A DNA stretch of 64,000 nucleotides, from positions 32,922,001 to 32,986,000 of the forward strand of contig OZ076416.1 in NCBI GenBank assembly GCA_964187785.1, written 5' to 3'. The position numbers and the translations under genes are program-made. The number at the start of each line of letters is the position of its first letter. Positions within the stretch are counted from its first letter, which is position 1. Positions 1 through 64,000 of this stretch are shown one piece after another. The stretch comes from Amphiscolops sp. MND2022 (lineage: Eukaryota). Under the pieces are notes generated by a model, which saw only the letters and a program-made list of their open reading frames with translations, did no database searches and was not told where the DNA came from.

Positions 1-512
1 AGCAACAATGTCAATAGCAGAATTAAATGCAAAAATGATCAATTACTCATCAGTTCAAATCATAAATAAATGTCAGTAGAAACATCCTGCAATGAAAACA
101 CTAAGCAACTCAGTGACACCAAAATTGATTCCAATATTTTTTTTACCAATGAAACCGTAATTCAGGGTTAAAATTTCAGACTTTAAAAGATTCTAAGTTT
201 CGTGTCTGAGTCACCGATAATCGTGTGAAAACAGCCGTACAAAACTTATAAAAACATGGTTCAGAAACACTAATGTTGGATGGGACTTAAGAAACGCAAC
301 ATTTGACTCATATCAAGATGGGCGATACATGATTGAACATTTAATTTTTGAGAACAATTGAAAGACCAAGACTTCAAAGAGTCATGCATTTTCAACAATG
401 AATTGGCGTTTCTTTTACTCCAACAAGAACTAGGTTTATTGCTCACTATCAAAATTGAAGACAATTTCGATTCAAGTAGGCTAGACTGGCAATTTGCAGT
501 TCAAGTGCTTGT

Positions 513-1352
513 TCAATCTTCATCATCCTCGTCCTTCATTCCTTGAGTCGGCTGCGAAGTTGTATCATCATCTTCATCGTCATCAATTTTGGGAGCCAAG
601 TAGAACCGGATGTGCCCGTAATCTCCGATCTTGTATTCGACCACCATTGGGGTCTTAGGGGTCAACATCAAAGTTACGGTATCACTCAAAACCTGGGCTT
701 TGGCGAAGTTGTTCAAATATCGCACAGCAAAAGATAAGGTCAGAGGCTCACCCACGTCGATTTGGACACGCTCATTCTCCTCGTCATCAATGGAGTTGCT
801 TTCTTGCAAGCGGATGTTGGCAGTTCCAAGATCTCCATTCGCAGCAAACTGCACTTGTCCCTTGGTGCATGAGATAGTGACAGTGTCTCCGAAGTTTGCA
901 AGATCGCGACAGATTCGAGAGAACTCAGAAGATGGCATCTTGATGTTGACAAAGTATTCCTGCTCGGGTACTTGCAAATGTTCCTGGTCGATATCAGTCA
1001 AGGAAAAATCAAACTGGGAAACCTTGTCTTTGTTGGGAGATTCGAAAATGAAGGAGCACTTATCGGGTTGATCATCAGCTCGCATCGTCAGTGAATCCTT
1101 GGATCCGGCACATTTCAGGATTTTGAGAAGTCCAGCGACTTTGAAACCCATGTTCATAGCCCGGTCACATCGGTATAACTCAAACCCTTCGGCTCTGAGT
1201 TCCAGAGCAACCAAACTCACGTGAATCGCATCCATAGCCTGCAGGGATAATCCCTCGGAAGTGCAATCGAAGGAAGCATCTTCCAAAAGTTCTTTCGCTG
1301 CTTCGAAGATCTTTCGGAAAACTTGGGCATCGAGCATGTGAGCTTCAAACAT
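513..1352 (-). CDS. PCNA: Proliferating cell nuclear antigen (DNA sliding clamp), intronless, with an extended acidic C-terminal tail
   Basis: 279-aa ORF: MFEA start, LQAMD-IHVSLV, SMPSSEF-like KMPSSEFSRICRDL, ISCTK (K164-equivalent), FAVRYLNNFAKA, YLAPKI. Confidence 0.98.
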   Translation of the reverse strand: MFEAHMLDAQVFRKIFEAAKELLEDASFDCTSEGLSLQAMDAIHVSLVALELRAEGFELYRCDRAMNMGFKVAGLLKILKCAGSKDSLTMRADDQPDKCSFIFESPNKDKVSQFDFSLTDIDQEHLQVPEQEYFVNIKMPSSEFSRICRDLANFGDTVTISCTKGQVQFAANGDLGTANIRLQESNSIDDEENERVQIDVGEPLTLSFAVRYLNNFAKAQVLSDTVTLMLTPKTPMVVEYKIGDYGHIRFYLAPKIDDDEDDDTTSQPTQGMKDEDDED

Positions 1353-1479
1353 TTTGCTGCTTTGTCTTCTTCACGAATTTAATGAAAGAATCAGTTGAAG
1401 TTGCGAATTGTTTGGTTGGTTGAACGTAGCCACAAAAGTTGTGAAATGAACTCCGGTGTTTGGTATTGTTGACAAACAA

Positions 1480-1518
1480 TGACGTAATCGATCAATATTA
1501 CGTAAGCGTGTGACGTAA
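1480..1518. promoter_or_regulatory. Cluster of three ACGT-core (CRE/ATF-like) sites upstream of PCNA
   Basis: TGACGTAA at 1480-1487 and 1511-1518 and the palindrome TTACGTAA at 1498-1505, 130-165 bp upstream of the PCNA ATG. Function is inferred. Confidence 0.4.
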
Positions 1519-2550
1519 AAACGTTGTTTGTTTGATCAAAACCACCAGAACTTCTGAAAAGTATCAAAATTATGAGAATTCGGAAATTGATTGAGTTGTG
1601 AGAGCAAAATTAAGTACAAAATTTTTCAGCACCAAATTGCCACTGATAAGTTTTAGAAATGGGCTTGAAATGATTTAAACCAAAATTGTGTTATATTATC
1701 AAGAGCCTAGCTCAGATTTTGCTCGAAACAAAAGAGCTATTGCTGCTTTAATACCCAAACAAAAGGCTCTACTAAAAGAGGCAATAACAACAAATAAAGG
1801 AATGATTTCAATGATTCATACAAGAACATATATTACGCTGCTGTAATTAACAAAATATGTAGCATGCAACTGAGCAATTAAAAAGTTGTTCAGCAGTTTG
1901 AACTTTATTTTAAACCTCAGTGCAGCCAAATGAGAAATTGGAACGCTTTTCCGTTATCAGATCCCAAACAAAGGATACTGATTTGAAACCACTGCATAAC
2001 TCGTGAGGACAATGAGCATAATCACATGTGTATAATTTTCAAGCAAGTAAATAAGATACGACAGCGCGGTTCAGTTTTGGGTTATAGAAGAAAACGCCAA
2101 GAAAACCCATGCGGTAGAAAATTTCCCTTCTAGGTTTCCCTTCTCAAGCCTTCATTTAGTGACAGTATCTCGACCAAAAGCTTTCGACAAGCCATTTTCA
2201 CAGAAAGAAACATGAATGTCAAAATGCATTCCAACATCTTGTAGAATTATTGTCTTAGAATTGTTTTATTCTGCGTGTTCCAGTGAAAACTTTACTAATC
2301 CAACGCATCATGAAAGTCCGCTGAGTAAGAAGCAAATGACTAAATGCAATGGGGTTTTATTCATATCCTTGAGGTATGGTTGCAAATTGAATTGCCGTCC
2401 GTCTATTCGTTCGAAGTCATTATATGACGTTTAAAAGACGAAGTACTGCTGCTGAAGACGCCGACTAAAAACTCGCAAGATCAAAATGTCAACACTGCCA
2501 TTTCAGGAAAATGTTACTCACTTGCGACAATTTGGAATCTTTTCCGAGAT

Positions 2551-3051
2551 AAAAACAAGACGGGAACGGCTCAAGTCGGCGCCCCACTTAAGGCTCAAAA
2601 AGCGCACTTTATCAAATATACTCAGGACATTTTTATATGAAAAACTCACATAAAAGTATCGAAACCCGACGGTTTAGTGTTGGGAGGAATGGGTTCGCTC
2701 GTTTTCAAACCTTCGCCTCGTTTTTTCCGCTTTAGTAAAACGCAATATAGTTCGGATATAACGCAAAAATTCGCATCGTGTTGAAAAAATTATTGGTCAT
2801 ATATTGAAAAATCTTTATTTCAGACGAAAAATGAGAATTTTGAAACTGTCGCATAGTGTCGAAAATGTAAAAGCGGGGACCCTTTGGGCTTTTATCACAT
2901 CCAACTTGTAGCAAAATATCAAACAAATTGAAGGGAGAGCTTTTGCAATAACTTAGATGTTTCCCAGGCATTCATTTAGTTGAACAAACTAAAAAAAACG
3001 AGTGACTGTAATAGTCGGGCTCTTTCATTTTATAAAGGCCCCGACTAAAAA
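2551..3051 (+). mobile_element. Non-autonomous interspersed repeat, family A copy 1 (Helentron/DINE-like architecture)
   Basis: Starts AAACAAGACGGG, has 5' subterminal AGTCGGC(GC) at 2574-2582, a 3' hairpin GACTgtaatAGTC and ends CCGACTAAAA. The same ends recur at 8938, 10142 and 11887-12239. Confidence 0.6.
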
Positions 3052-3566
3052 CAGTATCTGTAGATTCACGAGGACGATTATGAAACCTTCAAGAGCTTTG
3101 ACACGAAACAATGATCAGAAGCTGGAAAAATTCCAATAAAAAACTTTTATTGGAACCTAACACGTTGAAATTTGACTAACGTTTCAGAGACTTGGATTTA
3201 CTAAAGGCACGCTTTTTTCTTTAGAACTGAGATTCATTAAACGCGGTAGTATCACCCTGATGCAACTAAAAACAGGCACACCTATGAGGCACACCTTTCT
3301 CAAATGAGGCACACCTAACCAATGTTTTGACGAGAAGCTTCAATGTCACAAGATTTGAAGGTTGTTCAAATCTAGGACAGATTGAGCTAATTATTGGTAA
3401 CCCTTGGACTACCTCTGATCGCAGCTTCAGTTCCAAACGGAAATTGAACTCGATGTGCCAGTTAGCTTGTTAGCAAGAAACCTATCATGGCATTCTAAAG
3501 CAAGCTAAGCCAAAAAAGAGTTCAGGCAAATTTTTCATTTCCAACTATCCATTGAGCGCTTTATTT

Positions 3567-6125
3567 CTATCTGTTACATGAGGCTATCAAGGTTTTCAGG
3601 TCAACCTTCTGTTCCTTTGGATTCATTAGCTTCACAGCAATTTTCTGTCTGTCTTTAATTGTGTGCGTTGCCATCGAGGGCTCAAACTTTGACAACACTT
3701 TTGCCAGTTGCATGGAAGATAAAGTATTTTCTCTGAAATTGAAGGAAGAATTTCCCATTAAAGCTTCGTTGAAAATTTTAGCAATTTCTTCCTGATTTTC
3801 TCTGCTACTTTTGACTTTTGCTTTGATTTTTCCGACAAAATCGTTCAATTCGGTATCACTCATAGTGACAGGGCCAGTGGTGGGCTTCGAAGCAGAACCA
3901 TACGCAGGTTTGACAGTAGAGCACAATGAAGGTTTTCCTGTTAAACCTCCCAATTGCCTGGTAGCAGGACCCACTGTGTGCTTCATGGGAGACTCCACTG
4001 TAGGCTTGATAGCAGGGCCCATTGTTTGTTTTCCGGAAGAAGCCATTGTGGGTTTTCTAACAAGTTCCATCGAAGATTTTCCAAAAAGTGCCGATGTAGG
4101 TTTTGCAACATGGCCTACTGAAGACCTCAGGTCTTTTGTACTGTTAACACTTCCTCCACTGCTTATGGTGGGTTTAGAAGGAATACGGCTAGTTGGAGTG
4201 TTTCTGGAACCTGGCTTAGATGCGATGCTTGAAACGACAGAAGATTTGGGCGAGGACAGACTGGGGTTCGAACTCTTTGCTTTAAGAGTGCTACTAGCAG
4301 CAGGTACGTGAGACAACGAAGAAGAGGATTGTTCACTCATACGGCTTGTGACACGGCTACTGGGAATGACAACTGCGGATCTGCTGCTATCGTCTCCGTT
4401 ACTAGGGATAGAAGGTCTTGGAATTTTAGAATCACGGTTAGCCATATTTAATTTGACCGACGTTTTAGCTCCGTTTGAGTTTTTCTGATCACATTTTACA
4501 TCCTTGTCTGAAGGTGATCTCGGAGTAGCTACAGGAGTTCTCTGGGAAGTTTGTCTTGGCAAAGGGTATCCCATTCCTGGTGTTTTTACAACTCCTTTAG
4601 TAAACCCAGCTTCCTTTATCTGAGGGATTCTAGAACTTTTTGAAGACATGGTCGATCTAGCAGAAGTACTTGAGGTGGAAAGAGAAGCGTTCGAGCTTTG
4701 GGCGGGAGTTGAAGTAAAGCAGAAGCTTCGGTTGGGCGAGTCCAGAGAAGGCGCGTTCTCGGTGGTACTTGGAACTTCACTCTGTGTGGGCAAAAGGTCA
4801 GTGGTAACACTACTGGCACATTCAGGCTCTAACTCTTTATTTCTGTTGGTTTCCTCTATCAAATCCAAATTCTCAGAATCTCCTACAGGTTGGTGCAAGT
4901 TGACATCCACCTTCAGAACGGTGACCTTCTCTTCTGCCTTTTTGTCTTGATTCAGATGCACAACATCAGCGTGATCTCCTCCTTGGTCGCAGATACCAGG
5001 AACCTCCTTAACTTCGTGTTCCAGGTGCGATCGATCTTCGGCTTGAGTAGTCTGGTAGCATCTGTTTGTATACATAATTGAAAATGACGAATTGTCACCG
5101 AGACATACTCTTCCGTCGTCAGTGTACAACAGAGAATCCTCGCCCCTTTGCGGTAGCAGACTATCAAACTCGGACAAACTGCTTTCGACTTCTGACAGTA
5201 CAACCGGAGATTTGTAATTCGCGTCAGGGACGTTCAAACTATCCTCATTGTCTAAAAGCTCCAGACAAACGGATTGCGTGCTGTACATAACTGATGAGTG
5301 TTGGAACTGGTGTGCCACGTTCAATCTTTTGGCTATGTCCAATGATATTTCTTTTTCTGACTCAAAAATTCTGTTCGCAATACTTTCATTACGTTGCAAC
5401 AATGGTTGCTGTACATCCATTATTGTTGCCGCAACCTGCAAAAAATTATCCAGCAGCTGTCCGTCGAAACTTTCTTTGAAGCTGACCTCAAACAGAGATG
5501 ACATGGCTTTGTTTTGAGGGAACTCCAAAACGCTTTTACACTTCTCCAACATTTCGTTCTCGAGCACGTAGTTTTTGCAACTTAGAAGGCAATCCTGTAA
5601 ATTCGAAGTCTGCAAAATTTCATTCGACTCGTTGTACAATGTTAGCTCGGCATCATCCGCATATTGGATTTCATCTTTCTCACTTTCTACGGACAAAATT
5701 TCTGGCAGTTCTTCTATCAATGCAGATTCCATGTTCTCGCTTCGTTTAACAACCGACATCGTTGGTTCACTTTTGTCTTTTTCATCGGGCATTTCGTTCC
5801 AGTATTCGCTGAAAAAACACATGGACAGAATTCTTGAGAAGCTCATCACAAATTTTACATCTACATGCTTGGGGAACCCAGTCGATAGCCGGGTATGCAA
5901 GACATCTGTCAGAGCTATAGTAGCCTCGCTGAGGAAATCCACTTCTGTCATTTGCCATCGGAGCACACAAATATCAGAAATGCAGACAATGATTCTCATA
6001 AACATGTCATCGTGTTCCCAAATACGGTCCACTTTCGACTCGCTCGCCCATTCGATTCTGAGGGGAGGGATTTTCTGGAAGACTTCCCTGCTCGAATACA
6101 TGTTGCGTCTGAGTTCTCGACACAT
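3567..6125 (-). CDS. Uncharacterised ~850-aa protein: acidic N-half, basic Ser/Pro/Thr/Lys-rich C-half with three SxIP motifs, helical C-terminal domain
   Basis: One 864-codon stop-free frame (3567-6161) with first ATG at 6125. SRIP, SKIP and SRIP occur at about 4623-4634, 4419-4431 and 4179-4190. An upstream exon is possible. Confidence 0.8.
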   Translation of the reverse strand: MCRELRRNMYSSREVFQKIPPLRIEWASESKVDRIWEHDDMFMRIIVCISDICVLRWQMTEVDFLSEATIALTDVLHTRLSTGFPKHVDVKFVMSFSRILSMCFFSEYWNEMPDEKDKSEPTMSVVKRSENMESALIEELPEILSVESEKDEIQYADDAELTLYNESNEILQTSNLQDCLLSCKNYVLENEMLEKCKSVLEFPQNKAMSSLFEVSFKESFDGQLLDNFLQVAATIMDVQQPLLQRNESIANRIFESEKEISLDIAKRLNVAHQFQHSSVMYSTQSVCLELLDNEDSLNVPDANYKSPVVLSEVESSLSEFDSLLPQRGEDSLLYTDDGRVCLGDNSSFSIMYTNRCYQTTQAEDRSHLEHEVKEVPGICDQGGDHADVVHLNQDKKAEEKVTVLKVDVNLHQPVGDSENLDLIEETNRNKELEPECASSVTTDLLPTQSEVPSTTENAPSLDSPNRSFCFTSTPAQSSNASLSTSSTSARSTMSSKSSRIPQIKEAGFTKGVVKTPGMGYPLPRQTSQRTPVATPRSPSDKDVKCDQKNSNGAKTSVKLNMANRDSKIPRPSIPSNGDDSSRSAVVIPSSRVTSRMSEQSSSSLSHVPAASSTLKAKSSNPSLSSPKSSVVSSIASKPGSRNTPTSRIPSKPTISSGGSVNSTKDLRSSVGHVAKPTSALFGKSSMELVRKPTMASSGKQTMGPAIKPTVESPMKHTVGPATRQLGGLTGKPSLCSTVKPAYGSASKPTTGPVTMSDTELNDFVGKIKAKVKSSRENQEEIAKIFNEALMGNSSFNFRENTLSSMQLAKVLSKFEPSMATHTIKDRQKIAVKLMNPKEQKVDLKTLIASCNR

Positions 6126-6745
6126 GACTGTTGTGGCACTATCAAAAACCAAGGACGTCAAAAATTGACCATATCATCCCAAAAAATTAAGGACTGCAGT
6201 TTGCGCCAAGGGTAAGACTACAAAAACGCTACTTTCTTTTTGAATGGCCCCAATTTATTGATGAGTCAAGTTTTCGCAAATTTTTGGTAAGTTTCACTTT
6301 TTTGTCTTCTAGTTTTGTGTTCATTATAAAACATTAGGGTAACGAAATGGGCACTTTTTGTATGTATTGCAAAATTCTTTCAATGGCATTAGCAAAAAGT
6401 GATGAGTAAAAAAGTAGAATATCAAGCGCAAGATCTGGAGAAGCAGGAAGGGAAAAACTGAAAGCTGAGCCTTTTCTTCCTCGAAAAGAGCCGAGTATAA
6501 ACACGTGACAGAATTTACGTGTTTATACTTTTCGAATGAAGATCAAAATTAACGAAAAACAACGTAATTTTTGGATTGGAGATATTCAGAAACTTATTCA
6601 TTTGAAATGATCGACACTTCGGCTTCCAATTTTGTTAGTTTTACGAATAAAGCCAAATACCGTTTAGCCACAATTTTGGGTATTTTTCGGGTACTTTTAT
6701 CGACAAATCATTCTCAACTTATTAGAAGGGAGGACTGGATTTTGA

Positions 6746-8640
6746 TTACGAGGGTTCACCATATTGATAGTTTGAGTTTGAGATTGCGACATTTTTGACA
6801 TCCCTGTGAATGGTGCTGGAAGAATGCGAGTTCTCACGTTCTTCAATGCCGAACAAGAACGTCTTGGAACTCTCGTCCGTTCGTGCCACTGAGGACCTCG
6901 TGACTTCAACGTCGCGCATTTCACTGTGAATAAAACTTGCCGCGTTATCTTCATCTGTGCTGTGCTGTAACAGAAACGAAGGATTTGCATGCGAAAACGA
7001 TTCATTTTGAATTCTCAGTAAGATAAGTGAAAAAATAGCATTTTCTGGTTAACATTGTTATATCGCCAAAAAGGTCTCTGCACGCATCCGAGTGTAAAAC
7101 CGCATTTAATCCAATCTAGAAAGCTAGAATAAGAACATGAAGATTTACTGTAAACTCCTATCTGCATCTTAAGAGTATACTAAAGATAATGATGAGTCTT
7201 GTTATTCTAATATAGTTGGTAAATAGTAAACAGTGTCTAAATTGAAATAGTTTTTTTTAGTTTCGATGATCTTCCACCGTATGACATGGGAACTGAAAGA
7301 TTCCCTCAATTAACAGGAGAACTGAAAGATTCTCTCAATGAGCACGCGAGCAAACGTGATTCTGCTCTAAGATTGGGCGGAATAATTGGTGTTAACGTTT
7401 TTGTAATGATAACTTCCACGGAATTGCTTTGCTGAGTCGAATTATGTAGAATCGAAAAGTTTGCAAAATTATCTCGGGTCGAATTGCAACTCAAAAGGCC
7501 GAGTCATACAGCCAGTTTCGGTTTCAAAATTTATTTTTCGTTCATCATCATTTTCGATCCTGTATAATTCGACTCTGGATATGCAAATCGACTTACACAT
7601 TCGGACATGAGTTCATCCATGTGTGAATACTTCTGACTAAGACTGGTGGTCTTGACAATAGGGCTGTCAGTGGAATCCGAGAAACACTGGTCATTTTCTT
7701 CTGGACTGGTAGCGCTGGAAGAGCTGGACTCGTCTCTAGAACTGCTGCTGGAGTTGGTAGACACTGAGCTCAAAGGGGTCTGTAATTCCAGAGATTCAGG
7801 ACTCAGCTGGCATTGCGAATTTTCCTCTGAAGCTACGATCTCCCCAATTGAAATGTTTTCGAAACTTTGCGAGGAGCAGCTACCACACCTGTTGTCTCTG
7901 GAAGAACTGGCTCCCGCTTCTTGTCTCATTTCCAGCAATTCTCGCCATCTAGGTGTCAATTTCGTACTTTCCCCACACGTTACAGATTGATATTGCTATT
8001 TTTCATATGTTTAAAAACCCTAAGTAGTGAGCTATCTACACTGTAATAGGGATAATGACTTTGCTATAATATCGCCTGGACTCTTTTTCCTTAGTTTAGG
8101 TCTTTTTCCTTAGTTTAGGAACTTCTCAATACAAGCGGAACAACATTTCGGCATTTTCCTTTTCCCCCACACATGTTGAAAAAACTAACTTTTTGCCATT
8201 GAATTCTACTGAAAAAACTTTTCATTATCTAAAAGATTCTATTTCGATGGCTACACACACTTGCACATAATCAACTCTTAATTGTTAACTTTGCAATTTT
8301 TCCACATAATTCATTGCGTGCTGGGAGAAAAGCTTCCAACATTCCAAAAAACTACATTTGATTTTTGAGTTGGTTGAATAAGTTGAAATATGAAATGGGA
8401 AAAGATGCCTGTTCAAGTAATCTCTGGCTTTTCCGGCAATGGAGAAATCATCCTCGAGGAAAACAAACTTTGTTTCAGTGTCTCCGTGCTGTGACATAGG
8501 TGTTCCTGGGAGCAAGGGTAGTAACCAATTAACTTTTCTTCCGATGACTTACTGTTAACATAGATGCCGGCAAACTGGTTTTTCAAGTATAATCCAAATG
8601 ACACTTCACTGAATTCTGGCTGAAAAACATGCCATTGCAC
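6746..8640 (-). CDS. Probable multi-exon gene of unknown product with a Ser-rich acidic region
   Basis: A 47-nt GTAAGT..CCCAG intron (8506-8552) joins ORFs 8413-8640 and 8285-8515 in frame (..FAGIYVN-R-TPMSQHGDTETKFVFLEDDF). There is also the Ser-rich ORF 7531-7959 and a further ~100-codon open frame ending at the stop at 6746-6748. The full exon chain is not resolved. Confidence 0.4.
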
Positions 8641-8937
8641 TCAAATGCTCAATTCCTGGACTGTTTTCTGCCGTCCCCCTTCATTTTTTTTTTCAAAAAA
8701 TTTAGATTTAAAGAAAATTAGAAGCTTTTCGTTAGAACAAAACATTTTTCACACGTTTGGCCTTTCATTTTGTTCGAATTATTTTTTGTGATTCAAATCG
8801 AGAATGAGTAACTTCATAAGGAAAAACAGTATGAACAAAGTTTGTATCTGGGTCCTAAACGTCATACAGGAATAAATTTGAAATTGGAAATTTTCGGTCT
8901 GTTTTGTCTTTTTCTTCTAATTTTTTCAATTAATTGT

Positions 8938-9393
8938 TCAAACAAGCCGGGACCGGCCCAAGTCGGCGCCATATCTAAGGCTCAAAAATAGCAAAAGGAT
9001 TTCAAGATGTCAAAGTATTGGTGAATCGGGAACCCTTTTATGAAAAAAATTGAAGTCTCACAATCCCGAAAAAAACTGAAAGGGTTTTTCAACATCCATT
9101 CTGTCGCAAAACTCAAAAAAAATGAAGGGGGACCCTTTGAGGAAAAAAAATCCCGAAAAAAAGTCTCGCAGTGCCGAAAAAACTTAATTGGGGACCCATT
9201 GGCCTCGTCCGGTATTGTATGTTACGCGGGAAACCTTTGTTTACGGTTCAGTTCCTTGGGCCAACGGGTACAATTTGGCGTCTTCTTAAAATTTTGTAGA
9301 ACTATTTTGGTCACTTCAGGTGATCTTCAAAAAAAACACTGACGAAAAGCCATGACTATGGTCGACTCTTTTCTTACTTGTCCCGACTAAAAA
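8938..9393 (+). mobile_element. Family A repeat, copy 2
   Basis: AAACAAGCCGGGACCGGCCCAAGTCGGCGCCATATCTAAGGCTCAAAAA ... GACTATGGTCGACTC ... CCCGACTAAAAA. Confidence 0.6.
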
Positions 9394-9509
9394 CACAAAG
9401 TCCAATATTTCAGACTATTGAATATCTAAATCTTATGTAGAAGTTAACTGCGGTTAATCGAGGATAATTATTGCCGGTTATTTCGGAATATATGAGGTGG
9501 ATACAATCG

Positions 9510-10142
9510 AGAAAGGTAGTCTCGCCCGGTATTGTATGTTACGCCGGAAAAAAGGAAAAACCTTTTCGGTTCAGGGAACTTTTTCCTTTTACCCCCCACA
9601 CTTTTCAAAATAATGTTTTTGCAATTAATTATATCTCAATTGAGTTTCCAATGAAACAGTTGTTTTAAATTTATTCTCAGGGTGATAGTTTAGGATTCAG
9701 ATACAATTTTTGTTCACACTTTTTCCCTATGTAGTTACGCATTTTTGATGTAGAAATCAGCAGCTTCCTGTTTTGAGTCATCAATAAACACTTAATACGA
9801 ACATAATCATTGTCAAAATGTGTGAACAATGTTTTGTTCAAGCGGAAAACTACTCTAATAGTGTGGAGACAACAAAACAAAGGAAAAGACTTATTTGAAG
9901 AAATATTGAATGATAAAGTCAAATATAATCCTTTTTGTTGAGTTTGTTTTCTTTCAAAAGTGTGGGGGGGGAAAAGGAAAAAGAGCCCGGTTCAGTTCCC
10001 TTGGTCAACAGGTACAATTTAAAATTTTATATAACTTTTGGTAGAACTATGTTGGTCACTTCAGGTGTATCGGAAAAAAAAGCACTGACGAAAAGCCACG
10101 ACTATAGTCGACTCTTTTCTCTAGAAAAGCGCCGACTAAAAA
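9510..10142 (+). mobile_element. Family A repeat, copy 3 (3' part), interrupted by a MITE
   Basis: Matches copy 2 (CCGGTATTGTATGTTACGC..CGGTTCAGTTCC..GACTATAGTCGACTC..GCGCCGACTAAAA) on both sides of the 9575-9987 insertion. Confidence 0.6.
9575..9987. mobile_element. 413-bp MITE with ~35-bp TIRs and an 8-bp TSD (Merlin-like ends)
   Basis: TSD CGGTTCAG at 9567-9574 and 9988-9995. The left end GGAACTTTTTCCTTTTACCCCCCACACTTTTCAAAA is near reverse-complementary to the right end TTTCAAAAGTGTGGGGGGGGAAAAGGAAAAAGAGCC. Confidence 0.8.
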
Positions 10143-11886
10143 TGATGGTGCGGGCGGAGGTGTTACAGAAAAGATCCAAATCCTGACTCAGAACTTACTC
10201 TGTCTTAGTTTGAGTTTCTGTCTGACTCAGTTAAGTTTGAGTTAAGTTTGATCGGTTGAGAAACGCAACTTAGGATCAAATCAAACCAAATGGTCCTCTA
10301 GATGAAAAATGCAGATGATTTACACAGAAAATTACCCAAAAAAGTTTAATTAATGAAAAACCAAGTGCACTTTTACACGCACCGTTCGTTTTGTGGAATA
10401 ATTACCAGCTTGGGACACGGTAAAACGTAATATTTATAAGTAGACGGAGATGTGTAATAATAGGATTGGTTATTCAAGTTGTAATATTTCTCTTCGTTAC
10501 TCGAGGATACTTCACATAACTAAACTGAGAGGCAAAATAACAAAACATTTCAACGCCCGTACTGATTTATTCTCAAATCGTAGATGTTAATCTGAAAATT
10601 ACTGAAAAGTTTCGACTCACAGATAAAGAGATGTCAAATCGGAAATTAGAACTGTTTCCCGGAGACTCCGTTGCATTAAACACAAAGCTCAACTAATTAA
10701 AAATTTAAATATAACTCCTTTTCACATTATAATTTCTTGATTTTTATATTAACCTTTCACGAGAAGTATTTATTTTTTAAAGTAGACTTTCTTTTGCCTC
10801 TCAGTATACTTTACCACTGCAGTAGTCGATCCGATGAATCATTGCTTGACCGATCTTTCATTCAATATTTGTTACATCATTAGTAGCAACATTGAGAACA
10901 GCTTTTTTCTATGAATGAGCAAGTCAGTTTGATATCCATACATAATAACAGAGGCGGCAAAAGATACAGGATGATTTGATGGCAGAATTCAATCCATGTA
11001 CCACATTCATAAACAACAAGCTGTATTTCAATCACCGATAACACACATCCAAATATGTTGAACTGCTTGATAAAAGGGCCTTTTCTCAAGAATACTCCAC
11101 AACTGAGAATTAAAGAACCCGAAAAGATTACGTTCTTTTCAGAAAATCGAATAAAAACTGGTATACAATTACATTAGTTGTGAGTTCTCACAAGAGTGAG
11201 AAAAGACCCAAATCTTCCAAAATTTGATGAAATCGGACTTGATATGAATTTGTTGTAATGTTCTTCAACACAGCTATTTATTCGACACGATTAATTAACC
11301 ATGGCATTTTTCAGCCGATCAGAATTGGAGTAATAAACAACTCAGAGCAGTGATCGACATGTGAATACTTATTTATATACTACCATTGAAAAAATTCGAA
11401 TAATAATTAATTTCATTAAATAAACATTCATTCGGCTCAAATACAGTTTCCATCGAAAGGACTGTATGTTTGAGAATTTAACAAGAGACAAGACCTTGGC
11501 AAAGCTTGTAAATTTCGAAGACGAGACCAAATGACGTTGACATCCAAAATTCGAAAAACTGGAAGGCACCTGGCATTTAAAGAACGACGTGATTTTTCGA
11601 AAGTTTTTTTTATCGCGGGTATAATCATTTTTCAATTTTCTTGAAATACAAAATGTTAGTTCTAACACGAGAAGGGGGTCTCCATCTCGGTTATTGGACG
11701 TTTTGATTCATGCGTTTTTTGAGCATATAGGGTTCACCATTTCAATTTTTTCAACACTGTATAACTGTATTTTTTGAAAAAACTTCTACTAGGTCTCTTA
11801 CTTCTTGAACTGATGAGACCAAAGAGAACGCCCCTTATGTTTTTGGCCCAGAGCGATTTCTTCAAAATTCACTACGGAACCTCCTC

Positions 11887-12239
11887 TTTAGTCGGCGCGT
11901 TTTCCTTTTAAGGAAAAATGCCCGACTATAGCAGTGACCTTTTTTTTCTTCAGACTACAATCCTCGAACTGATCGGTCCACTTTTAAGAAACATTCCTGA
12001 AACCACCTAAGGCCAAGTCCGGCCAAGGCAAACTTAGTCCAAAGGGTCCCCCCTTTCATTTTTTACTTTTTCAAGGAAACCTACAAAACCGGACGTGCCT
12101 AAAGGGTCCCCCATTTGATTTTTTTTCGGCGCTATGCGACATTTCTCGAAAGAAAAATTCAAGTTTTTTTCCAAAAAAAATGTTTTGCGCTTTTTGAGCC
12201 TTAGATAAAGCGCCGACTTTAGACATTCCCGTCTTGTTT
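11887..12239 (-). mobile_element. Family A repeat, copy 4 (reverse orientation)
   Basis: The reverse complement begins AAACAAGACGGGAATGTCTAAAGTCGGCGCTTTATCTAAGGCTCAAAAAGCGC and ends GCGCCGACTAAA. Confidence 0.6.
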
Positions 12240-13428
12240 CAGTTAAGAAATTGCGTTTTTTAAGCCTGACCGGTCCTCATTTTAAGTATTTTGGGATTGG
12301 GCGATTTCGAGCAAAAATCATTTCACACCAAGGGCTTTTCCACAATATTGACTTTTTATCGGTGTTTCCCTCAAAGACATCAAAACCTAGACTTCATAAT
12401 AAATTGATCTTGGAATGCAATCTCCTTGGGGCAACACTGAAGTCTTGATTATCATTATAATACGGTCGAAATGACCACAATAACAAAGTTCCACAATAAG
12501 CCTGAGATATGAAAAAGCCAAATGGTCACCCTTTTTTCGGCATTATCCGAATGACAACGTTGTATGTGGATTTTTTTTGCGACAATGCAACTTCTCGATT
12601 TTTTTCTTTTGACAAAAAGGTTCCCGTTTATATTTTCAGTTAGGAAACTCGCTTTGTGTCCAGAAAGCCACTATTTTCCTCGTTTTGACATTTTCAGTTA
12701 CAATTTTTTTGGCACCGTTAATTTTGAAGATACACTCATTCGACAAACGGATCCACAATTTTTTTTGATGTTTCCAATTAGTGAAAAGGTGTTTTTGAAC
12801 CCAAACGGTTCCACCTTTGAAAATTTTTCGACACTGCGAGATTTTGATAACTTTGAAAAACAGTTCCATCACGATTTTTAAAGCACTTTTTTATCCTTAC
12901 CAGGGCGTCGAATCACGCCATTCCGGCTTTTTGAACTACGTTCACGATATCCTTCCTTTCGAAACAAAAATTGTCAGTGGGAAAAACCAACAGCTTCTGT
13001 GAGTCATGAGCTTGATTAAATTTATGCTTAAAAGTGAAAACTTTGTTCAAATCAAAACCTTATTTCATTTGAGGCTAACTTCTTGTAACTGACAAAGATT
13101 TCACACAAAAAAACCAATGACTTTTTAAATCGCGAAATGTTTTCCTTTACAGCATTCTTCCTTAACTCGAATTCTATCGAATATAAGAGCAAAGGAAAAA
13201 ATTGTCAATAAACCTCCAACCCATCAAGAATTCCCGCCATGATGCCATGAATGGGATTACCTAGCCCATCACTATTCTGATTAACATTATACTTGAAGCG
13301 AAATTCTCCAATCAATTGAAACAATTATACTTTATTTCACATTAAAAAACTTTGAATAACACCAGAAAAAACATTGAAAATGCAAACTGGCTTCATCACA
13401 GTGCACAGGCAAGCTTTTCGCTGCTTTT

Positions 13429-14133
13429 CGTGGAATCCGGGACACGAAAATTGAGAAAAGTCGTGGAATCCAGGACAAAATTTCTCTTTGATGTTAAGCG
13501 TTTCTTGGATTCCACGACAGTGCCTGTCCTGGATTCCACGCCAATACTGCTGCTATAATGACACTTTTGCCGCTGCTCTCTGATTGGTCCGCTCATTTTG
13601 AATAATCATTTTATATTAATTCAATCTTATATCAAAGGAATTTGTTTCGATTGACACGAAAAATCCAAGAAGTACGAATAGAGATACTCGTGACTGGTAC
13701 CAAAAATGAAGCATGTCTTCAAATAATGGCAGATTGTGATGATCTGGCAGTTTGTTCAAAACGGTACTAAACTTGAAAATACAAAAATTTTGTGTGATAT
13801 TGGTGTGATTGTCTGAATCATTTTGAATTAATATACGAAAAGTAGTGCATAATATTATGTTTGTTCAGTCTACCACTTGAATTTAATTAAAGAAGAGATG
13901 CCGCGTATCGCGTCAAGCATAAAGTCGTGGAATCCAGGAAATTTATGATTTCTGCAATCTGATTGGTTCATTTCGCAAAACTTACGTTTTTGTGGAATCC
14001 GGGACACCGCTGCATGCCGACAGTTCGTACAGCTAAGCATTTGTTACTGGAATCCACGACTAAATCCGTGGAATCCGGGACAAATGACGTAATTTGCAAA
14101 TTTTGCACGGTTAAAGCTATGGTTGTGGAATCC
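13429..14133. repeat. Cluster of ~9 GTGGAATCC(A/G)GGAC motifs in both orientations
   Basis: Copies at about 13429, 13460, 13503 (rc), 13526 (rc), 13924, 13991, 14048, 14067 and 14124. The first four form a nested inverted repeat. Confidence 0.75.
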
Positions 14134-14377
14134 GAGATATTGAACGCACTATGTTGCGCTTTGAGCAAATTAGGCTTGCCTGTGCACTCTAATGTTGAGA
14201 TTTCTACTCAACAGAAATTTTGTAAAGAACCTTGACAACTTTCTCAGAGAGCTGCTCAAGTTTCATGTACCTTGAACTTACCTTAATTGAGAGAACAGTA
14301 AATAAAAATATTGAAAAACTAACACAAACTGAATTTCATCCGATTTATTCAACTTCTAAAAGTAAAATTACTAACAA

Positions 14378-15340
14378 TCACGTTAAATCGTCAGCGTCTG
14401 AACTTTTCATTTCAGCCATCAATTTTTGTCGTTCAGCGGCTCTTCGCAAAGCAACAAACATCTGTTCCTCCTCTTCTTCGAAATTTATTTGACTCACTTT
14501 CGTTTCCTCTGTATCGCTATTTCGTTTGATATTCCCAGAACTTTCATCTGATCTTCTTTCGGGTTTTAGAGGCGCCGAGTTGAACTCTGACATTCTCGGA
14601 GGGGGCTGACCAATCCATTCAAGTTTTAATCTGTTGGTCAAAACACCATGTTCATTCTCAAATGCCAATTGAGCCGAACTGAGCTGTTCAAATTCAATAA
14701 TCGCTGAACCCTTCTTCGAGGAAACAACGACTACGGAAATTTCTCCGTACTTCGAAAACAACTTTCGCAACAAATGCTCGTCATACTGTGGCTCCAAATT
14801 TTTATCCCATTTTAATTTAAATTTGGGCTGGCAATCAGCAAAACATCTCTGTTCCAGGCTTGTGCTTTTCTGTTGATTCAACTCTTTTTTAAGCAGTTCT
14901 TGTTCTTCACGCAAAAGCTTCGACCCGTTGCTTCTCAAATCTCTCAGCATTTGCTCCAAGTTCTTAGTAACTGCGGCACTATTTGCTGGTTCGTTCTTTT
15001 TACTCAAAGCTTCTTGTTCTCTTCTTTCTAAATCTTCTTTCAATTTCCTCCGTTTTGCATCCAATTGGTAATTTCTTTCGGCGGCTGCTTTTCTAGCTAC
15101 AACAATTTTGTCGTACTCAGCCCGAGTTTCCTTATTGGCTAATATTTCGAAGATACAGCTGAGTTTGTTGAATAGTTTGGTGGCTTGAGGATTGTCTGGG
15201 TTTTTGTCGGGGTGACATTTTAGGGCTTGTTTCCGATATGCTTTCTTTATTTCCTTGTCAGATGCTGTATCGTCTATCTCCAAGGCAGCGTAAAGGTCTT
15301 CTTTGAACAATTCAGCGGTGCTCAATTCACTGGAACCCAT
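14378..15340 (-). CDS. DNAJC17: DnaJ homolog subfamily C member 17 (J-domain + RRM; Cwc23-like), intronless
   Basis: J-domain DLYAALEI..EIKKAYRKQALKCHPDKNPDNP (HPD motif), coiled coil RRKLKEDLERRE, RRM-like KLKW..LFSKYGEI..KKGSAIIEF. Confidence 0.93.
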   Translation of the reverse strand: MGSSELSTAELFKEDLYAALEIDDTASDKEIKKAYRKQALKCHPDKNPDNPQATKLFNKLSCIFEILANKETRAEYDKIVVARKAAAERNYQLDAKRRKLKEDLERREQEALSKKNEPANSAAVTKNLEQMLRDLRSNGSKLLREEQELLKKELNQQKSTSLEQRCFADCQPKFKLKWDKNLEPQYDEHLLRKLFSKYGEISVVVVSSKKGSAIIEFEQLSSAQLAFENEHGVLTNRLKLEWIGQPPPRMSEFNSAPLKPERRSDESSGNIKRNSDTEETKVSQINFEEEEEQMFVALRRAAERQKLMAEMKSSDADDLT

Positions 15341-15621
15341 TGATGCACTGAAAAAAATTAAGTGAATTAATAAGTTTCTATATAAACAAACTTATAAGCA
15401 AGTTATCATTGAGCAAGGTACCATTCCACATATATTTTTTTCAAAAATGAAACCAATAAAGGAAAGCTTCAAATTAAAGTTAGACGATCTTACAGAAACA
15501 TGCGTCAATTTTAGTTATTTTTTTTCAGTCAGCAGCTTGTAAATTCTTCAACAATAACCCAAAAGTTGAACGAAAAGCAGATTGGTACCTCGAGTAATAT
15601 AGTGTAATAAACAACCTTTTC

Positions 15622-16552
15622 TTAGTTCTCTTTCCTATTTTGGAACCGAAGTACATGAAGATGCTCTCCGATAATTTTTCTCTCCTTCACAACGACTGGT
15701 TCTGAAAACCCGTTTTCTTCCATCTGTTGCGAAATCGCGGGAATGTCATTTGAGGATATTGCGACAAGGTAAAATAGTCCATTAGGAGAAATGAAATGGG
15801 GTAAAAGTGGAATCAGCTGTTGAAGCACGTCTGTTCCTTTGCTTCCTCCATTCCAAGTTTTTCCCAATAAAGTTAAATCTGCATTAGCAAGTTCGGCCTC
15901 TTCGCAACAGACATAAGGAGGGTTGAAGATCAGCACGTCGCAAATACCGGCAAGAAGCGATGACCGTTCTACTGTCTTCAGAAACTATTTGAAACAAGAG
16001 CAATGAAGTTGTAGAAGATCAAAGCTTTATTTTTTTACAATTAAAACTAGCTTGTTGAAGCCCTTTCGTAGAAGTGGAACTTCAAAATGCGTCAACTTCT
16101 AGAAGCTGTGTGAAATTGAAATTTGAAAATAAGCTTAGAAAGTCTACATTGCTTCATTCCATTTCACTATTGATTGGTATTGTTTTTCTAAATAAATGTT
16201 ACTGTGGGCGGTCATAGCTACCTTTTGGCATGAAAACACTATCAAGAACATCGACATTTATAACGTCGAAGCATTTTGGACTCTGATTCCGACTGAAAGT
16301 CTGACACGTTGCGTGGCAGGCATCACTCGATATATCGAGACCCATGTAAAAACATCTGGAACCCAGGGTGCGAGACAAAGCACATAAAATGACCCCAGAC
16401 CCAACACCGACCTCACAAATGACGGAAGGTGTGTGACCCTTAATCAGGTCAATGTCTTGTTCTAATGCATCTAACAGAAGAAAGGAGTCCTCTCGTGGCT
16501 CATAAACCAAATCAGGGTCAATGTGTAAGGTACAAGGAGTTTCCATTCTCAT
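15622..16552 (-). CDS. N6AMT1: HemK2/N6AMT1 methyltransferase (eRF1 Gln methyltransferase), 2 exons (16552-16222, 15971-15622)
   Basis: VYEPREDSFLLLDALE, EVGVGSG (SAM motif I), NPPYV motif, WNGG-KG-DV. The inferred 250-nt GT..AG intron 15972-16221 keeps the frame. Confidence 0.93.
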
Positions 16553-16829
16553 TCATCAAAGTCTGAAAATAAGATAAAGCGCCATGACATCGGTTCCAAA
16601 AACATTGATTCTCGAAGTACAAACCTAGAGTAAAAATGGTAGAAAAGGCTTTTGGACAAAATCTTCAAAAAATAAATATTACAAATAAACAATTTCGAAG
16701 GAATGAAATATAAACATAAATTGAAGAATTAAGATGGAAATAGCACCAGCACCGTTGCCAAAAGACATGTCAAAGCACAGCAACTTTTAAACATGATTGT
16801 TAGATTTTAAAAAAGAAGCTTTTGAACTA

Positions 16830-18441
16830 TTAGAAAAGCGAAGGCCATAACCGTTTTTTGGCAATATAGAGAACTGTACAAAGGAATAAAGTGAGAGCAA
16901 GAAATATAAGAAGTTTATCAGTGAAGGCTCGTCTGTCGTACTTCGATAGGAGCTTCCGTGAAGTGCCTATTACACTCTTCATGTTTTTGAACTCTTCTGA
17001 AGTTTCTTGTAAAGCTGAAACAAAAAACATGTCAAAAGCCCGGCTTGGTTTTTCTCTAGTTTGCTGTCAGGAACAACCGCTTTTCCTAACTTTTAACCTA
17101 TATTCGCAAAATTTTTCGTAGGATTATTGAAATTGCACCCGTCGACGATGTGAAGAAAAAACTTTTAGAAAATAACTTTTAAAAGTCGGTTTTCATTCTT
17201 TTAACTTCCTCTACGTCTCTCTATCTTAGCTTACATCGTATAAAGACCGCGCGCTATGACAGCCAGGTTTGCTAGCAATACATGATGTTTGCCCAATATT
17301 AAACGAGAGGGCCACTCTAAAAATGAGGGTAGGAAGTGGTGTCGTCACGGTGCAAGCTGCAGGGCCTCTGTGCATTGTCAATAACGGCGGTTCAGTACAT
17401 CAAATAGGAAAAACTTCAGCAAGTGGAGGACCAATTTATAGAATGAAAACATTTTTTTTCGTGTCTAGTTTCTTTTTTAAAACTGGAATAACATGTTAAT
17501 TAGTTGAATCGGTATAAAAAACTATATACTTCGTTACATTTAAAAGGAAAATGTATAAGTGGGAAATGCACAAACTATAAGGGCCGTACAAATTGGTCTA
17601 GTTTCTTTCACTGTTTTCCTTCAACTTTTCTACTAACTGTTAGATGAGAGCGCCAAACTCTCGAGGGTTCTTTCCGACTTTCGCACTTCCTCGGCTAACA
17701 TGCGACTCACTGCAGTCAAGTTATCTGTGACGTCACTGGCTTGCTGTCGGACAGATGCTCGATCATACTTCACATTTCTTGGTCTGATCCCATTGTGACC
17801 ATGTGTCAACAGAGCCTCTCGTGTTACCTTGTACACGGAATAAGAAATGACAAAATGGAATTTTTCATGGAATTTTTCTATCCCCCCAGAGTCCATAGGC
17901 AAGTCTCTAAGATCTTGAAATAGCAAGAATTTGGACGTAAATGTGTATTTTAATTAACTTTGCTACCGTACTAATTAGAGCTTTTACTATGAGATTACAC
18001 GACAAATCTATGACATTATAATTTCACATTGAAGAGAAAGATGTCGCATAATTTTGAAACTGAAAACTTCCCGGTCAAATATGTTGACTTTGAAGGAAAT
18101 GGATTTTGAAGATCAAAACCACTCACTTTTTCTATCTCCGCGTGACATTCCACATTGGCTTTTCTTAAAGCAGTTCGTAAAGAAGCCAACAGACTTTTGT
18201 AAGAATTGAAGTCACTTTCAATTGCTTCCCTGGACGATTTGGAAGGTGCTTCTTCGCTGCAAATACTGAGCTGCTCCAATTTTGACTCAAATTGTTTGAA
18301 TGAGCTGCGAACCTCATTGTTAATCTCTTCCAATTCTTCAATAGAGTTGACTTGAGATTTGATGTCTAATAATTTGGAACGAACTTTCACGTTTATTTGG
18401 TTCAAATCACCCACAATCATTTTTGTTTCGTCGTTTTCCAT
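16830..18441 (-). CDS. BNIP1: Vesicle-transport SNARE SEC20/BNIP1, 3 exons (18441-18127, 17827-17638, 17014-16830)
   Basis: LRTALRKAN, SNARE-like VTDNLTAVSRMLAEEVRKSERTLESL, C-terminal SRKLLSKYDRRAFTDKLLIFLALTLFLCTVLYIAKKRL. The GTGAGT and GTTAGT donors and AAG/CAG acceptors give an in-frame splice. Confidence 0.9.
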
Positions 18442-18594
18442 TATTCTGAAATGGCAACAATCTGTGAGGCCCAATGGTTGAGATCAATCAATGGTCAATA
18501 ACGTGAATCAAAATGCAAAAAAAATCGCTATCAGAACCCAGTGAAAAAATAATTGCGAGACTTTTATTGATATATTCAATGTGACTCCACACAT

Positions 18595-20475
18595 CAGGGA
18601 TTGGAAATAATTGATTGCCAATTAATTTAATTGCAATTAATTGGCAAAATTAATTGATTGGGCCCGAAACCAATAATTGAATAATTGATTGATGAAGTAT
18701 CAATTAATTGAAAAATTCGTTTCCACGAAACTCTGACAATCTGACATGTCTGAGTGAAATGCTTCATTTTCATTTTTCAATGTCATGCAAAGCAGCTGTG
18801 AGTTGAATAACTTTTTTTTCACATTTTCAGGTTGTGATATGACATCCAAGCCAATTAAGTCCATCTGCATGCAATACTTCCATCAGCCTGCGCCTGTAGA
18901 TGAGCCGGACATATGGCAATGTCAATGCAAAAAGCAGATGAAGCAAAAAAAAGGAAGTGGTTGGACTAACTTGCTGAACCACATAAAAACCCAACACCCG
19001 GACTACGACAAGGATGATGGTAAGCAGCAGAGGATTGATAATTACGTCAGCCTTACGAAGAAAGCCAACAACGTGTTTGGTTGGTTAGAGTGGATCACGG
19101 TGACACTCAAACCGTTCGCTTTTATAGAGTGTCCTTTTACAGCCAAGTATTCTAACCTGAACCCGATGTCAACCAAGACCCTGAAGAAGTACATGCACAT
19201 GGTAACCAAGAAAGTAGAGGAAGAAATAGCACGTAGTCTACCAGAAAAATTTTGTATTTTGCTTGATGGATGGACACATAATTCTACCCATTATGTTGGA
19301 GTGTTTGCGTCATATTCGTCAACCGATGCAAATGGCTACCAAACAGCTTTGTTGACATTCAGCCCTCTACTCTCTGAACTTTCTCTGACAGCATTGGAGC
19401 ATAAGAATTTGTTGGATTTCACTCTTTCGATCTATGGAAAAAATATCACGAACGTTATTGCTATTTGTGGTGATAATTGTGAAACCAATAAAGCCCTCGC
19501 AAGCCTGTGTCAAAAACCCTTGATGGGTTGTGCATCACATCGGTTTAATTTGGCTTGTGCCGAATTGCTGGAGGATCATGGCGAAATCATCCAAAAGATC
19601 AATGCTCTAATGGGCAAAATGAAAAGTGTCAAATTGTCCGCAAAATTGAGGCAATTCACACATCTGAGACCTATTCAAGCCAACATAACACGTTGGTCTA
19701 GCACACATCAAATGATAAACCGTTATATGCAGCTGAAAGAATTTATGGTGTACTTTGATGAAGAAAACATATTGGAATTCATTCCATCTCCGAAAGAAAA
19801 TGCGACATTGTCCGAAGTTCAACAAAAATTGGCGACATTAGATTCAGTTACCATGGCTTTGCAACGAGAGAGTACTGATGCTTCTTGCGTCCGGCTTCTT
19901 TTCAATGAGATCAAACGGAAATTCCCCGATCTTGATGGTTCTGACAAGTATTTGTCTCCCACTGCGAGAATAATTAGAAGCCCCAACTTCGAATCTGGAA
20001 TAGTGAAAATTCAGGATGGTAAGGAAAAAGAAATGACGACTGACGAGCAACTGGCATGTAAAAACCTCAGAAAGCACATCGTGGTGGAAGAAGACAACCC
20101 AGATACTTGTGATGATTTTGCTAGCATGATTCTGAACAAGAAGAAACACACACCATCGACAAAATATGCCGATACCCGCTTCATTTTGCCAACTTCAAAC
20201 ATTCTAGAGCGTTTTTTTCAGTAGCGCTGGTATTGCATCGAGTGATTTCCGGCAACGATTGAACCCGACGAATCTCGAAGAACAATTATATTTAAAAACA
20301 AATAAGCGATTTTGGGACATAAGAACAGTTAATGATGTTCTGTCTCAAGCTGAGAAAGAAACCAATTAATTGCTGTAAAGTGCAATAATTGATTGATTTT
20401 TCCTGAAATTCAATTAATTGATTGGTTCTCTCAAAAAATAAAAAATTAATTGCAATCAATTTTTTCCTATCCCTG
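18595..20475 (+). mobile_element. hAT-superfamily DNA transposon, complete (1881 bp)
   Basis: TIR CAGGGATTGGAAA and its reverse complement TTTCCTATCCCTG. Perfect 8-bp TSD CCACACAT (18587-18594, 20476-20483). AATTGATT/CAATTAATTG subterminal arrays at both ends. Confidence 0.96.
18839..20369 (+). CDS. hAT transposase, with one +1 frameshift in a T7 run at 20212-20218
   Basis: BED-finger-like WQCQC..LLNHIKTQH, DGWT, GCASHRFNL (CxxH), RWSS, LPTSNILERFF. Dropping one T gives ERFFSSAGI..RQRLNPTNLEEQLYLK-N (hAT dimerisation domain) ending at 20369. Confidence 0.9.
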
Positions 20476-20867
20476 CCACACATTGATCAAATAACCCATC
20501 TTCGACAGCACATGTAGTGTTCGTCACAAAAAATGCAGTATCGATACACAGATCTTCAAAAAGCTAGAACTCAATTGTGGAATACATCAGTCAACATTGA
20601 GCCCATGAATTCAATCGTTGAGAGTTGAGAATAAGCTGAACCAGCAACGTACACGCCAAAATTCTTGCACTCGCAAGGATCATACCGTGAAGTAACTCAC
20701 TCTTCAAGTAACACTAAATCCGCAGGCTTACCGATAATCAGTTGATCTGCAGGTTTCACGGATTGTATTGATCAGCCTTTCTGATTTGCCAAAAAACTCA
20801 GCTCCAGAAACAAGATGTCAAAAAATATATATCCGGGAAGATCCAATAAAGCTTGTGTTCGATGAAC

Positions 20868-21620
20868 TTATCGATAAAACTCCACAATTTGTCTCGATAC
20901 TCCAGAAGAATTGTTCGTACAGATTGTATTTGAATTAAAATTTTGAGCGGCGTACGATTTGAAGGCTTCGACTGATCCTCCCACTCCAAAATAATGAGTC
21001 TTTGCAGCCAACAATATTTTGCCTGATTGGGAAAGAACAGAAGACAAGAGACTCAAAAGTGCAGGATAATTTTTGCTGTCATAAATTGTTTCACTTGAAA
21101 GGACAATATCGACCTTACCTATGGCAGAAGGCAAGGTGGTGTCATTCCAATCTGCACTGATGAATTTCGTTCGACAGTTCATTTCCTGGCAGCTGAAGCT
21201 CAGATTCAAACACAAATTCGGAAAAACTGACTTCTCGAAGACTTCAAAATTAAAGTCCTGGAACGTAACATATCTTGCTCCCAGTTTCAGAGCATTTATA
21301 CCAAGTAAACCACAACCGCAGCCAAGATCCAAAACACTTTTTCCAGCAAACGAATCTTCATTTCCATGCATGTAGTTCAAGACGTCTAATGTACATTCCC
21401 AAACATCCAGACCACCTTCGTAAACTTTTGGAACTAAGCTGTACTTTTGATTGTATTCCTTTTTAGTTTCCGTATAATACAAAGAGTGAATGACTTTTCT
21501 ATCCTCAGGGGCTACATCTTTCACATGGAAAGTGTGGACTACTAACTTTACAGACGGCTCACAACGTTCATCAGATTTTATCGACTCTTCATCGGACGTA
21601 GAAAAATTGAAACGAAACAT
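20868..21620 (-). CDS. METTL18: Histidine protein methyltransferase 1 homolog (METTL18/Hpm1), intronless
   Basis: VPKVYEGGLDVWEC, VLDLGCGCGLLGI, FQDFN, DIVLSSETIY, LAAKTHYFGVGG. Confidence 0.93.
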   Translation of the reverse strand: MFRFNFSTSDEESIKSDERCEPSVKLVVHTFHVKDVAPEDRKVIHSLYYTETKKEYNQKYSLVPKVYEGGLDVWECTLDVLNYMHGNEDSFAGKSVLDLGCGCGLLGINALKLGARYVTFQDFNFEVFEKSVFPNLCLNLSFSCQEMNCRTKFISADWNDTTLPSAIGKVDIVLSSETIYDSKNYPALLSLLSSVLSQSGKILLAAKTHYFGVGGSVEAFKSYAAQNFNSNTICTNNSSGVSRQIVEFYR

Positions 21621-22838
21621 AACCGTACTGAAAACAAAATAGCACTGTGACTCACAACAGCGTTCACATTCACAGCAATTGTCTTTAAGCAGGTGCCATA
21701 ATTTTTTGAAATAGCTCTTTCAGTTGACAAAGATCGTCGTTATTCATTTCTCATGTTGGGTGCACAATTATGATGGGCTTGTTGAATCAGAGATTGCAAT
21801 GATTTGAGACGACACAGACGATTCAAAAACATCTGATGTTAGTTTGTCGCTGCGGTTGGGCTGAAAGATCACACGAAACCCGGGGACATCGTTCAATTTC
21901 TCCATTCAAGTATTTGATTATAAAAATTAACCCTTACACCCTAAAATGGCCGTTTTGTTTATTTATGGGGATTTTGACACACGCCTAAAATGTGTTATTC
22001 ATGCAAAAGGTTAGGTTTCGATGGAAAACAGCAAAACTTCTATGGGGTCTACGTGCCTCAAGCTATCAAGCTTGGTAGACTGGGTAAGTTGTAACCTTTG
22101 CAACGGATGGGTCCATTATACAACAGTGAACACTGCCCATACTTGCATAGATGCCTTTTCAGACCCAACAAGGTGTTTAAGTAGGGCATTGTTCATTTGA
22201 CGAGTTCCTGAAAACCCGTAGCTGAAAACTTCAAAAACAAAATTTTTGACATCTCGTAGAGCCCGTCCGATACTGCCTTATGCTGCTCGCTGTCGGCTTC
22301 CCAAAGCATTTTCCGGAAAAACCACCGCGAGCAGCCAAATGACAGAAATAATCACTAAGCGCGATTATCAACAGGCATAATCAGGCTAATGTCAGCGAGC
22401 AGGTAAGTGGTCATTTGACCTAAAATCAATTGGCTCAAAGTTATTTGGATTAATACATTCGGACAATTGGCTTAACTTTTGTCAGTCTAATTAGCTACGT
22501 GGAATCAGGTCTAATTAAATAGATCTAAGAGAGGGGCAAAACTGAGATCTAAATAAATTGATAAATAATCAGGTCTGAATTCACTTATCTGGACCACGAA
22601 CCTGATAAATTTCATCATAGATTCTGGACTAGATAGATTTCATCATAGATTCATGGATAGAAAGGAAGCGACACTTTCAAGAGAGTCCTCGACTACTAAA
22701 ATCTCATAATTTTTGAGGCTATGACTAACAGACCTTCAACTTTTACTTTATTTACTCAGAACTGATACCAAGTGCCTAAAACATTATTGTTAGATCAACC
22801 CGCAATTCAGGGGTTGTGTTATATATAATAGTGGAAGA

Positions 22839-23207
22839 ATGGATATGCATCTGCAAGCCCAAGTGGTCAATAACCAGCAGGTATTTAATTTCCCTTTTCA
22901 TGTGGGACATAGTACCAATTTGCTACTTATCCTAACTAGTGAAAGACAGATGCACAGATTGTTCCCCACCGTGATGCCAAATGTAGCAGGTTTTTGCGAT
23001 TGGTGCGGGAAGTGCTACGATCAAATAGCATTGGAAATTTTGGGCGAATATTTAATGGCAACCGCCTACGACACCGAGACAGTAAGGGACCGTGGAGTAA
23101 GATCCCGTGCTTTCATAGATGGTTTTGAAGCTGCTCTATTCTCGTTTAAAAGTGCAGGACTGTCACAACCCCACAGTTGTGCTGGAGCTGTTGGGCAACA
23201 ACCCTAA
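22839..23207 (+). CDS. Intronless 122-aa ORF with a CxxC motif, unknown function
   Basis: TATATATAA at 22820-22828 precedes the ATG. Contains FCDWCGKCYD and overlaps a second short ORF (23119-23307). No recognised family. Confidence 0.35.
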   Translation: MDMHLQAQVVNNQQVFNFPFHVGHSTNLLLILTSERQMHRLFPTVMPNVAGFCDWCGKCYDQIALEILGEYLMATAYDTETVRDRGVRSRAFIDGFEAALFSFKSAGLSQPHSCAGAVGQQP

Positions 23208-23877
23208 ACGAGAATACTTAGTCATCTCCAAAAGAACCCTAAAACAACTCGAGGACTTGAAACTCTTAAACACTCTTAATTTCCTTTTGTTATTTATGTT
23301 GATTTAATTTTCAGTTGATACCTTGAAAATGTCATGCAAACTCTTTAATCTCATTGTTTGATGTTTATGCTTTGACAAATGCCTTAAACAATTGATGCTT
23401 TCATTTTGTTGACATGAATGAACATATGCACTCATTAACTTCGGAGCTAGAATAACGTGACGTCTTTTCTGAACTAATTTCGTGAACATAACGCCATTGA
23501 CACTTTACTGTGTGAGTTTAGTAACGATGAGTATGCGTCATTATGCGGTAATCCGGGTAACGCATATGCGGTACCATGCGGATTCTAACTTATAACATGT
23601 TTTATTGGTGCTTTTAATAAACTTTGATCATACGTCACCATGCGGAAAACCGAATGACGTATATGCGGCATTCGGCAGTTTCCCAGGGACTTGTTGCTTT
23701 AGCATAGTTAGATTATTGGAAGTCATGCAATTACTATTTGTAAGTTATAAATAGAATTACGTCACCCTGACGTAAGTCTATTTATAGTATTTTTGGATTG
23801 ATGACAACCCTAAAATTGAGTGTCATGCTTTGTGATTTTTTCATTTGTAAAAGTGCAGTTTACTTCAGTTGAAATAT

Positions 23878-23898
23878 ATTATTATTATTATTATTATT
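23878..23898 (-). repeat. (AAT)7 3' tail of the CR1-type LINE
   Basis: ATT x7 on the + strand, ~50 bp past the ORF2 stop. Confidence 0.8.
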
Positions 23899-23949
23899 AA
23901 AAGACTCAATTCACAATTAAGGAATTACAATAGTAATGATTATGAATGA

Positions 23950-26787
23950 TTATGAACGGCAAGTCTTACAAAAACATTTTATATAGAACGAGCAAGAGTT
24001 ATTCAAGCTAAAAGACTGCAATTTATTTTCAAAGTAGGCATCGAGACGCTTAACAAAAAGGCAATAAGGCATTTCAAAGTTGATAACACCTAATCTAATA
24101 AGTTCATTAGAAGCGCGTTTTGAACGGGGGAAGAAGCCATCGTTCGTTTTGAATTTATGGTTATGTTTGAGTTCAAATAGTTTTAGAGTGCCAGATCGTG
24201 TACAGCTGGATTTGTAGGTGAAATCATGCGGAATAATCACTCTCTTGTTGATGATTTTCCATAGTAGTAAAATGTCGATTCGTTGTACCTGGAAACAAAT
24301 TGGCAACAGCTTTAGTGATACAAGAGAGGATACATAATCATTTGAACGAAACACCCATTTCACAGCTCTACTGTTAAATTTTTCCAATTTTCTAAGGCCT
24401 TCAATAGAAGCACACCAACATGGTGAGGCATATAGTAGAATAGAAATTATGCAGGACTGATATAATTGCTTTTTGCGTTGAATTGATATCCCAAAAGGTA
24501 AGTTTCGTCTAAGAAAGTTGAGAACACGAGTGCATTTTGCAATTTGGCAATCAATATGAAGACCCCAGTTTAAATTTTTATCTATGGTAAGGCCGAGATC
24601 AACCACATTTTGAGCTTCTTTAAGGGGAGTTCCTTGCAATACGAGATTGTATTTTCCCGAGTTAAATGGTAAATAGAGACATTTCGTTGGATGGAAATGC
24701 TGACCATTAACTTCGGACCATGATGATAGGCTGTTAATATCGCATTGAATGAATTCGGAGATGGATAATGAATACAATTTGAAATCATCGCAAAACATAA
24801 AGTAATGACTATAATTTACTTCATCGGGAAGGTCATTAACAAAAATAACGAAAAACAGAGGGCCCAGTACGCTACCTTGAGGAACCCCAGAAGTCACATC
24901 AATTACATCAGAGAGCATACCATTGACCTTTACACATTGCTTCCGATTTGTGAGATAGGATGTGATAAGTTCAATAAATGCGTTATCAAAGCCAAATAAT
25001 TGCAGTTTATAAATAAGAACATGGTGAGGAACAGTATCAAAGGCCTTTTTAACGTCAAAATAGACGCTAACAGATGGGGTATTGTTATCAATTGATTTGT
25101 AGACATGGTCTAAATAAGAGACAAGTTGGCTAACAGTATTTCTATGCTTCATGAAGCCATATTGCTGAGCTTTGATGAAATGACACACCCGAGGATAAAT
25201 AAAATCAAATAGAAGTCTTTCACAAACTAAGGACAGTTTTGGCAAATTGCTAATAGGACGATAATTCGTGACATCATTAGTGGAACCACTCTTGTGGAGA
25301 GGGGTAACAAAAGCAATTTTCCAGCAGTCAGGCCATTTTCTACTTGAAAAAATATAATGAAATAATTCTATAACAGCTGGTGCAAGTAAATTGAAGCAGT
25401 TGTTTAAGACGAAGGATGGTAATTCGTCGCAACCTATTGAGCTACTGTCCGGACATTTGCGAAGCAGGGCTTCTACATTAGCTAAAGAAAAATTTACGTC
25501 ATTAAGGCAAAGTGATTGGGTGCCTAATTGGTTTTGAGCATACAGTGATTTAGGGCTAAATGTAGACCCGAAAAATTTGTTGAATAAGTTGGCTTTTTCG
25601 TAGTCTGTAGAGGCTGAAACATCTTTGAATTTCATAATTGATGGTATATGACTACCGTTTTTAAGAGAACGAATAAGTTTAAAGCAGCTATTCGGCGAGT
25701 CCAGATTTAGTTTGTCAGCAAAACAAAGCTTATCAAGTTCAATTGAATCATTTATCTCCTGGGACAAAAACTTTTGCTTGTTTGCAAGGGCAGAGTTGAA
25801 GGGATGACGTGACATTTTTCTGTTGTTTGTCCGGCTTTGATTAAGGAGATGCATTGTATGAGATGAAAAGTAGAAGGGAGCATTGATTCGACGTGACCGT
25901 TTTGTAGCAATTGATAGAGATACTGCATTTTTAACAAGCCCATACCAAGAAGAAATGAAATCAGGGTTCTGAGTAGAGTAACTGGTGAACAGATTGTACA
26001 GAGGGTCGAGATGCTGCGAAAATATGTCAGGTCTAAATGTGTTTTTAGAGATAGAACAGGTAGAGGGCTCCCAAATATTAGATTGTTCAACTTGAAAAAG
26101 AACGGGGTAATGATCAGAAAATCGAGTATTGTAAACTGAATAGCAGAGTTCGTCACATGTGGAAAAAAGGAGGTCAAGAGTGTTTCCCTTAATATGAGTA
26201 GGTACAGTTATAAATTGATTCAGTCCAAGATCGGCAACCAGATCCAAAAATTCCATGTCAGTAGACTGACTAGAAGATAGGTTAACCCAATTAATCTTTG
26301 GAAGGTTAAAGTCACCAACAACGTAAATTACATATGGGATATTAGTACCACGTTTTTCACGAAAGGATGTGAAAATTTTATAGTATTCATGCAAGCAATT
26401 AGACAGAGTAGGCAAAGCAACTTGAAATTTTGGCGTTTGCGGATTGTAAATAACAATAAAATAATTCAGACAATGATCGTCAATAATAACGCAGCCGCCT
26501 GAAAAGTGATATCGTTTAATAGATAAATTCACAATTTTGTGAAACAATGATAAAGAGGATGCAGTCAAGAGTCCACCATGTTCACCTGATTCCCTTTCAT
26601 TTCTGTTGACAACTTTGAAATTATTACCGAGGAAGATTTCTGTTTCGGGTATATCGGATGTAAGCCAGGTTTCAGTAAGGAACATTAGGGAAATATTTTC
26701 AGTAAACACCAGTGAAAGTAACGCTTGTCGTTTTTCAAGAGAACAAATTGATTGGCAGTTCAGTATAAGACAATTTACCTTATCCAG
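23950..26787 (-). CDS. LINE ORF2: AP endonuclease + reverse transcriptase, uninterrupted
   Basis: 919 aa plus 26 upstream in-frame codons. LTETW, GDFN, LDLLF, SDH (APE); YRPIS, FDVKKAFD, GVPQGSVLGP, FCDD (RT). Confidence 0.93.
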   Translation of the reverse strand: MDKVNCLILNCQSICSLEKRQALLSLVFTENISLMFLTETWLTSDIPETEIFLGNNFKVVNRNERESGEHGGLLTASSLSLFHKIVNLSIKRYHFSGGCVIIDDHCLNYFIVIYNPQTPKFQVALPTLSNCLHEYYKIFTSFREKRGTNIPYVIYVVGDFNLPKINWVNLSSSQSTDMEFLDLVADLGLNQFITVPTHIKGNTLDLLFSTCDELCYSVYNTRFSDHYPVLFQVEQSNIWEPSTCSISKNTFRPDIFSQHLDPLYNLFTSYSTQNPDFISSWYGLVKNAVSLSIATKRSRRINAPFYFSSHTMHLLNQSRTNNRKMSRHPFNSALANKQKFLSQEINDSIELDKLCFADKLNLDSPNSCFKLIRSLKNGSHIPSIMKFKDVSASTDYEKANLFNKFFGSTFSPKSLYAQNQLGTQSLCLNDVNFSLANVEALLRKCPDSSSIGCDELPSFVLNNCFNLLAPAVIELFHYIFSSRKWPDCWKIAFVTPLHKSGSTNDVTNYRPISNLPKLSLVCERLLFDFIYPRVCHFIKAQQYGFMKHRNTVSQLVSYLDHVYKSIDNNTPSVSVYFDVKKAFDTVPHHVLIYKLQLFGFDNAFIELITSYLTNRKQCVKVNGMLSDVIDVTSGVPQGSVLGPLFFVIFVNDLPDEVNYSHYFMFCDDFKLYSLSISEFIQCDINSLSSWSEVNGQHFHPTKCLYLPFNSGKYNLVLQGTPLKEAQNVVDLGLTIDKNLNWGLHIDCQIAKCTRVLNFLRRNLPFGISIQRKKQLYQSCIISILLYASPCWCASIEGLRKLEKFNSRAVKWVFRSNDYVSSLVSLKLLPICFQVQRIDILLLWKIINKRVIIPHDFTYKSSCTRSGTLKLFELKHNHKFKTNDGFFPRSKRASNELIRLGVINFEMPYCLFVKRLDAYFENKLQSFSLNNSCSFYIKCFCKTCRS

Positions 26788-26957
26788 TCATGCACTTTCA
26801 ACTTCAACCTTTTCACCTTGGTAGAAGAGTTGTAGTTTCTTGATTTTAAATTGAGATTTATCTTTGCCTTGGTTAGCAATCATATCGTAACGTTTTGCCA
26901 GAATTTTCTTTTCAAGTGCCCGATCATCAGGTGACAACAGTTTTTTAATGTAAACGG

Positions 26958-27206
26958 GATATCCCAAAAGGTAAGTTTCGTCTAAGAAAGTTGAGAACAC
27001 GAGTGCATTTTGCAATTTGGCAATCAATATGAAGACCCCAGTTTAAATTTTTATCTATGGTAAGGCCGAGATCAACCACATTTTGAGCTTCTTTAAGGGG
27101 AGTTCCTTGCAATACGAGATTGTATTTTCCCGAGTTAAATGGTAAATAGAGACATTTCGTTGGATGGAAATGCTGACCATTAACTTCGGACCATGATGAT
27201 AGGCTG
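26958..27206 (-). repeat. 249-bp exact duplicate of RT segment 24485-24733 fused to the LINE 5' end
   Basis: GATATCCCAAAAGGTAAG...GATGATAGGCTG is present at both positions, with no difference found by eye. Confidence 0.9.
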
Positions 27207-27358
27207 GTACCAAAGACAGTTGCTCTGTAACAGTAAACCCAAACACTGTAAAAGCAGTTTCCTTGATAACTCTTTGTTTCACCTGAATTGTTTTCACAAC
27301 ATTGAAGAATAAATTCAAATTCTTTCTGCACCTCAACCCAATTTTTCTCTTGAGCAAG

Positions 27359-28534
27359 ATGGGAAATAGAAGAAATCGAAGGTCCAGAAGGTTAGAAACT
27401 CCGTCCCCAGAGAGAGAGGCAGGCGAAGTACGCATAGAAACTCCAAGTCAAGGTAATAAAACTTTAACTAATGTTAATTCACAAAGTCAAGAAAGTTTAG
27501 GTGAAACTGATTTGAGACCTAGACTAGTTGAACCCAGCCAAGTCAGTAATGAAATTCAAGCTTGGACCGAGATTTTAGAACAGAAAAACAACGATAGAAT
27601 CACTAAAATGAGAGAAGAAATGGAGAACAAATTAGATGCGATTCTGATGGAGATAAAAACCAGTAAAGGCACGTCTATGACAACTAATCCTAGATCTGAG
27701 ATGAATGAAATAGAAAACATGCAACCATCGGGATCCAAGGGTAAAAGGTCTATGGGAGTAAACGCATCTGATAACGAAAGTATAGACTCTGAAAACGAAG
27801 ATATCCCCCTCAAAGCCTCAGAAATGAGAGATTTAAGGCATCCCGCTAAACCTATACACCAAAATGATACAACATTAGATGCAACAGTTATCTTTAACGA
27901 AGAATCCGATGAGGAGGATTATCACATGGTGACAAGAGCCAACAAACCACTCCATAGACAAAGCTCTCAAAATACCCCACTTCTAAACGACACCTTAGGA
28001 TCCCACGCAGACCGCAACACTTCAACATCCACAACAAAACCACTTGACCCGGTCAACCAAATTGCCCAGGCTATAGAAAAACTAGCCAATAAAAACTCAC
28101 AACAATCCCTATTTCACCCTAAAAACACACTCACATTCAATGGAAAAAACGAAAAAAATGAAAAATTCGAATATTTCGAGGACCTATTCCACACAACCCT
28201 CAAAATGCAGCCAAATCTCACAGAAGAAATGAAGATCAACCACTTTCATGCACATCTCAGAGGATTGGCGTTAAAAACCTTCAAAAACATCCAGAGAACA
28301 CCCACAACAACACTGGAAGACATCCTAAAAGTTTTCCGCCGAAAGTACGTCAAACCAGAATCAAGTGCTTCGGCAAAACATAGATTTCACCGACTAACAT
28401 TTGATCCAGAAAACCAAAAGCTACCTGATTTTCTTGAGGATTTACAAGAAAGCGCAGAAAAAGCTTTCGGTGACAATGCACACCATATGATAGAGAATCT
28501 ACTCTACGCCAAGATGCCACCGCATCTTAAAAAA
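27359..28534 (+). mobile_element. LTR-retrotransposon (Gypsy-type) gag, truncated by an assembly gap
   Basis: ORF MGNRRNRR.. with capsid-like FNGKNEKNEKFEYFEDLF..KINHFHAHLRGLALKTF..KLPDFLEDL, running into the Ns. Confidence 0.7.
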
Positions 28535-28734
28535 NNNNNNNNNNNNNNNNNNNNNNNNNNNNNNNNNNNNNNNNNNNNNNNNNNNNNNNNNNNNNNNNNN
28601 NNNNNNNNNNNNNNNNNNNNNNNNNNNNNNNNNNNNNNNNNNNNNNNNNNNNNNNNNNNNNNNNNNNNNNNNNNNNNNNNNNNNNNNNNNNNNNNNNNNN
28701 NNNNNNNNNNNNNNNNNNNNNNNNNNNNNNNNNN
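28535..28734. other. Assembly gap (200 N)
   Basis: Run of N. Contiguity across it is not guaranteed. Confidence 1.
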
Positions 28735-28739
28735 GTCTA

Positions 28740-29480
28740 AAAATCTCTTCTAATTTGATCTAATTCGAGAAAAAAAATAAGTCAATTAGGATCTAAAACT
28801 AAAAAGTGATATAAAGTATAAAACGTGCCTCGGAAATGTCCCCATTTCCTCCAGTTCCCAGCGCCCCCTTGGGGTCGCTTATATTCCCATCTTGCAGGTG
28901 GGCGGAAGTAGGTCGAAGGAACGGGATCAAAAATTAGAGTTAGTCCTCAGGTCAACATACCAACTTTTTGAATGGGATCGAAACAACTCGTATCGGAATT
29001 TTATAACGTGGTCAGATATGTTCACATACCCCTAGTGCCCTGAATGCAGGAGCGAAGCGAAGCGGAGCGACGTGCCATATCCTCATGCCTCAATGATGCT
29101 ACTTGGCGAAAGGAGCGAAGTGACCAAGCCATACAACAAATACGATAAAATTCGACCGCATTCCATTCAATCCCTGCAATTCGATCTAAAGGTTCGACCT
29201 CTGTCCTTTCGACCTGAAAAATTCGACCTGTTTACAGCCACCCCCATCTTGCTAAGCGAGGTCGAACAGGAGCAAAGACCTAGCGGGAACGGAGATTGCG
29301 ACGGTGGGGGCGAGCGTGCATACATCGCACATGCCCCACATTATATTTTCGCTTTCAGAACACATATTAGATCATGAAGGAGTTACACCTAAGTATTTTA
29401 GATAGAATTAGATCTGAAAGTTAGACCTAACAGTTAGATCAAATTCCATTAGACCCGCGGCAATTAGATCAAAGGCGTAC
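28740..29480 (+). repeat. Interspersed repeat family B; an inverted, diverged copy lies at ~57300-57830
   Basis: CCCATCTTGCTAAGCGAGGTCGAACAGGAGCAAAGACC (~29243-29280) is the reverse complement of ~57570-57607. Other blocks (28815-28855 vs 57640-57680) also match. Rich in TTCGAC and TTAGA(T/C)C motifs and has GAGCGAAGCGA. Confidence 0.7.
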
Positions 29481-30214
29481 TGTAACGGAAAGCGCTTAGC
29501 GTTTATCCGCTACGCAGGGCGGAGGAACTGAAGTCATAGGTAATGATCCGGGACTGATCGCCATGATTCCAGTTCATTTTGTCCTCCTAGGGAGTGCCGG
29601 TCCCGAGAAGGGAGAACCGTCTCTAAGGATGCTTTCTGACCGGTTCCGGTCTGTAACTGCTCCTAGTCACATGAAATACGCTTTTTTCCTCGTATCCACT
29701 GTGTAAATAGCCGGTAAAAATTATGTTAGGCTGCACAGAACTGAATTAAATGGCCCAGATGGAAATCCATCAAAATGACATTAACTTTTACAGAGGTAGC
29801 TCTCGAGTAAAGAATTCATCAAACAACTAATTAACACGTCAAAAGGGCATGAAAATCCAGTTTGGCAAGTCTAAAATCACGCTGGGTGGCATGGCACTGG
29901 TTCTTGGGTTCGACACAACTCTAAGTCCTGGCGCTGCAATCACTCGGACATGCTGATTCCGTCTGATTTTCGATGGATACCGTGGGAATTAGAGCATAGG
30001 CTTACGATTTTTTGATTTCGTGACGTTGTACGCACTTCTCTTGTCGTTGTGTCAATTTTTTTTCATTTCGCGGGCCTTGTCAATCCACGCTCTCTATGTT
30101 TTTGCGGGACTGGTACTTCGTGAACACATGTTTGAGGGCCACGTCACTTTTGAACGAAATTTTCAGAAAATCGTCAAACTTCGAAAATTTCGTCGGTCAC
30201 AGGGTGCCGTTACA
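29481..30214 (-). repeat. 3' LTR of the giant Gypsy
   Basis: TGTAACGG...CCGTTACA termini; colinear with 51800-52514. Confidence 0.9.
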
Positions 30215-30224
30215 TCCACTCCCT
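30215..30224 (-). other. Polypurine tract
   Basis: The minus strand reads AGGGAGTGGA immediately before the 3' LTR TGTAACGG. Confidence 0.7.
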
Positions 30225-30993
30225 GGGCTCCTGGCTTGTCGTCCCTGGCAAGCATCGGGGGTTTTCGTCTGAAGGCAGGATAATGCCCATGCTGTGGATA
30301 CATCTTGAAGTTGATGTGCCGTTGCATAGAACAGCCACTTTTGAGACATTGCCTTTTCGGATCTTATCGCAACTTTACTACAAGACCTACTATTTTTTAC
30401 AAAAAATTGAAACGTTCGTAGCACCAGCTCGAGAGCTTGCGCTTCTAAGGTGGCTTAAGCCATTTTTATCATTGGTGAGGACTAAAATGCCTTTTGCGTC
30501 AAGTGCCTGCTAAAATGTCTTTGTCTCATTTTTTGTAGAGATCTATTTTTTGCACTTTTCGTTTAAAACATCTTTTCTCAGGAGCGTATAAGCTCCGTTC
30601 ACAAACAGACAGTCGATAGAGTGTACAAGACTCAGCTAAAGGGTATCAATTGGAGTTTGAAAGATTTTTTGGCTTGACTGTGCCTCCGCACCTAGTTTTT
30701 TTTTGACAACGCCAAAGGCGTTTGTTGAAAGAAAACTTTGTTAGCTTGATAATTTTTTTTCTCAAGAGCTTTATTATCGTAATGCTAGCACAAGGGGCAG
30801 GCGCACTCTATGACCATACACCCGAGGCATAAATTTGAATCAAACTGTCTAACTAACAACAGTTAACTAAAATTGCACCAATTGAAAGCAGCATCGTAAA
30901 AAGGCTATGAGGTTTTTTGGAGTTTTCATTGCGGAAGGCCCAGCTTCCCTTGATTGATTGATAAAGTTTCAGGTTCGTTAAAACGTCGACAGT

Positions 30994-33900
30994 TCATTGA
31001 ATAGCAGATTTGTTCCTGCTTCGAGGAGAGACTTCTCTTGGAGGTGAGGCATCGCTCACTGACGCTCGTCGGACTGGCGAAGGCACAACAGTTTCGACAT
31101 CGGTATCAATAGTGAGATCACCGATGGGTTCTGCCAGCTCTACATTTGGGGTCAACTCTGCTGCATGTTCTCCAGAAGGACTAGGAGTTACAGGCATAGC
31201 TGTGTTATCTGCTGTAACTTCCGCTTCATTGGTATTAGCTTGTACCGTCAATGGTTGCTCCAATGACATCGCCATAGTAGGAGGCTGTGACTGTTGTGGC
31301 GCATATCGAGCAACGCGTTCTTCTTCAGCACGGTGGTTGGCTGCCAGGGTTACACGCTTTGATACCCAGTCAGCTTGCTTCCAGAGTGCGCAAGCTTGTT
31401 TCCATACGTCGAAATTGCTGACTTCCAGTTTGAGGCATTCCTCGTCCCATTCGGCGCGCATTTCTGCGCCTAACACCTAGTTCACTATGTCCAATAACGA
31501 CAACGGCATATCTCCGGACATGATCATGCGTCCTTGTGGGCGCCAAGCAGGCTCGTATAGTAAGGGGGCCATTCTACGTGACAGGTTGCGATCACGCACT
31601 GATGCCGCCACGTGAATCCATTTGGGTACATTGGCCACGTCTAAGTGCCGTAGTTGGTGATCCAGTAATTCCTTCCCGCGTCCAGTTGGGCGTGCGCGAG
31701 GGTAGCCTACTGGTTCTTTCCAGTAGCGATTGGGTACCTGGATGAATTTAAACTTCTAGTCCGATCGGACTTGCGGGCTAAGCTGCAAGCAGGGAATTAT
31801 CACTGTCTTGATAAAGTTTGACGACCAAGGAAACCGGAATGGTTGTCCATTTAAATCAACGGGAGCATTATACCAATTGATGGGACCGTATTCCCTTGGT
31901 AAGACGGCGGCTTTGCGCGAACGGGCACGGACAACACCCATCATATTATCCTCCACTTGTTGCTCAGTCTTGACAGTGGTATACGCTTGGGGTACTTCGC
32001 CACTGTAGGTTTCTCGTATCATTTGTGCATAGCTCATAGGCGGGCTTCCCTGAAGGTACGTGAAGATGGATACCGTTGCAACATGCACTGCTAAGGATAC
32101 TGGCTTGGTTGGATAGCGTAGTAGTCCAAGAGCTCCAAAGATTGGAATTAAAACGGGAGCTACCACTGGAACTAGGTCCTCTACTTCGGCTAGCGTCAGG
32201 TCAGCCAATTGTTGCGGCATCGGAAAACCCGGGTTTTCACGAGGCAATCGCGAGTCCGGATCGTGTGGGGATTGAGCTTAGTCCACTCCTACAAATAATC
32301 CTGATGCATAGATCAGTGTGGAATAGAGCCAGTGTTGCACGGAAGCTCTCATTTGGAACAAATGCTCCGTGTAGTTGTGCCCGTTTGGTGTGAAGAGAAT
32401 TTCTCCACACCCAAGCAAGCTGGTCGGTTTTCCTTGAGCCAAGAGTAGGTATGTGTAGAATTCTTATACTCCAGTGGATGTGACCAAGTCTACAACAATG
32501 GCTTGCGGTCCAGCTACGAATTTGGTAGGCCCAAGGGCTAGCGCTAGTGCTAACACCTCGTTTACCGAAGTTTTTTTTGCTAAGAGTCACGGCCTCATGG
32601 GCTACAATATGCCTCATGCCCGGTGGCATTTTGATGATTTCTGTGTTGTCTGCGAATTGAATTTGGGGAATGGTCCTTTCGACCTCACAATTAAGTGGTC
32701 ATCGATTCAGTTGATCCCAGACTGCTGCAAGGTCTGCCTTGATGGTGTTGGGATGTGCTTCGCGCACCAGCCAGTTGTATCTGCGCATGTTCTCGCGTTC
32801 TGCGATGGTTGCTTCTGAGCCAATTCGTTTTCCTGTTTCAACTGGTCCAACTGGCAAAAATAATGCGACTGGGTGGAAGTTCACTCTGAGGGCCTTTGGG
32901 AGAGAATAGGGCTATAGCCACCTCTGCCCTTTCAGGCAGTCGCAATAGAGGCATAGTCACAACCAATACGTCAGGAATAACGTTGTCGAGAGGAAGGTTG
33001 CATGGGACCGTTGAATCAACCATTACGCAGTAACGTGTGCGTTGAATTGCCTCTTTCGACATTGGTTTCATTGCTTTCAGGCTTCTAGGGTATTAGCTGT
33101 GGGTTTCCCAGGTTTCACCTGGTCGTATATCTGCCCCTTCGTTTCACCAGCGAATATCTGGCCTTGCATTGTTCATGTAAGTTGTTTTGCATAGGACGAA
33201 GATAATTGTCATGAGTCGTTGTGAGTCGGCTGATTACTCGTTGTTCCCACGCTGCTTCGCCTGTATCGGCGTCGAAGGGGCGCAAAGTTCGTGTCACATG
33301 GACGATTACCGACAGCTTTCGCAGTTGTGCCTGGTGGGTGTTGGTCGGTGGTACTCTTCGGCGGTCACGGTATTGTCGATCGTTTAACTTGGGGGCGACT
33401 TGCCAAATGCGATTAGCATCTCTCGTTACCACGGACCCTGATACATTGTCCGATTGTGAGGAATACGATGGGCCCGTGAAATTCTTCACAGACTTTGCTG
33501 TCGAGGAGCCTGAGTGCATTGAATTGTCGGTGCTCTCTGGCACAGATGCGGGGCTCGGAGCATATCATTCCATCACTTCTTTCATCGTCATCTGGGGTTC
33601 GGAGATGCCATGGTGGCCTACTTCTTTTTGGTTCCTGTATCACCACAGAGCGAAGTACATTGTTTCGCTTGTCTGGCGGAGAACAACTCGTTGGACTATC
33701 ATTGTTGCCAACCAATTGAGCCAGCTCATGTGGCGATGCCCTTTTGCGGCCAAGTTCTTCATCAGATACGGGCGACAATCCAGGTTCTGACGAGGGCGCT
33801 CGATTTCTGGTCGCGGTAGTACTAGGCGTCAGTGGGTCGGTGCTTGGACCTTGACCTTCTCTCGTGGTCAGACAACCCTCTTGTTGTCCCCTGCTTCCTA

Positions 33901-36900
33901 AAAGATTCTGCAATCCTGGCATTTGTCTCGAGACTGTCTCTACGAAATCCCTGGACTCGGGGTATCAATAGTGAGATCACCGATGGGTTCTGCCAGCTCT
34001 ACATTTGGGGTCAGCTCTGCTGCATGTTTTCCAGAAGGACTAGGAGTTACAGGCATAGCTGTGTTATCTGCTGTAACTTCCGCTTCATTGGTATTAGCTT
34101 GTACCGTCAATGGTTGCTCCAATGACATCGCCATAGTAGGAGGCTGTGACTGTTGTGGCGCATATCGAGCAACGCGTTCTTCTTCAGCACGGTGGTTGGC
34201 TGCCAGGGTTACACGCTTTGATACCCAGTCAGCTTGCTTCCAGAGTGCGCAAGCTTGTTTCCATACGTCGAAATTGCTGACTTCCAGTTTGAGGCATTCC
34301 TCGTCCCATTCGGCGCGCATTTCTGCGCCTAACACCTAGTTCACTATGTCCAATAACGACAACGGCATATCTCCGGACATGATCATGCGTCCTTGTGGGC
34401 GCCAAGCAGGCTCGTATAGTAAGGGGGCCATTCTACGTGACAGGTTGCGATCACGCACTGATGCCGCCACGTGAATCCATTTGGGTACATTGGCCACGTC
34501 TAAGTACCGTAGTTGGTGATCCAGTAATTCCTTCCCGCGTCCAGTTGGGCGTGCGCGAGGGTAGCCTACTGGCTCTTTCCAGTAGCGATTGGGTACCTGG
34601 ATGAATTTAAACTTCTAGTCCGATCGGACTTGCGGGCTAAGCTGCAAGCAGGGAATTATCACTGTCTTGATAAAGTTTGACGACCAAGGAAACCGGAATG
34701 GTTGTCCATTTAAATCAACGGGAGCATTATACCAATTGATGGGACCGTATTCCCTTGGTAAGACGGCGGCTTTGCGCGAACGGGCACGGACAACACCCAT
34801 CATATTTTCCTCCACTTGTTGCTCAGTCTTGACAGTGGTATACGCTTGGGGTACTTCGCCACTGTAGGTTTCTCGTATCATTTGTGCATAGCTCATAGGC
34901 GGGCTTCCCTGAAGGTACGTGAAGATGGATACCGTTGCAACATGCACTGCTAAGGATACTGGCTTGGTTGGATAGCGTAGTAGTCCAAGAGCTCCAAAGA
35001 TTGGAATTAAAACGGGAGCTACCACTGGAACTAGGTCCTCTACTTCGGCTAGCGTCAGGTCAGCCAATTGTTGCGGCATCGGAAAACCCGGGTTTTCACG
35101 AGGCAATCGCGAGTCCGGATCGTCTGGGGATTGAGCTTAGTCCACTCCTACAAATAATCCTGATGCATAGATCAGTGTGGAATAGAGCCAGTGTTGCACG
35201 GAAGCTCTCATTTGGAACAAATGCTCCGTGTAGTTGTGCCCGTTTGGTGTGAAGAGAATTTCTCCACACCCAAGCAAGCTGGTCGGTTTTCCTTGAGCCA
35301 AGAGTAGGTATGTGTAGAATTCTTATACTCCAGTGGATGTGACCAAGTCTACAACAATGGCTTGCGGTCCAGCTACGAATTTGGTAGGCCCAAGGGCTAG
35401 CGCTAGTGCTAACACCTCGTTTACCGAAGTTTTTTTGAGTGTTTCGGTGAGTCTTTGCAGCTGTCCGCCTGTCAGGTTGAACTCGTCTGCAATAACGTCC
35501 ATATGCGAACTCAATCCAAAACTTGTCAGAAATGCTTGGAAAGAGACAGATAAGGTCCGTGCGGTCAATTCTAGAGTGACTGTGGCTAGGCGATCATTAT
35601 ACCAATCCCCGTAAGTGGCCTCTTTGGCTTGGACCAAATTGCTAGGGGTCACGGCTCCATGGGCTACAATATGCCTGATGCCCAGTGGCATTTTGATGAT
35701 TTCTGTGTTGTCGGCGAATTGAATTTGGGGAATGTTCCTTTCGACCTCATAATTAAGTGGCCATCGATTCAGTTGATCACAGACTGCTGCAAGGTCTGCC
35801 TTGATGGTGTTGGGATGTGCTTCGCGCACCAGCCAGTTGTATCTGCGCATGTTCTCGCGTTCTGCGATGGTTGCTTCGGAGCCAATTCGTTTTCCTGTTT
35901 CATCGAAGGTTAGCGTGCCTAGACGCATTCCATGGTCGAAATATATTGCATCGTCCCTCGTTAGTTGGGCTTTGCCACCACGTTCCACTTGTTGCAATGA
36001 ACGTGATATTACTGCCAAGTATGCGTGTACTGAGACTGCAGCAGAACGTAAGTCGTCTTTTCTGACGCGTAAGTTATGTGCGCATAGGTAGAATTTGATA
36101 TTGCGAGCACTGCAAATTTCTGTTAGCATGTAGACAAACTGCTGGAACATTCCTACCCAATACAACATTCCAGGGGGAGAGACGAACATCGCTGGCACTT
36201 TTAGGTGTGTGCGGAGCAACTCTGCCGTACGCTCCATTGCAGTCGCCACTCAATGTAACACCTTGATTACTTAATTTCTGGCCGTTTCGTTGTTTGACAT
36301 CTCGCGCAGCAAATGGGGTAGATTTCCCAATAGACCTTCGCAGGCCATGTGGTCCATCAAATTGGCAAAAATATTGCGACTGGGTGGAAGTTCACTCTAA
36401 GGGCCTTCGGGAGAGAATAGGGCTATAGCCACCTCTGCCCTTTCAGGCAGTCGCGATAGAGGCATAGTCACAACCAATACGTCAGGAATAACGTTGTTGA
36501 GAGGAAGATCGCATGGGACCGTTGAATCAACCATTACGCAGTAACGTGTGCGTTGAATTGCCTCATTCGACATTGGTTTCATTGCTTTCAGGGTATTGGC
36601 TGTGGGTTTGGGTACATTGGCCACGTCTAAGTGCCGTAGTTGGTGATCCAGTAATTCCTTCCCGCGTCCAGTTGGGCGTGCGCGAGGGTAGCCTACTGGC
36701 TCTTTCCAGTAGCGATTGGGTACCTGGATGAATTTAAACTTGTAGTCCGATCGGACATGCGGGCTAAGCTGCAAGCAGGGAATTATCACTGTCTTGATGA
36801 AGTCTGACGACCAAGGAAACCGGAATGGTTGTCCATTTAAATCAACAGGAGCATTATACCAATTGATGGGACCGTATTCCCTTGGTAAGACGGCGGCTTT

Positions 36901-39866
36901 GCGCGAACGGGCACGGACAACACCCATCATATTTTCCTCCACTTGTTGCTCAGTCTTGACAGTGGGGTACGCTTGGGGTACTTCGCCACTGTAGGTTTCT
37001 CGTATCATTTGTGCATAGCTCATAGGCGGGCTTCCTTGAAGGTACGTGAAGATGGATATCGTTGCAACATGCACTGCTAGGGATACTGGCTTGGTTGGAT
37101 AGCGTAGTAGTCCAAGAGCTCCAAAGATTGGAATAAAAACGGGAGTTACCACTGGAACTAGGTCCTCTACTTCGGCTAGCGTCAGGTCAGACAATTGTTG
37201 CGGCATCGGAAAGCCCGGGTTTTCACGAGGCAATTGCGCGTCCGGATCGTGTAGGGGTTGAGCTTGGTCCACTCCTACAAATAATTCTGATGCATATATC
37301 AGTGTGGAATAGAGCTAGTGTAGCACGGAAGCTCTCATTCGGAACAAATGCTCCGTGTAGTTGTGCCCGTTTTGTGTGAAGAGAATTTCTCCACACCCAA
37401 GCAAGCTGGTCATATTTCCTTGAGCCAAGACTAGGTATGTGTAGAATTCTAATACTCCACCGGATGTGACCAAGTCTACAACAATGGCTAGCGGTCCAGC
37501 TACGAATTTGGTAGGCCCCAGGGCTAGCGCTAGGGCTAACACCTCGTTTACCGAAGTTTCTTTGAGTGTTTCGGTGAGTCTTTGCAGCTGTCTCTCAGGC
37601 AGGTTGAACTCGTCTGCAATGACGTCCATATGCCAACCCAATCCAAAACTTGTCAGCAATGCTTGGAAAGAGACAGATAGGGTCCGTGCGGTCATATCGA
37701 GAGTGACTGTGGCTAGGCGATCAATATACCAACCCCCGTAAGTGGCCTCTTTGGCTTGGACCAAATTGCTAAGAGTCACGGCCTCATGGGCTACAATATG
37801 CCTCATGCCCGGTGGCATTTTGATGATTTCTGTGTTGTCTGCGAATTGAATTTGGGGAATGGTCCTTTCGACCTCACAATTAAGTGGTCATCGATTCAGT
37901 TGATCCCAGACTGCTGCAAGGTCTGCCTTGATGGTGTTGGGATGTGCTTCGCGCACCAGCCAGTTGTATCTGCGCATGTTCTCGCGTTCTGCGATGGTTG
38001 CTTCTGAGCCAATTCGTTTTCCTGTTTCAACTGGTCCAACTGGCAAAAATAATGCGACTGGGTGGAAGTTCACTCTGAGGGCCTTTGGGAGAGAATAGGG
38101 CTATAGCCACCTCTGCCCTTTCAGGCAGTCGCAATAGAGGCATAGTCACAACCAATACGTCAGGAATAACGTTGTCGAGAGGAAGGTTGCATGGGACCGT
38201 TGAATCAACCATTACGCAGTAACGTGTGCGTTGAATTGCCTCTTTCGACATTGGTTTCATTGCTTTCAGGCTTCTAGGGTATTAGCTGTGGGTTTCCCAG
38301 GTTTCACCTGGTCGCAGCGAATATCTGGCCTTGCATTGTTCATGTAAGTTGTTTTGCATAGGACGAAGATAATTGTCATGAGTCGTTGTGAGTCGGCTGA
38401 TTACTCGTTGTTCCCACGCTGCTTCGCCTGTATCGGCGTCGAAGGGGCGCAAAGTTCGTGTCACATGGACGATTACCGACAGCTTTCGCAGTTGTGCCTG
38501 GTGGGTGTTGGTCGGTGGTACTCTTCGGCGGTCACGGTATTGTCGACCGTTTAACTTGGGGGCGACTTGCCAAATGCGATTAGCATCTCTCGTTACCACG
38601 GACCCTGATACATTGTCCGATTGTGAGGAATACGATGGGCCCGTGAAATTCTTCACAGACTTTGCTGTCGAGGAGCCTGAGTGCATTGAATTGTCGGTGC
38701 TCTCTGGCACAGATGCGGGGCTCGGAGCATATCATTCCATCACTTCTTTCATCGTCATCTGGGGTTCGGAGATGCCATGGTGGCCTACTTCTTTTTGGTT
38801 CCTGTATCATCACAGAGCGAAGTACATTGTTTCGCTTGTCTGGCGGAGAACAACTCGTTGGGCTATCATTGTTGCCAACCAATTGAGCCAGCTCATGTGG
38901 CGATGCCCTTTTGCGGCCAAGTTCTTCATCAGATACGGGCGACAATCCAGGTTTTGACGAGGGCGCTCGATTTCTGGTCGCGGTAGTACTAGGCGTCAGT
39001 GGGTCGGTGCTTGGACCTTGACCTTCTCTCGTGGTCAGACAACCCTCTTGTTGTCCCCTGCTTCCTAAAAGATTCTGCAATCCTGGCATTTGTCTCGAGA
39101 CTGTCTCTACGAAATCCCTGGACTCGGGGTAATTTGCCACTGCCTGTAATGCTTGGATTACAGCTTGTTCACTGGGAGTCCTGTGCGACATGTCAGGTGC
39201 CGTTACGCCTGACCGCATGGAAGGTGGTGCGGAAGACTGCACTGATTGCACTCTGGCACTGGTCATTGGACTGGAGGTGCCTGCTTTTGATTCTAATCGT
39301 GGAGTGGCGCTGAGAACAATATGCGGAGCATGGGCTGCGGGAGCAATGGCATAGGGCGCTACTTGTGCTGCGGATGGTGTTGTTGGTTGGGCACTTGGCA
39401 AATACATCGGCGGCTGAGTTCCCGACTGCGGGTGTATCTGTGATTGAGGTTGAATAACCAAATGTGCCGGGTTCAAAGGTTGTGGCATAGGCACATTTGC
39501 AAGTGGAATACGCAAGGTAGCCTCTTATTCCACAGTCGTTTGTACACTGGGGCCTCTCACTGCAGTGGATCTATCATCAAGAAAGGGGTGGGTTAGGTCA
39601 TAGCCATCCCATACTCCATTTCGACAGGTCATGGTACGTTTGTACCCTGCCACATCTGCTACTATAGATAGAGCTAGACTGGCTAGAGTAGGCTGAGTCT
39701 CCAACTGTGCTAGGAGAGCAGTGATCCCAGCCACAGCTGCCGTTGCGCAGTCTCTCCTCAATAAACTGCACCTGATTAACTCGCTGAGTTCACGCAGCGT
39801 TTTGATTGGGTTGGGGTTGGGCAGGCATAGCTGCATAGGCCGTGTGATGGTATGCCATCGTATCAT
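30994..39866 (-). pseudogene. Accessory ORF3 of the giant Gypsy (Pro/Gln-rich region + SGNH-like domain + unknown C-terminal region), fragmented and internally duplicated
   Basis: Same-frame fragments 39525-39866 and 38580-39515, then 38282-38710, 36397-37272 and 35323-36249, ending at 30994-31476. Several blocks are present two or three times. Confidence 0.65.
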
Positions 39867-40115
39867 GGGTCTAAAAAGAGATACTTGTTAAAGCTATTAT
39901 ACGGATGCTGATTGGTGCCTTGTTAAAACCAGTTCCATAAGGGAACTCGTCAATGAAAAACATCACTAAAGTCAATGATAAATTAAATACAGGAATGCTG
40001 AAGCCATTCTTTTTAGGGTTTAAGTGAGCAACTAATGTTTAAATAGAGTGTACAGCACAGTAAAATTATGTAGAATAACCGTGGTTCACGGCTACCTTCG
40101 GTTTGGGAGATGGCA

Positions 40116-42454
40116 TCAAGGTGGTCTAACACCCACTTCAATGCCTAGAATAGACACGTACACGTGATTGTGCAGTACTACGTGTATGTTCGTGTCTGCG
40201 AATAAGTCCATCATCACCCGATACAGGTTAGTCAGTGAGTATACTGGTCTTTCAGGAACCAGTATGGAAAAATGGATCTGAGGAATTACCCTGTCCCCTA
40301 GCCATGCCACTAACTTCCTCAAGCATAGCATTACGATACACATGCCGGTACGAACTATCAGGATCCTGCTAGTTCGATTTTTGTCCAATCAGAGCGCGAA
40401 TATTTTTTTGGAAGTTTTACACTTGTCACACATTACGCGCATTGATAGGACGTTACACTAGTTGACACAGCTTCGTACGTTGACTAGTTTACACCATTGG
40501 ACAATACAGTAATTGACTAGTTTACACCATATGACTAGTTTAAGCAATTTGACTAACTCCACTGTGCATCTCATATTTAAACATAGTTCTGGTAATTACG
40601 GGTTGTTACTGGTGAGCTACACACGCCGACTCATTACTACACTGTTTGATTCGCATACACAGTATCAAATCGCATAAACAGTAAATCTGACTACAGGAAG
40701 TGCTCACGACAGGGACCAAAATTACCAAGTTCAATGAAGCAATCGCCCCTTCATTATGAGACCTACTTTGTTAGGTGACCATATTCATTTGTTTGGGAAG
40801 ACTTGGATGGGGGGTGTTGTTGGATAAGAAACAGTATTTATCTGAGGGAGGATAAGGCACATGGTCCAAACTTCGTTTTTAGTTCAATATTTCAAGATCG
40901 GTATTCCATAAACTACTGTTTTCGGTTTGATAAAGTTACAACTTCGTATAGACTATTTGTTACAACTTTTCTTGATGTTGCTCACGACAGGGATCAAAAT
41001 AGATCCTTGCCAATACACTGGCTCAAAATACCCAGACCAAAATAACAGGTTATCCAATCATTCCGGTGACTGTGCTCACGACAAGGACCAAAATTAAAAT
41101 TAGTTAGGCAACTATTAATGAGGGCTGCTTTGAAATAATGTTTTGTTAAAATAGGAAACCTGTGTTGACAGATCAATCAATTGTACTAATTAGAAGCTAC
41201 AAGGTATTTTATTTGCACGTAAATGCGTGGATGAAACACACGTGTTCACGTGTGCAACTTGCATTGAATGCAGTTTATACGTACTGTGCACGGTAGAGCT
41301 CAGTAATGATAACTAATTGTTTATTGAATCATTGTTTACTTTGACTGGTTTACGATGCTGTGGTATGAATTGGAATTAAAATGAACACTGAGTTTTGAAT
41401 GCATATAAACATGGTGTAAGTTAGTCAAACCTTTGACTAACTTCCACTTATTGCAAGTATAGCGATCTGCAATTTGCAAAAAGCGGAAGTTAGTCAAAGT
41501 TTTGACTGAATTACGAAAAAGAGTTTTTTGGACTAACTTCCACTTTTCACTAACTACGTGTTTTGACTAGCTTACACTATTTTCCATTACGCGCGTTGAC
41601 ACAGCTACACCGTTGAAGCATAGACCGTCTTGCCTAACTTACGCTGAATGACCATTTTACGGATTACACAGATTACGCTGCTTGACTGAAATGCAGCTTA
41701 CCGGTACGTGTATCGTAATGAGTAGAAAATCATCAGCTATCAACGGCGCACGTTGATTCGCGCGTGTGATCAGTAGGTGTATTGTTTGGGTGGGCTTATT
41801 GGTAATCGTGGGGTTCAGAGTAAGTATTTCTCCAACTAGCCGGCGTAATGAGAACACTTGCTCTTTGCCGCATTCCCGCAAGATGTAGCGTAGCGCTGCC
41901 GAACTTGTTTCCAAGTCCGCTGGACATGTCAAGACAATGTGTCCTTCAGCTTGTAGAAAATCAGTAGTATCGTATGAGATATGTTCTACTGTGTCGGGAC
42001 GCAGATTACCTGGATATACTATTTCTCGACCAGGTCCGTTGTCCGCAGGTATACACACACGTGGTGTACGACCTTGTATGCTGGCTAGATCCTGCCATAC
42101 AGAGCGTGGTAGTGCTTGGTTGTCTACGTTTGCTCGAACCCAGATGTCCAGTGTGCTTATCGCTGCTTTGACTTGTAGGGGTTCCTCAAAAGTATGGATC
42201 CATTCATCCAGCAAACGGATTCGCGGATAGTCAGTGAAACACGTGATGATTAGCTCTAACCACCAACGGAATTTCACCTTGCCCTGATACCAATCTTTCA
42301 AGTGGGAACAAAGAATCAGGTTTTCTGTCGTGGAAGTCCTGAGACTCTCTAAGCATAATAGCAAATGCTGCGGATCCACTAACGCGTCGACGCGGGATGC
42401 GGTTACCATGAGCCACCAGTATGGGGCTGGGCTGTAGATGCTGTCTGGTACCAC
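40116..42454 (-). pseudogene. Accessory ORF with a TARG1/OARD1-like macrodomain, split by a DNA transposon
   Basis: Joining 42454-41721 to 40326-40116 gives a stop-free 314-aa frame: ISYDTTDFL..HIVLTCPADL..VGEILTL..IHLLITR..DDFL|LCLRKL..LYRVMMDLFADTNIHVVLH. Confidence 0.7.
40329..41720. mobile_element. 1392-bp non-autonomous DNA transposon (CACTA/CMC-like), 22-bp TIRs, 2-bp TSD AG
   Basis: CATTACGATACACATGCCGGTA vs rc CATTACGATACACGTACCGGTA (20/22). AG flanks at 40327-40328 and 41721-41722. Subterminal TTGACTAG/TTGACTAAC repeats. Confidence 0.85.
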
Positions 42455-43399
42455 AGTGGCTAGCGTAAGCCCTAAACCTTTGCCATCACTGGTCTATTCT
42501 TTGAACCTGGGACATGGTGCTTTTGCAACGCCTGGTGTCACGATTGGCTGCAAAATTGTCTCCACTGGATATTTTCCAGTCCGTTCTACCCCAGAGAAGG
42601 TTTTTTCTGCTCGTACATGGATGCGGTAAACTTGTTCGGTATGCTGCCGTCCCTCCTGGGGGACTCCCCGGGCTCCAGTGGGAACATCCCGCCTTTCGTT
42701 CATTGCCTAGCACGCATCAGCAATCGCGTAGGCCACATGTGCCACATTTGTATCTGGGCTGTCGTCTGTGTCTCAGTTGGTATCGGTTCTGAGATGCCGT
42801 TTGGGTGCTCGGTTTTAATTTTGGTACTTTGGGCACTGTTTTGCCCTTGGCTTTTTGCTGATGAGTTTCTTTCCGAGGTCTCCCCCTCCCCCTTTTGATA
42901 GAAGGAGCGGTGGGTGGAGGTTGTGGTGACTTGACCGAGGGTATAGATCCTGAGGTAGTCGGTTAAGGAAGGTTGAGTCAGCAACGGAGCAGAGGTACCC
43001 ATTGGGGATAGCTCCGGAGTTTTACTTGACTGTGAAATGTGTGGTGAAAGTGAGCGCATTGGCTCATGATCGGAAAACAGTTGCGGGAGACCGCTGAGCG
43101 TCGATACATCTGATAAAAGGTCTGGTACCGATGGGTCGGTGATTGCTTCAGGATGGGGTTGGGTGTGAATTTGTTGTGGGGAGTAGGTGGGGATGGGAAG
43201 CAACTCGTCATGCGTCTCTTCGTCTGTGTCGGAAGTGGAGTAGTCGAACTGCTGGTAATGCTGTCGGGTTCCTCCCGCGCGCAGCTTTGTGCGCAATCGC
43301 GTGTCCATCCAGTGACGCTGACGAGAAGGTAACGAAGCATTCGAAGCCTCTGAAAGCAGTGGCTCAGATTTATAGGAAAGTTTAGAACAGTCATCATTA

Positions 43400-46300
43400 A
43401 TAGGTTCGATGGAGTATTCAGGCTCCGGGTCAATGGCCACGGCTACGTCGCCGGTATCAAGAGGAGAGTCGACAAATTTAAGGGGGCCACTACTACGCGG
43501 TTTGAGAGGATGTAAACACGTCCATCTTGTATGGTGTGCGACACACGGTGTGGGCCACGCCAAGCGCCCATTAATTTGAAAGAACCTTTTTGGGGAACAT
43601 ACCGACAGAAAACCCATACTAATTGCCTTTCGCGTAGGCTTTGGCCCTTATGGCGCGATCGTATTTAAGCTTTTGTCGCAGCTGAGCTTGGTGTGTGTTT
43701 CTACGCACCAGGTCATGAATTTCCTGTTGGCGCGCCAACACATGGTCTACATACGCATCATGTGTAGGAAAAGACTGAGTGGCAAACTCAGGGTACAAAT
43801 ATGTAAGAGGTATAGCTTTTTCTGTACCCCGGGTTAACATATAGGGTGAAAACCCTGTGGTTGCATGGCGTGTAGAGTTATACGCGCCAAGGACCTCATC
43901 CAGGTGCTGGTCCCAGTCGCGCATTCGACGCGAACAGGAAACGCGTAATAACGTGAGCAAAGTACGGTTTTGGCGTTCCACTAAGCCTTGCGTACGTGGA
44001 TGGCCAGCTGTGGTGGTTACTTTGTGACCTGAGAGGCCTTCATGAATTCATTGGAAACTTCCGCCGTCCGATTGCATCCGGGTGGGTAGACCATGGCGAG
44101 CGAACCTCTGAAGCAATAATCGGGAGGTGGTGATGACGTCATTTTCGTCATGACTACAAGGGATGGCTTCAGCAAATTTCGAGAAATGGTCAATTATGAC
44201 CAAGATCTCGGTATTACCGTCATCAGTGGGACAAATTTTCATGTGATCATAATGCACCAACTCATTAAAGTTTCCACTTTGAATGTTTTTGAGGAGGAAG
44301 CGTACGTCTCCAGGCTTGTCTCTGACCTGTTGGCACGTGAGACACTGGCTGACGTATTCGCCCACTGTGCGGCGTATCCCATTCCAGGTATGGCGTTCTT
44401 GTATGCGAGCCACTACCTTGCTAATGCCTTGGTGTCCCATGGCATCATGTGCACGATAAAGGATCTCATGTTGGTACAACTGAGGCATCACAATCATGCA
44501 GGGTCGCTCATGCAGCGGACGTTGTGAAGCCGGGTATTTCACACAATGAACACCGTTTGAGTTCAAGAACAGTAACTCCTTCTTTTGTTTGAAGTAGTTG
44601 CGGGCAAAAGTACGAACATCTTCTGGAAAGATGTCTTGATTTATGTCTTCTCCAAGGACTAGCCTTTTGATCTCCGATTCTGGGTCAATACCAGGTCCTT
44701 AATCCCATGGACAGTGTGGGCATGTTCGTGAAGCTCAGTATTCACACTGCGAATGGCCATTACTGCCTGCTTGATGTGGGTAGGCGCATTGTGCAATGTT
44801 GCGCCTTCGATGTTGGCCACGTCATAGGTAGTACGTGAGGCAATGTTGGTTGCATGCGTGGGCAGTAAATAATCAAGTCGAGTTTCTTCAGTGACATCTA
44901 TCCAATCTTCTGGGTACTCAGGATAGAAGTCTTTGTTGGCGTGTAAGATGGGAGGTGGCGGTGAGGGTAGTTGACTGTGTAAGGCTTCGGTCCGCTTAGC
45001 TCGCTTTTTTGCTCGTTTTGAGCGACGAATCACGCGTTGAACCAGATCAGGGGGAATTGGTTGTAGATTCTTCAGGTGTATTGGTAACTCAGGATGATTG
45101 GGAATTATCCGTCCTTGCTGATCAAACCAAGGTGCGGTGGGGAGCCCTTCGTATTCGTCCTGGGATAGGAAATTCCAACGCTCTGCAACTTGTGGTAGTT
45201 TTTCAAGCTGTCGTTTTCTCCATCAGCAATCATTGGTGCGTTTGAACAAACCATCGGCATTGCGATGTTGCGTTCGTGGTCGATGTTCGACACGGAAATG
45301 GTACTTTTCCAATGCCATGATCCATCTGCCAATAAGAGCTTGATCCGTGGAATACGTTTTTAGCCATGAAAGTGCTTGATTATCCACTCTCAGTGTGAAC
45401 TTTCTTGGACACAAGTAGCTGTGGTTTTTGACGACGAAATGATATGCCGCGTACATTTCTAGCTTCGGTGCTCCGTATTTGGCTTGGGTGGCAGTAAGTT
45501 TTTTGCTGCCATACACGATGGGGCGTAGGCGCCTTTCTCCTGGTGGGCCTTGCCACTGATGGAGAATGCCTGAAAGTGCAACAGCACTGGCATCAGTATC
45601 CTGCACAAATTCTCCTTCTGAATCCGGTTGCGCCAGAGCGGTGGCATCGATGAGTGCTTTTTTTTATTTCGTTGAAAGCCAATTGTTGTTCCGTTCCCCA
45701 AGCAAAAGTGGCTTTGATGCCAGTGATCGCATGCAGGGGAGCCACCAATTTGGCGTGCCAAGGAATAAACTCACAGTAATAGTTGGCGAAGCCTAGAAAG
45801 CTTTGCATCTGTGTTTTGTTACGCGGGATTTCCCAGTCACGTGCCAATTGTCAGTCACGTCCCATTTGGCGTGCCAAGGAATAAACTCACAGTAATAGTT
45901 GGCGAAGCCTAGAAAGCTTTGCATCTGTGTTTTGTTACGCGGGATTTCCCAGTCACGTAGCTTCGAGAAAGCCTTGGGATCCGGCTTTATTCCTTCTGCT
46001 GCCACTACGCGTCCAAAGTACTTGATCTCAGACTTCATAAAGTCGCATTTAGCAACTCTCAGTTTGAAGCCGGCTTCTCGCAAGCATTCAAAAACTTCGC
46101 GAAGTCGTACCATGTGATCCTCCACTGTATATGTGGCGATAACAATGTCGTCGATTTAGGCCATCACCATGCTACCTTCACGATTCACGATCTTACGTAG
46201 GGCCCGTGCTATTGCTCTTTGGAAGGTGGCAGAGGCATTGCACATCCCGAAGGGCATGCGTCGCCATTCAAACAGTCCTAGCTCGCAGGCGAAGGCAGTT

Positions 46301-47111
46301 TTTTGACGGTCGGCTTTTGGGACAGGGATTTGCCAGAAAGCCCAAGCTAAGTCTATACTTGTGTAGATTTTATCTTTGCCCACTTTCACTGGCGCGGGGA
46401 CCACAATCTTCATGGAGGTCAGATCCACGAGCAGCTGGTAGGTTCGGAGGAAGTTAAGACCTAGTAGGAAGTCCTCCACGCCCATGGCATCATCCACTAC
46501 GAAAAAATTGGTTTCAAGTTATTAGCATCCTAGCTGGAAGCGGTTCTGCTCTCCCAATCCAAAGGTCTTGATTGTCTTGTTGTTGGCGGCATACAAGTCA
46601 ATTTGGTACGGTTTCAGTACAGTGCCTGTTTGAGAGGCTATACGGTTGAAAGCTGAAAAGTTCAGGATAGATACGCCAGAGCCTGTGTCAACAAGGCCTC
46701 GCAAAGGGATTGGGCCGCCTGGGGCACAACGAAGGAGACTACAAGTGAGGCGCGCTCGTCTATCCGTGCCTCACCAGTAGGTTCTTGATGATTAATGTTA
46801 TAACACTTGAGTTCCTGCGCACCCAAGCAGATTCCAGGAGGAAAGACGTCCACCACTACACAGGCTTCAAACATCACATCTACTCCACCCATGGTGGCGC
46901 AGATGGGCACGGGAGAATAGGTTGTGAGTGTGTCAGAGTCCCCTGGGGCGTACCATTCCTTCGGACGGGGTATTTCCACACGTTTGTATAAGGTTTGTAG
47001 TTCAAGCCACAGTTTGGATAGCGTTAATGTTGTCCTGCGCAGTTGTTCTGCAGCTAACATTAGGTGGATAGAGATCGACCCTGGGGGTCGAACGTAGTTG
47101 GCTCTAGACAA
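43400..47111 (-). pseudogene. Gypsy pol (protease, RT, RNase H, integrase) with many frameshifts and stops
   Basis: LVDTGSGVSI (PR); IDLAWAFWQIP, MPFGMCNASATFQR (RT); TDASAVALSGIL..KLEMYA..VDNQAL (RH); HDAMGH..CLTC, DHFSKF..SD, ERQNRTL (IN). Confidence 0.93.
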
Positions 47112-47202
47112 GTTTGGACTTGCTTTGCGCCGCAGGTGATAGTCAGTGGGGTGTAGAACGCAGGTGGTTCCGCTGGGTGTAGCATTAGCACGCGGTCGTC
47201 CT

Positions 47203-49766
47203 CTAATGGCACCGTTGGGCAGCGACCCCGGCTGATTCTACCTCTGTCCATCGATTGTGAGCGAGTTCTTTGTTTGGAATTACAAGATTTCCAGTGCACG
47301 GCGAGTCAACATGGTCGAATATGCCACAGTGAGCGCATTGGCGAATTCCAGGATAGTTGTCCGGAATCCCATCAGTCACGTCTTCAGCAGTTATTTTTAT
47401 TCCTTCTGGTTCTGGCGCAACTGCAGGTTTGCGAGCTTGGTCGCGATTGGGGCAATCTCGAGCGAAGTGGCCAGTCTGGCCACAGTTGAAACAAGCGCCT
47501 ACTGGAAGGCGTGCTACAGGTGGTGCTGCTGCCGCATTTGCTAGGGCGTTGTTTACGGGAGGTGGTAGTAGAACCCCTTGAGGAAACACCATCTTGTTGG
47601 GTGGTAATGGTGCAAAGGGATGAGGTCTTGATCTCATGGCATATCTGGGATCATACGGTACAGACTTAGGTCGAGTACGTTGCAATTGTCGGGTCGTGAA
47701 TCGCAAGGATTCTACCGTAGGATGTTCGCTAACAGTGGTCTCAGACGCATAGATGATGGACAGTTACCTTCGTAGGACGGGATGACGAATACCCTCAATA
47801 AAGCGCTGGAGGATTTCGTAACGTTTGGTTGTGAGAGGCTCTTCAGGAAAACCTTGGCTTCGAAGTCCTTCCAGGGCGTCCAAATACTGCATCCAGTCTT
47901 CCCTGTCGGATTGCTGCCGGGTGGTGAAGGCCTGGCGCACCTGCATGCGATTGCCTCCAGTCTCAAATCGACTAGCTAACAATTCGAATACTTTTTCAGG
48001 GGTATGCCTTTCAGACTCGGCTTTGTTGATAATGCAATTGGGAGTTTCACCTTCCAGGTGTCCGATGATGCTCCATGCTTTATCGTCGTGGGTTGCCTTG
48101 GCATGCGTGCGCTGTAAATAACGGCGCATCAAGAGGATCCAACCATCAATGGATCCTTCCTTGGATCCCCTGTAGACGCTAGGCTTAGCTTGCGTTTGGT
48201 CACGTCCAGCCAGCAAAGTGGCCAGTTCTTTGGACATTGCCTTTGAAATGGCGGCTGTGAATCGCAGCTGCTCTGTGGATATTACTTCCTCTCCCTCACT
48301 AGGGGCTGGAGAATTATCTTGACTGCCTCTAGTGGCTTGCACGATTCGCATTATCTTTCTGGCGAGTACTGCTGGCACAAGGTTTGCCTGTGAGCATTCC
48401 TTCGCTCACAGTCAAGAACAGTGAATTGGTTCCAGTCCTCATCCTGGCGGTAGCGTAGGCTTCGTCCTCTGTGCTGCTAGTGTGTGAACCAGCAGTTGCC
48501 CTGGTATCGGTCAAGTCAAAAGTCGACAATGTAATCAGCATTGGGTCTACTCCCTGATCCCGGGATTAGGTCAGCGACGTCGCCGGTGGTTTTGAGGTGT
48601 CACTGAGTGGGTTGGGCATAAATACGTGCACTTTTGTGGTTCTCTTATTTATTGGTGGTGGTATGACTACTTTGGGCTGAGTTTTGGGCTTGTCTTTAGC
48701 GTTATTGACGGGTTGGGGGTGCGCATAGGCACCATCTTACTCGTGGATGCAATAGGTTCGGCAGTTTCAGTGTGCTCTGTCTCAAGGGTCCTTGTGTGAG
48801 ATACAGTTCCACTTTGAGTGCGTATCTGATTACTGAGTTCAGCCAGTCGTGCTTCCACGCGGAGTTCGCGCTGGAGAAACAAGTCCTTCATTTCCTCCAA
48901 TCGATAGCCCATGGCGTCTACTTTTGCAGCTTGCACTGTTGGGTCGCGCTCCTCAGGCTACCTTTCACGAAGTCCTGCAGGGCTTTTATTTCTGCAGTCA
49001 TAACCTTGTGCTGTTCATTGCATTCGGCACGGGTATCGGCCAGACGTGCTAAGGCTCGTTGGGCTTCAGTTTCCGCTTGCAACATTGCAGTCCGTGCAGC
49101 AGCGGCTTCCTCGACAGCCCGATAGGCCGAAGACCTTCGTGATGAGGTAGTGGACGTGGCACCGTCGCAAGCTAACTCGTCCTGCACACACAGTGTTGGA
49201 GGACGCGTTTTTTGCTTGCCAGAGGTTTTCGCTCGACAAGCCTTCAGGCGATACTTAGCATAATTCATTCCATTGATATAAGTCATGCCCTCCAAGATAG
49301 TATCGGTATCTTTACTAGCTGGGCTGTCGTTGTCTTTGGGTGATTCAGAGCACCCAATGCGCACGGGGGTTACTTCCGCGGCCGTTTGGTTGGAGTTGGG
49401 CCACAACCCAGTCGTTTGAGGCGATGTTAACTCACCTCTGTTGTCTTGGATCCATTGTCCTGTGCGGAAAAGTTCTTCCGATAGGGGTGAGTTCAAGGCC
49501 ATAGCATTCTGCTCTTCTCGCCGTTGCTGATCGTTAGTAACGCAGTCACTCATTGCTTCTGAAAAGGAGGAACCAGTCGATAATGACTTCGTAGGTGGCC
49601 AGTCTCTCAGACTCACCTGACTTATAGTGTCTGAACTTTCGCGTTGGGTCGAGCTTATCTTTTGTAGTTCGCTCGAATCGGTAGCGTCAGACGCATTGGG
49701 CTCGCTATCTTCCTCCGTGCTATACGTGAAAAGTCGGACTACGGTTGCTACGCCCGCCCAAAACAT
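47203..49766 (-). pseudogene. Gypsy gag with a long N-terminal extension and CCHC knuckle, fragmented
   Basis: Fragments 48918-49766 (coiled coil), 48667-48936, 47764-48378 (YRGSKEGSIDGW..IIGHLEGE capsid-like) and 47203-47706 (CFNCGQTGHFARDC). Confidence 0.85.
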
Positions 49767-51765
49767 GATGCTTCTCCTATTGATCTAAGATACGTCACAA
49801 GATGATGCACCAGTATCTCCAGTTTCGACTCACTGGGCCGTACTGCCGTTCGTCCGTACCTACTTCTCGAAGCGTTGCCGGTGTGACAAGCGTCCAACCT
49901 GACTACGAGGTGTCCTGAGGTCACCCAATCCGCTCCCAGGGGCCACCGAAGTGTATGAAACTATGTCAGGCCTCCAGTCGTCTCGTGTGGACTTAAGCAA
50001 TTTTCAACTACAGAAAGCCTCGCGAAGGTCAAAATTGTTTCCGAGAGCCGTAGCGGGCTCAAAATCACACACGTAGTAGGTTTTCACACACAAGTCCGGA
50101 AAACGAACTCAGATCGGGTTTAAATCATCTACGAAACGGTCAGGAAGAGTTTACAACAATTTTTGTTTTTTCTCGAACAATGTTAAAAACAACACAAGTG
50201 GCACGTATTCGTCACTCAAGGGTCGGATCTAGCTCAAAATTGACCAGAGGATCTTGCACACACGTAGGTACAAGGAGTTGAGCACTAACACGGGCTCCGA
50301 GGATTGTACACTGTTTTGCCTTGGTACAGACGTGCGGTACTCCTATGTATCAATAGGGGTTAAAATGTACTCTAGTTACATAATCTCTAAACACTGGTTG
50401 CAGTCAGCGGTATGGTTTTTCCGCTAGCAGTGTGCGAACTAGTATCTGTTACGTTGGTGAGCAATAAACTGTTCTCACTCTCCAGCTAGGGTATTCGGGT
50501 CTTCCCAAAAAACCTGGAAAAAACGGCCTTTTTGTACCTGTTTTTATGCAATACGTTTCCGTCAATCTCTCAATAGATACTGCACTAATCGACACCAAAC
50601 TTGGCACACAGTGCCAGTATGTACCTACAATGCCGTTAGGATAGTCCAATTGCAGTGCTTGGGCTTGCGGAGGATTTTGGTAGATCTGGACACTACTTTT
50701 GAAAAAACAGTCTTTTTTGACACTTTTTTTCACAAATCAGCGAAGAAGGTTGACACCACAAACATTACGGCAGGGTCAGTGGGGTTAACGCATTAACCCA
50801 CGGGTCGTAACAGTATCACCAACTCTCAATTGGCAGTACCCGTTCGGTGTAGGACACCATCGGCTCTACAATTTCGGCTTTTTTAAGTTATTTCGGTACT
50901 ATTTTAAGTGGAAACGTTAGGGAGTTTTTCTCAATTTTGGTGAGAGCTATACCCACCAAATTTTCGGTACGAGTGTTTGTTTCCATGATAGTTACGAAAG
51001 TGTAACCACGTTTCAGCTAGGGTTTGGGAATCTATGTCCCAACCGTGGCAATCAGACAGTCCGGTTTTGTGGAATTTCGATCAAATTCAGTGCGTTTTTC
51101 CACTTTTCTCAGCACTGAACTGGAATTTTTGCACGCGGTTTTCACCACGATGCGTAATTTTTATTGCAAAAACAGCAAATTAGAGCGCCTAGGCTCTTAA
51201 GGTTGATTTAAGTTTTGGTTAACAGGGTTTTTCACACTATTATCTACAAGGGTCAAAAACAGTCGAAATTGCGAGAAATTCACATTTTTCTGGTCTTTAT
51301 ACCAGTAAATCGATCAGCCAAAGCTACTTCCAGTGCCCTGGGGTTGTGATTCACCCAAGAAACTCCTCTACAACAGTGCCCCAGGCTTCTATATCTAGGT
51401 GCGATAGTGAATTTAGGGTGTTTTCCACCCTCTTTCCCAGTTTTTGCGTTTTTTTATTGCAAAATTCCACTCTTTCGCCTAAAAGGGTTACGAGAACCTT
51501 TGAGCATTATTTTTCTCAGTTCCCGCAAGGTTCGAGGCTACTTTTGCCAACATACTGACAATGCTAACTTGGATTGACGGAGTGCCTAGACTCCTACCAA
51601 AAAATGCTCGAAAAACACGAAAATTCGTCCTGCGGCCAAGAACACATGCAATCGGTTAAAATAGGAGCAAAACTCTGGCTTCTCCTTCAGAGTCGAAACT
51701 GTCTTGGCGCTGAACACCGGAGGGTCAGATATTTTAAAACCATGCAGGAAAGCTTCCCAAAGACG

Positions 51766-51783
51766 ATCCCTCTGTGGTCGCCA
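51766..51783 (-). other. Primer-binding site, tRNA-Arg-like
   Basis: The + strand ATCCCTCTGTGGTCGCCA ends in CCA and resembles the 3' end of metazoan tRNA-Arg(UCG). The minus strand reads TGGCGACCACAGAGGGAT. Confidence 0.7.
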
Positions 51784-51799
51784 AAAAATGATGCTCCTA

Positions 51800-52514
51800 T
51801 GTAACGGAAAGCGCTTAGCGTTTATCCCCTACGCAAGGCGGAGGAACTGAAGCCATAGGTAATGATCCGGGACTGATCGCCATGATTCCAGTTCATTTTG
51901 TCCTCCTAGGGAGTGCCGGTCCCGAGAAGGGAGAACCGTCTCTAAGGATGCCTTCTGACCGGTTCCGGTCTGTAACTGCTACCAGTCACATGAAATACGC
52001 TTTGTAAATAGCCTGTAAAAATTGGGTTAAGCTGCATAAAACTGAATAAATTGGTCCAGATGGAAACCCATCACAAATGACATTAACAAAAACAGAGGTA
52101 GCTCTCGAGTAAAGAATTCATCAAACAACTAATTAACACGCCAAAAGGGCATGAAAATCCAATTTGACAAGTCTAAAATCACTCTGGGTGGCATGGCACT
52201 GGTTCTTAGGTTCGACACAACCCTGGGTCCGGGCGCTGCAATCACACGGACATGCTGATTCCGTCTGAGTTTCGATCGATACCGTGGGAATTAGCGCATA
52301 GGATTACGATTTTGTTGATTTCGTGACGTTGTACGCACTTCTCTTGTCGTTGTGTCACTTTTTTCCGCCTCGCGGGCCTTGTCAATCTACGCTCTCTATA
52401 CTTTTGCGGGACTGGTACTTCGTGAACACATGTTTGAGGGCCACGTCACTTTTGAACGAATTTTTCAGAAAATCGTCAAACTTCAAAAATTTCGTCGGTA
52501 ACAGGGTGCCGTTA
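51800..52514 (-). repeat. 5' LTR of the giant Gypsy
   Basis: TGTAACGGAAAGCGC...GTGCCGTTA, colinear with 29481-30214 but with many substitutions and an ~18-bp indel. Confidence 0.9.
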
Positions 52515-52559
52515 CGTACACTCCAGTCTAATTTTTGTGATAAAGTATTTAGATAGTTT

Positions 52560-55500
52560 CTACTACTATTACTGAAAGACCTAATTTTCTTCGTTTTAAA
52601 AGGCATGTTCTAAAAGGCGGTATAAATGACTTTTACAGGGTAAAAAGTAAAATTTCAGGCACGACAGATGCTACAAGAGAACTCAAAAAACCAAGTGCAT
52701 GAACGATTTATGTCGAAGGAAGACACCTGATTATGAAGGTAAATAGAAAGGTCCCTTCTGAAGCAGTTGAAGTTATCGAAGACAGAAATATTGACTGCTG
52801 ATAGGTAGTTAGAGTAGCAGCAGATTCTCTGGAAGTAAGATTCCTGGGTTTTGAATTTGTGACAGGACTTTACTGGAGAAAGATGGATGAATTTAGAGCT
52901 TCTGAGATCTTTAGCAGGATGGCTAAAACATAAAAAGTCTTTAATACTCAGGTCATATTTGCCATGGATGAACTTATTAAGGAAAAGCATGTCTTGGAAA
53001 ACATGATAGAACGAAATTGGAAGTGTGTATGTTGCAGCAAGTTCTTCAAGATAGTTTAATAAACCAGTAACCCATTTCAGGCAAATCATGTTGAATAATT
53101 CCAATTTACGTCTGTATATCGATGAAATGTACCATATTTGGGAACCAAATAGCAACACACTCAGTACACAAAGACGACAGTAAAGTAGCTTTGTACGGGT
53201 ACAAACAATTCGAGGCAGGTTTCGTTTCAAAAACTGGAAAGACTTCCTAGCTGCAATTAATTTAGTTTGAATATGCTTGTCCCAGAATAAGTTGTCAGAA
53301 ACCATGATACCCAAGTCTTTGATAGTATTCACAACTGGTAGTTCGTTGCCATCCAGGAAGAACGGTCCTATTGGTTCTCTATTTTCGAAGGAGATAACGT
53401 TGCATTTGTCAAAATTGAATCTCTTTAGGTTTTCACCCGACCAGTAAAGAAAACCGTTGATATCATGCTGCATATCAGAAGTTGTCAAGACTGAGTGAAA
53501 TTTACTGCCATCGGCAAGCAAGTAACTCAAGGATGTTGGCACTGTTTTGGGTAGATCGTAAATTAAGATAGGAAATAGAAGGGGGCCGAGCACGCTCCCC
53601 TGAGGAACAGCACCTCTAATTTTTGCAGAATCAGAAAGACACCCATTTACGTATACTTTTGAGATCTTTGATTTAGATAGGATTTGAAAAGCACCAAGAA
53701 ATCGGAGTCAAAATTGAAAGAAGCCAATTTCTGTAGGAATTTGTGATGAGAGACCAGGTCAAGTTCTTTGGAAAAATCAAAATTGACTGAGAAGCTGGAT
53801 CCATTCACATCAAGTTGAAGATACAATTGGTCAAGATAAGGGAGTAATTGCGTAACTGTTGAACGATTTTTAAAAAAACCATGTTGTTGGTCACAAATCA
53901 ATGGTCGTATTTGGGGATAAATGAAACGAAATATAATTTTTTCAAGAATTAAGGATAATTGAGTCAAACTGCTAATTGGACGATAATTTTCCACATTTTC
54001 GGGATTACCAGATTTGAGAATTGGCTTCATGGTAGAACATTTCCAGAAATCAGGCCACTGTTTTAATTTGATAATGGTATTAAAAAGCTGGGTGACAAGA
54101 GGTGCTAGTAGCCTAGGACCGGAGTAAAAAACGAAAGTGGGAATAGGATCAGAGCTCGAACAATTAGAGGATGCACTGGAAAGTAATGCTTCAACCATCG
54201 AAGTTTCGACTGTCATATCCTGCAGAAACACTAGCGGATTTTCAGCTATCGGTAAGAATGTTGAGTTGCTTGTTTGGTATACAGTGCTGAAGTAGGAATT
54301 GAAGAGGTTAACGATATGAATATTGTTGCTAGCTTTGATATGTTTCCAATGCATCTGGTTAGGTAAATGATTAAGAGAGAATAAGCGCAGGTACTTGAAG
54401 CAAGAGGGAGTCGAATTGGGTGATAGACTGTCAATCAAGATAGTTTTGTCCAGTTCGATAGAATTTTGTATGTCGTCCTTCAACTTCTTTTGATATGTTG
54501 GTTCATACTTGTTTTTGGCCGCTGTGCGGAGCTTATTAATCATATGTATAGAGTGAGGGGAATAGAAATATGGAAACTTAAGTCTCCTGTTAATTTTGCG
54601 ATAACAGGATGAATTGATTGCATTCATAAGCACTTGATACCAAAAGGTAACACAATCATCAAACAACAGTTTGAAGAAAACTGGAGTTAGGGAAGATCAG
54701 AAGATCATAGTAGCGAGAAGACAGATTCTGATTGAAGCAGCGAGTGGAGAAAGAAGAAGATGAATACTTTGATGTTGTTTGAGAACTTTGGTTGGACAAG
54801 GGCTTAGGTAAGGAAAACCATGCAAAAACAGCAAAGTGATCCGAGTACAGACTATCATCCACACAAACCGTAAAAAATTCTGGAGTTGAAGTCAATATGA
54901 TATCGAGTATGTTTCCGGACTTGTAAGTTGGTTCGAAAACAAGTGGCAGGAGATTTAAATAATCGACTTTTTCCAATATTGCTTCAGAGTAATCAGAGTG
55001 TGCAATGATTGTTGCCCAACAGACGTCCACCAAGTTAATGTCACCAAAGATTGTGAAAGAATTCGAAGGTACAAGATCGTCGTTGAAGTATGAGGAAATG
55101 CAGTCTATTAGAGAATCTGCTTGAATACGGTATGGAGAATTTGTGGGCTGGTTATAAATCAGCAGAAACATGTGAGAGCTGTATTCGTGAAATACGTAGA
55201 TGGCATTTGAGTAATCGTTTAGCTTTGAAACTTCTGAATGGTTTAACTGAAACTCTTTTTTGGTAGCTATCAAAACCCCACCATGTTCCCCAGTTAATCG
55301 ATCTTGTCTGGAGATTGTTGTATTATTGCTTTTTAGCGGAAAAATTTCAGAATTCTCGATAGATGGATAGAGCCAAGTTTCAGTTAGAAAGATGATATCT
55401 GGAGAAAGAAGACTGAGATGTTTCAGAAGTTTGATGCGTTGCGAAACACCGATAAGGCTTTGGACATTGATAAGGCAACATTTGATATGAGTCATTTTCG

Positions 55501-56300
55501 CAAGTTAACCTCAACACCATTTCTCATAAGTTTCAGACCTTTAATTCGCAGTTCTTCTTTGGGGACATTTTCATTGTTAATCATTTGATATCTTTTTGCT
55601 AACAGTTTACGTCTCGTTGCTTGGTCTTCCTTATCTAGCGATTTAGAAAAGTAAAGTGGCACAGGTTATGATTTTAGTTTGTAAGCTTTCGATAAACTTT
55701 TGCGAGCATCCCATTCAGAGGTAAACGTACAAGCAGGGGCCTGGGTCTTTTTGAATCACGCTGAGGATGTCCAAGTTGACGGGTTGTTTCAATGGACAAC
55801 ATGGGTTCACCAATATGTTGGAAAACGTCTTTCAACTTACAGTCATCAGCTTCAAAAGAGGAATGAAAGTCACCCTTGTCCTCAACAAGGCCTCTTATTA
55901 GAACCTCACGACAAGAGGGTTCTCCACTAGGGGGAGTTTTTGGCACTTTATGGGTAGGTTCAAGTTTTGTTTTAAATTCATCAAGAAAATTTGAATTGAT
56001 CTAACCGAAATTTTAAAATCTTTCTTAGCAATCAAAGAATTCAATTTAGCTTCGGATGTGAAAACAACATCGTTGTGGCAAACACTTTAGATCCAGAGAC
56101 ACCCTCTGATTCTGCCCATCACAGTGACATCATCTTGAGAAAGACCAGCACATTAGCAGCCATGATACCAAACACCACAAGAGTCACAAGCAATGCCAGA
56201 CGAGTCCTCATCCTTCACCATTTTCTTACAGGATCCACACTTGGATGCCGACGTAGATGTTTTGTTTGTCATTTTACCGGAAACTATTTAATAAGTTGAT
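52560..56300 (-). mobile_element. CR1 non-LTR retrotransposon 2, near full length, degenerate
   Basis: ORF1 from ATG 56272 with a PHD finger (CGSC..CDSCGVWYHGC*C..W), ORF2 APE (54659-55495) and RT (53647-54666, 52655-53593), and degenerate tail AGTAATAGTAGTAG at ~52560-52573. Confidence 0.9.
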
Positions 56301-57299
56301 CACAACAGAGACGCTTCTGATTGTGCCGACGGACTAGCGCTTCTGAATTGTCGCATCTACTGATTCATCGATCTCTGGGGCACTCAGGGCACTCTGGACG
56401 CCCTTGTACCCACTCAGGGAGAATTCTGGATTGGACTGCACCTCTAAACAAAACTGTCAATCTTGTTAGGTCATTCCGTTATCTACACTTTTCTTTACGG
56501 TCTTCTTAGTGGGCGCAAGCCCTTTAGACAACAGCCTTAAAACGATAAACACCATTAATCAAAAGCGTCTGAAAAGAAATTTTCTATCAACCCGGGGATT
56601 TTAGTTCAACCCAAACGTTTTTAACCCCAAGGAGAAACTGCGATTCTTTTTGTGGCGCAGCAGACGGAAACGAAGAAAGTTGCCATTTGGTACGACGTAA
56701 TCAGTAACTCGATTTCAAAACACCTGGCAACAGAAACACTCTCAGTAAATTCGAAACCTTGTTGAATCTTTCAAGAAACAAATAACGGCAATCTTGTACG
56801 CTCAGCGTGCCAGTTCACGTTTTATTTTTGAGCAACTCAAATCAACGGGGATCATCATTCTAGATGTGAGAAGTGGATTGACCTCAACGCGGAAAACAAC
56901 TTCCCAACCTTCTCAGCAGACCTCGCGAAAGTTCACCCAAACTGTGGGACTGGAATAAAATTACATAAAATCATCTTGAAGCACGGTAACAACCTTACAA
57001 ATCTTACCCGAACAAAGCACTCACTATCCGAAAACCTGCCAACTCATGGAAGAAGTTTAAAGGCTTCAAGGAATGCAGTCGAACTACATCAGTTTTATCT
57101 TAGGCGCCTCAGGGTCTTAAATGTCTCAGTAGCTACCTTGGTTGAAAGTGTCTGACTATGGGTGACCGGAACAAAAAACAAAGCAACAAACCAGAATCTG
57201 CAACAGTTGTCCTGAAATTTTTGGGAATGAAATTGCGATAATCTGTAATTCGAGCGAAAAGGGGTTTCACACCAACTGCGTTGGACTCAACAAACAATG

Positions 57300-57830
57300 T
57301 TTGGCTGTAAATAGGTCGATCTTTTTGGGTCGAAAGGACAGAGGTCGAACCTTTTGATCGAATTACAGGGATCGAAAGGAATGCGGTCGAATTTGATTGA
57401 AGCTATCTTTGTTCGGTCGAATTTGATGGAACGGGTCGAAAACGTTCTTTGTTTGCCTCAAGTCGATTGACTATCATAATGTGGGGCATATGCTGTGTAT
57501 GCACGCTCGCCCTCACCGTCGCAAACACCAGCTACCACTACGATTGCTTCGCGATCTTCGTTCCCGCTGGGTCTTTGCTCCTGTTCGACCTCGCTTAGCA
57601 AGATGGGAACATGAGCGACCACAAGGGGCCGCGGGGCACTAGAGGAAATGGGGATATATCCGGGACACGTTTTATACTTTTCTAGAAAATTCTATCTGCG
57701 GCAATTCGATTTGTTTCCCAAAAATCAAAATTTCGATCCGAGTTGTTTCGGCCCCTTTCAAAACTTTGGTATGTCGACCCGAGGACTAACTTTGATTTTA
57801 GATCCTGTTCCTTCGACCTGTTTCCGCCCA
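57300..57830 (-). repeat. Interspersed repeat family B, inverted copy
   Basis: Reverse-complement blocks of 28740-29400, rich in GTCGAA. Confidence 0.7.
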
Positions 57831-59304
57831 CCCACAAACAAAGAATTGGTCTCGTCAATGAATCGGAGGGTGCAATGCAATTCTGTAGAGCAACCGACCA
57901 ATGATGAAGTAGGCGATACAATCTGGCTTACGAATTGAATGACTCATGGAATCAGCAAAGGCGAATACTTAGCCGCATAACCATTGGAGCGAAACAAGGT
58001 CATTCAAGAAGCTTGCAACGATTGTGAGACAGCTCTGCCTAATCTAAAGCCATTTTTGTCAGATTTGAACAGGAAACCCCTACACCATAGCAATACCGTG
58101 CTGAAATACAAGCTCTCACACGCTGAAAAATGTGCCGCTACTGTTGGCGCCTCAAAATTGACTTGAGAAATTGTGACCAGAACGGGTCGAAAATCCTGGT
58201 TTTCGAACTGCTACAAAGACGTTGTTTTTTGGATTTCGAAGACGAAAGTAGCAAGCAGCCGATTTTTTTATGGCATTCGACCGATTTGGGCAAGAAAATT
58301 GAGAATCGGAGACAAAAATTTCAAAAAAAAGTTTTTCTGGCTCAAAATCAGACTTCCCTCTGATATAGTACAAATTTGGTGCTTTATCGTTCTGTTTGTG
58401 TAAAAAACCTTTCAAGTAGGTCATGTTTGGTTATATCTAGTCCATGCGGAAGTCGATAGAGTGTTTGTAACCTGATAGAAGCTTTGAGTGCAAATAACAA
58501 ATATAATCATGAACCATAAAATGGTGTAAATGTATGCTTTTTATATATACTTTTACATATTTTGGTGTATATCTTCATCTCAGTTAAATAGTTTGTTTCT
58601 GCTTATTCTATATATCAAGGCGCTTGTGTGGTGATGGTAAATTTAACCACAAACATCCACTATTAAGTATTTCCTGTATGTAAAAGTAACCAGAGTTAAC
58701 TCCTAAGACACCAGAGACCAGCAACCAAGTAGAGATCCAAATCAGTCGACTTTGCTACTCAAGTATTGAAGAAAGTGAAAGCTTGGAAGTTTCTCGTTCA
58801 ATTAATTCAGTTAACTCTGGCTATTGAAGGGCTTTTAGGAGTTGAACAAGTGATATTATATTGTTTCGAAATTCCAACGTCAATTTATTATATTGCATAT
58901 GGTTGCGATATTTTTGCTTGAGAAAGTTATCGTGGACGCAAGGATTTGGACTTATCGTCTGGTTTAGCAGATCAACGACGCTACCACTCATCCAGACAGC
59001 TAAGTTGATTCCCATAATCACAAATTAGAGCTCCAAAGCTACTTTATGTTTTTGAAAGAGAAAAAGTGCAAAGTCCAAGATGCAGTAATTGCTTCACCGA
59101 CTTCGGAAACTTATTCAAAGTAACACAAGCTAAATTTTCCATTGAAAATAGTTACAATACCACCCATTGAAGGTTCTGAGAAGTGGTTCTTGCAAGTGCC
59201 TTTTCTGGACAAAACAAGTTTTAAAGTTGTCCGCAAGTTGTCAACCAGGCCGTCGTAAAGCTTGGTAAGTGCTTCGGTTAGTTTACCTTGCAGACGTAAA
59301 ATTT

Positions 59305-59321
59305 TGGTGCCGCGACCCGGG
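59305..59321 (+). other. Primer-binding site of the BEL/Pao element, tRNA-His-like
   Basis: TGGTGCCGCGACCCGGG resembles the complement of the tRNA-His 3' end and lies 65 nt before the polyprotein ATG. Confidence 0.7.
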
Positions 59322-59385
59322 AAGGCACGTTTTGCAGACCCTTTTTCAAACGATTAGTACTTGCAATTTATTCATTTGCAAAACC

Positions 59386-62300
59386 ATGGCCAGTGGTGGA
59401 ACAATTGACCCTAAAGTGATGACCATTACCAAGGGAAAGTCCATCCAAAGGATGTCTTTCTCTGAAGGTTTGAAAAATTCTTCAGCATTGAAAGCTTGGA
59501 ATGATCATGAAGATCGCTTTGTGGAGTATTTCCGTTCCATGAAAAACCTTGGTCCTGACTTCGAACAGTTGAAAGAAAAGCAACAGGATTCTTCAAGTTT
59601 GAGATATGTTTTGGGGAACTTATATCTTAAATTCATGGAAATTAGAGACAAATTCGAAAAGGAATTCGAGTTTGGGCTGCCTATGCTCAAAGACAGATAC
59701 CATAGTGCCCGCAGAGAAGTAAAGACAGATCTTTTAAAAGAAATCGATCAATGTCTCTCGAATTGGACAGAAGTGTTCCCACAATTTGACGGTATAATAT
59801 TACTTGCAAAGTATGCAAAAAGTAAAGAGGATTTCTTGAAATATTGTCGAGCAGCAGACCACTGGTATCGAATAATGGATGATTTTCAAGCAAAAGCAAA
59901 AAATCTCCAGCAATTAATGATTAAAGGGGCGAGAGCTACTAGAATTAAATCAGTTTTACCTGAAGTTCAAGACCTGAAGGAAAAACTAGAAGAGACCTTG
60001 AACCAACAAAGAAGTTTTTTACAACCATTTCATCAAAATTTCTTGAAGCCAAAAGAAGAGGAGCTTGAACAAGCTAAGCTGCTGTTACATGAGGTAACAC
60101 AAGAATGTTTGTCTTATGTTGAGCCTTTGGATCCCTATGTAGATGAAACAGGTGCAGAATTCGATGTCACTTCCCAAAACTTAGATAGCAAAACCATCTT
60201 TTCAAATCCTGAGGAAGGACTTGATGAATTGGAAAGGGGTACAACTAATCCTGAAGAATCAACTAAGTCGGGTGTTGTAGGTTCACAGTTGTCGAAAGAC
60301 AACGTAAATGTTTCCGGCGCCTCAACGAAACAAAAGGCGAATGAGACTCTACAAAGAGGATTGAAACTGTTGAGAGATGTTAACCAATCCACAGTGTTTG
60401 ATAAAAACGAGGGTCGTGCGGAAGTTGCTCCTCGGCAAACAGGATCAGTGACCTTGAGTACAGCGAAGAGACGTACGCTAGTGGATCTTTCACCTTCACG
60501 AACTTTGCCGAAAAGCGATACCTACAAACCTCGGGAATCGAATGTGGGTTCCGACTTGTCAAAAGCAAGTGAACGACGGCGCTTAGAGATGCATGCTAAT
60601 GTATTAGAGCAAAAGTCGCAAATTGAAATTGAGAAGAGGCTGCGAGAGTTGAGATTGGAGAAAACAAAGAAACAAATGGAGATGAGCCAGAAGCTTTTTC
60701 ATTTACAAGCGGAAGCTGAAATAGCTGAAATGGAAAGCAAGAAAGCTCTTGAGCAACACGAAATGCGACTGCAGATAGAAGAGGCTGAAGGGTCATTTCG
60801 TGCTCCGTCACTTTGTCCAAGCCTGATGTCTCTCGTACTTGACGAAGACAAAAACAGCGACATCAAAAGTTGGTTAGAGCAAAGTGATGAGAATTTTGAT
60901 AAGTGTTTCTCCCAACCTAAGGAATCTAGCAGAGAAGTAGAAAACAAAGGGGGGTCGAGTGTGCTGCCGCAGAGACTTCCAGAATATTCTCATCAGAAAA
61001 ATCAACCATTGCCATCGCAACCTCAAAACAGAGCTACGAGTAAGTCACCCCAGAGAAAAAACCCTGTGATTACTCTTCCGAAGCCAATCACCTCACTTCA
61101 GCGAGGTAATGACGAACCGAAGCCTAAACTTGGATTCGCGAATACCACTTTCAAAGTAGAAAATCCTTTTCCTTCCTTTACCCCAGCGGTACCTGTACAT
61201 CAACCTGTACAATTTGTTCAAACAAGTTTACCTAAGTTGAAACTATCTGAATTTCATGGAGATCCATTAGAGTGGCCGGAATGGTCCAGTTTGTTCACAG
61301 CTACCATCCACAATGCACCTATCGATGACAATGCAAAAATGAGTCACTTGAAAATACTCGTTAAAGGCAAGGCCAAGGCGGCTATTGCGGGACTCGGTTA
61401 CTCAGGAGTCATGTACAGTGCAGCATGGAATGTTTTAGTCACCAATTTTGGACGTCCACAAACAATTGTTAATGCACAGATGAAGCAAATCCATTTGAGT
61501 CCGTTTATCAAGTCGCATGACTCAGCGGCTATCATAAAGTATGCTCAGTTGATCACGACTTGTGTCAATGTTTTGAAACAATTTGGTTTCACCGGAGATC
61601 TTTATTCGGAATCAGTTCTCAATTCAGCTTTGAGAAAGTTACCTCCTGAGCTGAAAACGAAATGGTTTTTCCTTGCAAAAAGCAAGAGCTATTATAATGC
61701 AGATCTTTGCAAGTTTAGTGAGTGGCTAAATGAAGTTGCCTATGTGCATGATGAAATGATGGTGCAATTCAAAACACCATTTGATAAAAAGGCATCTGGA
61801 TCGACAGAAAAGGTGAAGACGTCAACTTTCGTTGCCAATGACCAAGGTAAAACAACATCATCATCGAATAAGCAATGCCCATTAAAAGATGGCGAACATA
61901 AAATTTGGATGTGCAGCAAATTCAAACAAAAAACTGTCAACGAAAGGTATGAAATGTTGAAAAAACTGAAACTTTGTTTCTGTTGTCTCAATTCTCATCT
62001 GATTAAAGACTGCAAATCAGAACGTGTCTGCGGTGTGAATGGTTGCACTAAGAAACACAACAGGCTTCTACACTCTGATGCGCAGAAAATAGACAATGTC
62101 ACCAATGACAAGAAAACAGAAGACTCGGCGCCTCAAAGCAGGGCCGGCGGCTCGGCTATGATGTCGACAGGCAACAACGGGTTCTTACAGCTGATTCCTA
62201 TTTCGATAGGTAATGAAAAAAGATGTGTTGAAACCATTGCGCTCTGTGATACCGGATCCACTGTTTCGTTTATGGATCAAACTTTGGTTGATCTTCTCAG

Positions 62301-64000
62301 ATTGAAAGGTAAAGAATCGGTAATGTCCGTTGCCGGCATTCACGGTTTGTCTGATATGAAAACGCAAATAGTAACAGCAAAAGTGGGCTCCACCGAAACA
62401 GAAACGGCTGGAGAGACTGTAACGTTCTGCAGTCATCCTAACCTAAATGTTGGTGAAAAAGACTATGACTTCAGAAAACTAAAAGAAGAGTACCAATATT
62501 TATCTGATCTGCCTAATATTAAAGTCTCAATGACTGATGTTAAAGTTATTTTCGGTCAGGATGCTTATCATTTAATCAGGCCGCTGGAATACAAATCTGG
62601 CGAAAGAAATCAACCATGGGCAGTTAAAACAGCACTGGGTTGGACCATTAGCGGAGCCTTGCCAAAAAAGGAAGCTAGTAACCTATCAGTGTCCTGTAAT
62701 CTTTCAGTTGCATCCGACCCATTGGCGAATCAAATGAAAAAATGGTGGGACATGGAGACATACGCTTCAGTGTGTGATGTCTCTGGTCGATCCAAAGAAG
62801 AAAAAAGAGCACTTTCAATTTTAGAAAGAACAACAAAACACAACGGCGAGCGTTATGAAGTTGGTTTAATGTGGGTCGATGACAATCCCGATCTGCCTAA
62901 CAATTGTTACTCAGCGTATCAACAGTTCTTATCGATGGAAAAGAGACTAGAGAAGGACTCGGAAATGAAAAATGCATATCAAGCTACCATTGAAAAGGAT
63001 ATACAAAGTAATTTTGTTAGAAAACTCGGTCAAGAGGAGATTGACAAGACTGAAAATGATACGCAATGGTATTTACCTCATCACCCAGTGAAACATCCGC
63101 ACAAGCCAGGCAAAGTCAGAAGAGTTTGCAACGCAGCCTCGAAGTTCAAGGGAGTTTCGTTGAATGACAAACTACTTAGTGGACCTGACCTATTGCGGAA
63201 TCTAGTTGGAATAATTTTCAGGTTCAGAGAACATCAGATAGCAATCACTGCCGATATAGAGTCAATGTTTTTACAAGTAGCAGTTCCAAAGGAAGAATGT
63301 AGAGTTTTACGTTTTCTCTGGCGAGATAGACCAGATGATGACATTGGAGTTTTTGAGTACAACCGGCATGTGTTTGGAGCAAAAAGTTCCCCAACGTGTG
63401 CCAATTATGGTTTCCAACAAGGCGGTAGAGATAACAAAAAGGAGTTTCCGGTAGCAGCCGCTACAATAGACAGAAACTTCTATATGGACGACCTTGTCAA
63501 AAGCGTTGATACACCACAAGAGGCCATTGAATGTTATCAGCAGTTGGTGGAAACACTGAAGCGCAGTGGCTTCACTTTGAAGAAGTGGGCGAGCAATTGC
63601 CCTGACGTGCTTGAAATTATCCCCTCGGAAGATCATTTGGAGTCTAATGAATTTACATTAAACGCAGAGTCATCACCCATCCTAGGTCTAGAATGGATAA
63701 TAGATGCGGACAGTCTTCAAGTCTGCCGAGGACCAAACAAAGGATGCCCAAACGAAGTGACACAGCGAGTGGTATTATCTTTTGTTTCATCGGTATTTGA
63801 TCCCATGGGAATCTTTGCACCGTTTACCATGCGAATGAGGATGCTTTTGAAAAGTATTTGGATTCGTTTTGGTCAGTCATGGGACGAAAATATCAACGAA
63901 GAAGATAAGCGAATCTTTCTCGAGTGGGTAAAAGAAATGCAGACAATAAAACAGACATCCCTCCCTCGGAAGTATTTTTCCAATATCCCCAAAAACTTGA
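59386..64000 (+). mobile_element. BEL/Pao LTR retrotransposon gag-pol polyprotein, open to the window end (>1538 codons)
   Basis: LPKLKLSEFHGDPLEWPEW (DUF1759-type gag), three Cys/His knuckles, LCDTGS protease (62248) and WYLPHH..FGAKSSP..YMDD RT (63481) are all in the ATG-59386 frame. It is absent from the ORF track because there is no stop in the window. Confidence 0.93.

What the first reader, a model, noticed from the sequence alone, without database searches (positions are those of the whole stretch)
14378..21905. Candidate SL-trans-spliced eukaryotic operon: METTL18-BNIP1-N6AMT1-DNAJC17
Four unrelated housekeeping genes lie head-to-tail on one strand with ~280-bp gaps (BNIP1 to N6AMT1, N6AMT1 to DNAJC17) and ~540 bp (METTL18 to BNIP1 after removing the hAT). 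Each ATG is preceded by a strong acceptor: TTTTCAG 7 nt before METTL18 (21628), TTTCAG 4 nt before BNIP1 (18446), TTTTCAG 10 nt before N6AMT1 (16563) and TTTTTTTCAG 7 nt before DNAJC17 (15348). A short frame ending at 21768 may be a fifth, upstream gene only 150 bp away. PCNA, which has promoter-like motifs, lacks such a tract. This is the established signature of operons resolved by spliced-leader trans-splicing in nematodes and tunicates; applying it here is inference.
Basis: partly seen in the sequence, partly recalled or inferred. Interest (0 to 1): 0.75.

Follow-up and report, generated by a model that had tools for sequence, protein, structure and literature searches.

The report
Probable spliced-leader operon in an acoel
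Four unrelated housekeeping genes sit tightly packed on one strand of an acoel worm genome, each starting just after a splice-acceptor signal. The same arrangement recurs in three related acoels, so it is probably a jointly transcribed "operon", though no RNA data could be found to prove it.

Summary
METTL18, BNIP1/Sec20, N6AMT1 and DNAJC17 lie head-to-tail on the minus strand. Their spacers are 537 nt (after removing a 1,881-bp hAT), 277 nt and 281 nt. A TTTCAG-type acceptor lies 4-10 nt before each ATG.

The genome is an acoel, most likely Symsagittifera roscoffensis. SL trans-splicing is already published for that species (30% of genes), and its 32-nt leader occurs over 2,000 times in this assembly.

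New evidence:
- Gene order, strand and acceptors are conserved in three other acoel genomes.
- Stop-to-ATG spacers there are as short as 25 nt (Convolutriloba N6AMT1-DNAJC17) and 65-66 nt, too short for separate promoters.
- 54 SL-capped acoel transcripts have a median SL-to-ATG distance of 9 nt.
- Five orthologues of SL-verified genes carry the same acceptor signature in this genome.

Against: no RNA data covered these four genes, so neither SL addition nor a polycistronic precursor is shown. BNIP1-N6AMT1 is 6-20 kb apart in two relatives. The proposed fifth upstream gene is not supported.

Verdict: a probable SL-resolved operon, strongest for N6AMT1-DNAJC17. It is a new member of a known kind; I found no paper describing operons in acoels. 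First readers of this scan flagged similar candidates elsewhere in this genome, and I checked one (CCS-GLRX3).

The parts
21630..22826 (-). Single-copy sequence upstream of METTL18. It is the candidate outron and promoter region of the unit. It contains the unsupported 45-codon frame at 21905-21771.
   Evidence: this stretch is unique in the genome, whereas 22827-23878 is a high-copy repeat; nothing is conserved with the closest relative beyond 17 nt upstream of the ATG; the short frame has no homologue.
21628..21629 (-). AG of the TTTTCAG acceptor, 7 nt before the METTL18 ATG.
   Evidence: Orthologous acceptors: TTTTAG 7 nt upstream in L030 and TTTCAG 4 nt upstream in L015.
20868..21620 (-). 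METTL18/HPM1-like protein-histidine methyltransferase. Single exon, 250 aa.
   Evidence: PF10294, 8e-14. (named hits are 'histidine protein methyltransferase 1 homolog').
18587..20483 (+). hAT transposon (18595-20475) with CAGGGAT... terminal inverted repeats and an 8-bp target-site duplication ATGTGTGG on each side. Its transposase ORF is 18785-20224, antisense to the genes. It is inserted in the METTL18-BNIP1 spacer.
   Evidence: TIRs and TSD read directly. (weak zf-BED and DUF659 hits). (DNA depth about 10 times that of the flanks; RNA contigs match at 95-99%).
18446..18447 (-). AG of the TTTCAG acceptor, 4 nt before the BNIP1 ATG.
   Evidence: Orthologous acceptors in L030, L013 and L015.
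16830..18441 (-). BNIP1/Sec20 SNARE gene, 229 aa. Exons 18441-18127, 17827-17638 and 17014-16830. Intron 2 carries a short interspersed repeat at about 17240-17560.
   Evidence: Sec20, 1e-16. (exon-by-exon matches in relatives). (repeat).
16553..16829 (-). BNIP1-N6AMT1 spacer, 277 nt. No canonical AATAAA.
   Evidence: not conserved with relatives apart from the acceptor and ATG.
16563..16564 (-). AG of the TTTTCAG acceptor, 10 nt before the N6AMT1 ATG at 16552. An out-of-frame upstream ATG lies at 16556.
   Evidence: Orthologous acceptors in L012, L013 and L015.
15622..16552 (-). N6AMT1/HemK2-like methyltransferase, about 226 aa. Exons 16552-16222 and 15971-15622.
   Evidence: (59-79% identity to the single- or two-exon orthologues in relatives).
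15341..15621 (-). N6AMT1-DNAJC17 spacer, 281 nt. The orthologous spacers are 442, 65 and 25 nt in three relatives.
15348..15349 (-). AG of the TTTTTTTCAG acceptor, 7 nt before the DNAJC17 ATG.
   Evidence: Conserved in L012, L013 and L015; alignment with the closest relative starts 15 nt upstream of the ATG.
14378..15340 (-). DNAJC17 (J domain plus RRM). Single exon, 320 aa. Last gene of the tight cluster.
   Evidence: DnaJ 1e-22, RRM_1 3e-10..
14344..14349 (-). The only canonical AATAAA in the cluster, 28 nt after the DNAJC17 stop. It is the likely terminal poly(A) signal.
   Evidence: read directly; the 3' flank aligns with the closest relative for about 78 nt.

Best explanation
This is a conserved acoel gene cluster, METTL18 - BNIP1 - N6AMT1 - DNAJC17. 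Each mRNA probably gets its 5' end by trans-splicing of the known 32-nt spliced leader onto an acceptor a few bases before the start codon. At least N6AMT1 and DNAJC17, and probably all four genes, are transcribed from an upstream promoter as one polycistronic precursor. That precursor would be cut into single-gene mRNAs by 3' end formation plus SL trans-splicing, which is what defines an SL-resolved operon. A hAT transposon has since landed, antisense, in the first spacer.

Shown here:
- The genes, spacers and acceptors.
- The presence of the SL in this genome.
- The conservation of order, strand and acceptors in three other acoels.
- The very short spacers in the relatives.
- The match to RNA-verified trans-spliced genes.

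Inferred:
- That the SL is actually added at these four AGs.
- That a common precursor exists.
For: 1. SL trans-splicing exists in this lineage. PMC9911081 gives the leader sequence and reports 30.2% of genes as trans-spliced. The exact 32-mer (up to 3 mismatches) occurs 2,378 times in the window's own 1.07-Gb assembly, against 0 for the reversed control.

2. All four ATGs have a YTTCAG acceptor 4-10 nt upstream. The background in the window is 2.1% of ATGs.

3. RNA-based calibration. 65 JGI transcript contigs start with the leader. In 54 of them the first ATG after the leader opens an ORF of at least 80 codons, at a median of 9 nt.

4. Positive controls. The orthologues in this genome of five such SL-verified genes (RPL3, PKA-R, ARF, SEC11, HSP60) all have a pyrimidine-rich AG 7-21 nt before the ATG. 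For HSP60 the AG sits at the relative's SL junction (to within 1 nt) and for ARF at the same distance (7 nt) from the ATG.

5. Synteny.
- Convolutriloba macropyga (L013, L014): BNIP1 > N6AMT1 > DNAJC17, same strand. N6AMT1 stop to DNAJC17 ATG is 25 nt, with TTTCAG ending 17 nt after the stop.
- Unnamed acoel (L015, L031): METTL18 -66 nt- SDR -587 nt- BNIP1 -235 nt- N6AMT1 -65 nt- DNAJC17.
- Closest relative (L030 and L012, one contig): METTL18 -594 nt- BNIP1 ... N6AMT1 -442 nt- DNAJC17.
- 13 of 14 start codons across the four species have TTCAG 3-12 nt upstream, although the spacers are otherwise unalignable.

6. The spacers meet the operational operon criterion used for the flatworm Macrostomum: less than 1 kb after subtracting repeats, acceptor motif YTNCAG.

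7. The internal spacers lack AATAAA. The only canonical signal follows the last gene.

8. The genes are broadly expressed housekeeping types, as is typical of metazoan operons.

Against: - No RNA evidence for these genes. The three RNA runs that share words with the region cover only the multi-copy hAT.
- No transcript-derived copy of METTL18 or DNAJC17 exists in the protein or contig collections.
- None of the 73 SL-bearing contigs is one of the four genes.
- There are no SL-capped retrocopies of the cluster in the genome.
- Spacers of 277-537 nt could hold compact promoters.
- BNIP1 and N6AMT1 are 6.3 kb apart in C. macropyga and about 19.9 kb apart in the closest relative. A strict operon would then need very long precursors or has been split there.
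- Gene order is also conserved for looser downstream neighbours (window about 8.5 kb and 6.1-3.6 kb). Synteny alone is therefore not specific to operons.
- N6AMT1 has an out-of-frame upstream ATG between the acceptor and its start.
Confidence: 0.6

Rival explanations
1. The four genes are independently transcribed. Each has its own compact promoter in or near the spacer, and each mRNA is individually SL trans-spliced. Trans-splicing would be present but there would be no operon. The tight packing would be an old microsyntenic block.
For: - Most SL trans-spliced genes in other animals are monocistronic (40% of trans-spliced Macrostomum genes are in operons).
- Spacers of 277-537 nt in this species could hold promoters.
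- BNIP1-N6AMT1 tolerates 6-20 kb of inserted DNA in two relatives.
- Looser neighbours further downstream are also syntenic.
Against: - Spacers of 25, 65 and 66 nt in the relatives leave no room for a 3' UTR, a poly(A) site and a promoter.
- No conserved non-coding block is found in any spacer.
- Such spacing is extreme for a 1.07-Gb genome with roughly one gene per 30 kb (PMC9911081).
Confidence: 0.27
2. The AGs before the start codons are ordinary cis-splice acceptors. They would join short non-coding 5' exons that lie further upstream, and no spliced leader would be involved.
For: - Acceptor motifs for cis- and trans-splicing are indistinguishable.
- GT dinucleotides are present in every spacer.
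- One control gene (CAPZB) seems to have a real upstream coding exon in front of a similar acceptor.
Against: - In C. macropyga the DNAJC17 acceptor ends 17 nt after the N6AMT1 stop, so a 5' exon would have to lie inside the upstream gene.
- Five of five interpretable orthologues of RNA-verified SL-spliced genes show the same signature.
- In SL-capped transcripts the median SL-to-ATG distance is 9 nt.
- Nothing upstream of the acceptors is conserved with the closest relative.
Confidence: 0.08
3. A chance juxtaposition of genes in a gene-dense patch, with fortuitous pyrimidine-AG motifs.
For: The sequence is AT-rich, so T-rich motifs are common. TTCAG occurs 206 times in the window.
Against: - The chance of four of four is about 2e-7.
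- The motifs and gene order recur in three other species.
Confidence: 0.02

Closest known systems
Operons of the flatworm Macrostomum lignano (Ustyantsev & Berezikov 2021, PMC8629364), annotated with the same TBONE pipeline used for S. roscoffensis
   Same: - A single SL.
- About 30% of genes are trans-spliced.
- The acceptor motif is YTNCAG.
- Housekeeping and conserved genes are enriched.
- Transposons and repeats inflate the spacers, so operons are called on repeat-adjusted distances under 1 kb. That is exactly the situation of the hAT here.
   Different: - A different phylum (Platyhelminthes versus Xenacoelomorpha) and an unrelated leader sequence.
- Those operons are backed by RNA-seq SL and poly(A) peaks. 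This one is not.
Ciona and Oikopleura (tunicate) operons
   Same: - One SL class serves both monocistronic and operon genes.
- Intercistronic regions can be nearly absent. This is like the 25-nt Convolutriloba and 65-66-nt spacers, where the acceptor follows the upstream stop almost at once.
   Different: - The S. roscoffensis spacers are longer (277-537 nt).
- The genome is large and rich in repeats rather than compact.
Caenorhabditis elegans operons (SL1/SL2)
   Same: - Co-oriented housekeeping genes.
- Downstream genes are trans-spliced close to the ATG.
- Spacers are in the order of 100-400 nt.
   Different: - Nematodes use a specialised SL2 and a U-rich element for downstream genes.
- No second leader class is known or was tested here.
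Chaetognath operons (Paraspadella gotoi, PMC12460157)
   Same: - Genome-wide trans-splicing.
- Operons are defined as same-strand genes with an SL on at least one member.
   Different: - That study's cut-off is under 250 bp. The S. roscoffensis spacers (277 and 281 nt) just exceed it.
- The orthologous spacers in relatives (25-235 nt) pass it.

Membership tests
SL-resolved metazoan operon | The organism has spliced-leader trans-splicing. | tested here: met
   - Published leader and 30.2% trans-spliced genes (PMC9911081).
- The exact leader occurs over 2,000 times in the own genome, against 0 for the reversed control.
- The leader is at the 5' end of 65 acoel transcript contigs.
SL-resolved metazoan operon | Two or more co-oriented genes with short intercistronic distances. 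| tested here: met
   - 537 nt (repeat-adjusted), 277 nt and 281 nt in this genome.
- 25, 65, 66 and 235 nt in relatives.
- Passes the Macrostomum 1-kb rule. Narrowly misses the chaetognath 250-bp rule in this species.
SL-resolved metazoan operon | Downstream genes have a trans-splice acceptor at their 5' end. | tested here: met
   - YTTCAG lies 4-10 nt before every ATG and is conserved in three species.
- The signature was validated on five orthologues of SL-verified genes.
SL-resolved metazoan operon | The SL is actually found on the mRNAs of the downstream genes. | not testable with these tools
   - The only RNA runs offered cover the hAT alone.
- No transcript copies of these genes are in the collections.
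SL-resolved metazoan operon | A single promoter and a polycistronic precursor RNA. | not testable with these tools
   - No raw RNA reads, TSS data or chromatin data are available.
- Indirect support only: spacers of 25-66 nt in relatives and no conserved spacer elements.
SL-resolved metazoan operon | 3' end formation of upstream cistrons inside the spacer. | tested here: inconclusive
   - There is no canonical AATAAA in the three internal spacers. The only canonical signal is after DNAJC17 (14349-14344).
- The poly(A) signals used by this species are unknown.
hAT DNA transposon (the insertion in spacer 1) | Terminal inverted repeats, an 8-bp target-site duplication and a transposase ORF. | tested here: met
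   - CAGGGAT... TIRs and ATGTGTGG duplications at 18587-18594 and 20476-20483.
- A 479-aa ORF with weak zf-BED and DUF659 hits.
- Depth about 10 times that of the flanks.

The most novel reading that the evidence does not exclude
Acoels (Xenacoelomorpha) possess genuine SL-resolved operons. This four-gene unit would have been kept together since Symsagittifera and Convolutriloba diverged (about 53% identity in DNAJC17). Its spacers range from tunicate-like near-zero (25 nt) to several hundred bases, and it tolerates transposon insertions inside the transcription unit. Together with other candidates flagged in this genome, this would add a further animal phylum to those with operons, at a phylogenetic position relevant to whether SL trans-splicing and operons arose repeatedly.
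Probability: 0.55. Interest if true: 0.55.

Novelty: new member of a known kind. Interest (0 to 1): 0.45.

Why it matters
SL trans-splicing in an acoel was reported only in 2022, and that paper does not mention operons. Full-text searches found no report of operons in Acoela or Xenacoelomorpha.

If confirmed, the cluster would be a concrete and conserved example for three purposes:
- Annotating acoel genomes correctly, because gene models can otherwise be merged or mis-started.
- Studying how operons arise and persist in a large, transposon-rich genome.
- The debate on single versus multiple origins of SL trans-splicing in animals.

The idea is directly testable with RNA-seq data that already exist for this species.

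Tried and rejected
- **RNA reads on the cluster.** The look-up of sequencing runs and read laying offered only three seawater metatranscriptome runs as RNA. Their contigs lie only on the hAT (18623-20297) at 95-99% identity. Nothing lies on the four genes, so there is no information on SL use or bridging transcripts. METTL18 and its acceptor were outside the single 6-kb stretch allowed.
- **Exact-protein look-ups** for METTL18 and DNAJC17 returned only genomic contigs and no transcript assemblies.
- **SL-capped retrocopies or paralogues of the cluster** in the own genome: none. The only repeats found were a short one in BNIP1 intron 2 and a roughly 1-kb one upstream.
- **Scan of JGI contigs for the leader**: 73 contigs, none from the four genes. 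The few with an internal leader and two ORFs look like SL-capped LINE copies, not polycistronic host RNAs. They come from another species (77-84% identity), and none map to the relatives' loci.
- **Rfam and tRNA scans of the window**: nothing found.
- **Pinning down the true SL RNA gene**: not resolved, because most genomic copies are retroposed.
- **Fifth upstream gene (21905-21771):** rejected.
- **Remnant of the SDR gene** that sits between METTL18 and BNIP1 in one relative: none in this window.
- **CAPZB as a positive control:** ambiguous, so it was dropped.
- **Content of the large BNIP1-N6AMT1 gaps in two relatives:** no recognisable ORFs.


Full report
**What is there**

Reading the minus strand of 14000-22400 and translating it gives four genes in a row.

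| Gene | Coordinates (minus strand) | Size | Support |
|---|---|---|---|
| METTL18/HPM1-like histidine methyltransferase | 21620-20868, one exon | 250 aa | PF10294, 8e-14; named relatives are 'histidine protein methyltransferase 1 homolog' |
| BNIP1/Sec20 | exons 18441-18127, 17827-17638, 17014-16830 | 229 aa | Sec20, 1e-16 |
| N6AMT1/HemK2-like methyltransferase | exons 16552-16222, 15971-15622 | about 226 aa | |
| DNAJC17 | 15340-14378, one exon | 320 aa | DnaJ 1e-22 plus RRM |

Between METTL18 and BNIP1 lies a hAT element (18595-20475). It has inverted termini and an 8-bp ATGTGTGG duplication, and its transposase is antisense to the genes. Removing it leaves a 537-nt spacer. The other two spacers are 277 and 281 nt.

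Only 2.1% of all ATGs in the window have TTCAG ending 3-13 nt upstream. PCNA (1352-513) lacks it.

**Whose genome**

The DNAJC17 protein's closest named relative is that of the acoel Convolutriloba macropyga, at 53% identity. Two unnamed ENA assemblies hold closer or similar relatives.

The genome paper for the acoel Symsagittifera roscoffensis (PMC9911081) reports a 32-nt spliced leader, GCCTAATTGTTGTGATAAACTTATTAAATAGA, and 30.2% SL trans-spliced genes. It never uses the word 'operon'.

That leader, allowing up to 3 mismatches, occurs 2,378 times in the window's own 1.07-Gb assembly and 0 times for the reversed control. The genome is therefore S. roscoffensis or a very close relative. I hedge because the leader is shared by at least one other species (see below). 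Earlier notes of this scan had reached the same identification of the leader.

**Direct RNA test failed**

The only RNA runs offered were seawater metatranscriptomes. Laid on 14300-20299, their contigs cover only the hAT, at 95-99% identity. The DNA run covers everything, with about ten times more depth on the hAT.

No transcript-derived copies of METTL18 or DNAJC17 exist in the searchable collections. The cluster is single-copy with no SL-capped retrocopies. Whether the leader is added at these four AGs, and whether a common precursor exists, could therefore not be observed.

**Comparative evidence**

Contigs around the DNAJC17 and METTL18 orthologues of three other acoel genomes were fetched and compared.

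| Genome | Loci | Arrangement (all on one strand; stop-to-ATG spacers) |
|---|---|---|
| C. macropyga | L013, L014 | BNIP1, then N6AMT1 6.3 kb further on, then DNAJC17 25 nt after the N6AMT1 stop; TTTCAG ends 17 nt after that stop and 8 nt before the ATG |
| Unnamed acoel, two contigs | L015, L031 | METTL18 -66 nt- an SDR gene -587 nt- BNIP1 -235 nt- N6AMT1 -65 nt- DNAJC17 |
| Closest relative (74% DNAJC17 identity), one contig | L030, L012 | METTL18 -594 nt- BNIP1, then about 19.9 kb, then N6AMT1 -442 nt- DNAJC17 |

- Across the four species, 13 of 14 start codons have TTCAG 3-12 nt upstream. The exception is an AACAG.
- The spacers are otherwise unalignable.
- Nucleotide similarity with the closest relative starts only 11-17 nt before each ATG.
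- Spacers of 25-66 nt cannot hold a 3' UTR end, a poly(A) site and an independent promoter. This is the strongest argument for polycistronic transcription, above all for N6AMT1-DNAJC17.

Caveats:
- The BNIP1-N6AMT1 link is stretched to 6-20 kb in two species.
- Looser downstream neighbours are also syntenic, so conserved order alone is not proof.

**Calibration with real SL-capped RNAs**

A scan of JGI contigs for the last 23 nt of the leader found 73 contigs, 65 of them with the leader at the very 5' end.
- In 54 of these the first ATG after the leader opens an ORF of at least 80 codons.
- The median SL-to-ATG distance is 9 nt, and half are 8 nt or less. This is the same architecture as the four genes here.
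- The one contig mapped back to this genome (L039) matches at only 77-84% identity, and the six protein-level orthologue searches likewise gave sub-100% identities, so the contigs evidently come from a related species that shares the leader.
- None of them is one of the four genes.

I then located the orthologues in this genome of six such SL-verified genes.
- RPL3, PKA-R, ARF, SEC11 and HSP60 all have a pyrimidine-rich AG 7-21 nt before the ATG.
- For HSP60 that AG sits at the relative's SL junction (to within 1 nt) and for ARF at the same distance (7 nt) from the ATG.
- CAPZB was ambiguous.

**Other points**
- The three internal spacers have no canonical AATAAA. The only one lies 28 nt after the DNAJC17 stop.
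- The sequence upstream of METTL18 is unique for about 1.2 kb. It is then interrupted by a roughly 1.05-kb high-copy repeat and a LINE.
- The proposed fifth gene (21905-21771) has no acceptor and no homologue.

**Comparison with known systems**
- The design matches SL-resolved operons of flatworms, tunicates, nematodes and chaetognaths.
- It passes the Macrostomum operational rule: same strand, under 1 kb after removing repeats, YTNCAG acceptor.
- It narrowly misses the chaetognath 250-bp rule in this species, but passes it in the relatives.
- The defining RNA-level features (SL on downstream mRNAs, a single precursor) could not be tested. I therefore file it as a probable member, not a proven one.
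- Literature searches found no description of operons in acoels.

**Verdict**

| Claim | Probability |
|---|---|
| Observation | confirmed |
| All four genes are SL trans-spliced | about 0.85 |
| At least N6AMT1-DNAJC17 are co-transcribed as an operon | about 0.6-0.65 |
| All four genes form one operon | about 0.45 |

Novelty: a new member of a known kind. Interest: moderate.

Noticed in passing
L033-L105 (JGI contigs Ga0073937, Ga0073981, Ga0073986, Ga0073941): 65 assembled transcripts start with the S. roscoffensis leader, yet the one mapped (L039) matches this genome at only 77-84% identity. The leader is therefore conserved in at least one other acoel species present in those marine samples.
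   Followed up: partly
L110:1480-1500 (G000:C5, about 52178144-52178164): Between the acceptor and the ATG of the RPL3 orthologue lies TTGTTGTGATAAAAG, which resembles the core of the spliced leader. The first 336 codons are a single exon. This may be a retrogene that kept part of its leader.
   Followed up: no
L001, L004, L005 (SL at 1501-1532); L022, L024: In some genomic leader copies, the leader is followed immediately by the reverse complement of its own 3' half (a perfect hairpin) and then GTGTTTTTT. Two other copies share about 30 nt upstream of the leader. The true SL RNA gene was not identified among the roughly 2,400 copies.
   Followed up: partly
window 18595-20475: A hAT element with an intact 8-bp duplication. 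DNA depth is about 10 times that of the flanks. Near-identical (95-99%) copies appear in the assembled contigs of seawater RNA libraries. That may reflect transcription of the family, but the libraries were not shown to be free of DNA and no silent control stretch was laid.
   Followed up: partly
window 22827-23878: A repeat of about 1.05 kb with at least 40 copies at 93-98% identity across the genome. It contains a 122-codon ORF with no Pfam match, and it lies between the cluster and a LINE (23950-26709).
   Followed up: partly
window 17240-17560: A short interspersed repeat in BNIP1 intron 2, with at least 40 copies at 75-92% identity. It explains the depth peak there in the DNA run.
   Followed up: partly
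window 16554-16556: An out-of-frame ATG lies between the N6AMT1 acceptor and its start codon. It opens a 12-codon upstream ORF that overlaps the start, and it is absent from the closest relative.
   Followed up: no
L015:4501-5352 and L031:10850-11701: In one relative a short-chain dehydrogenase (SDR) gene sits between METTL18 and BNIP1, only 66 nt after the METTL18 stop. No trace of it is found in this window. The cluster has therefore gained or lost a member.
   Followed up: partly
This is a second operon-like pair on the same chromosome.
   Followed up: partly
window 8497-7770 and 6125-3567: Two further minus-strand genes downstream of DNAJC17 are syntenic in the relatives but lie 2-8 kb away. 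One starts MSQHGDTETKF. The other is an 864-codon ORF with no Pfam match. Their acceptors are weaker or absent.
   Followed up: partly

Follow-up and report, generated by a model that had tools for sequence, protein, structure and literature searches.

The window, a 64,000-nucleotide stretch of contig OZ076416.1 from Amphiscolops sp. MND2022, contains a single Ty3/Gypsy LTR element on the minus strand at positions 29481–52516. At a probability of roughly 0.6, it is a decayed copy of an 18–19-kb Ty3/Gypsy unit that generates a 3-bp target site duplication (TSD), probably uses a non-catalytic macrodomain pair as a binding tether on its integrase and likely expresses ORF2, whose SGNH-like domain is a likely pseudo-esterase, from a spliced RNA. 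The combination of a macrodomain with an SGNH-like domain, pointed out in an earlier note on a giant Gypsy element, is real, family-wide and under selection. The oddest features were missed there: the 3-bp TSD and a spacer of 15–16 nt between LTR and primer binding site (PBS).

Structure and decay of the element

The element is bounded by a 3′ LTR (29481–30214; TGTAAC...GTTACA on the minus strand) and a 5′ LTR (51800–52516), in which G replaces the terminal A of the plus strand in the window copy. The LTRs, PPT, PBS, leader and ORF parts given here all lie on the minus strand. The LTRs differ by 46 mismatches in 715 aligned bases. A polypurine tract (PPT, 30215–30235) abuts the 3′ LTR, and a PBS complementary to tRNA-Arg(TCG) (51766–51783) is separated from the 5′ LTR by 16 nt (51784–51799). 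The matching LTRs, PBS and PPT noted before were confirmed, and the TSD was set at 3 bp. Independent insertion of the two LTRs was rejected, because one target duplication is common to both. The left end remained at 29481, and the right end was shifted from 52514 to 52516.

The span of 23 kb given previously is real (to 52516). It was rejected as unit length, since the window copy is swollen by internal duplications and by a DNA transposon of 1.4 kb that lies nested in it. Both additions had been recognized earlier and were verified. The transposon is a non-coding, 1,392-bp TIR element (40329–41720; ends CATTACGATACAC, 2-bp TSD AG), which splits macrodomain 2 and has a full-length, 93% identical copy elsewhere (L206). 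The duplications are located at 31.1–39.1 kb. The 16–17 kb estimated for the element without these additions proved too short, because about 975 bp (at 46383) and about 590 bp (at 51627) have also been lost from the window copy. Intact genomic relatives measure 18–19 kb, and copies across the lineage 15–19.3 kb. Flanks rich in TTAGA(T/C)C had been claimed for both sides and found no support: exact matches number seven in the left 300 bp and zero in the right 300 bp (17 versus 5 with one mismatch). A non-LTR reverse transcriptase (RT) remnant starts about 140 bp to the right of the element.

The lineage is very abundant in the host genome, covers 12.7% of 664 kb examined around the window and comprises eight families (A–H), one of which (E) lacks ORF2. 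Ten other paired-LTR copies of the window element's LTR family were compared: the macrodomain region was found in nine and ORF2, at least partly, in all ten. LTRs with PBS and PPT, the order gag-PR-RT-RH-IN and a best PDB match to Ty3 Gag-Pol identify a Ty3/Gypsy element. The PR-RT-RH-IN order, TG...CA LTRs, tRNA PBS and PPT are shared with the Metaviridae; the 3-bp TSD, a PBS 15–16 nt from the LTR, a single 3,100-aa gag-pol ORF with macrodomain tail and a 2.7–3.4-kb leader are not. The spacer is constant in length across families, not in sequence. Families A–D, G and H have a tRNA-Arg PBS, and family E has a different one. In its tRNA-Arg primer, which is also that of 412/mdg1, the lineage is 412/mdg1-like.

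The long leader (49600–51765) is non-coding and conserved between families at the DNA level. In the B–F comparison it is 83.5% identical over 3.3 kb, whereas dS ranges from 1.3 to saturated. A clearly conserved ORF was not found in it, the frames present being short and tracking the similarity of the DNA, and three leader/LTR loci had no match in Rfam.

Target site duplication and integration

The window element is flanked by TAC on both sides (29478–29480 and 52517–52519). A 5-bp TSD, CGTAC, was considered and rejected in favor of these 3 bp. Exact 3-bp TSDs were found in 31 of 36 insertions, compared with 42 of 1,260 controls, and in 4 of 4 further insertions within the 664 kb, which gives 35 of 40 overall. 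Ten copies with incomplete, nested or tandem ends were left out of the count (A_C11a, A_C12, A_C13, B_C7, B_C10, C_C13, E_C9c, F_C10, H_C2 and G_C6). Two solo LTRs, also outside the 40, had an exact 3-bp TSD and one with a mismatch, respectively. No target-site bias was seen beyond weak A/T preferences.

The TSD falls outside the 4–6 bp usual for Ty3/Gypsy elements. A table of Drosophila Gypsy families lists 4-bp TSDs (PMC3276498). This does not exclude membership in Ty3/Gypsy, since one review, in its overview of LTR elements as a whole, allows 3–6 bp. No description of an LTR family with a 3-bp TSD turned up among the open-access papers listed by the literature searches.

The integrase would cut its target with a 3-bp stagger and would need to remove some 16 nt at the U5 end. 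It carries an Ala after the second catalytic Asp, where relatives have Gly; this residue is a candidate determinant of TSD length. Alternatively, host repair may trim a 4- or 5-bp gap, or the LTR ends may be mis-set, so that the 3 bp would be no property of the integrase. The 4-bp TSDs of 2 of the 36 insertions would fit, as would the cuts 4–6 bp apart made by retroviral integrases, according to the account of solved intasomes in PMC10045372. This explanation is very improbable: LTR ends of young copies are canonical TG...CA, the preference for W at the target is symmetric around the middle of the three bases, and all seven unrelated LTR elements in the same 664 kb keep a 5-bp TSD.

The gag-pol ORF

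Intact relatives encode one gag-pol ORF of 3,100–3,300 aa, ending in two TARG1-like macrodomains. Copies of families B, E and F contain a single ORF of 3,111–3,193 aa; in families A, C and D one reading frame extends through to the macrodomain end. ORF1 would be translated as one polyprotein, so that every packaged Gag would bring along one copy of the macrodomain pair, unless the pair is cleaved off and lost.

Gag and protease (46384–49600) share the reading frame of pol where the element is intact. Gag comprises an N-terminal extension of about 520 aa, consistent with the long extension described initially, a PNMA-like capsid region and a CCHC knuckle (47452–47493). The protease motif is located at 46675–46695. 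RT, RNase H and the RH-IN spacer follow (44672–46460). The window copy has lost its N-terminal RT by the deletion of about 975 bp, carries a 116-bp tandem duplication in the RT/RNase H region (45745–45958) and has a stop codon in place of the Y of YIDD. The integrase (HHCC, core and C-terminal part; 43500–44671) is frameshifted in the window copy. The long Ser/Thr/Pro-rich region behind it, correctly noticed before, is a linker (42500–43500) with a conserved cysteine motif, RYKCGTCG (42732–42755).

The macrodomain pair

A macrodomain had been reported as a separate accessory ORF. The fold was confirmed and the separate ORF rejected: two macrodomains, not one, are fused to pol and form the C-terminal end of the one gag-pol ORF that intact copies have. 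In the window copy, a partly deleted macrodomain 1 and the N-terminal part of macrodomain 2 lie at 41721–42490, and the C-terminal part of macrodomain 2 with the ORF1 end at 40130–40328. Both have a TARG1/OARD1-like fold. An AF2 model of macrodomain 2 matched TARG1 in Foldseek (E 8.1e-11, TMt 0.82) and in VIA (Z 16.8, rmsd 2.5, 139 aligned residues). Macrodomain 1 was assigned by profile only (hhalign of macrodomain 1 with macrodomain 2, 70.6% versus 0.17% reversed). Pfam detected nothing on the pair in families A–H, and sequence searches of PDB were blank or spurious.

All eight families have Arg for Lys84 and Pro or Ser for Asp at residue 125. Both glycine loops are replaced (NSA/LDPE) in all eight, and acidic residues occupy the diphosphate loop (LDPER). 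TARG1 residue numbers follow PMC7050489. Since the catalytic Lys and Asp and the glycine loops are replaced, the pair is likely a non-catalytic binding module and not an enzyme. Purifying selection acts on both domains (dN/dS in B–F, 0.03 and 0.04).

Related pols from other assemblies (RT 44–55% identical) carry a canonical macrodomain at the same position (Pfam Macro). The macrodomain of one of them, P0333, matched TARG1 with E 4e-22, and the A–H profile detected five related pols (E 3e-21 to 2e-7). Lys84, Asp125 and the GCG loop are retained in these outgroup pols. The pair probably goes back to an ancestral TARG1-like enzyme at the end of pol that was duplicated and lost its ADP-ribose pocket. 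The pair would then probably act as a binding tether on the integrase for chromatin, protein or nucleic acid, in a role comparable by analogy to that of chromodomains or MBDs on other integrases. The SARS unique domain is not known to bind ADP-ribose. Its tandem macrodomains (8ufm) align over both domains (Z 7.8) and may be a functional analogue. Compared with human TARG1/OARD1 and DarG, the lineage has the same ALC1/TARG1-type fold at 13% identity, and the catalytic dyad and glycine loops are gone.

ORF2

ORF2 (30994–39858) encodes about 1,430 aa when intact (1,400–1,480 aa in intact relatives): an N-terminal domain, an S/T/P linker, an SGNH-like domain, and helical and C-terminal domains. 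Of the SGNH-like ORF reported previously, the motifs were corroborated and the extent was corrected, as the SGNH-like part comprises about 200 aa. The window copy is interrupted by stops and frameshifts and is partly triplicated, and its DST motif occurs at 38198–38215, 36520–36537 and 33009–33026. Three duplicate pairs (31102–39131) are 99.6% (31102–32577 and 33961–35436), 98.1% (32577–33964 and 37766–39131) and 95.4% (34480–35902 and 36607–38029) identical. None of the other copies examined has them, and they are either true duplications or an assembly artefact.

A splice-acceptor-like site (TCTTTTTAG, followed by A; 39870–39879), predicted from the sequence, lies just upstream of the ORF2 ATG (39858). 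Each of families A, B, C, D, F, G and H has a similar site ahead of its ORF2; a splice donor common to A, B, C, D and F was not found. ORF2, which occupies the env position, would be expressed from a subgenomic RNA. The lack of an env-like transmembrane signature, stated at the outset, was upheld: ORF2 has no signal peptide and no convincing transmembrane segment, only one Pro-containing stretch with a KD hydrophobicity of 1.6–2.3. Env-bearing, errantivirus-like Gypsy elements differ by the signal peptide and transmembrane anchor of their ORF3.

Sequence searches with ORF2 of families A–H yielded no genuine match in Pfam or PDB, and no relatives were found in prokaryote genome contigs. The structural model has a pLDDT of 43 overall and about 68–88 in part of the SGNH-like domain. 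It aligned with SGNH proteins at Z 4–6 (maximum 6.1, TAP), starting at the second strand and tying with unrelated folds; Foldseek returned nothing for the whole model at E<=0.001. Residues 500–760 gave no usable match in the ESM Atlas, the top hits (0.88) being unnamed clusters. In one further cluster (0.86), 22% of the members carry Macro, which is a lead only. The ORF2 profile weakly matched a GDSL-containing relative in its second domain, the one that bears GINDH (hhalign 29.6, versus at most 16.8 in 30 shuffles). With the intact GDSL domain of the sister-lineage protein P0320 it gave no match (12.8, inside the shuffle range; Pfam E of that domain, 8.8e-7), for which no relatives were found in JGI metagenomes or plasmids. 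Assignment as an SGNH-like domain, likely derived from an esterase, is plausible.

The block-I Ser is kept in all 10 rows covering the block, of 12 rows in total. The catalytic His position is occupied by Arg (one Gly) in 12 of 12 rows, the oxyanion Asn by a hydrophobic residue, and the block-II Gly occurs in one row only. If the blocks are aligned rightly, ORF2 keeps only the Ser of S-G-N-H, and it is therefore likely a non-catalytic binding module and not an enzyme. Ser, Asn and Arg are almost invariant and might constitute an altered active site. A counter-defence function had been suggested; under such a reading, the macrodomain pair would strip host ADP-ribosylation off viral proteins or off cDNA ends, with ORF2 as an active esterase. 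The TARG1/DarG-like fold, the reversal of protein and nucleic acid ADP-ribosylation by TARG1 described in PMC7050489, the residues kept by outgroup pols, the block-I Ser and the intact GDSL domain of P0320 are in line with it. The replaced ADP-ribose-hydrolase residues in all eight families and the missing His and Asn of ORF2 argue against it, and an enzymatic counter-defence is improbable.

Macrodomain pair and ORF2 are both under purifying selection (dN 0.07–0.16, dS near-saturated); for the folded parts of ORF2 in B–F, dN is 0.11–0.16 and dS 1.6 to saturated. Whether ranked by ORF2 identity or by integrase identity, the families come in one order. With 28% identity between B and G, as against 66% for pol, ORF2 is the faster-diverging of the two, and no sign of positive selection was seen in the family pairs tested. 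Family E elements measure 15.0–15.1 kb and have LTRs 99.4–100% identical; their 3′ region yielded no ORF with clear conservation. Because LTRs identical at 100% occur without ORF2, the ORF is dispensable in this family, and its absence from an active family argues against the essential particle-assembly role proposed before. Family E nests with the ORF2-bearing G and H in a tree from a quick search, with SH-aLRT only and no named reference elements.

ORF2 would aid spread or localization and not be required for transposition, and its SGNH-like domain is likely a pseudo-esterase used in membrane or particle targeting. It is less likely to be a silencing suppressor or host-binding regulator within the cell, non-catalytic and without membrane link, the SGNH likeness reflecting a scaffold or an alpha/beta fold arrived at by chance. 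The missing signal peptide and clear transmembrane segment, the rapid divergence, common in host-interacting proteins, the loss in an active family and the weak, tied SGNH matches of the model make this conceivable, although unlikely. The motif order fits the SGNH blocks, the profile matches the GINDH-bearing domain, and positive selection was not seen in the family pairs tested, all of which speak against this reading.

Comparison with known elements

The macrodomain-SGNH combination was not found described in Gypsy or other LTR retrotransposons, within the open-access literature searched. Each component has published precedents, namely SGNH/GDSL ORF3s in LTR elements and macrodomain ORFs in fish ERVs. 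The Vesta/Juno LTR elements of bdelloid rotifers carry a GDSL/SGNH ORF3 with all S-G-N-H residues (Rodriguez et al., 2017, PMC5408684). They share a non-env accessory ORF after pol, an SGNH-type domain and family-specific presence with the lineage, in which only the Ser is kept, the domain is part of a 1,400-aa protein and a macrodomain pair is present in addition. An SGNH domain also occurs in the ORF1p esterase of ZfL2-1/CR1/L2, which is weakly catalytic and was proposed to target RNPs to membranes (Schneider et al., 2013, PMC3905857). These are non-LTR elements with the domain in ORF1 and an intact triad.

Burro of planarians and Ogre of plants are giant LTR elements, with BIR, MATH, env and ankyrin named as cargo (Arkhipova and Yushenova, 2019, PMC6431247). 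Large size, a huge polyprotein, extra domains and very high copy number are common to them and the lineage, which at 18–19 kb stays below the 20-kb bar for giants set there. Pfam scans of the lineage revealed none of their accessory domains, and the text of this review does not contain the word "macro". In fish, epsilon-like ERVs have additional ORFs with a macrodomain, according to PMC4977317, which cites Basta et al. (2009). There, too, an LTR retroelement captured a macrodomain; those are retroviruses with additional ORFs, unlike the duplicated, degenerate pair fused to integrase.

Implications

A broader reading joins an intasome with 3-bp stagger and U5 processing of about 16 nt to a pseudo-macrodomain reader on the integrase, with a 1,400-aa pseudo-esterase that moves particles between cells in place of Env; such Env-free infectivity would have helped to fill about a tenth of the genome. 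This is distinctly unlikely. LTR finders whose defaults demand a 4–6-bp TSD or a PBS lying only a few bases from the LTR would miss a lineage covering this 12.7% of 664 kb. High copy number, recent activity and a clean, probable 3-bp stagger make the lineage a natural variant for studying how target bending sets TSD length. The graded series from an intact TARG1-like macrodomain to a duplicated pseudo-macrodomain represents an ADP-ribose enzyme captured by a retroelement and retained after loss of catalysis. The co-occurrence in a single genome of families that have ORF2 and of one that lacks it offers a natural knockout comparison.

Structure of the window copy

The element occupies the minus strand of the window at 29481-52516. 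Its LTRs (29481-30214 and 51800-52516) were located by self-comparison of the window, which also revealed a set of internal duplications at 31.1-39.1 kb. Every coding remnant is on the minus strand, and Pfam matches follow the Gypsy order CCHC, RT, RNase H and integrase. The two LTRs differ by 46 mismatches over 715 aligned bases, thus the copy is old and broken. It contains numerous stops and frameshifts, deletions of ~975 bp and ~590 bp, and a 116-bp tandem duplication. The macro region harbors a nested, non-coding TIR element of 1,392 bp (40329-41720; 1.39 kb) with the ends CATTACGATACAC, a 2-bp TSD (AG) and an internal inverted repeat at 41416-41514. It is presumably a non-autonomous CMC/EnSpm-type DNA transposon. 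A second copy, 93% identical, is present nearby (L206:952-2335). The TTAGA(T/C)C repeat style, attributed in the earlier note to both flanks, was confirmed on the left (seven exact matches in 300 bp) and not on the right (no exact match in 300 bp). The left neighbour is a different Gypsy gag (27287-28534) that is interrupted by an assembly gap (N run 28535-28734); the right neighbour is a decayed non-LTR RT (52655-54696). Positions 28813-29344 are repeated in inverted orientation at 57302-57837.

Family composition

The host genome (1.07 Gb, 13 large contigs) contains many relatives of the element. A first look yielded 1,039 LTR candidates and 3,851 macro-region candidates; these figures are not copy numbers. 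The 36 loci analysed fall into eight families, designated A (that of the window) to H. The eight families make up 12.7% of the 664 kb surrounding the window. Units measure 17.5-19.3 kb across families, 15.0-15.1 kb in E and 14.6 kb in one A copy with an internal deletion. In young copies, a first ORF of 3,111-3,193 aa (ORF1) encodes gag, PR, RT, RH, IN, a linker and a macro pair, and a second ORF (ORF2) comprises 1,397-1,479 aa. Single copies of A, C and D keep one reading frame that extends to the end of the macro region from the integrase or from a point before it. The macrodomain, initially taken for an ORF of its own, is therefore the tail of gag-pol. Both regions recur in other A copies, the macro region in 9 of 10 and ORF2, at least partially, in all 10. 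A 5.1-kb element at G000:C8:33017566-33022697 in the host genome is a young non-autonomous derivative: its LTRs are 99.6% identical and have ends of the lineage type, its TSD is 3 bp, and it has no RT.

Primer binding site and leader

The PBS (TGGCGACCACAGAGGGAT) agrees with the 3′ end of genomic tRNA-Arg(TCG). This tRNA pattern has 262 matches genome-wide, mostly in one array among the matches listed. A tandem tRNA-Arg gene array with a period of ~173 bp (G000:C9:57537788-57575367) represents the primer tRNA of the lineage. The PBS starts 15-16 nt past the LTR in all families checked; the length of this spacer is conserved, its sequence is not. A non-coding leader of 2.7-3.4 kb follows in families A-H (window 49600-51765). 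Its conservation between B and F (83.5% over 3.3 kb) is far above that of synonymous sites, and B and F share a short internal duplication in it. The leader is likely a structured RNA; Rfam gave no match for it in the three leader/LTR loci searched.

Target site duplication and integrase

The TSD is exactly 3 bp in 31 of 36 insertions. Three others have one mismatch in the three bases and two have 4 bp, one of these within a run of T. Control pairs of mismatched flanks agreed in 42 of 1,260 cases. In the 664-kb control region, all four further members of the lineage show 3 bp, as opposed to 5 bp in each of the seven unrelated LTR elements for which a TSD was called. A/T is preferred at -3 and +5 (29/32 and 31/32), symmetrically around the middle base, as an odd stagger predicts. 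That the 3-bp duplication is a repair artefact is very improbable. LTR elements are reported with TSDs of 3-6 bp and retroviral integrases with 4-6 bp (review, PMC10045372), while Drosophila Gypsy families have 4 bp (table in PMC3276498). The 3 bp found here is thus at the rare edge of the range, not unprecedented. After the second catalytic Asp, all eight families read SDNA, whereas 13 relatives read xDxG; a connection of this residue change to the stagger is a lead only.

Macro pair

The last 340 aa of ORF1 were modelled with AF2 (32 rows, pLDDT 67.6) as two alpha/beta domains. The second, macro2, resembles the human macrodomain hydrolase TARG1 (OARD1) (Foldseek E 8.1e-11, TMt 0.82; VIA Z 16.8), and the first, macro1, is homologous to macro2 by profile (70.6% versus 0.17% reversed). 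In pols of other assemblies (RT 44-55% identical), the C-terminal end is recognisable as a Macro domain (P0329-31, P0333, P0339-40), with an E of 4e-22 for P0333 against TARG1. These pols retain the ITK lysine and GCGxD loop to varying extent. The pair is degenerate in the related protein P0318, and in families A-H the lysine and loop residues are replaced by Arg, LDPER and NSA. TARG1 requires Lys84 and residue 125 (PMC7050489). The dN/dS of the pair is 0.03-0.04 between B and F. The low ratio shows that the pair is needed, and the residue loss makes a hydrolase function unlikely; active counter-defence enzymes are accordingly rated a doubtful explanation. Upstream, the cysteine motif RYKCGTCG-x-R-x-C-x-C (42732-42755), kept in A, B, G and H, possibly forms a small zinc site. 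In the related pols P0339 and P0340, the Macro domain comes after RNase H, and the ORF showed no integrase. P0338 and P0341 are Gypsy polyproteins of 3,700-3,900 aa (RT 44-46% identical to the lineage) with a C-terminal UPF1/SF1-type helicase (AAA_11/AAA_12).

Second ORF

The ORF2 protein (about 1,400-1,480 aa) consists of a conserved N-terminal domain, an S/T/P linker, a 200-aa alpha/beta domain, and helical and C-terminal domains of ~600 aa. Its folded parts show dN 0.11-0.16 between B and F, with dS from 1.6 to saturated, and family identities rank as in the integrase. The alpha/beta domain carries xDST, P(G/L), NxxDH, PPG and xRP in SGNH block order; on this block assignment, Ser alone is retained of the S-G-N-H residues. 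Fold matches are frequently SGNH enzymes, but with Z<=6.1 from a poor model. The ORF2 profile matches P0320 in its second domain, which has a GINDH block, with a score of 29.6 against a maximum of 16.8 in 30 shuffles, and the same protein has a further, intact GDSL domain. On this modest evidence, SGNH descent of the ORF2 domain is quite likely. P0320 belongs to a sister lineage (RT 56% identical) and joins a pol fragment to the intact domain (GDS, GG, GTND, DGIH), followed by the degenerate SGNH-like one. The fusion probably arose by deletion, and there may be a sister family whose ORF holds one active and one inactive esterase in tandem.

The profile search returned 678 proteins at E<=0.001; among the 150 matches listed, most are near families of the Amphiscolops genome. 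P0214/P0218 has no match above 33% there, which places ORF2 in at least one other genome. No signal peptide and no clear TM anchor were found in ORF2. An acceptor-like TTTT(T/C)AG 4-105 nt upstream of the first ORF2 ATG (A, B, D, F, G and H; C by eye) suggests expression from an env-type spliced RNA. Family E has the macro pair, a 3-bp TSD and LTRs 99.4-100% identical without ORF2. In a quick RT tree, E groups with the ORF2-bearing G and H (support 99) within a clade of all eight (support 100). Given this nesting and the near-identical LTRs, E has most likely lost ORF2, and transposition can proceed without it.

Proposed mechanism and novelty

The favored reading has a probability of roughly 60%. 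Anatomy, selection and TSD are observed, as is the residue loss; we infer the binding partners, the splicing and processing, and a role at the membrane. tRNA-Arg would prime an otherwise ordinary Gypsy cycle, and the integrase would trim a long U5 end and cut the target at a 3-bp stagger. The pseudo-macrodomain pair would work as a binding tether, with ORF2 acting as an optional factor for membrane or particle targeting, by analogy with the ZfL2-1 esterase (PMC3905857) and the GDSL ORF3s of rotifer LTR elements (PMC5408684). A role of ORF2 as silencing suppressor or other host-binding factor is less likely than such targeting, though a tentative candidate.

Single ingredients are known: SGNH ORF3s in LTR elements (PMC5408684), macro ORFs in fish ERVs (cited secondarily in PMC4977317) and giant multi-domain Gypsy elements (PMC6431247). 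In the parts consulted of the open-access literature, no account was found of a degenerate macro pair fused to integrase, of macro and SGNH-like domains carried together, or of any Gypsy family that pairs a 3-bp TSD with a PBS spacer of 16 nt. The main interest of the lineage is its specific 3-bp stagger and the natural comparison of families with and without ORF2, rather than the 23-kb size.
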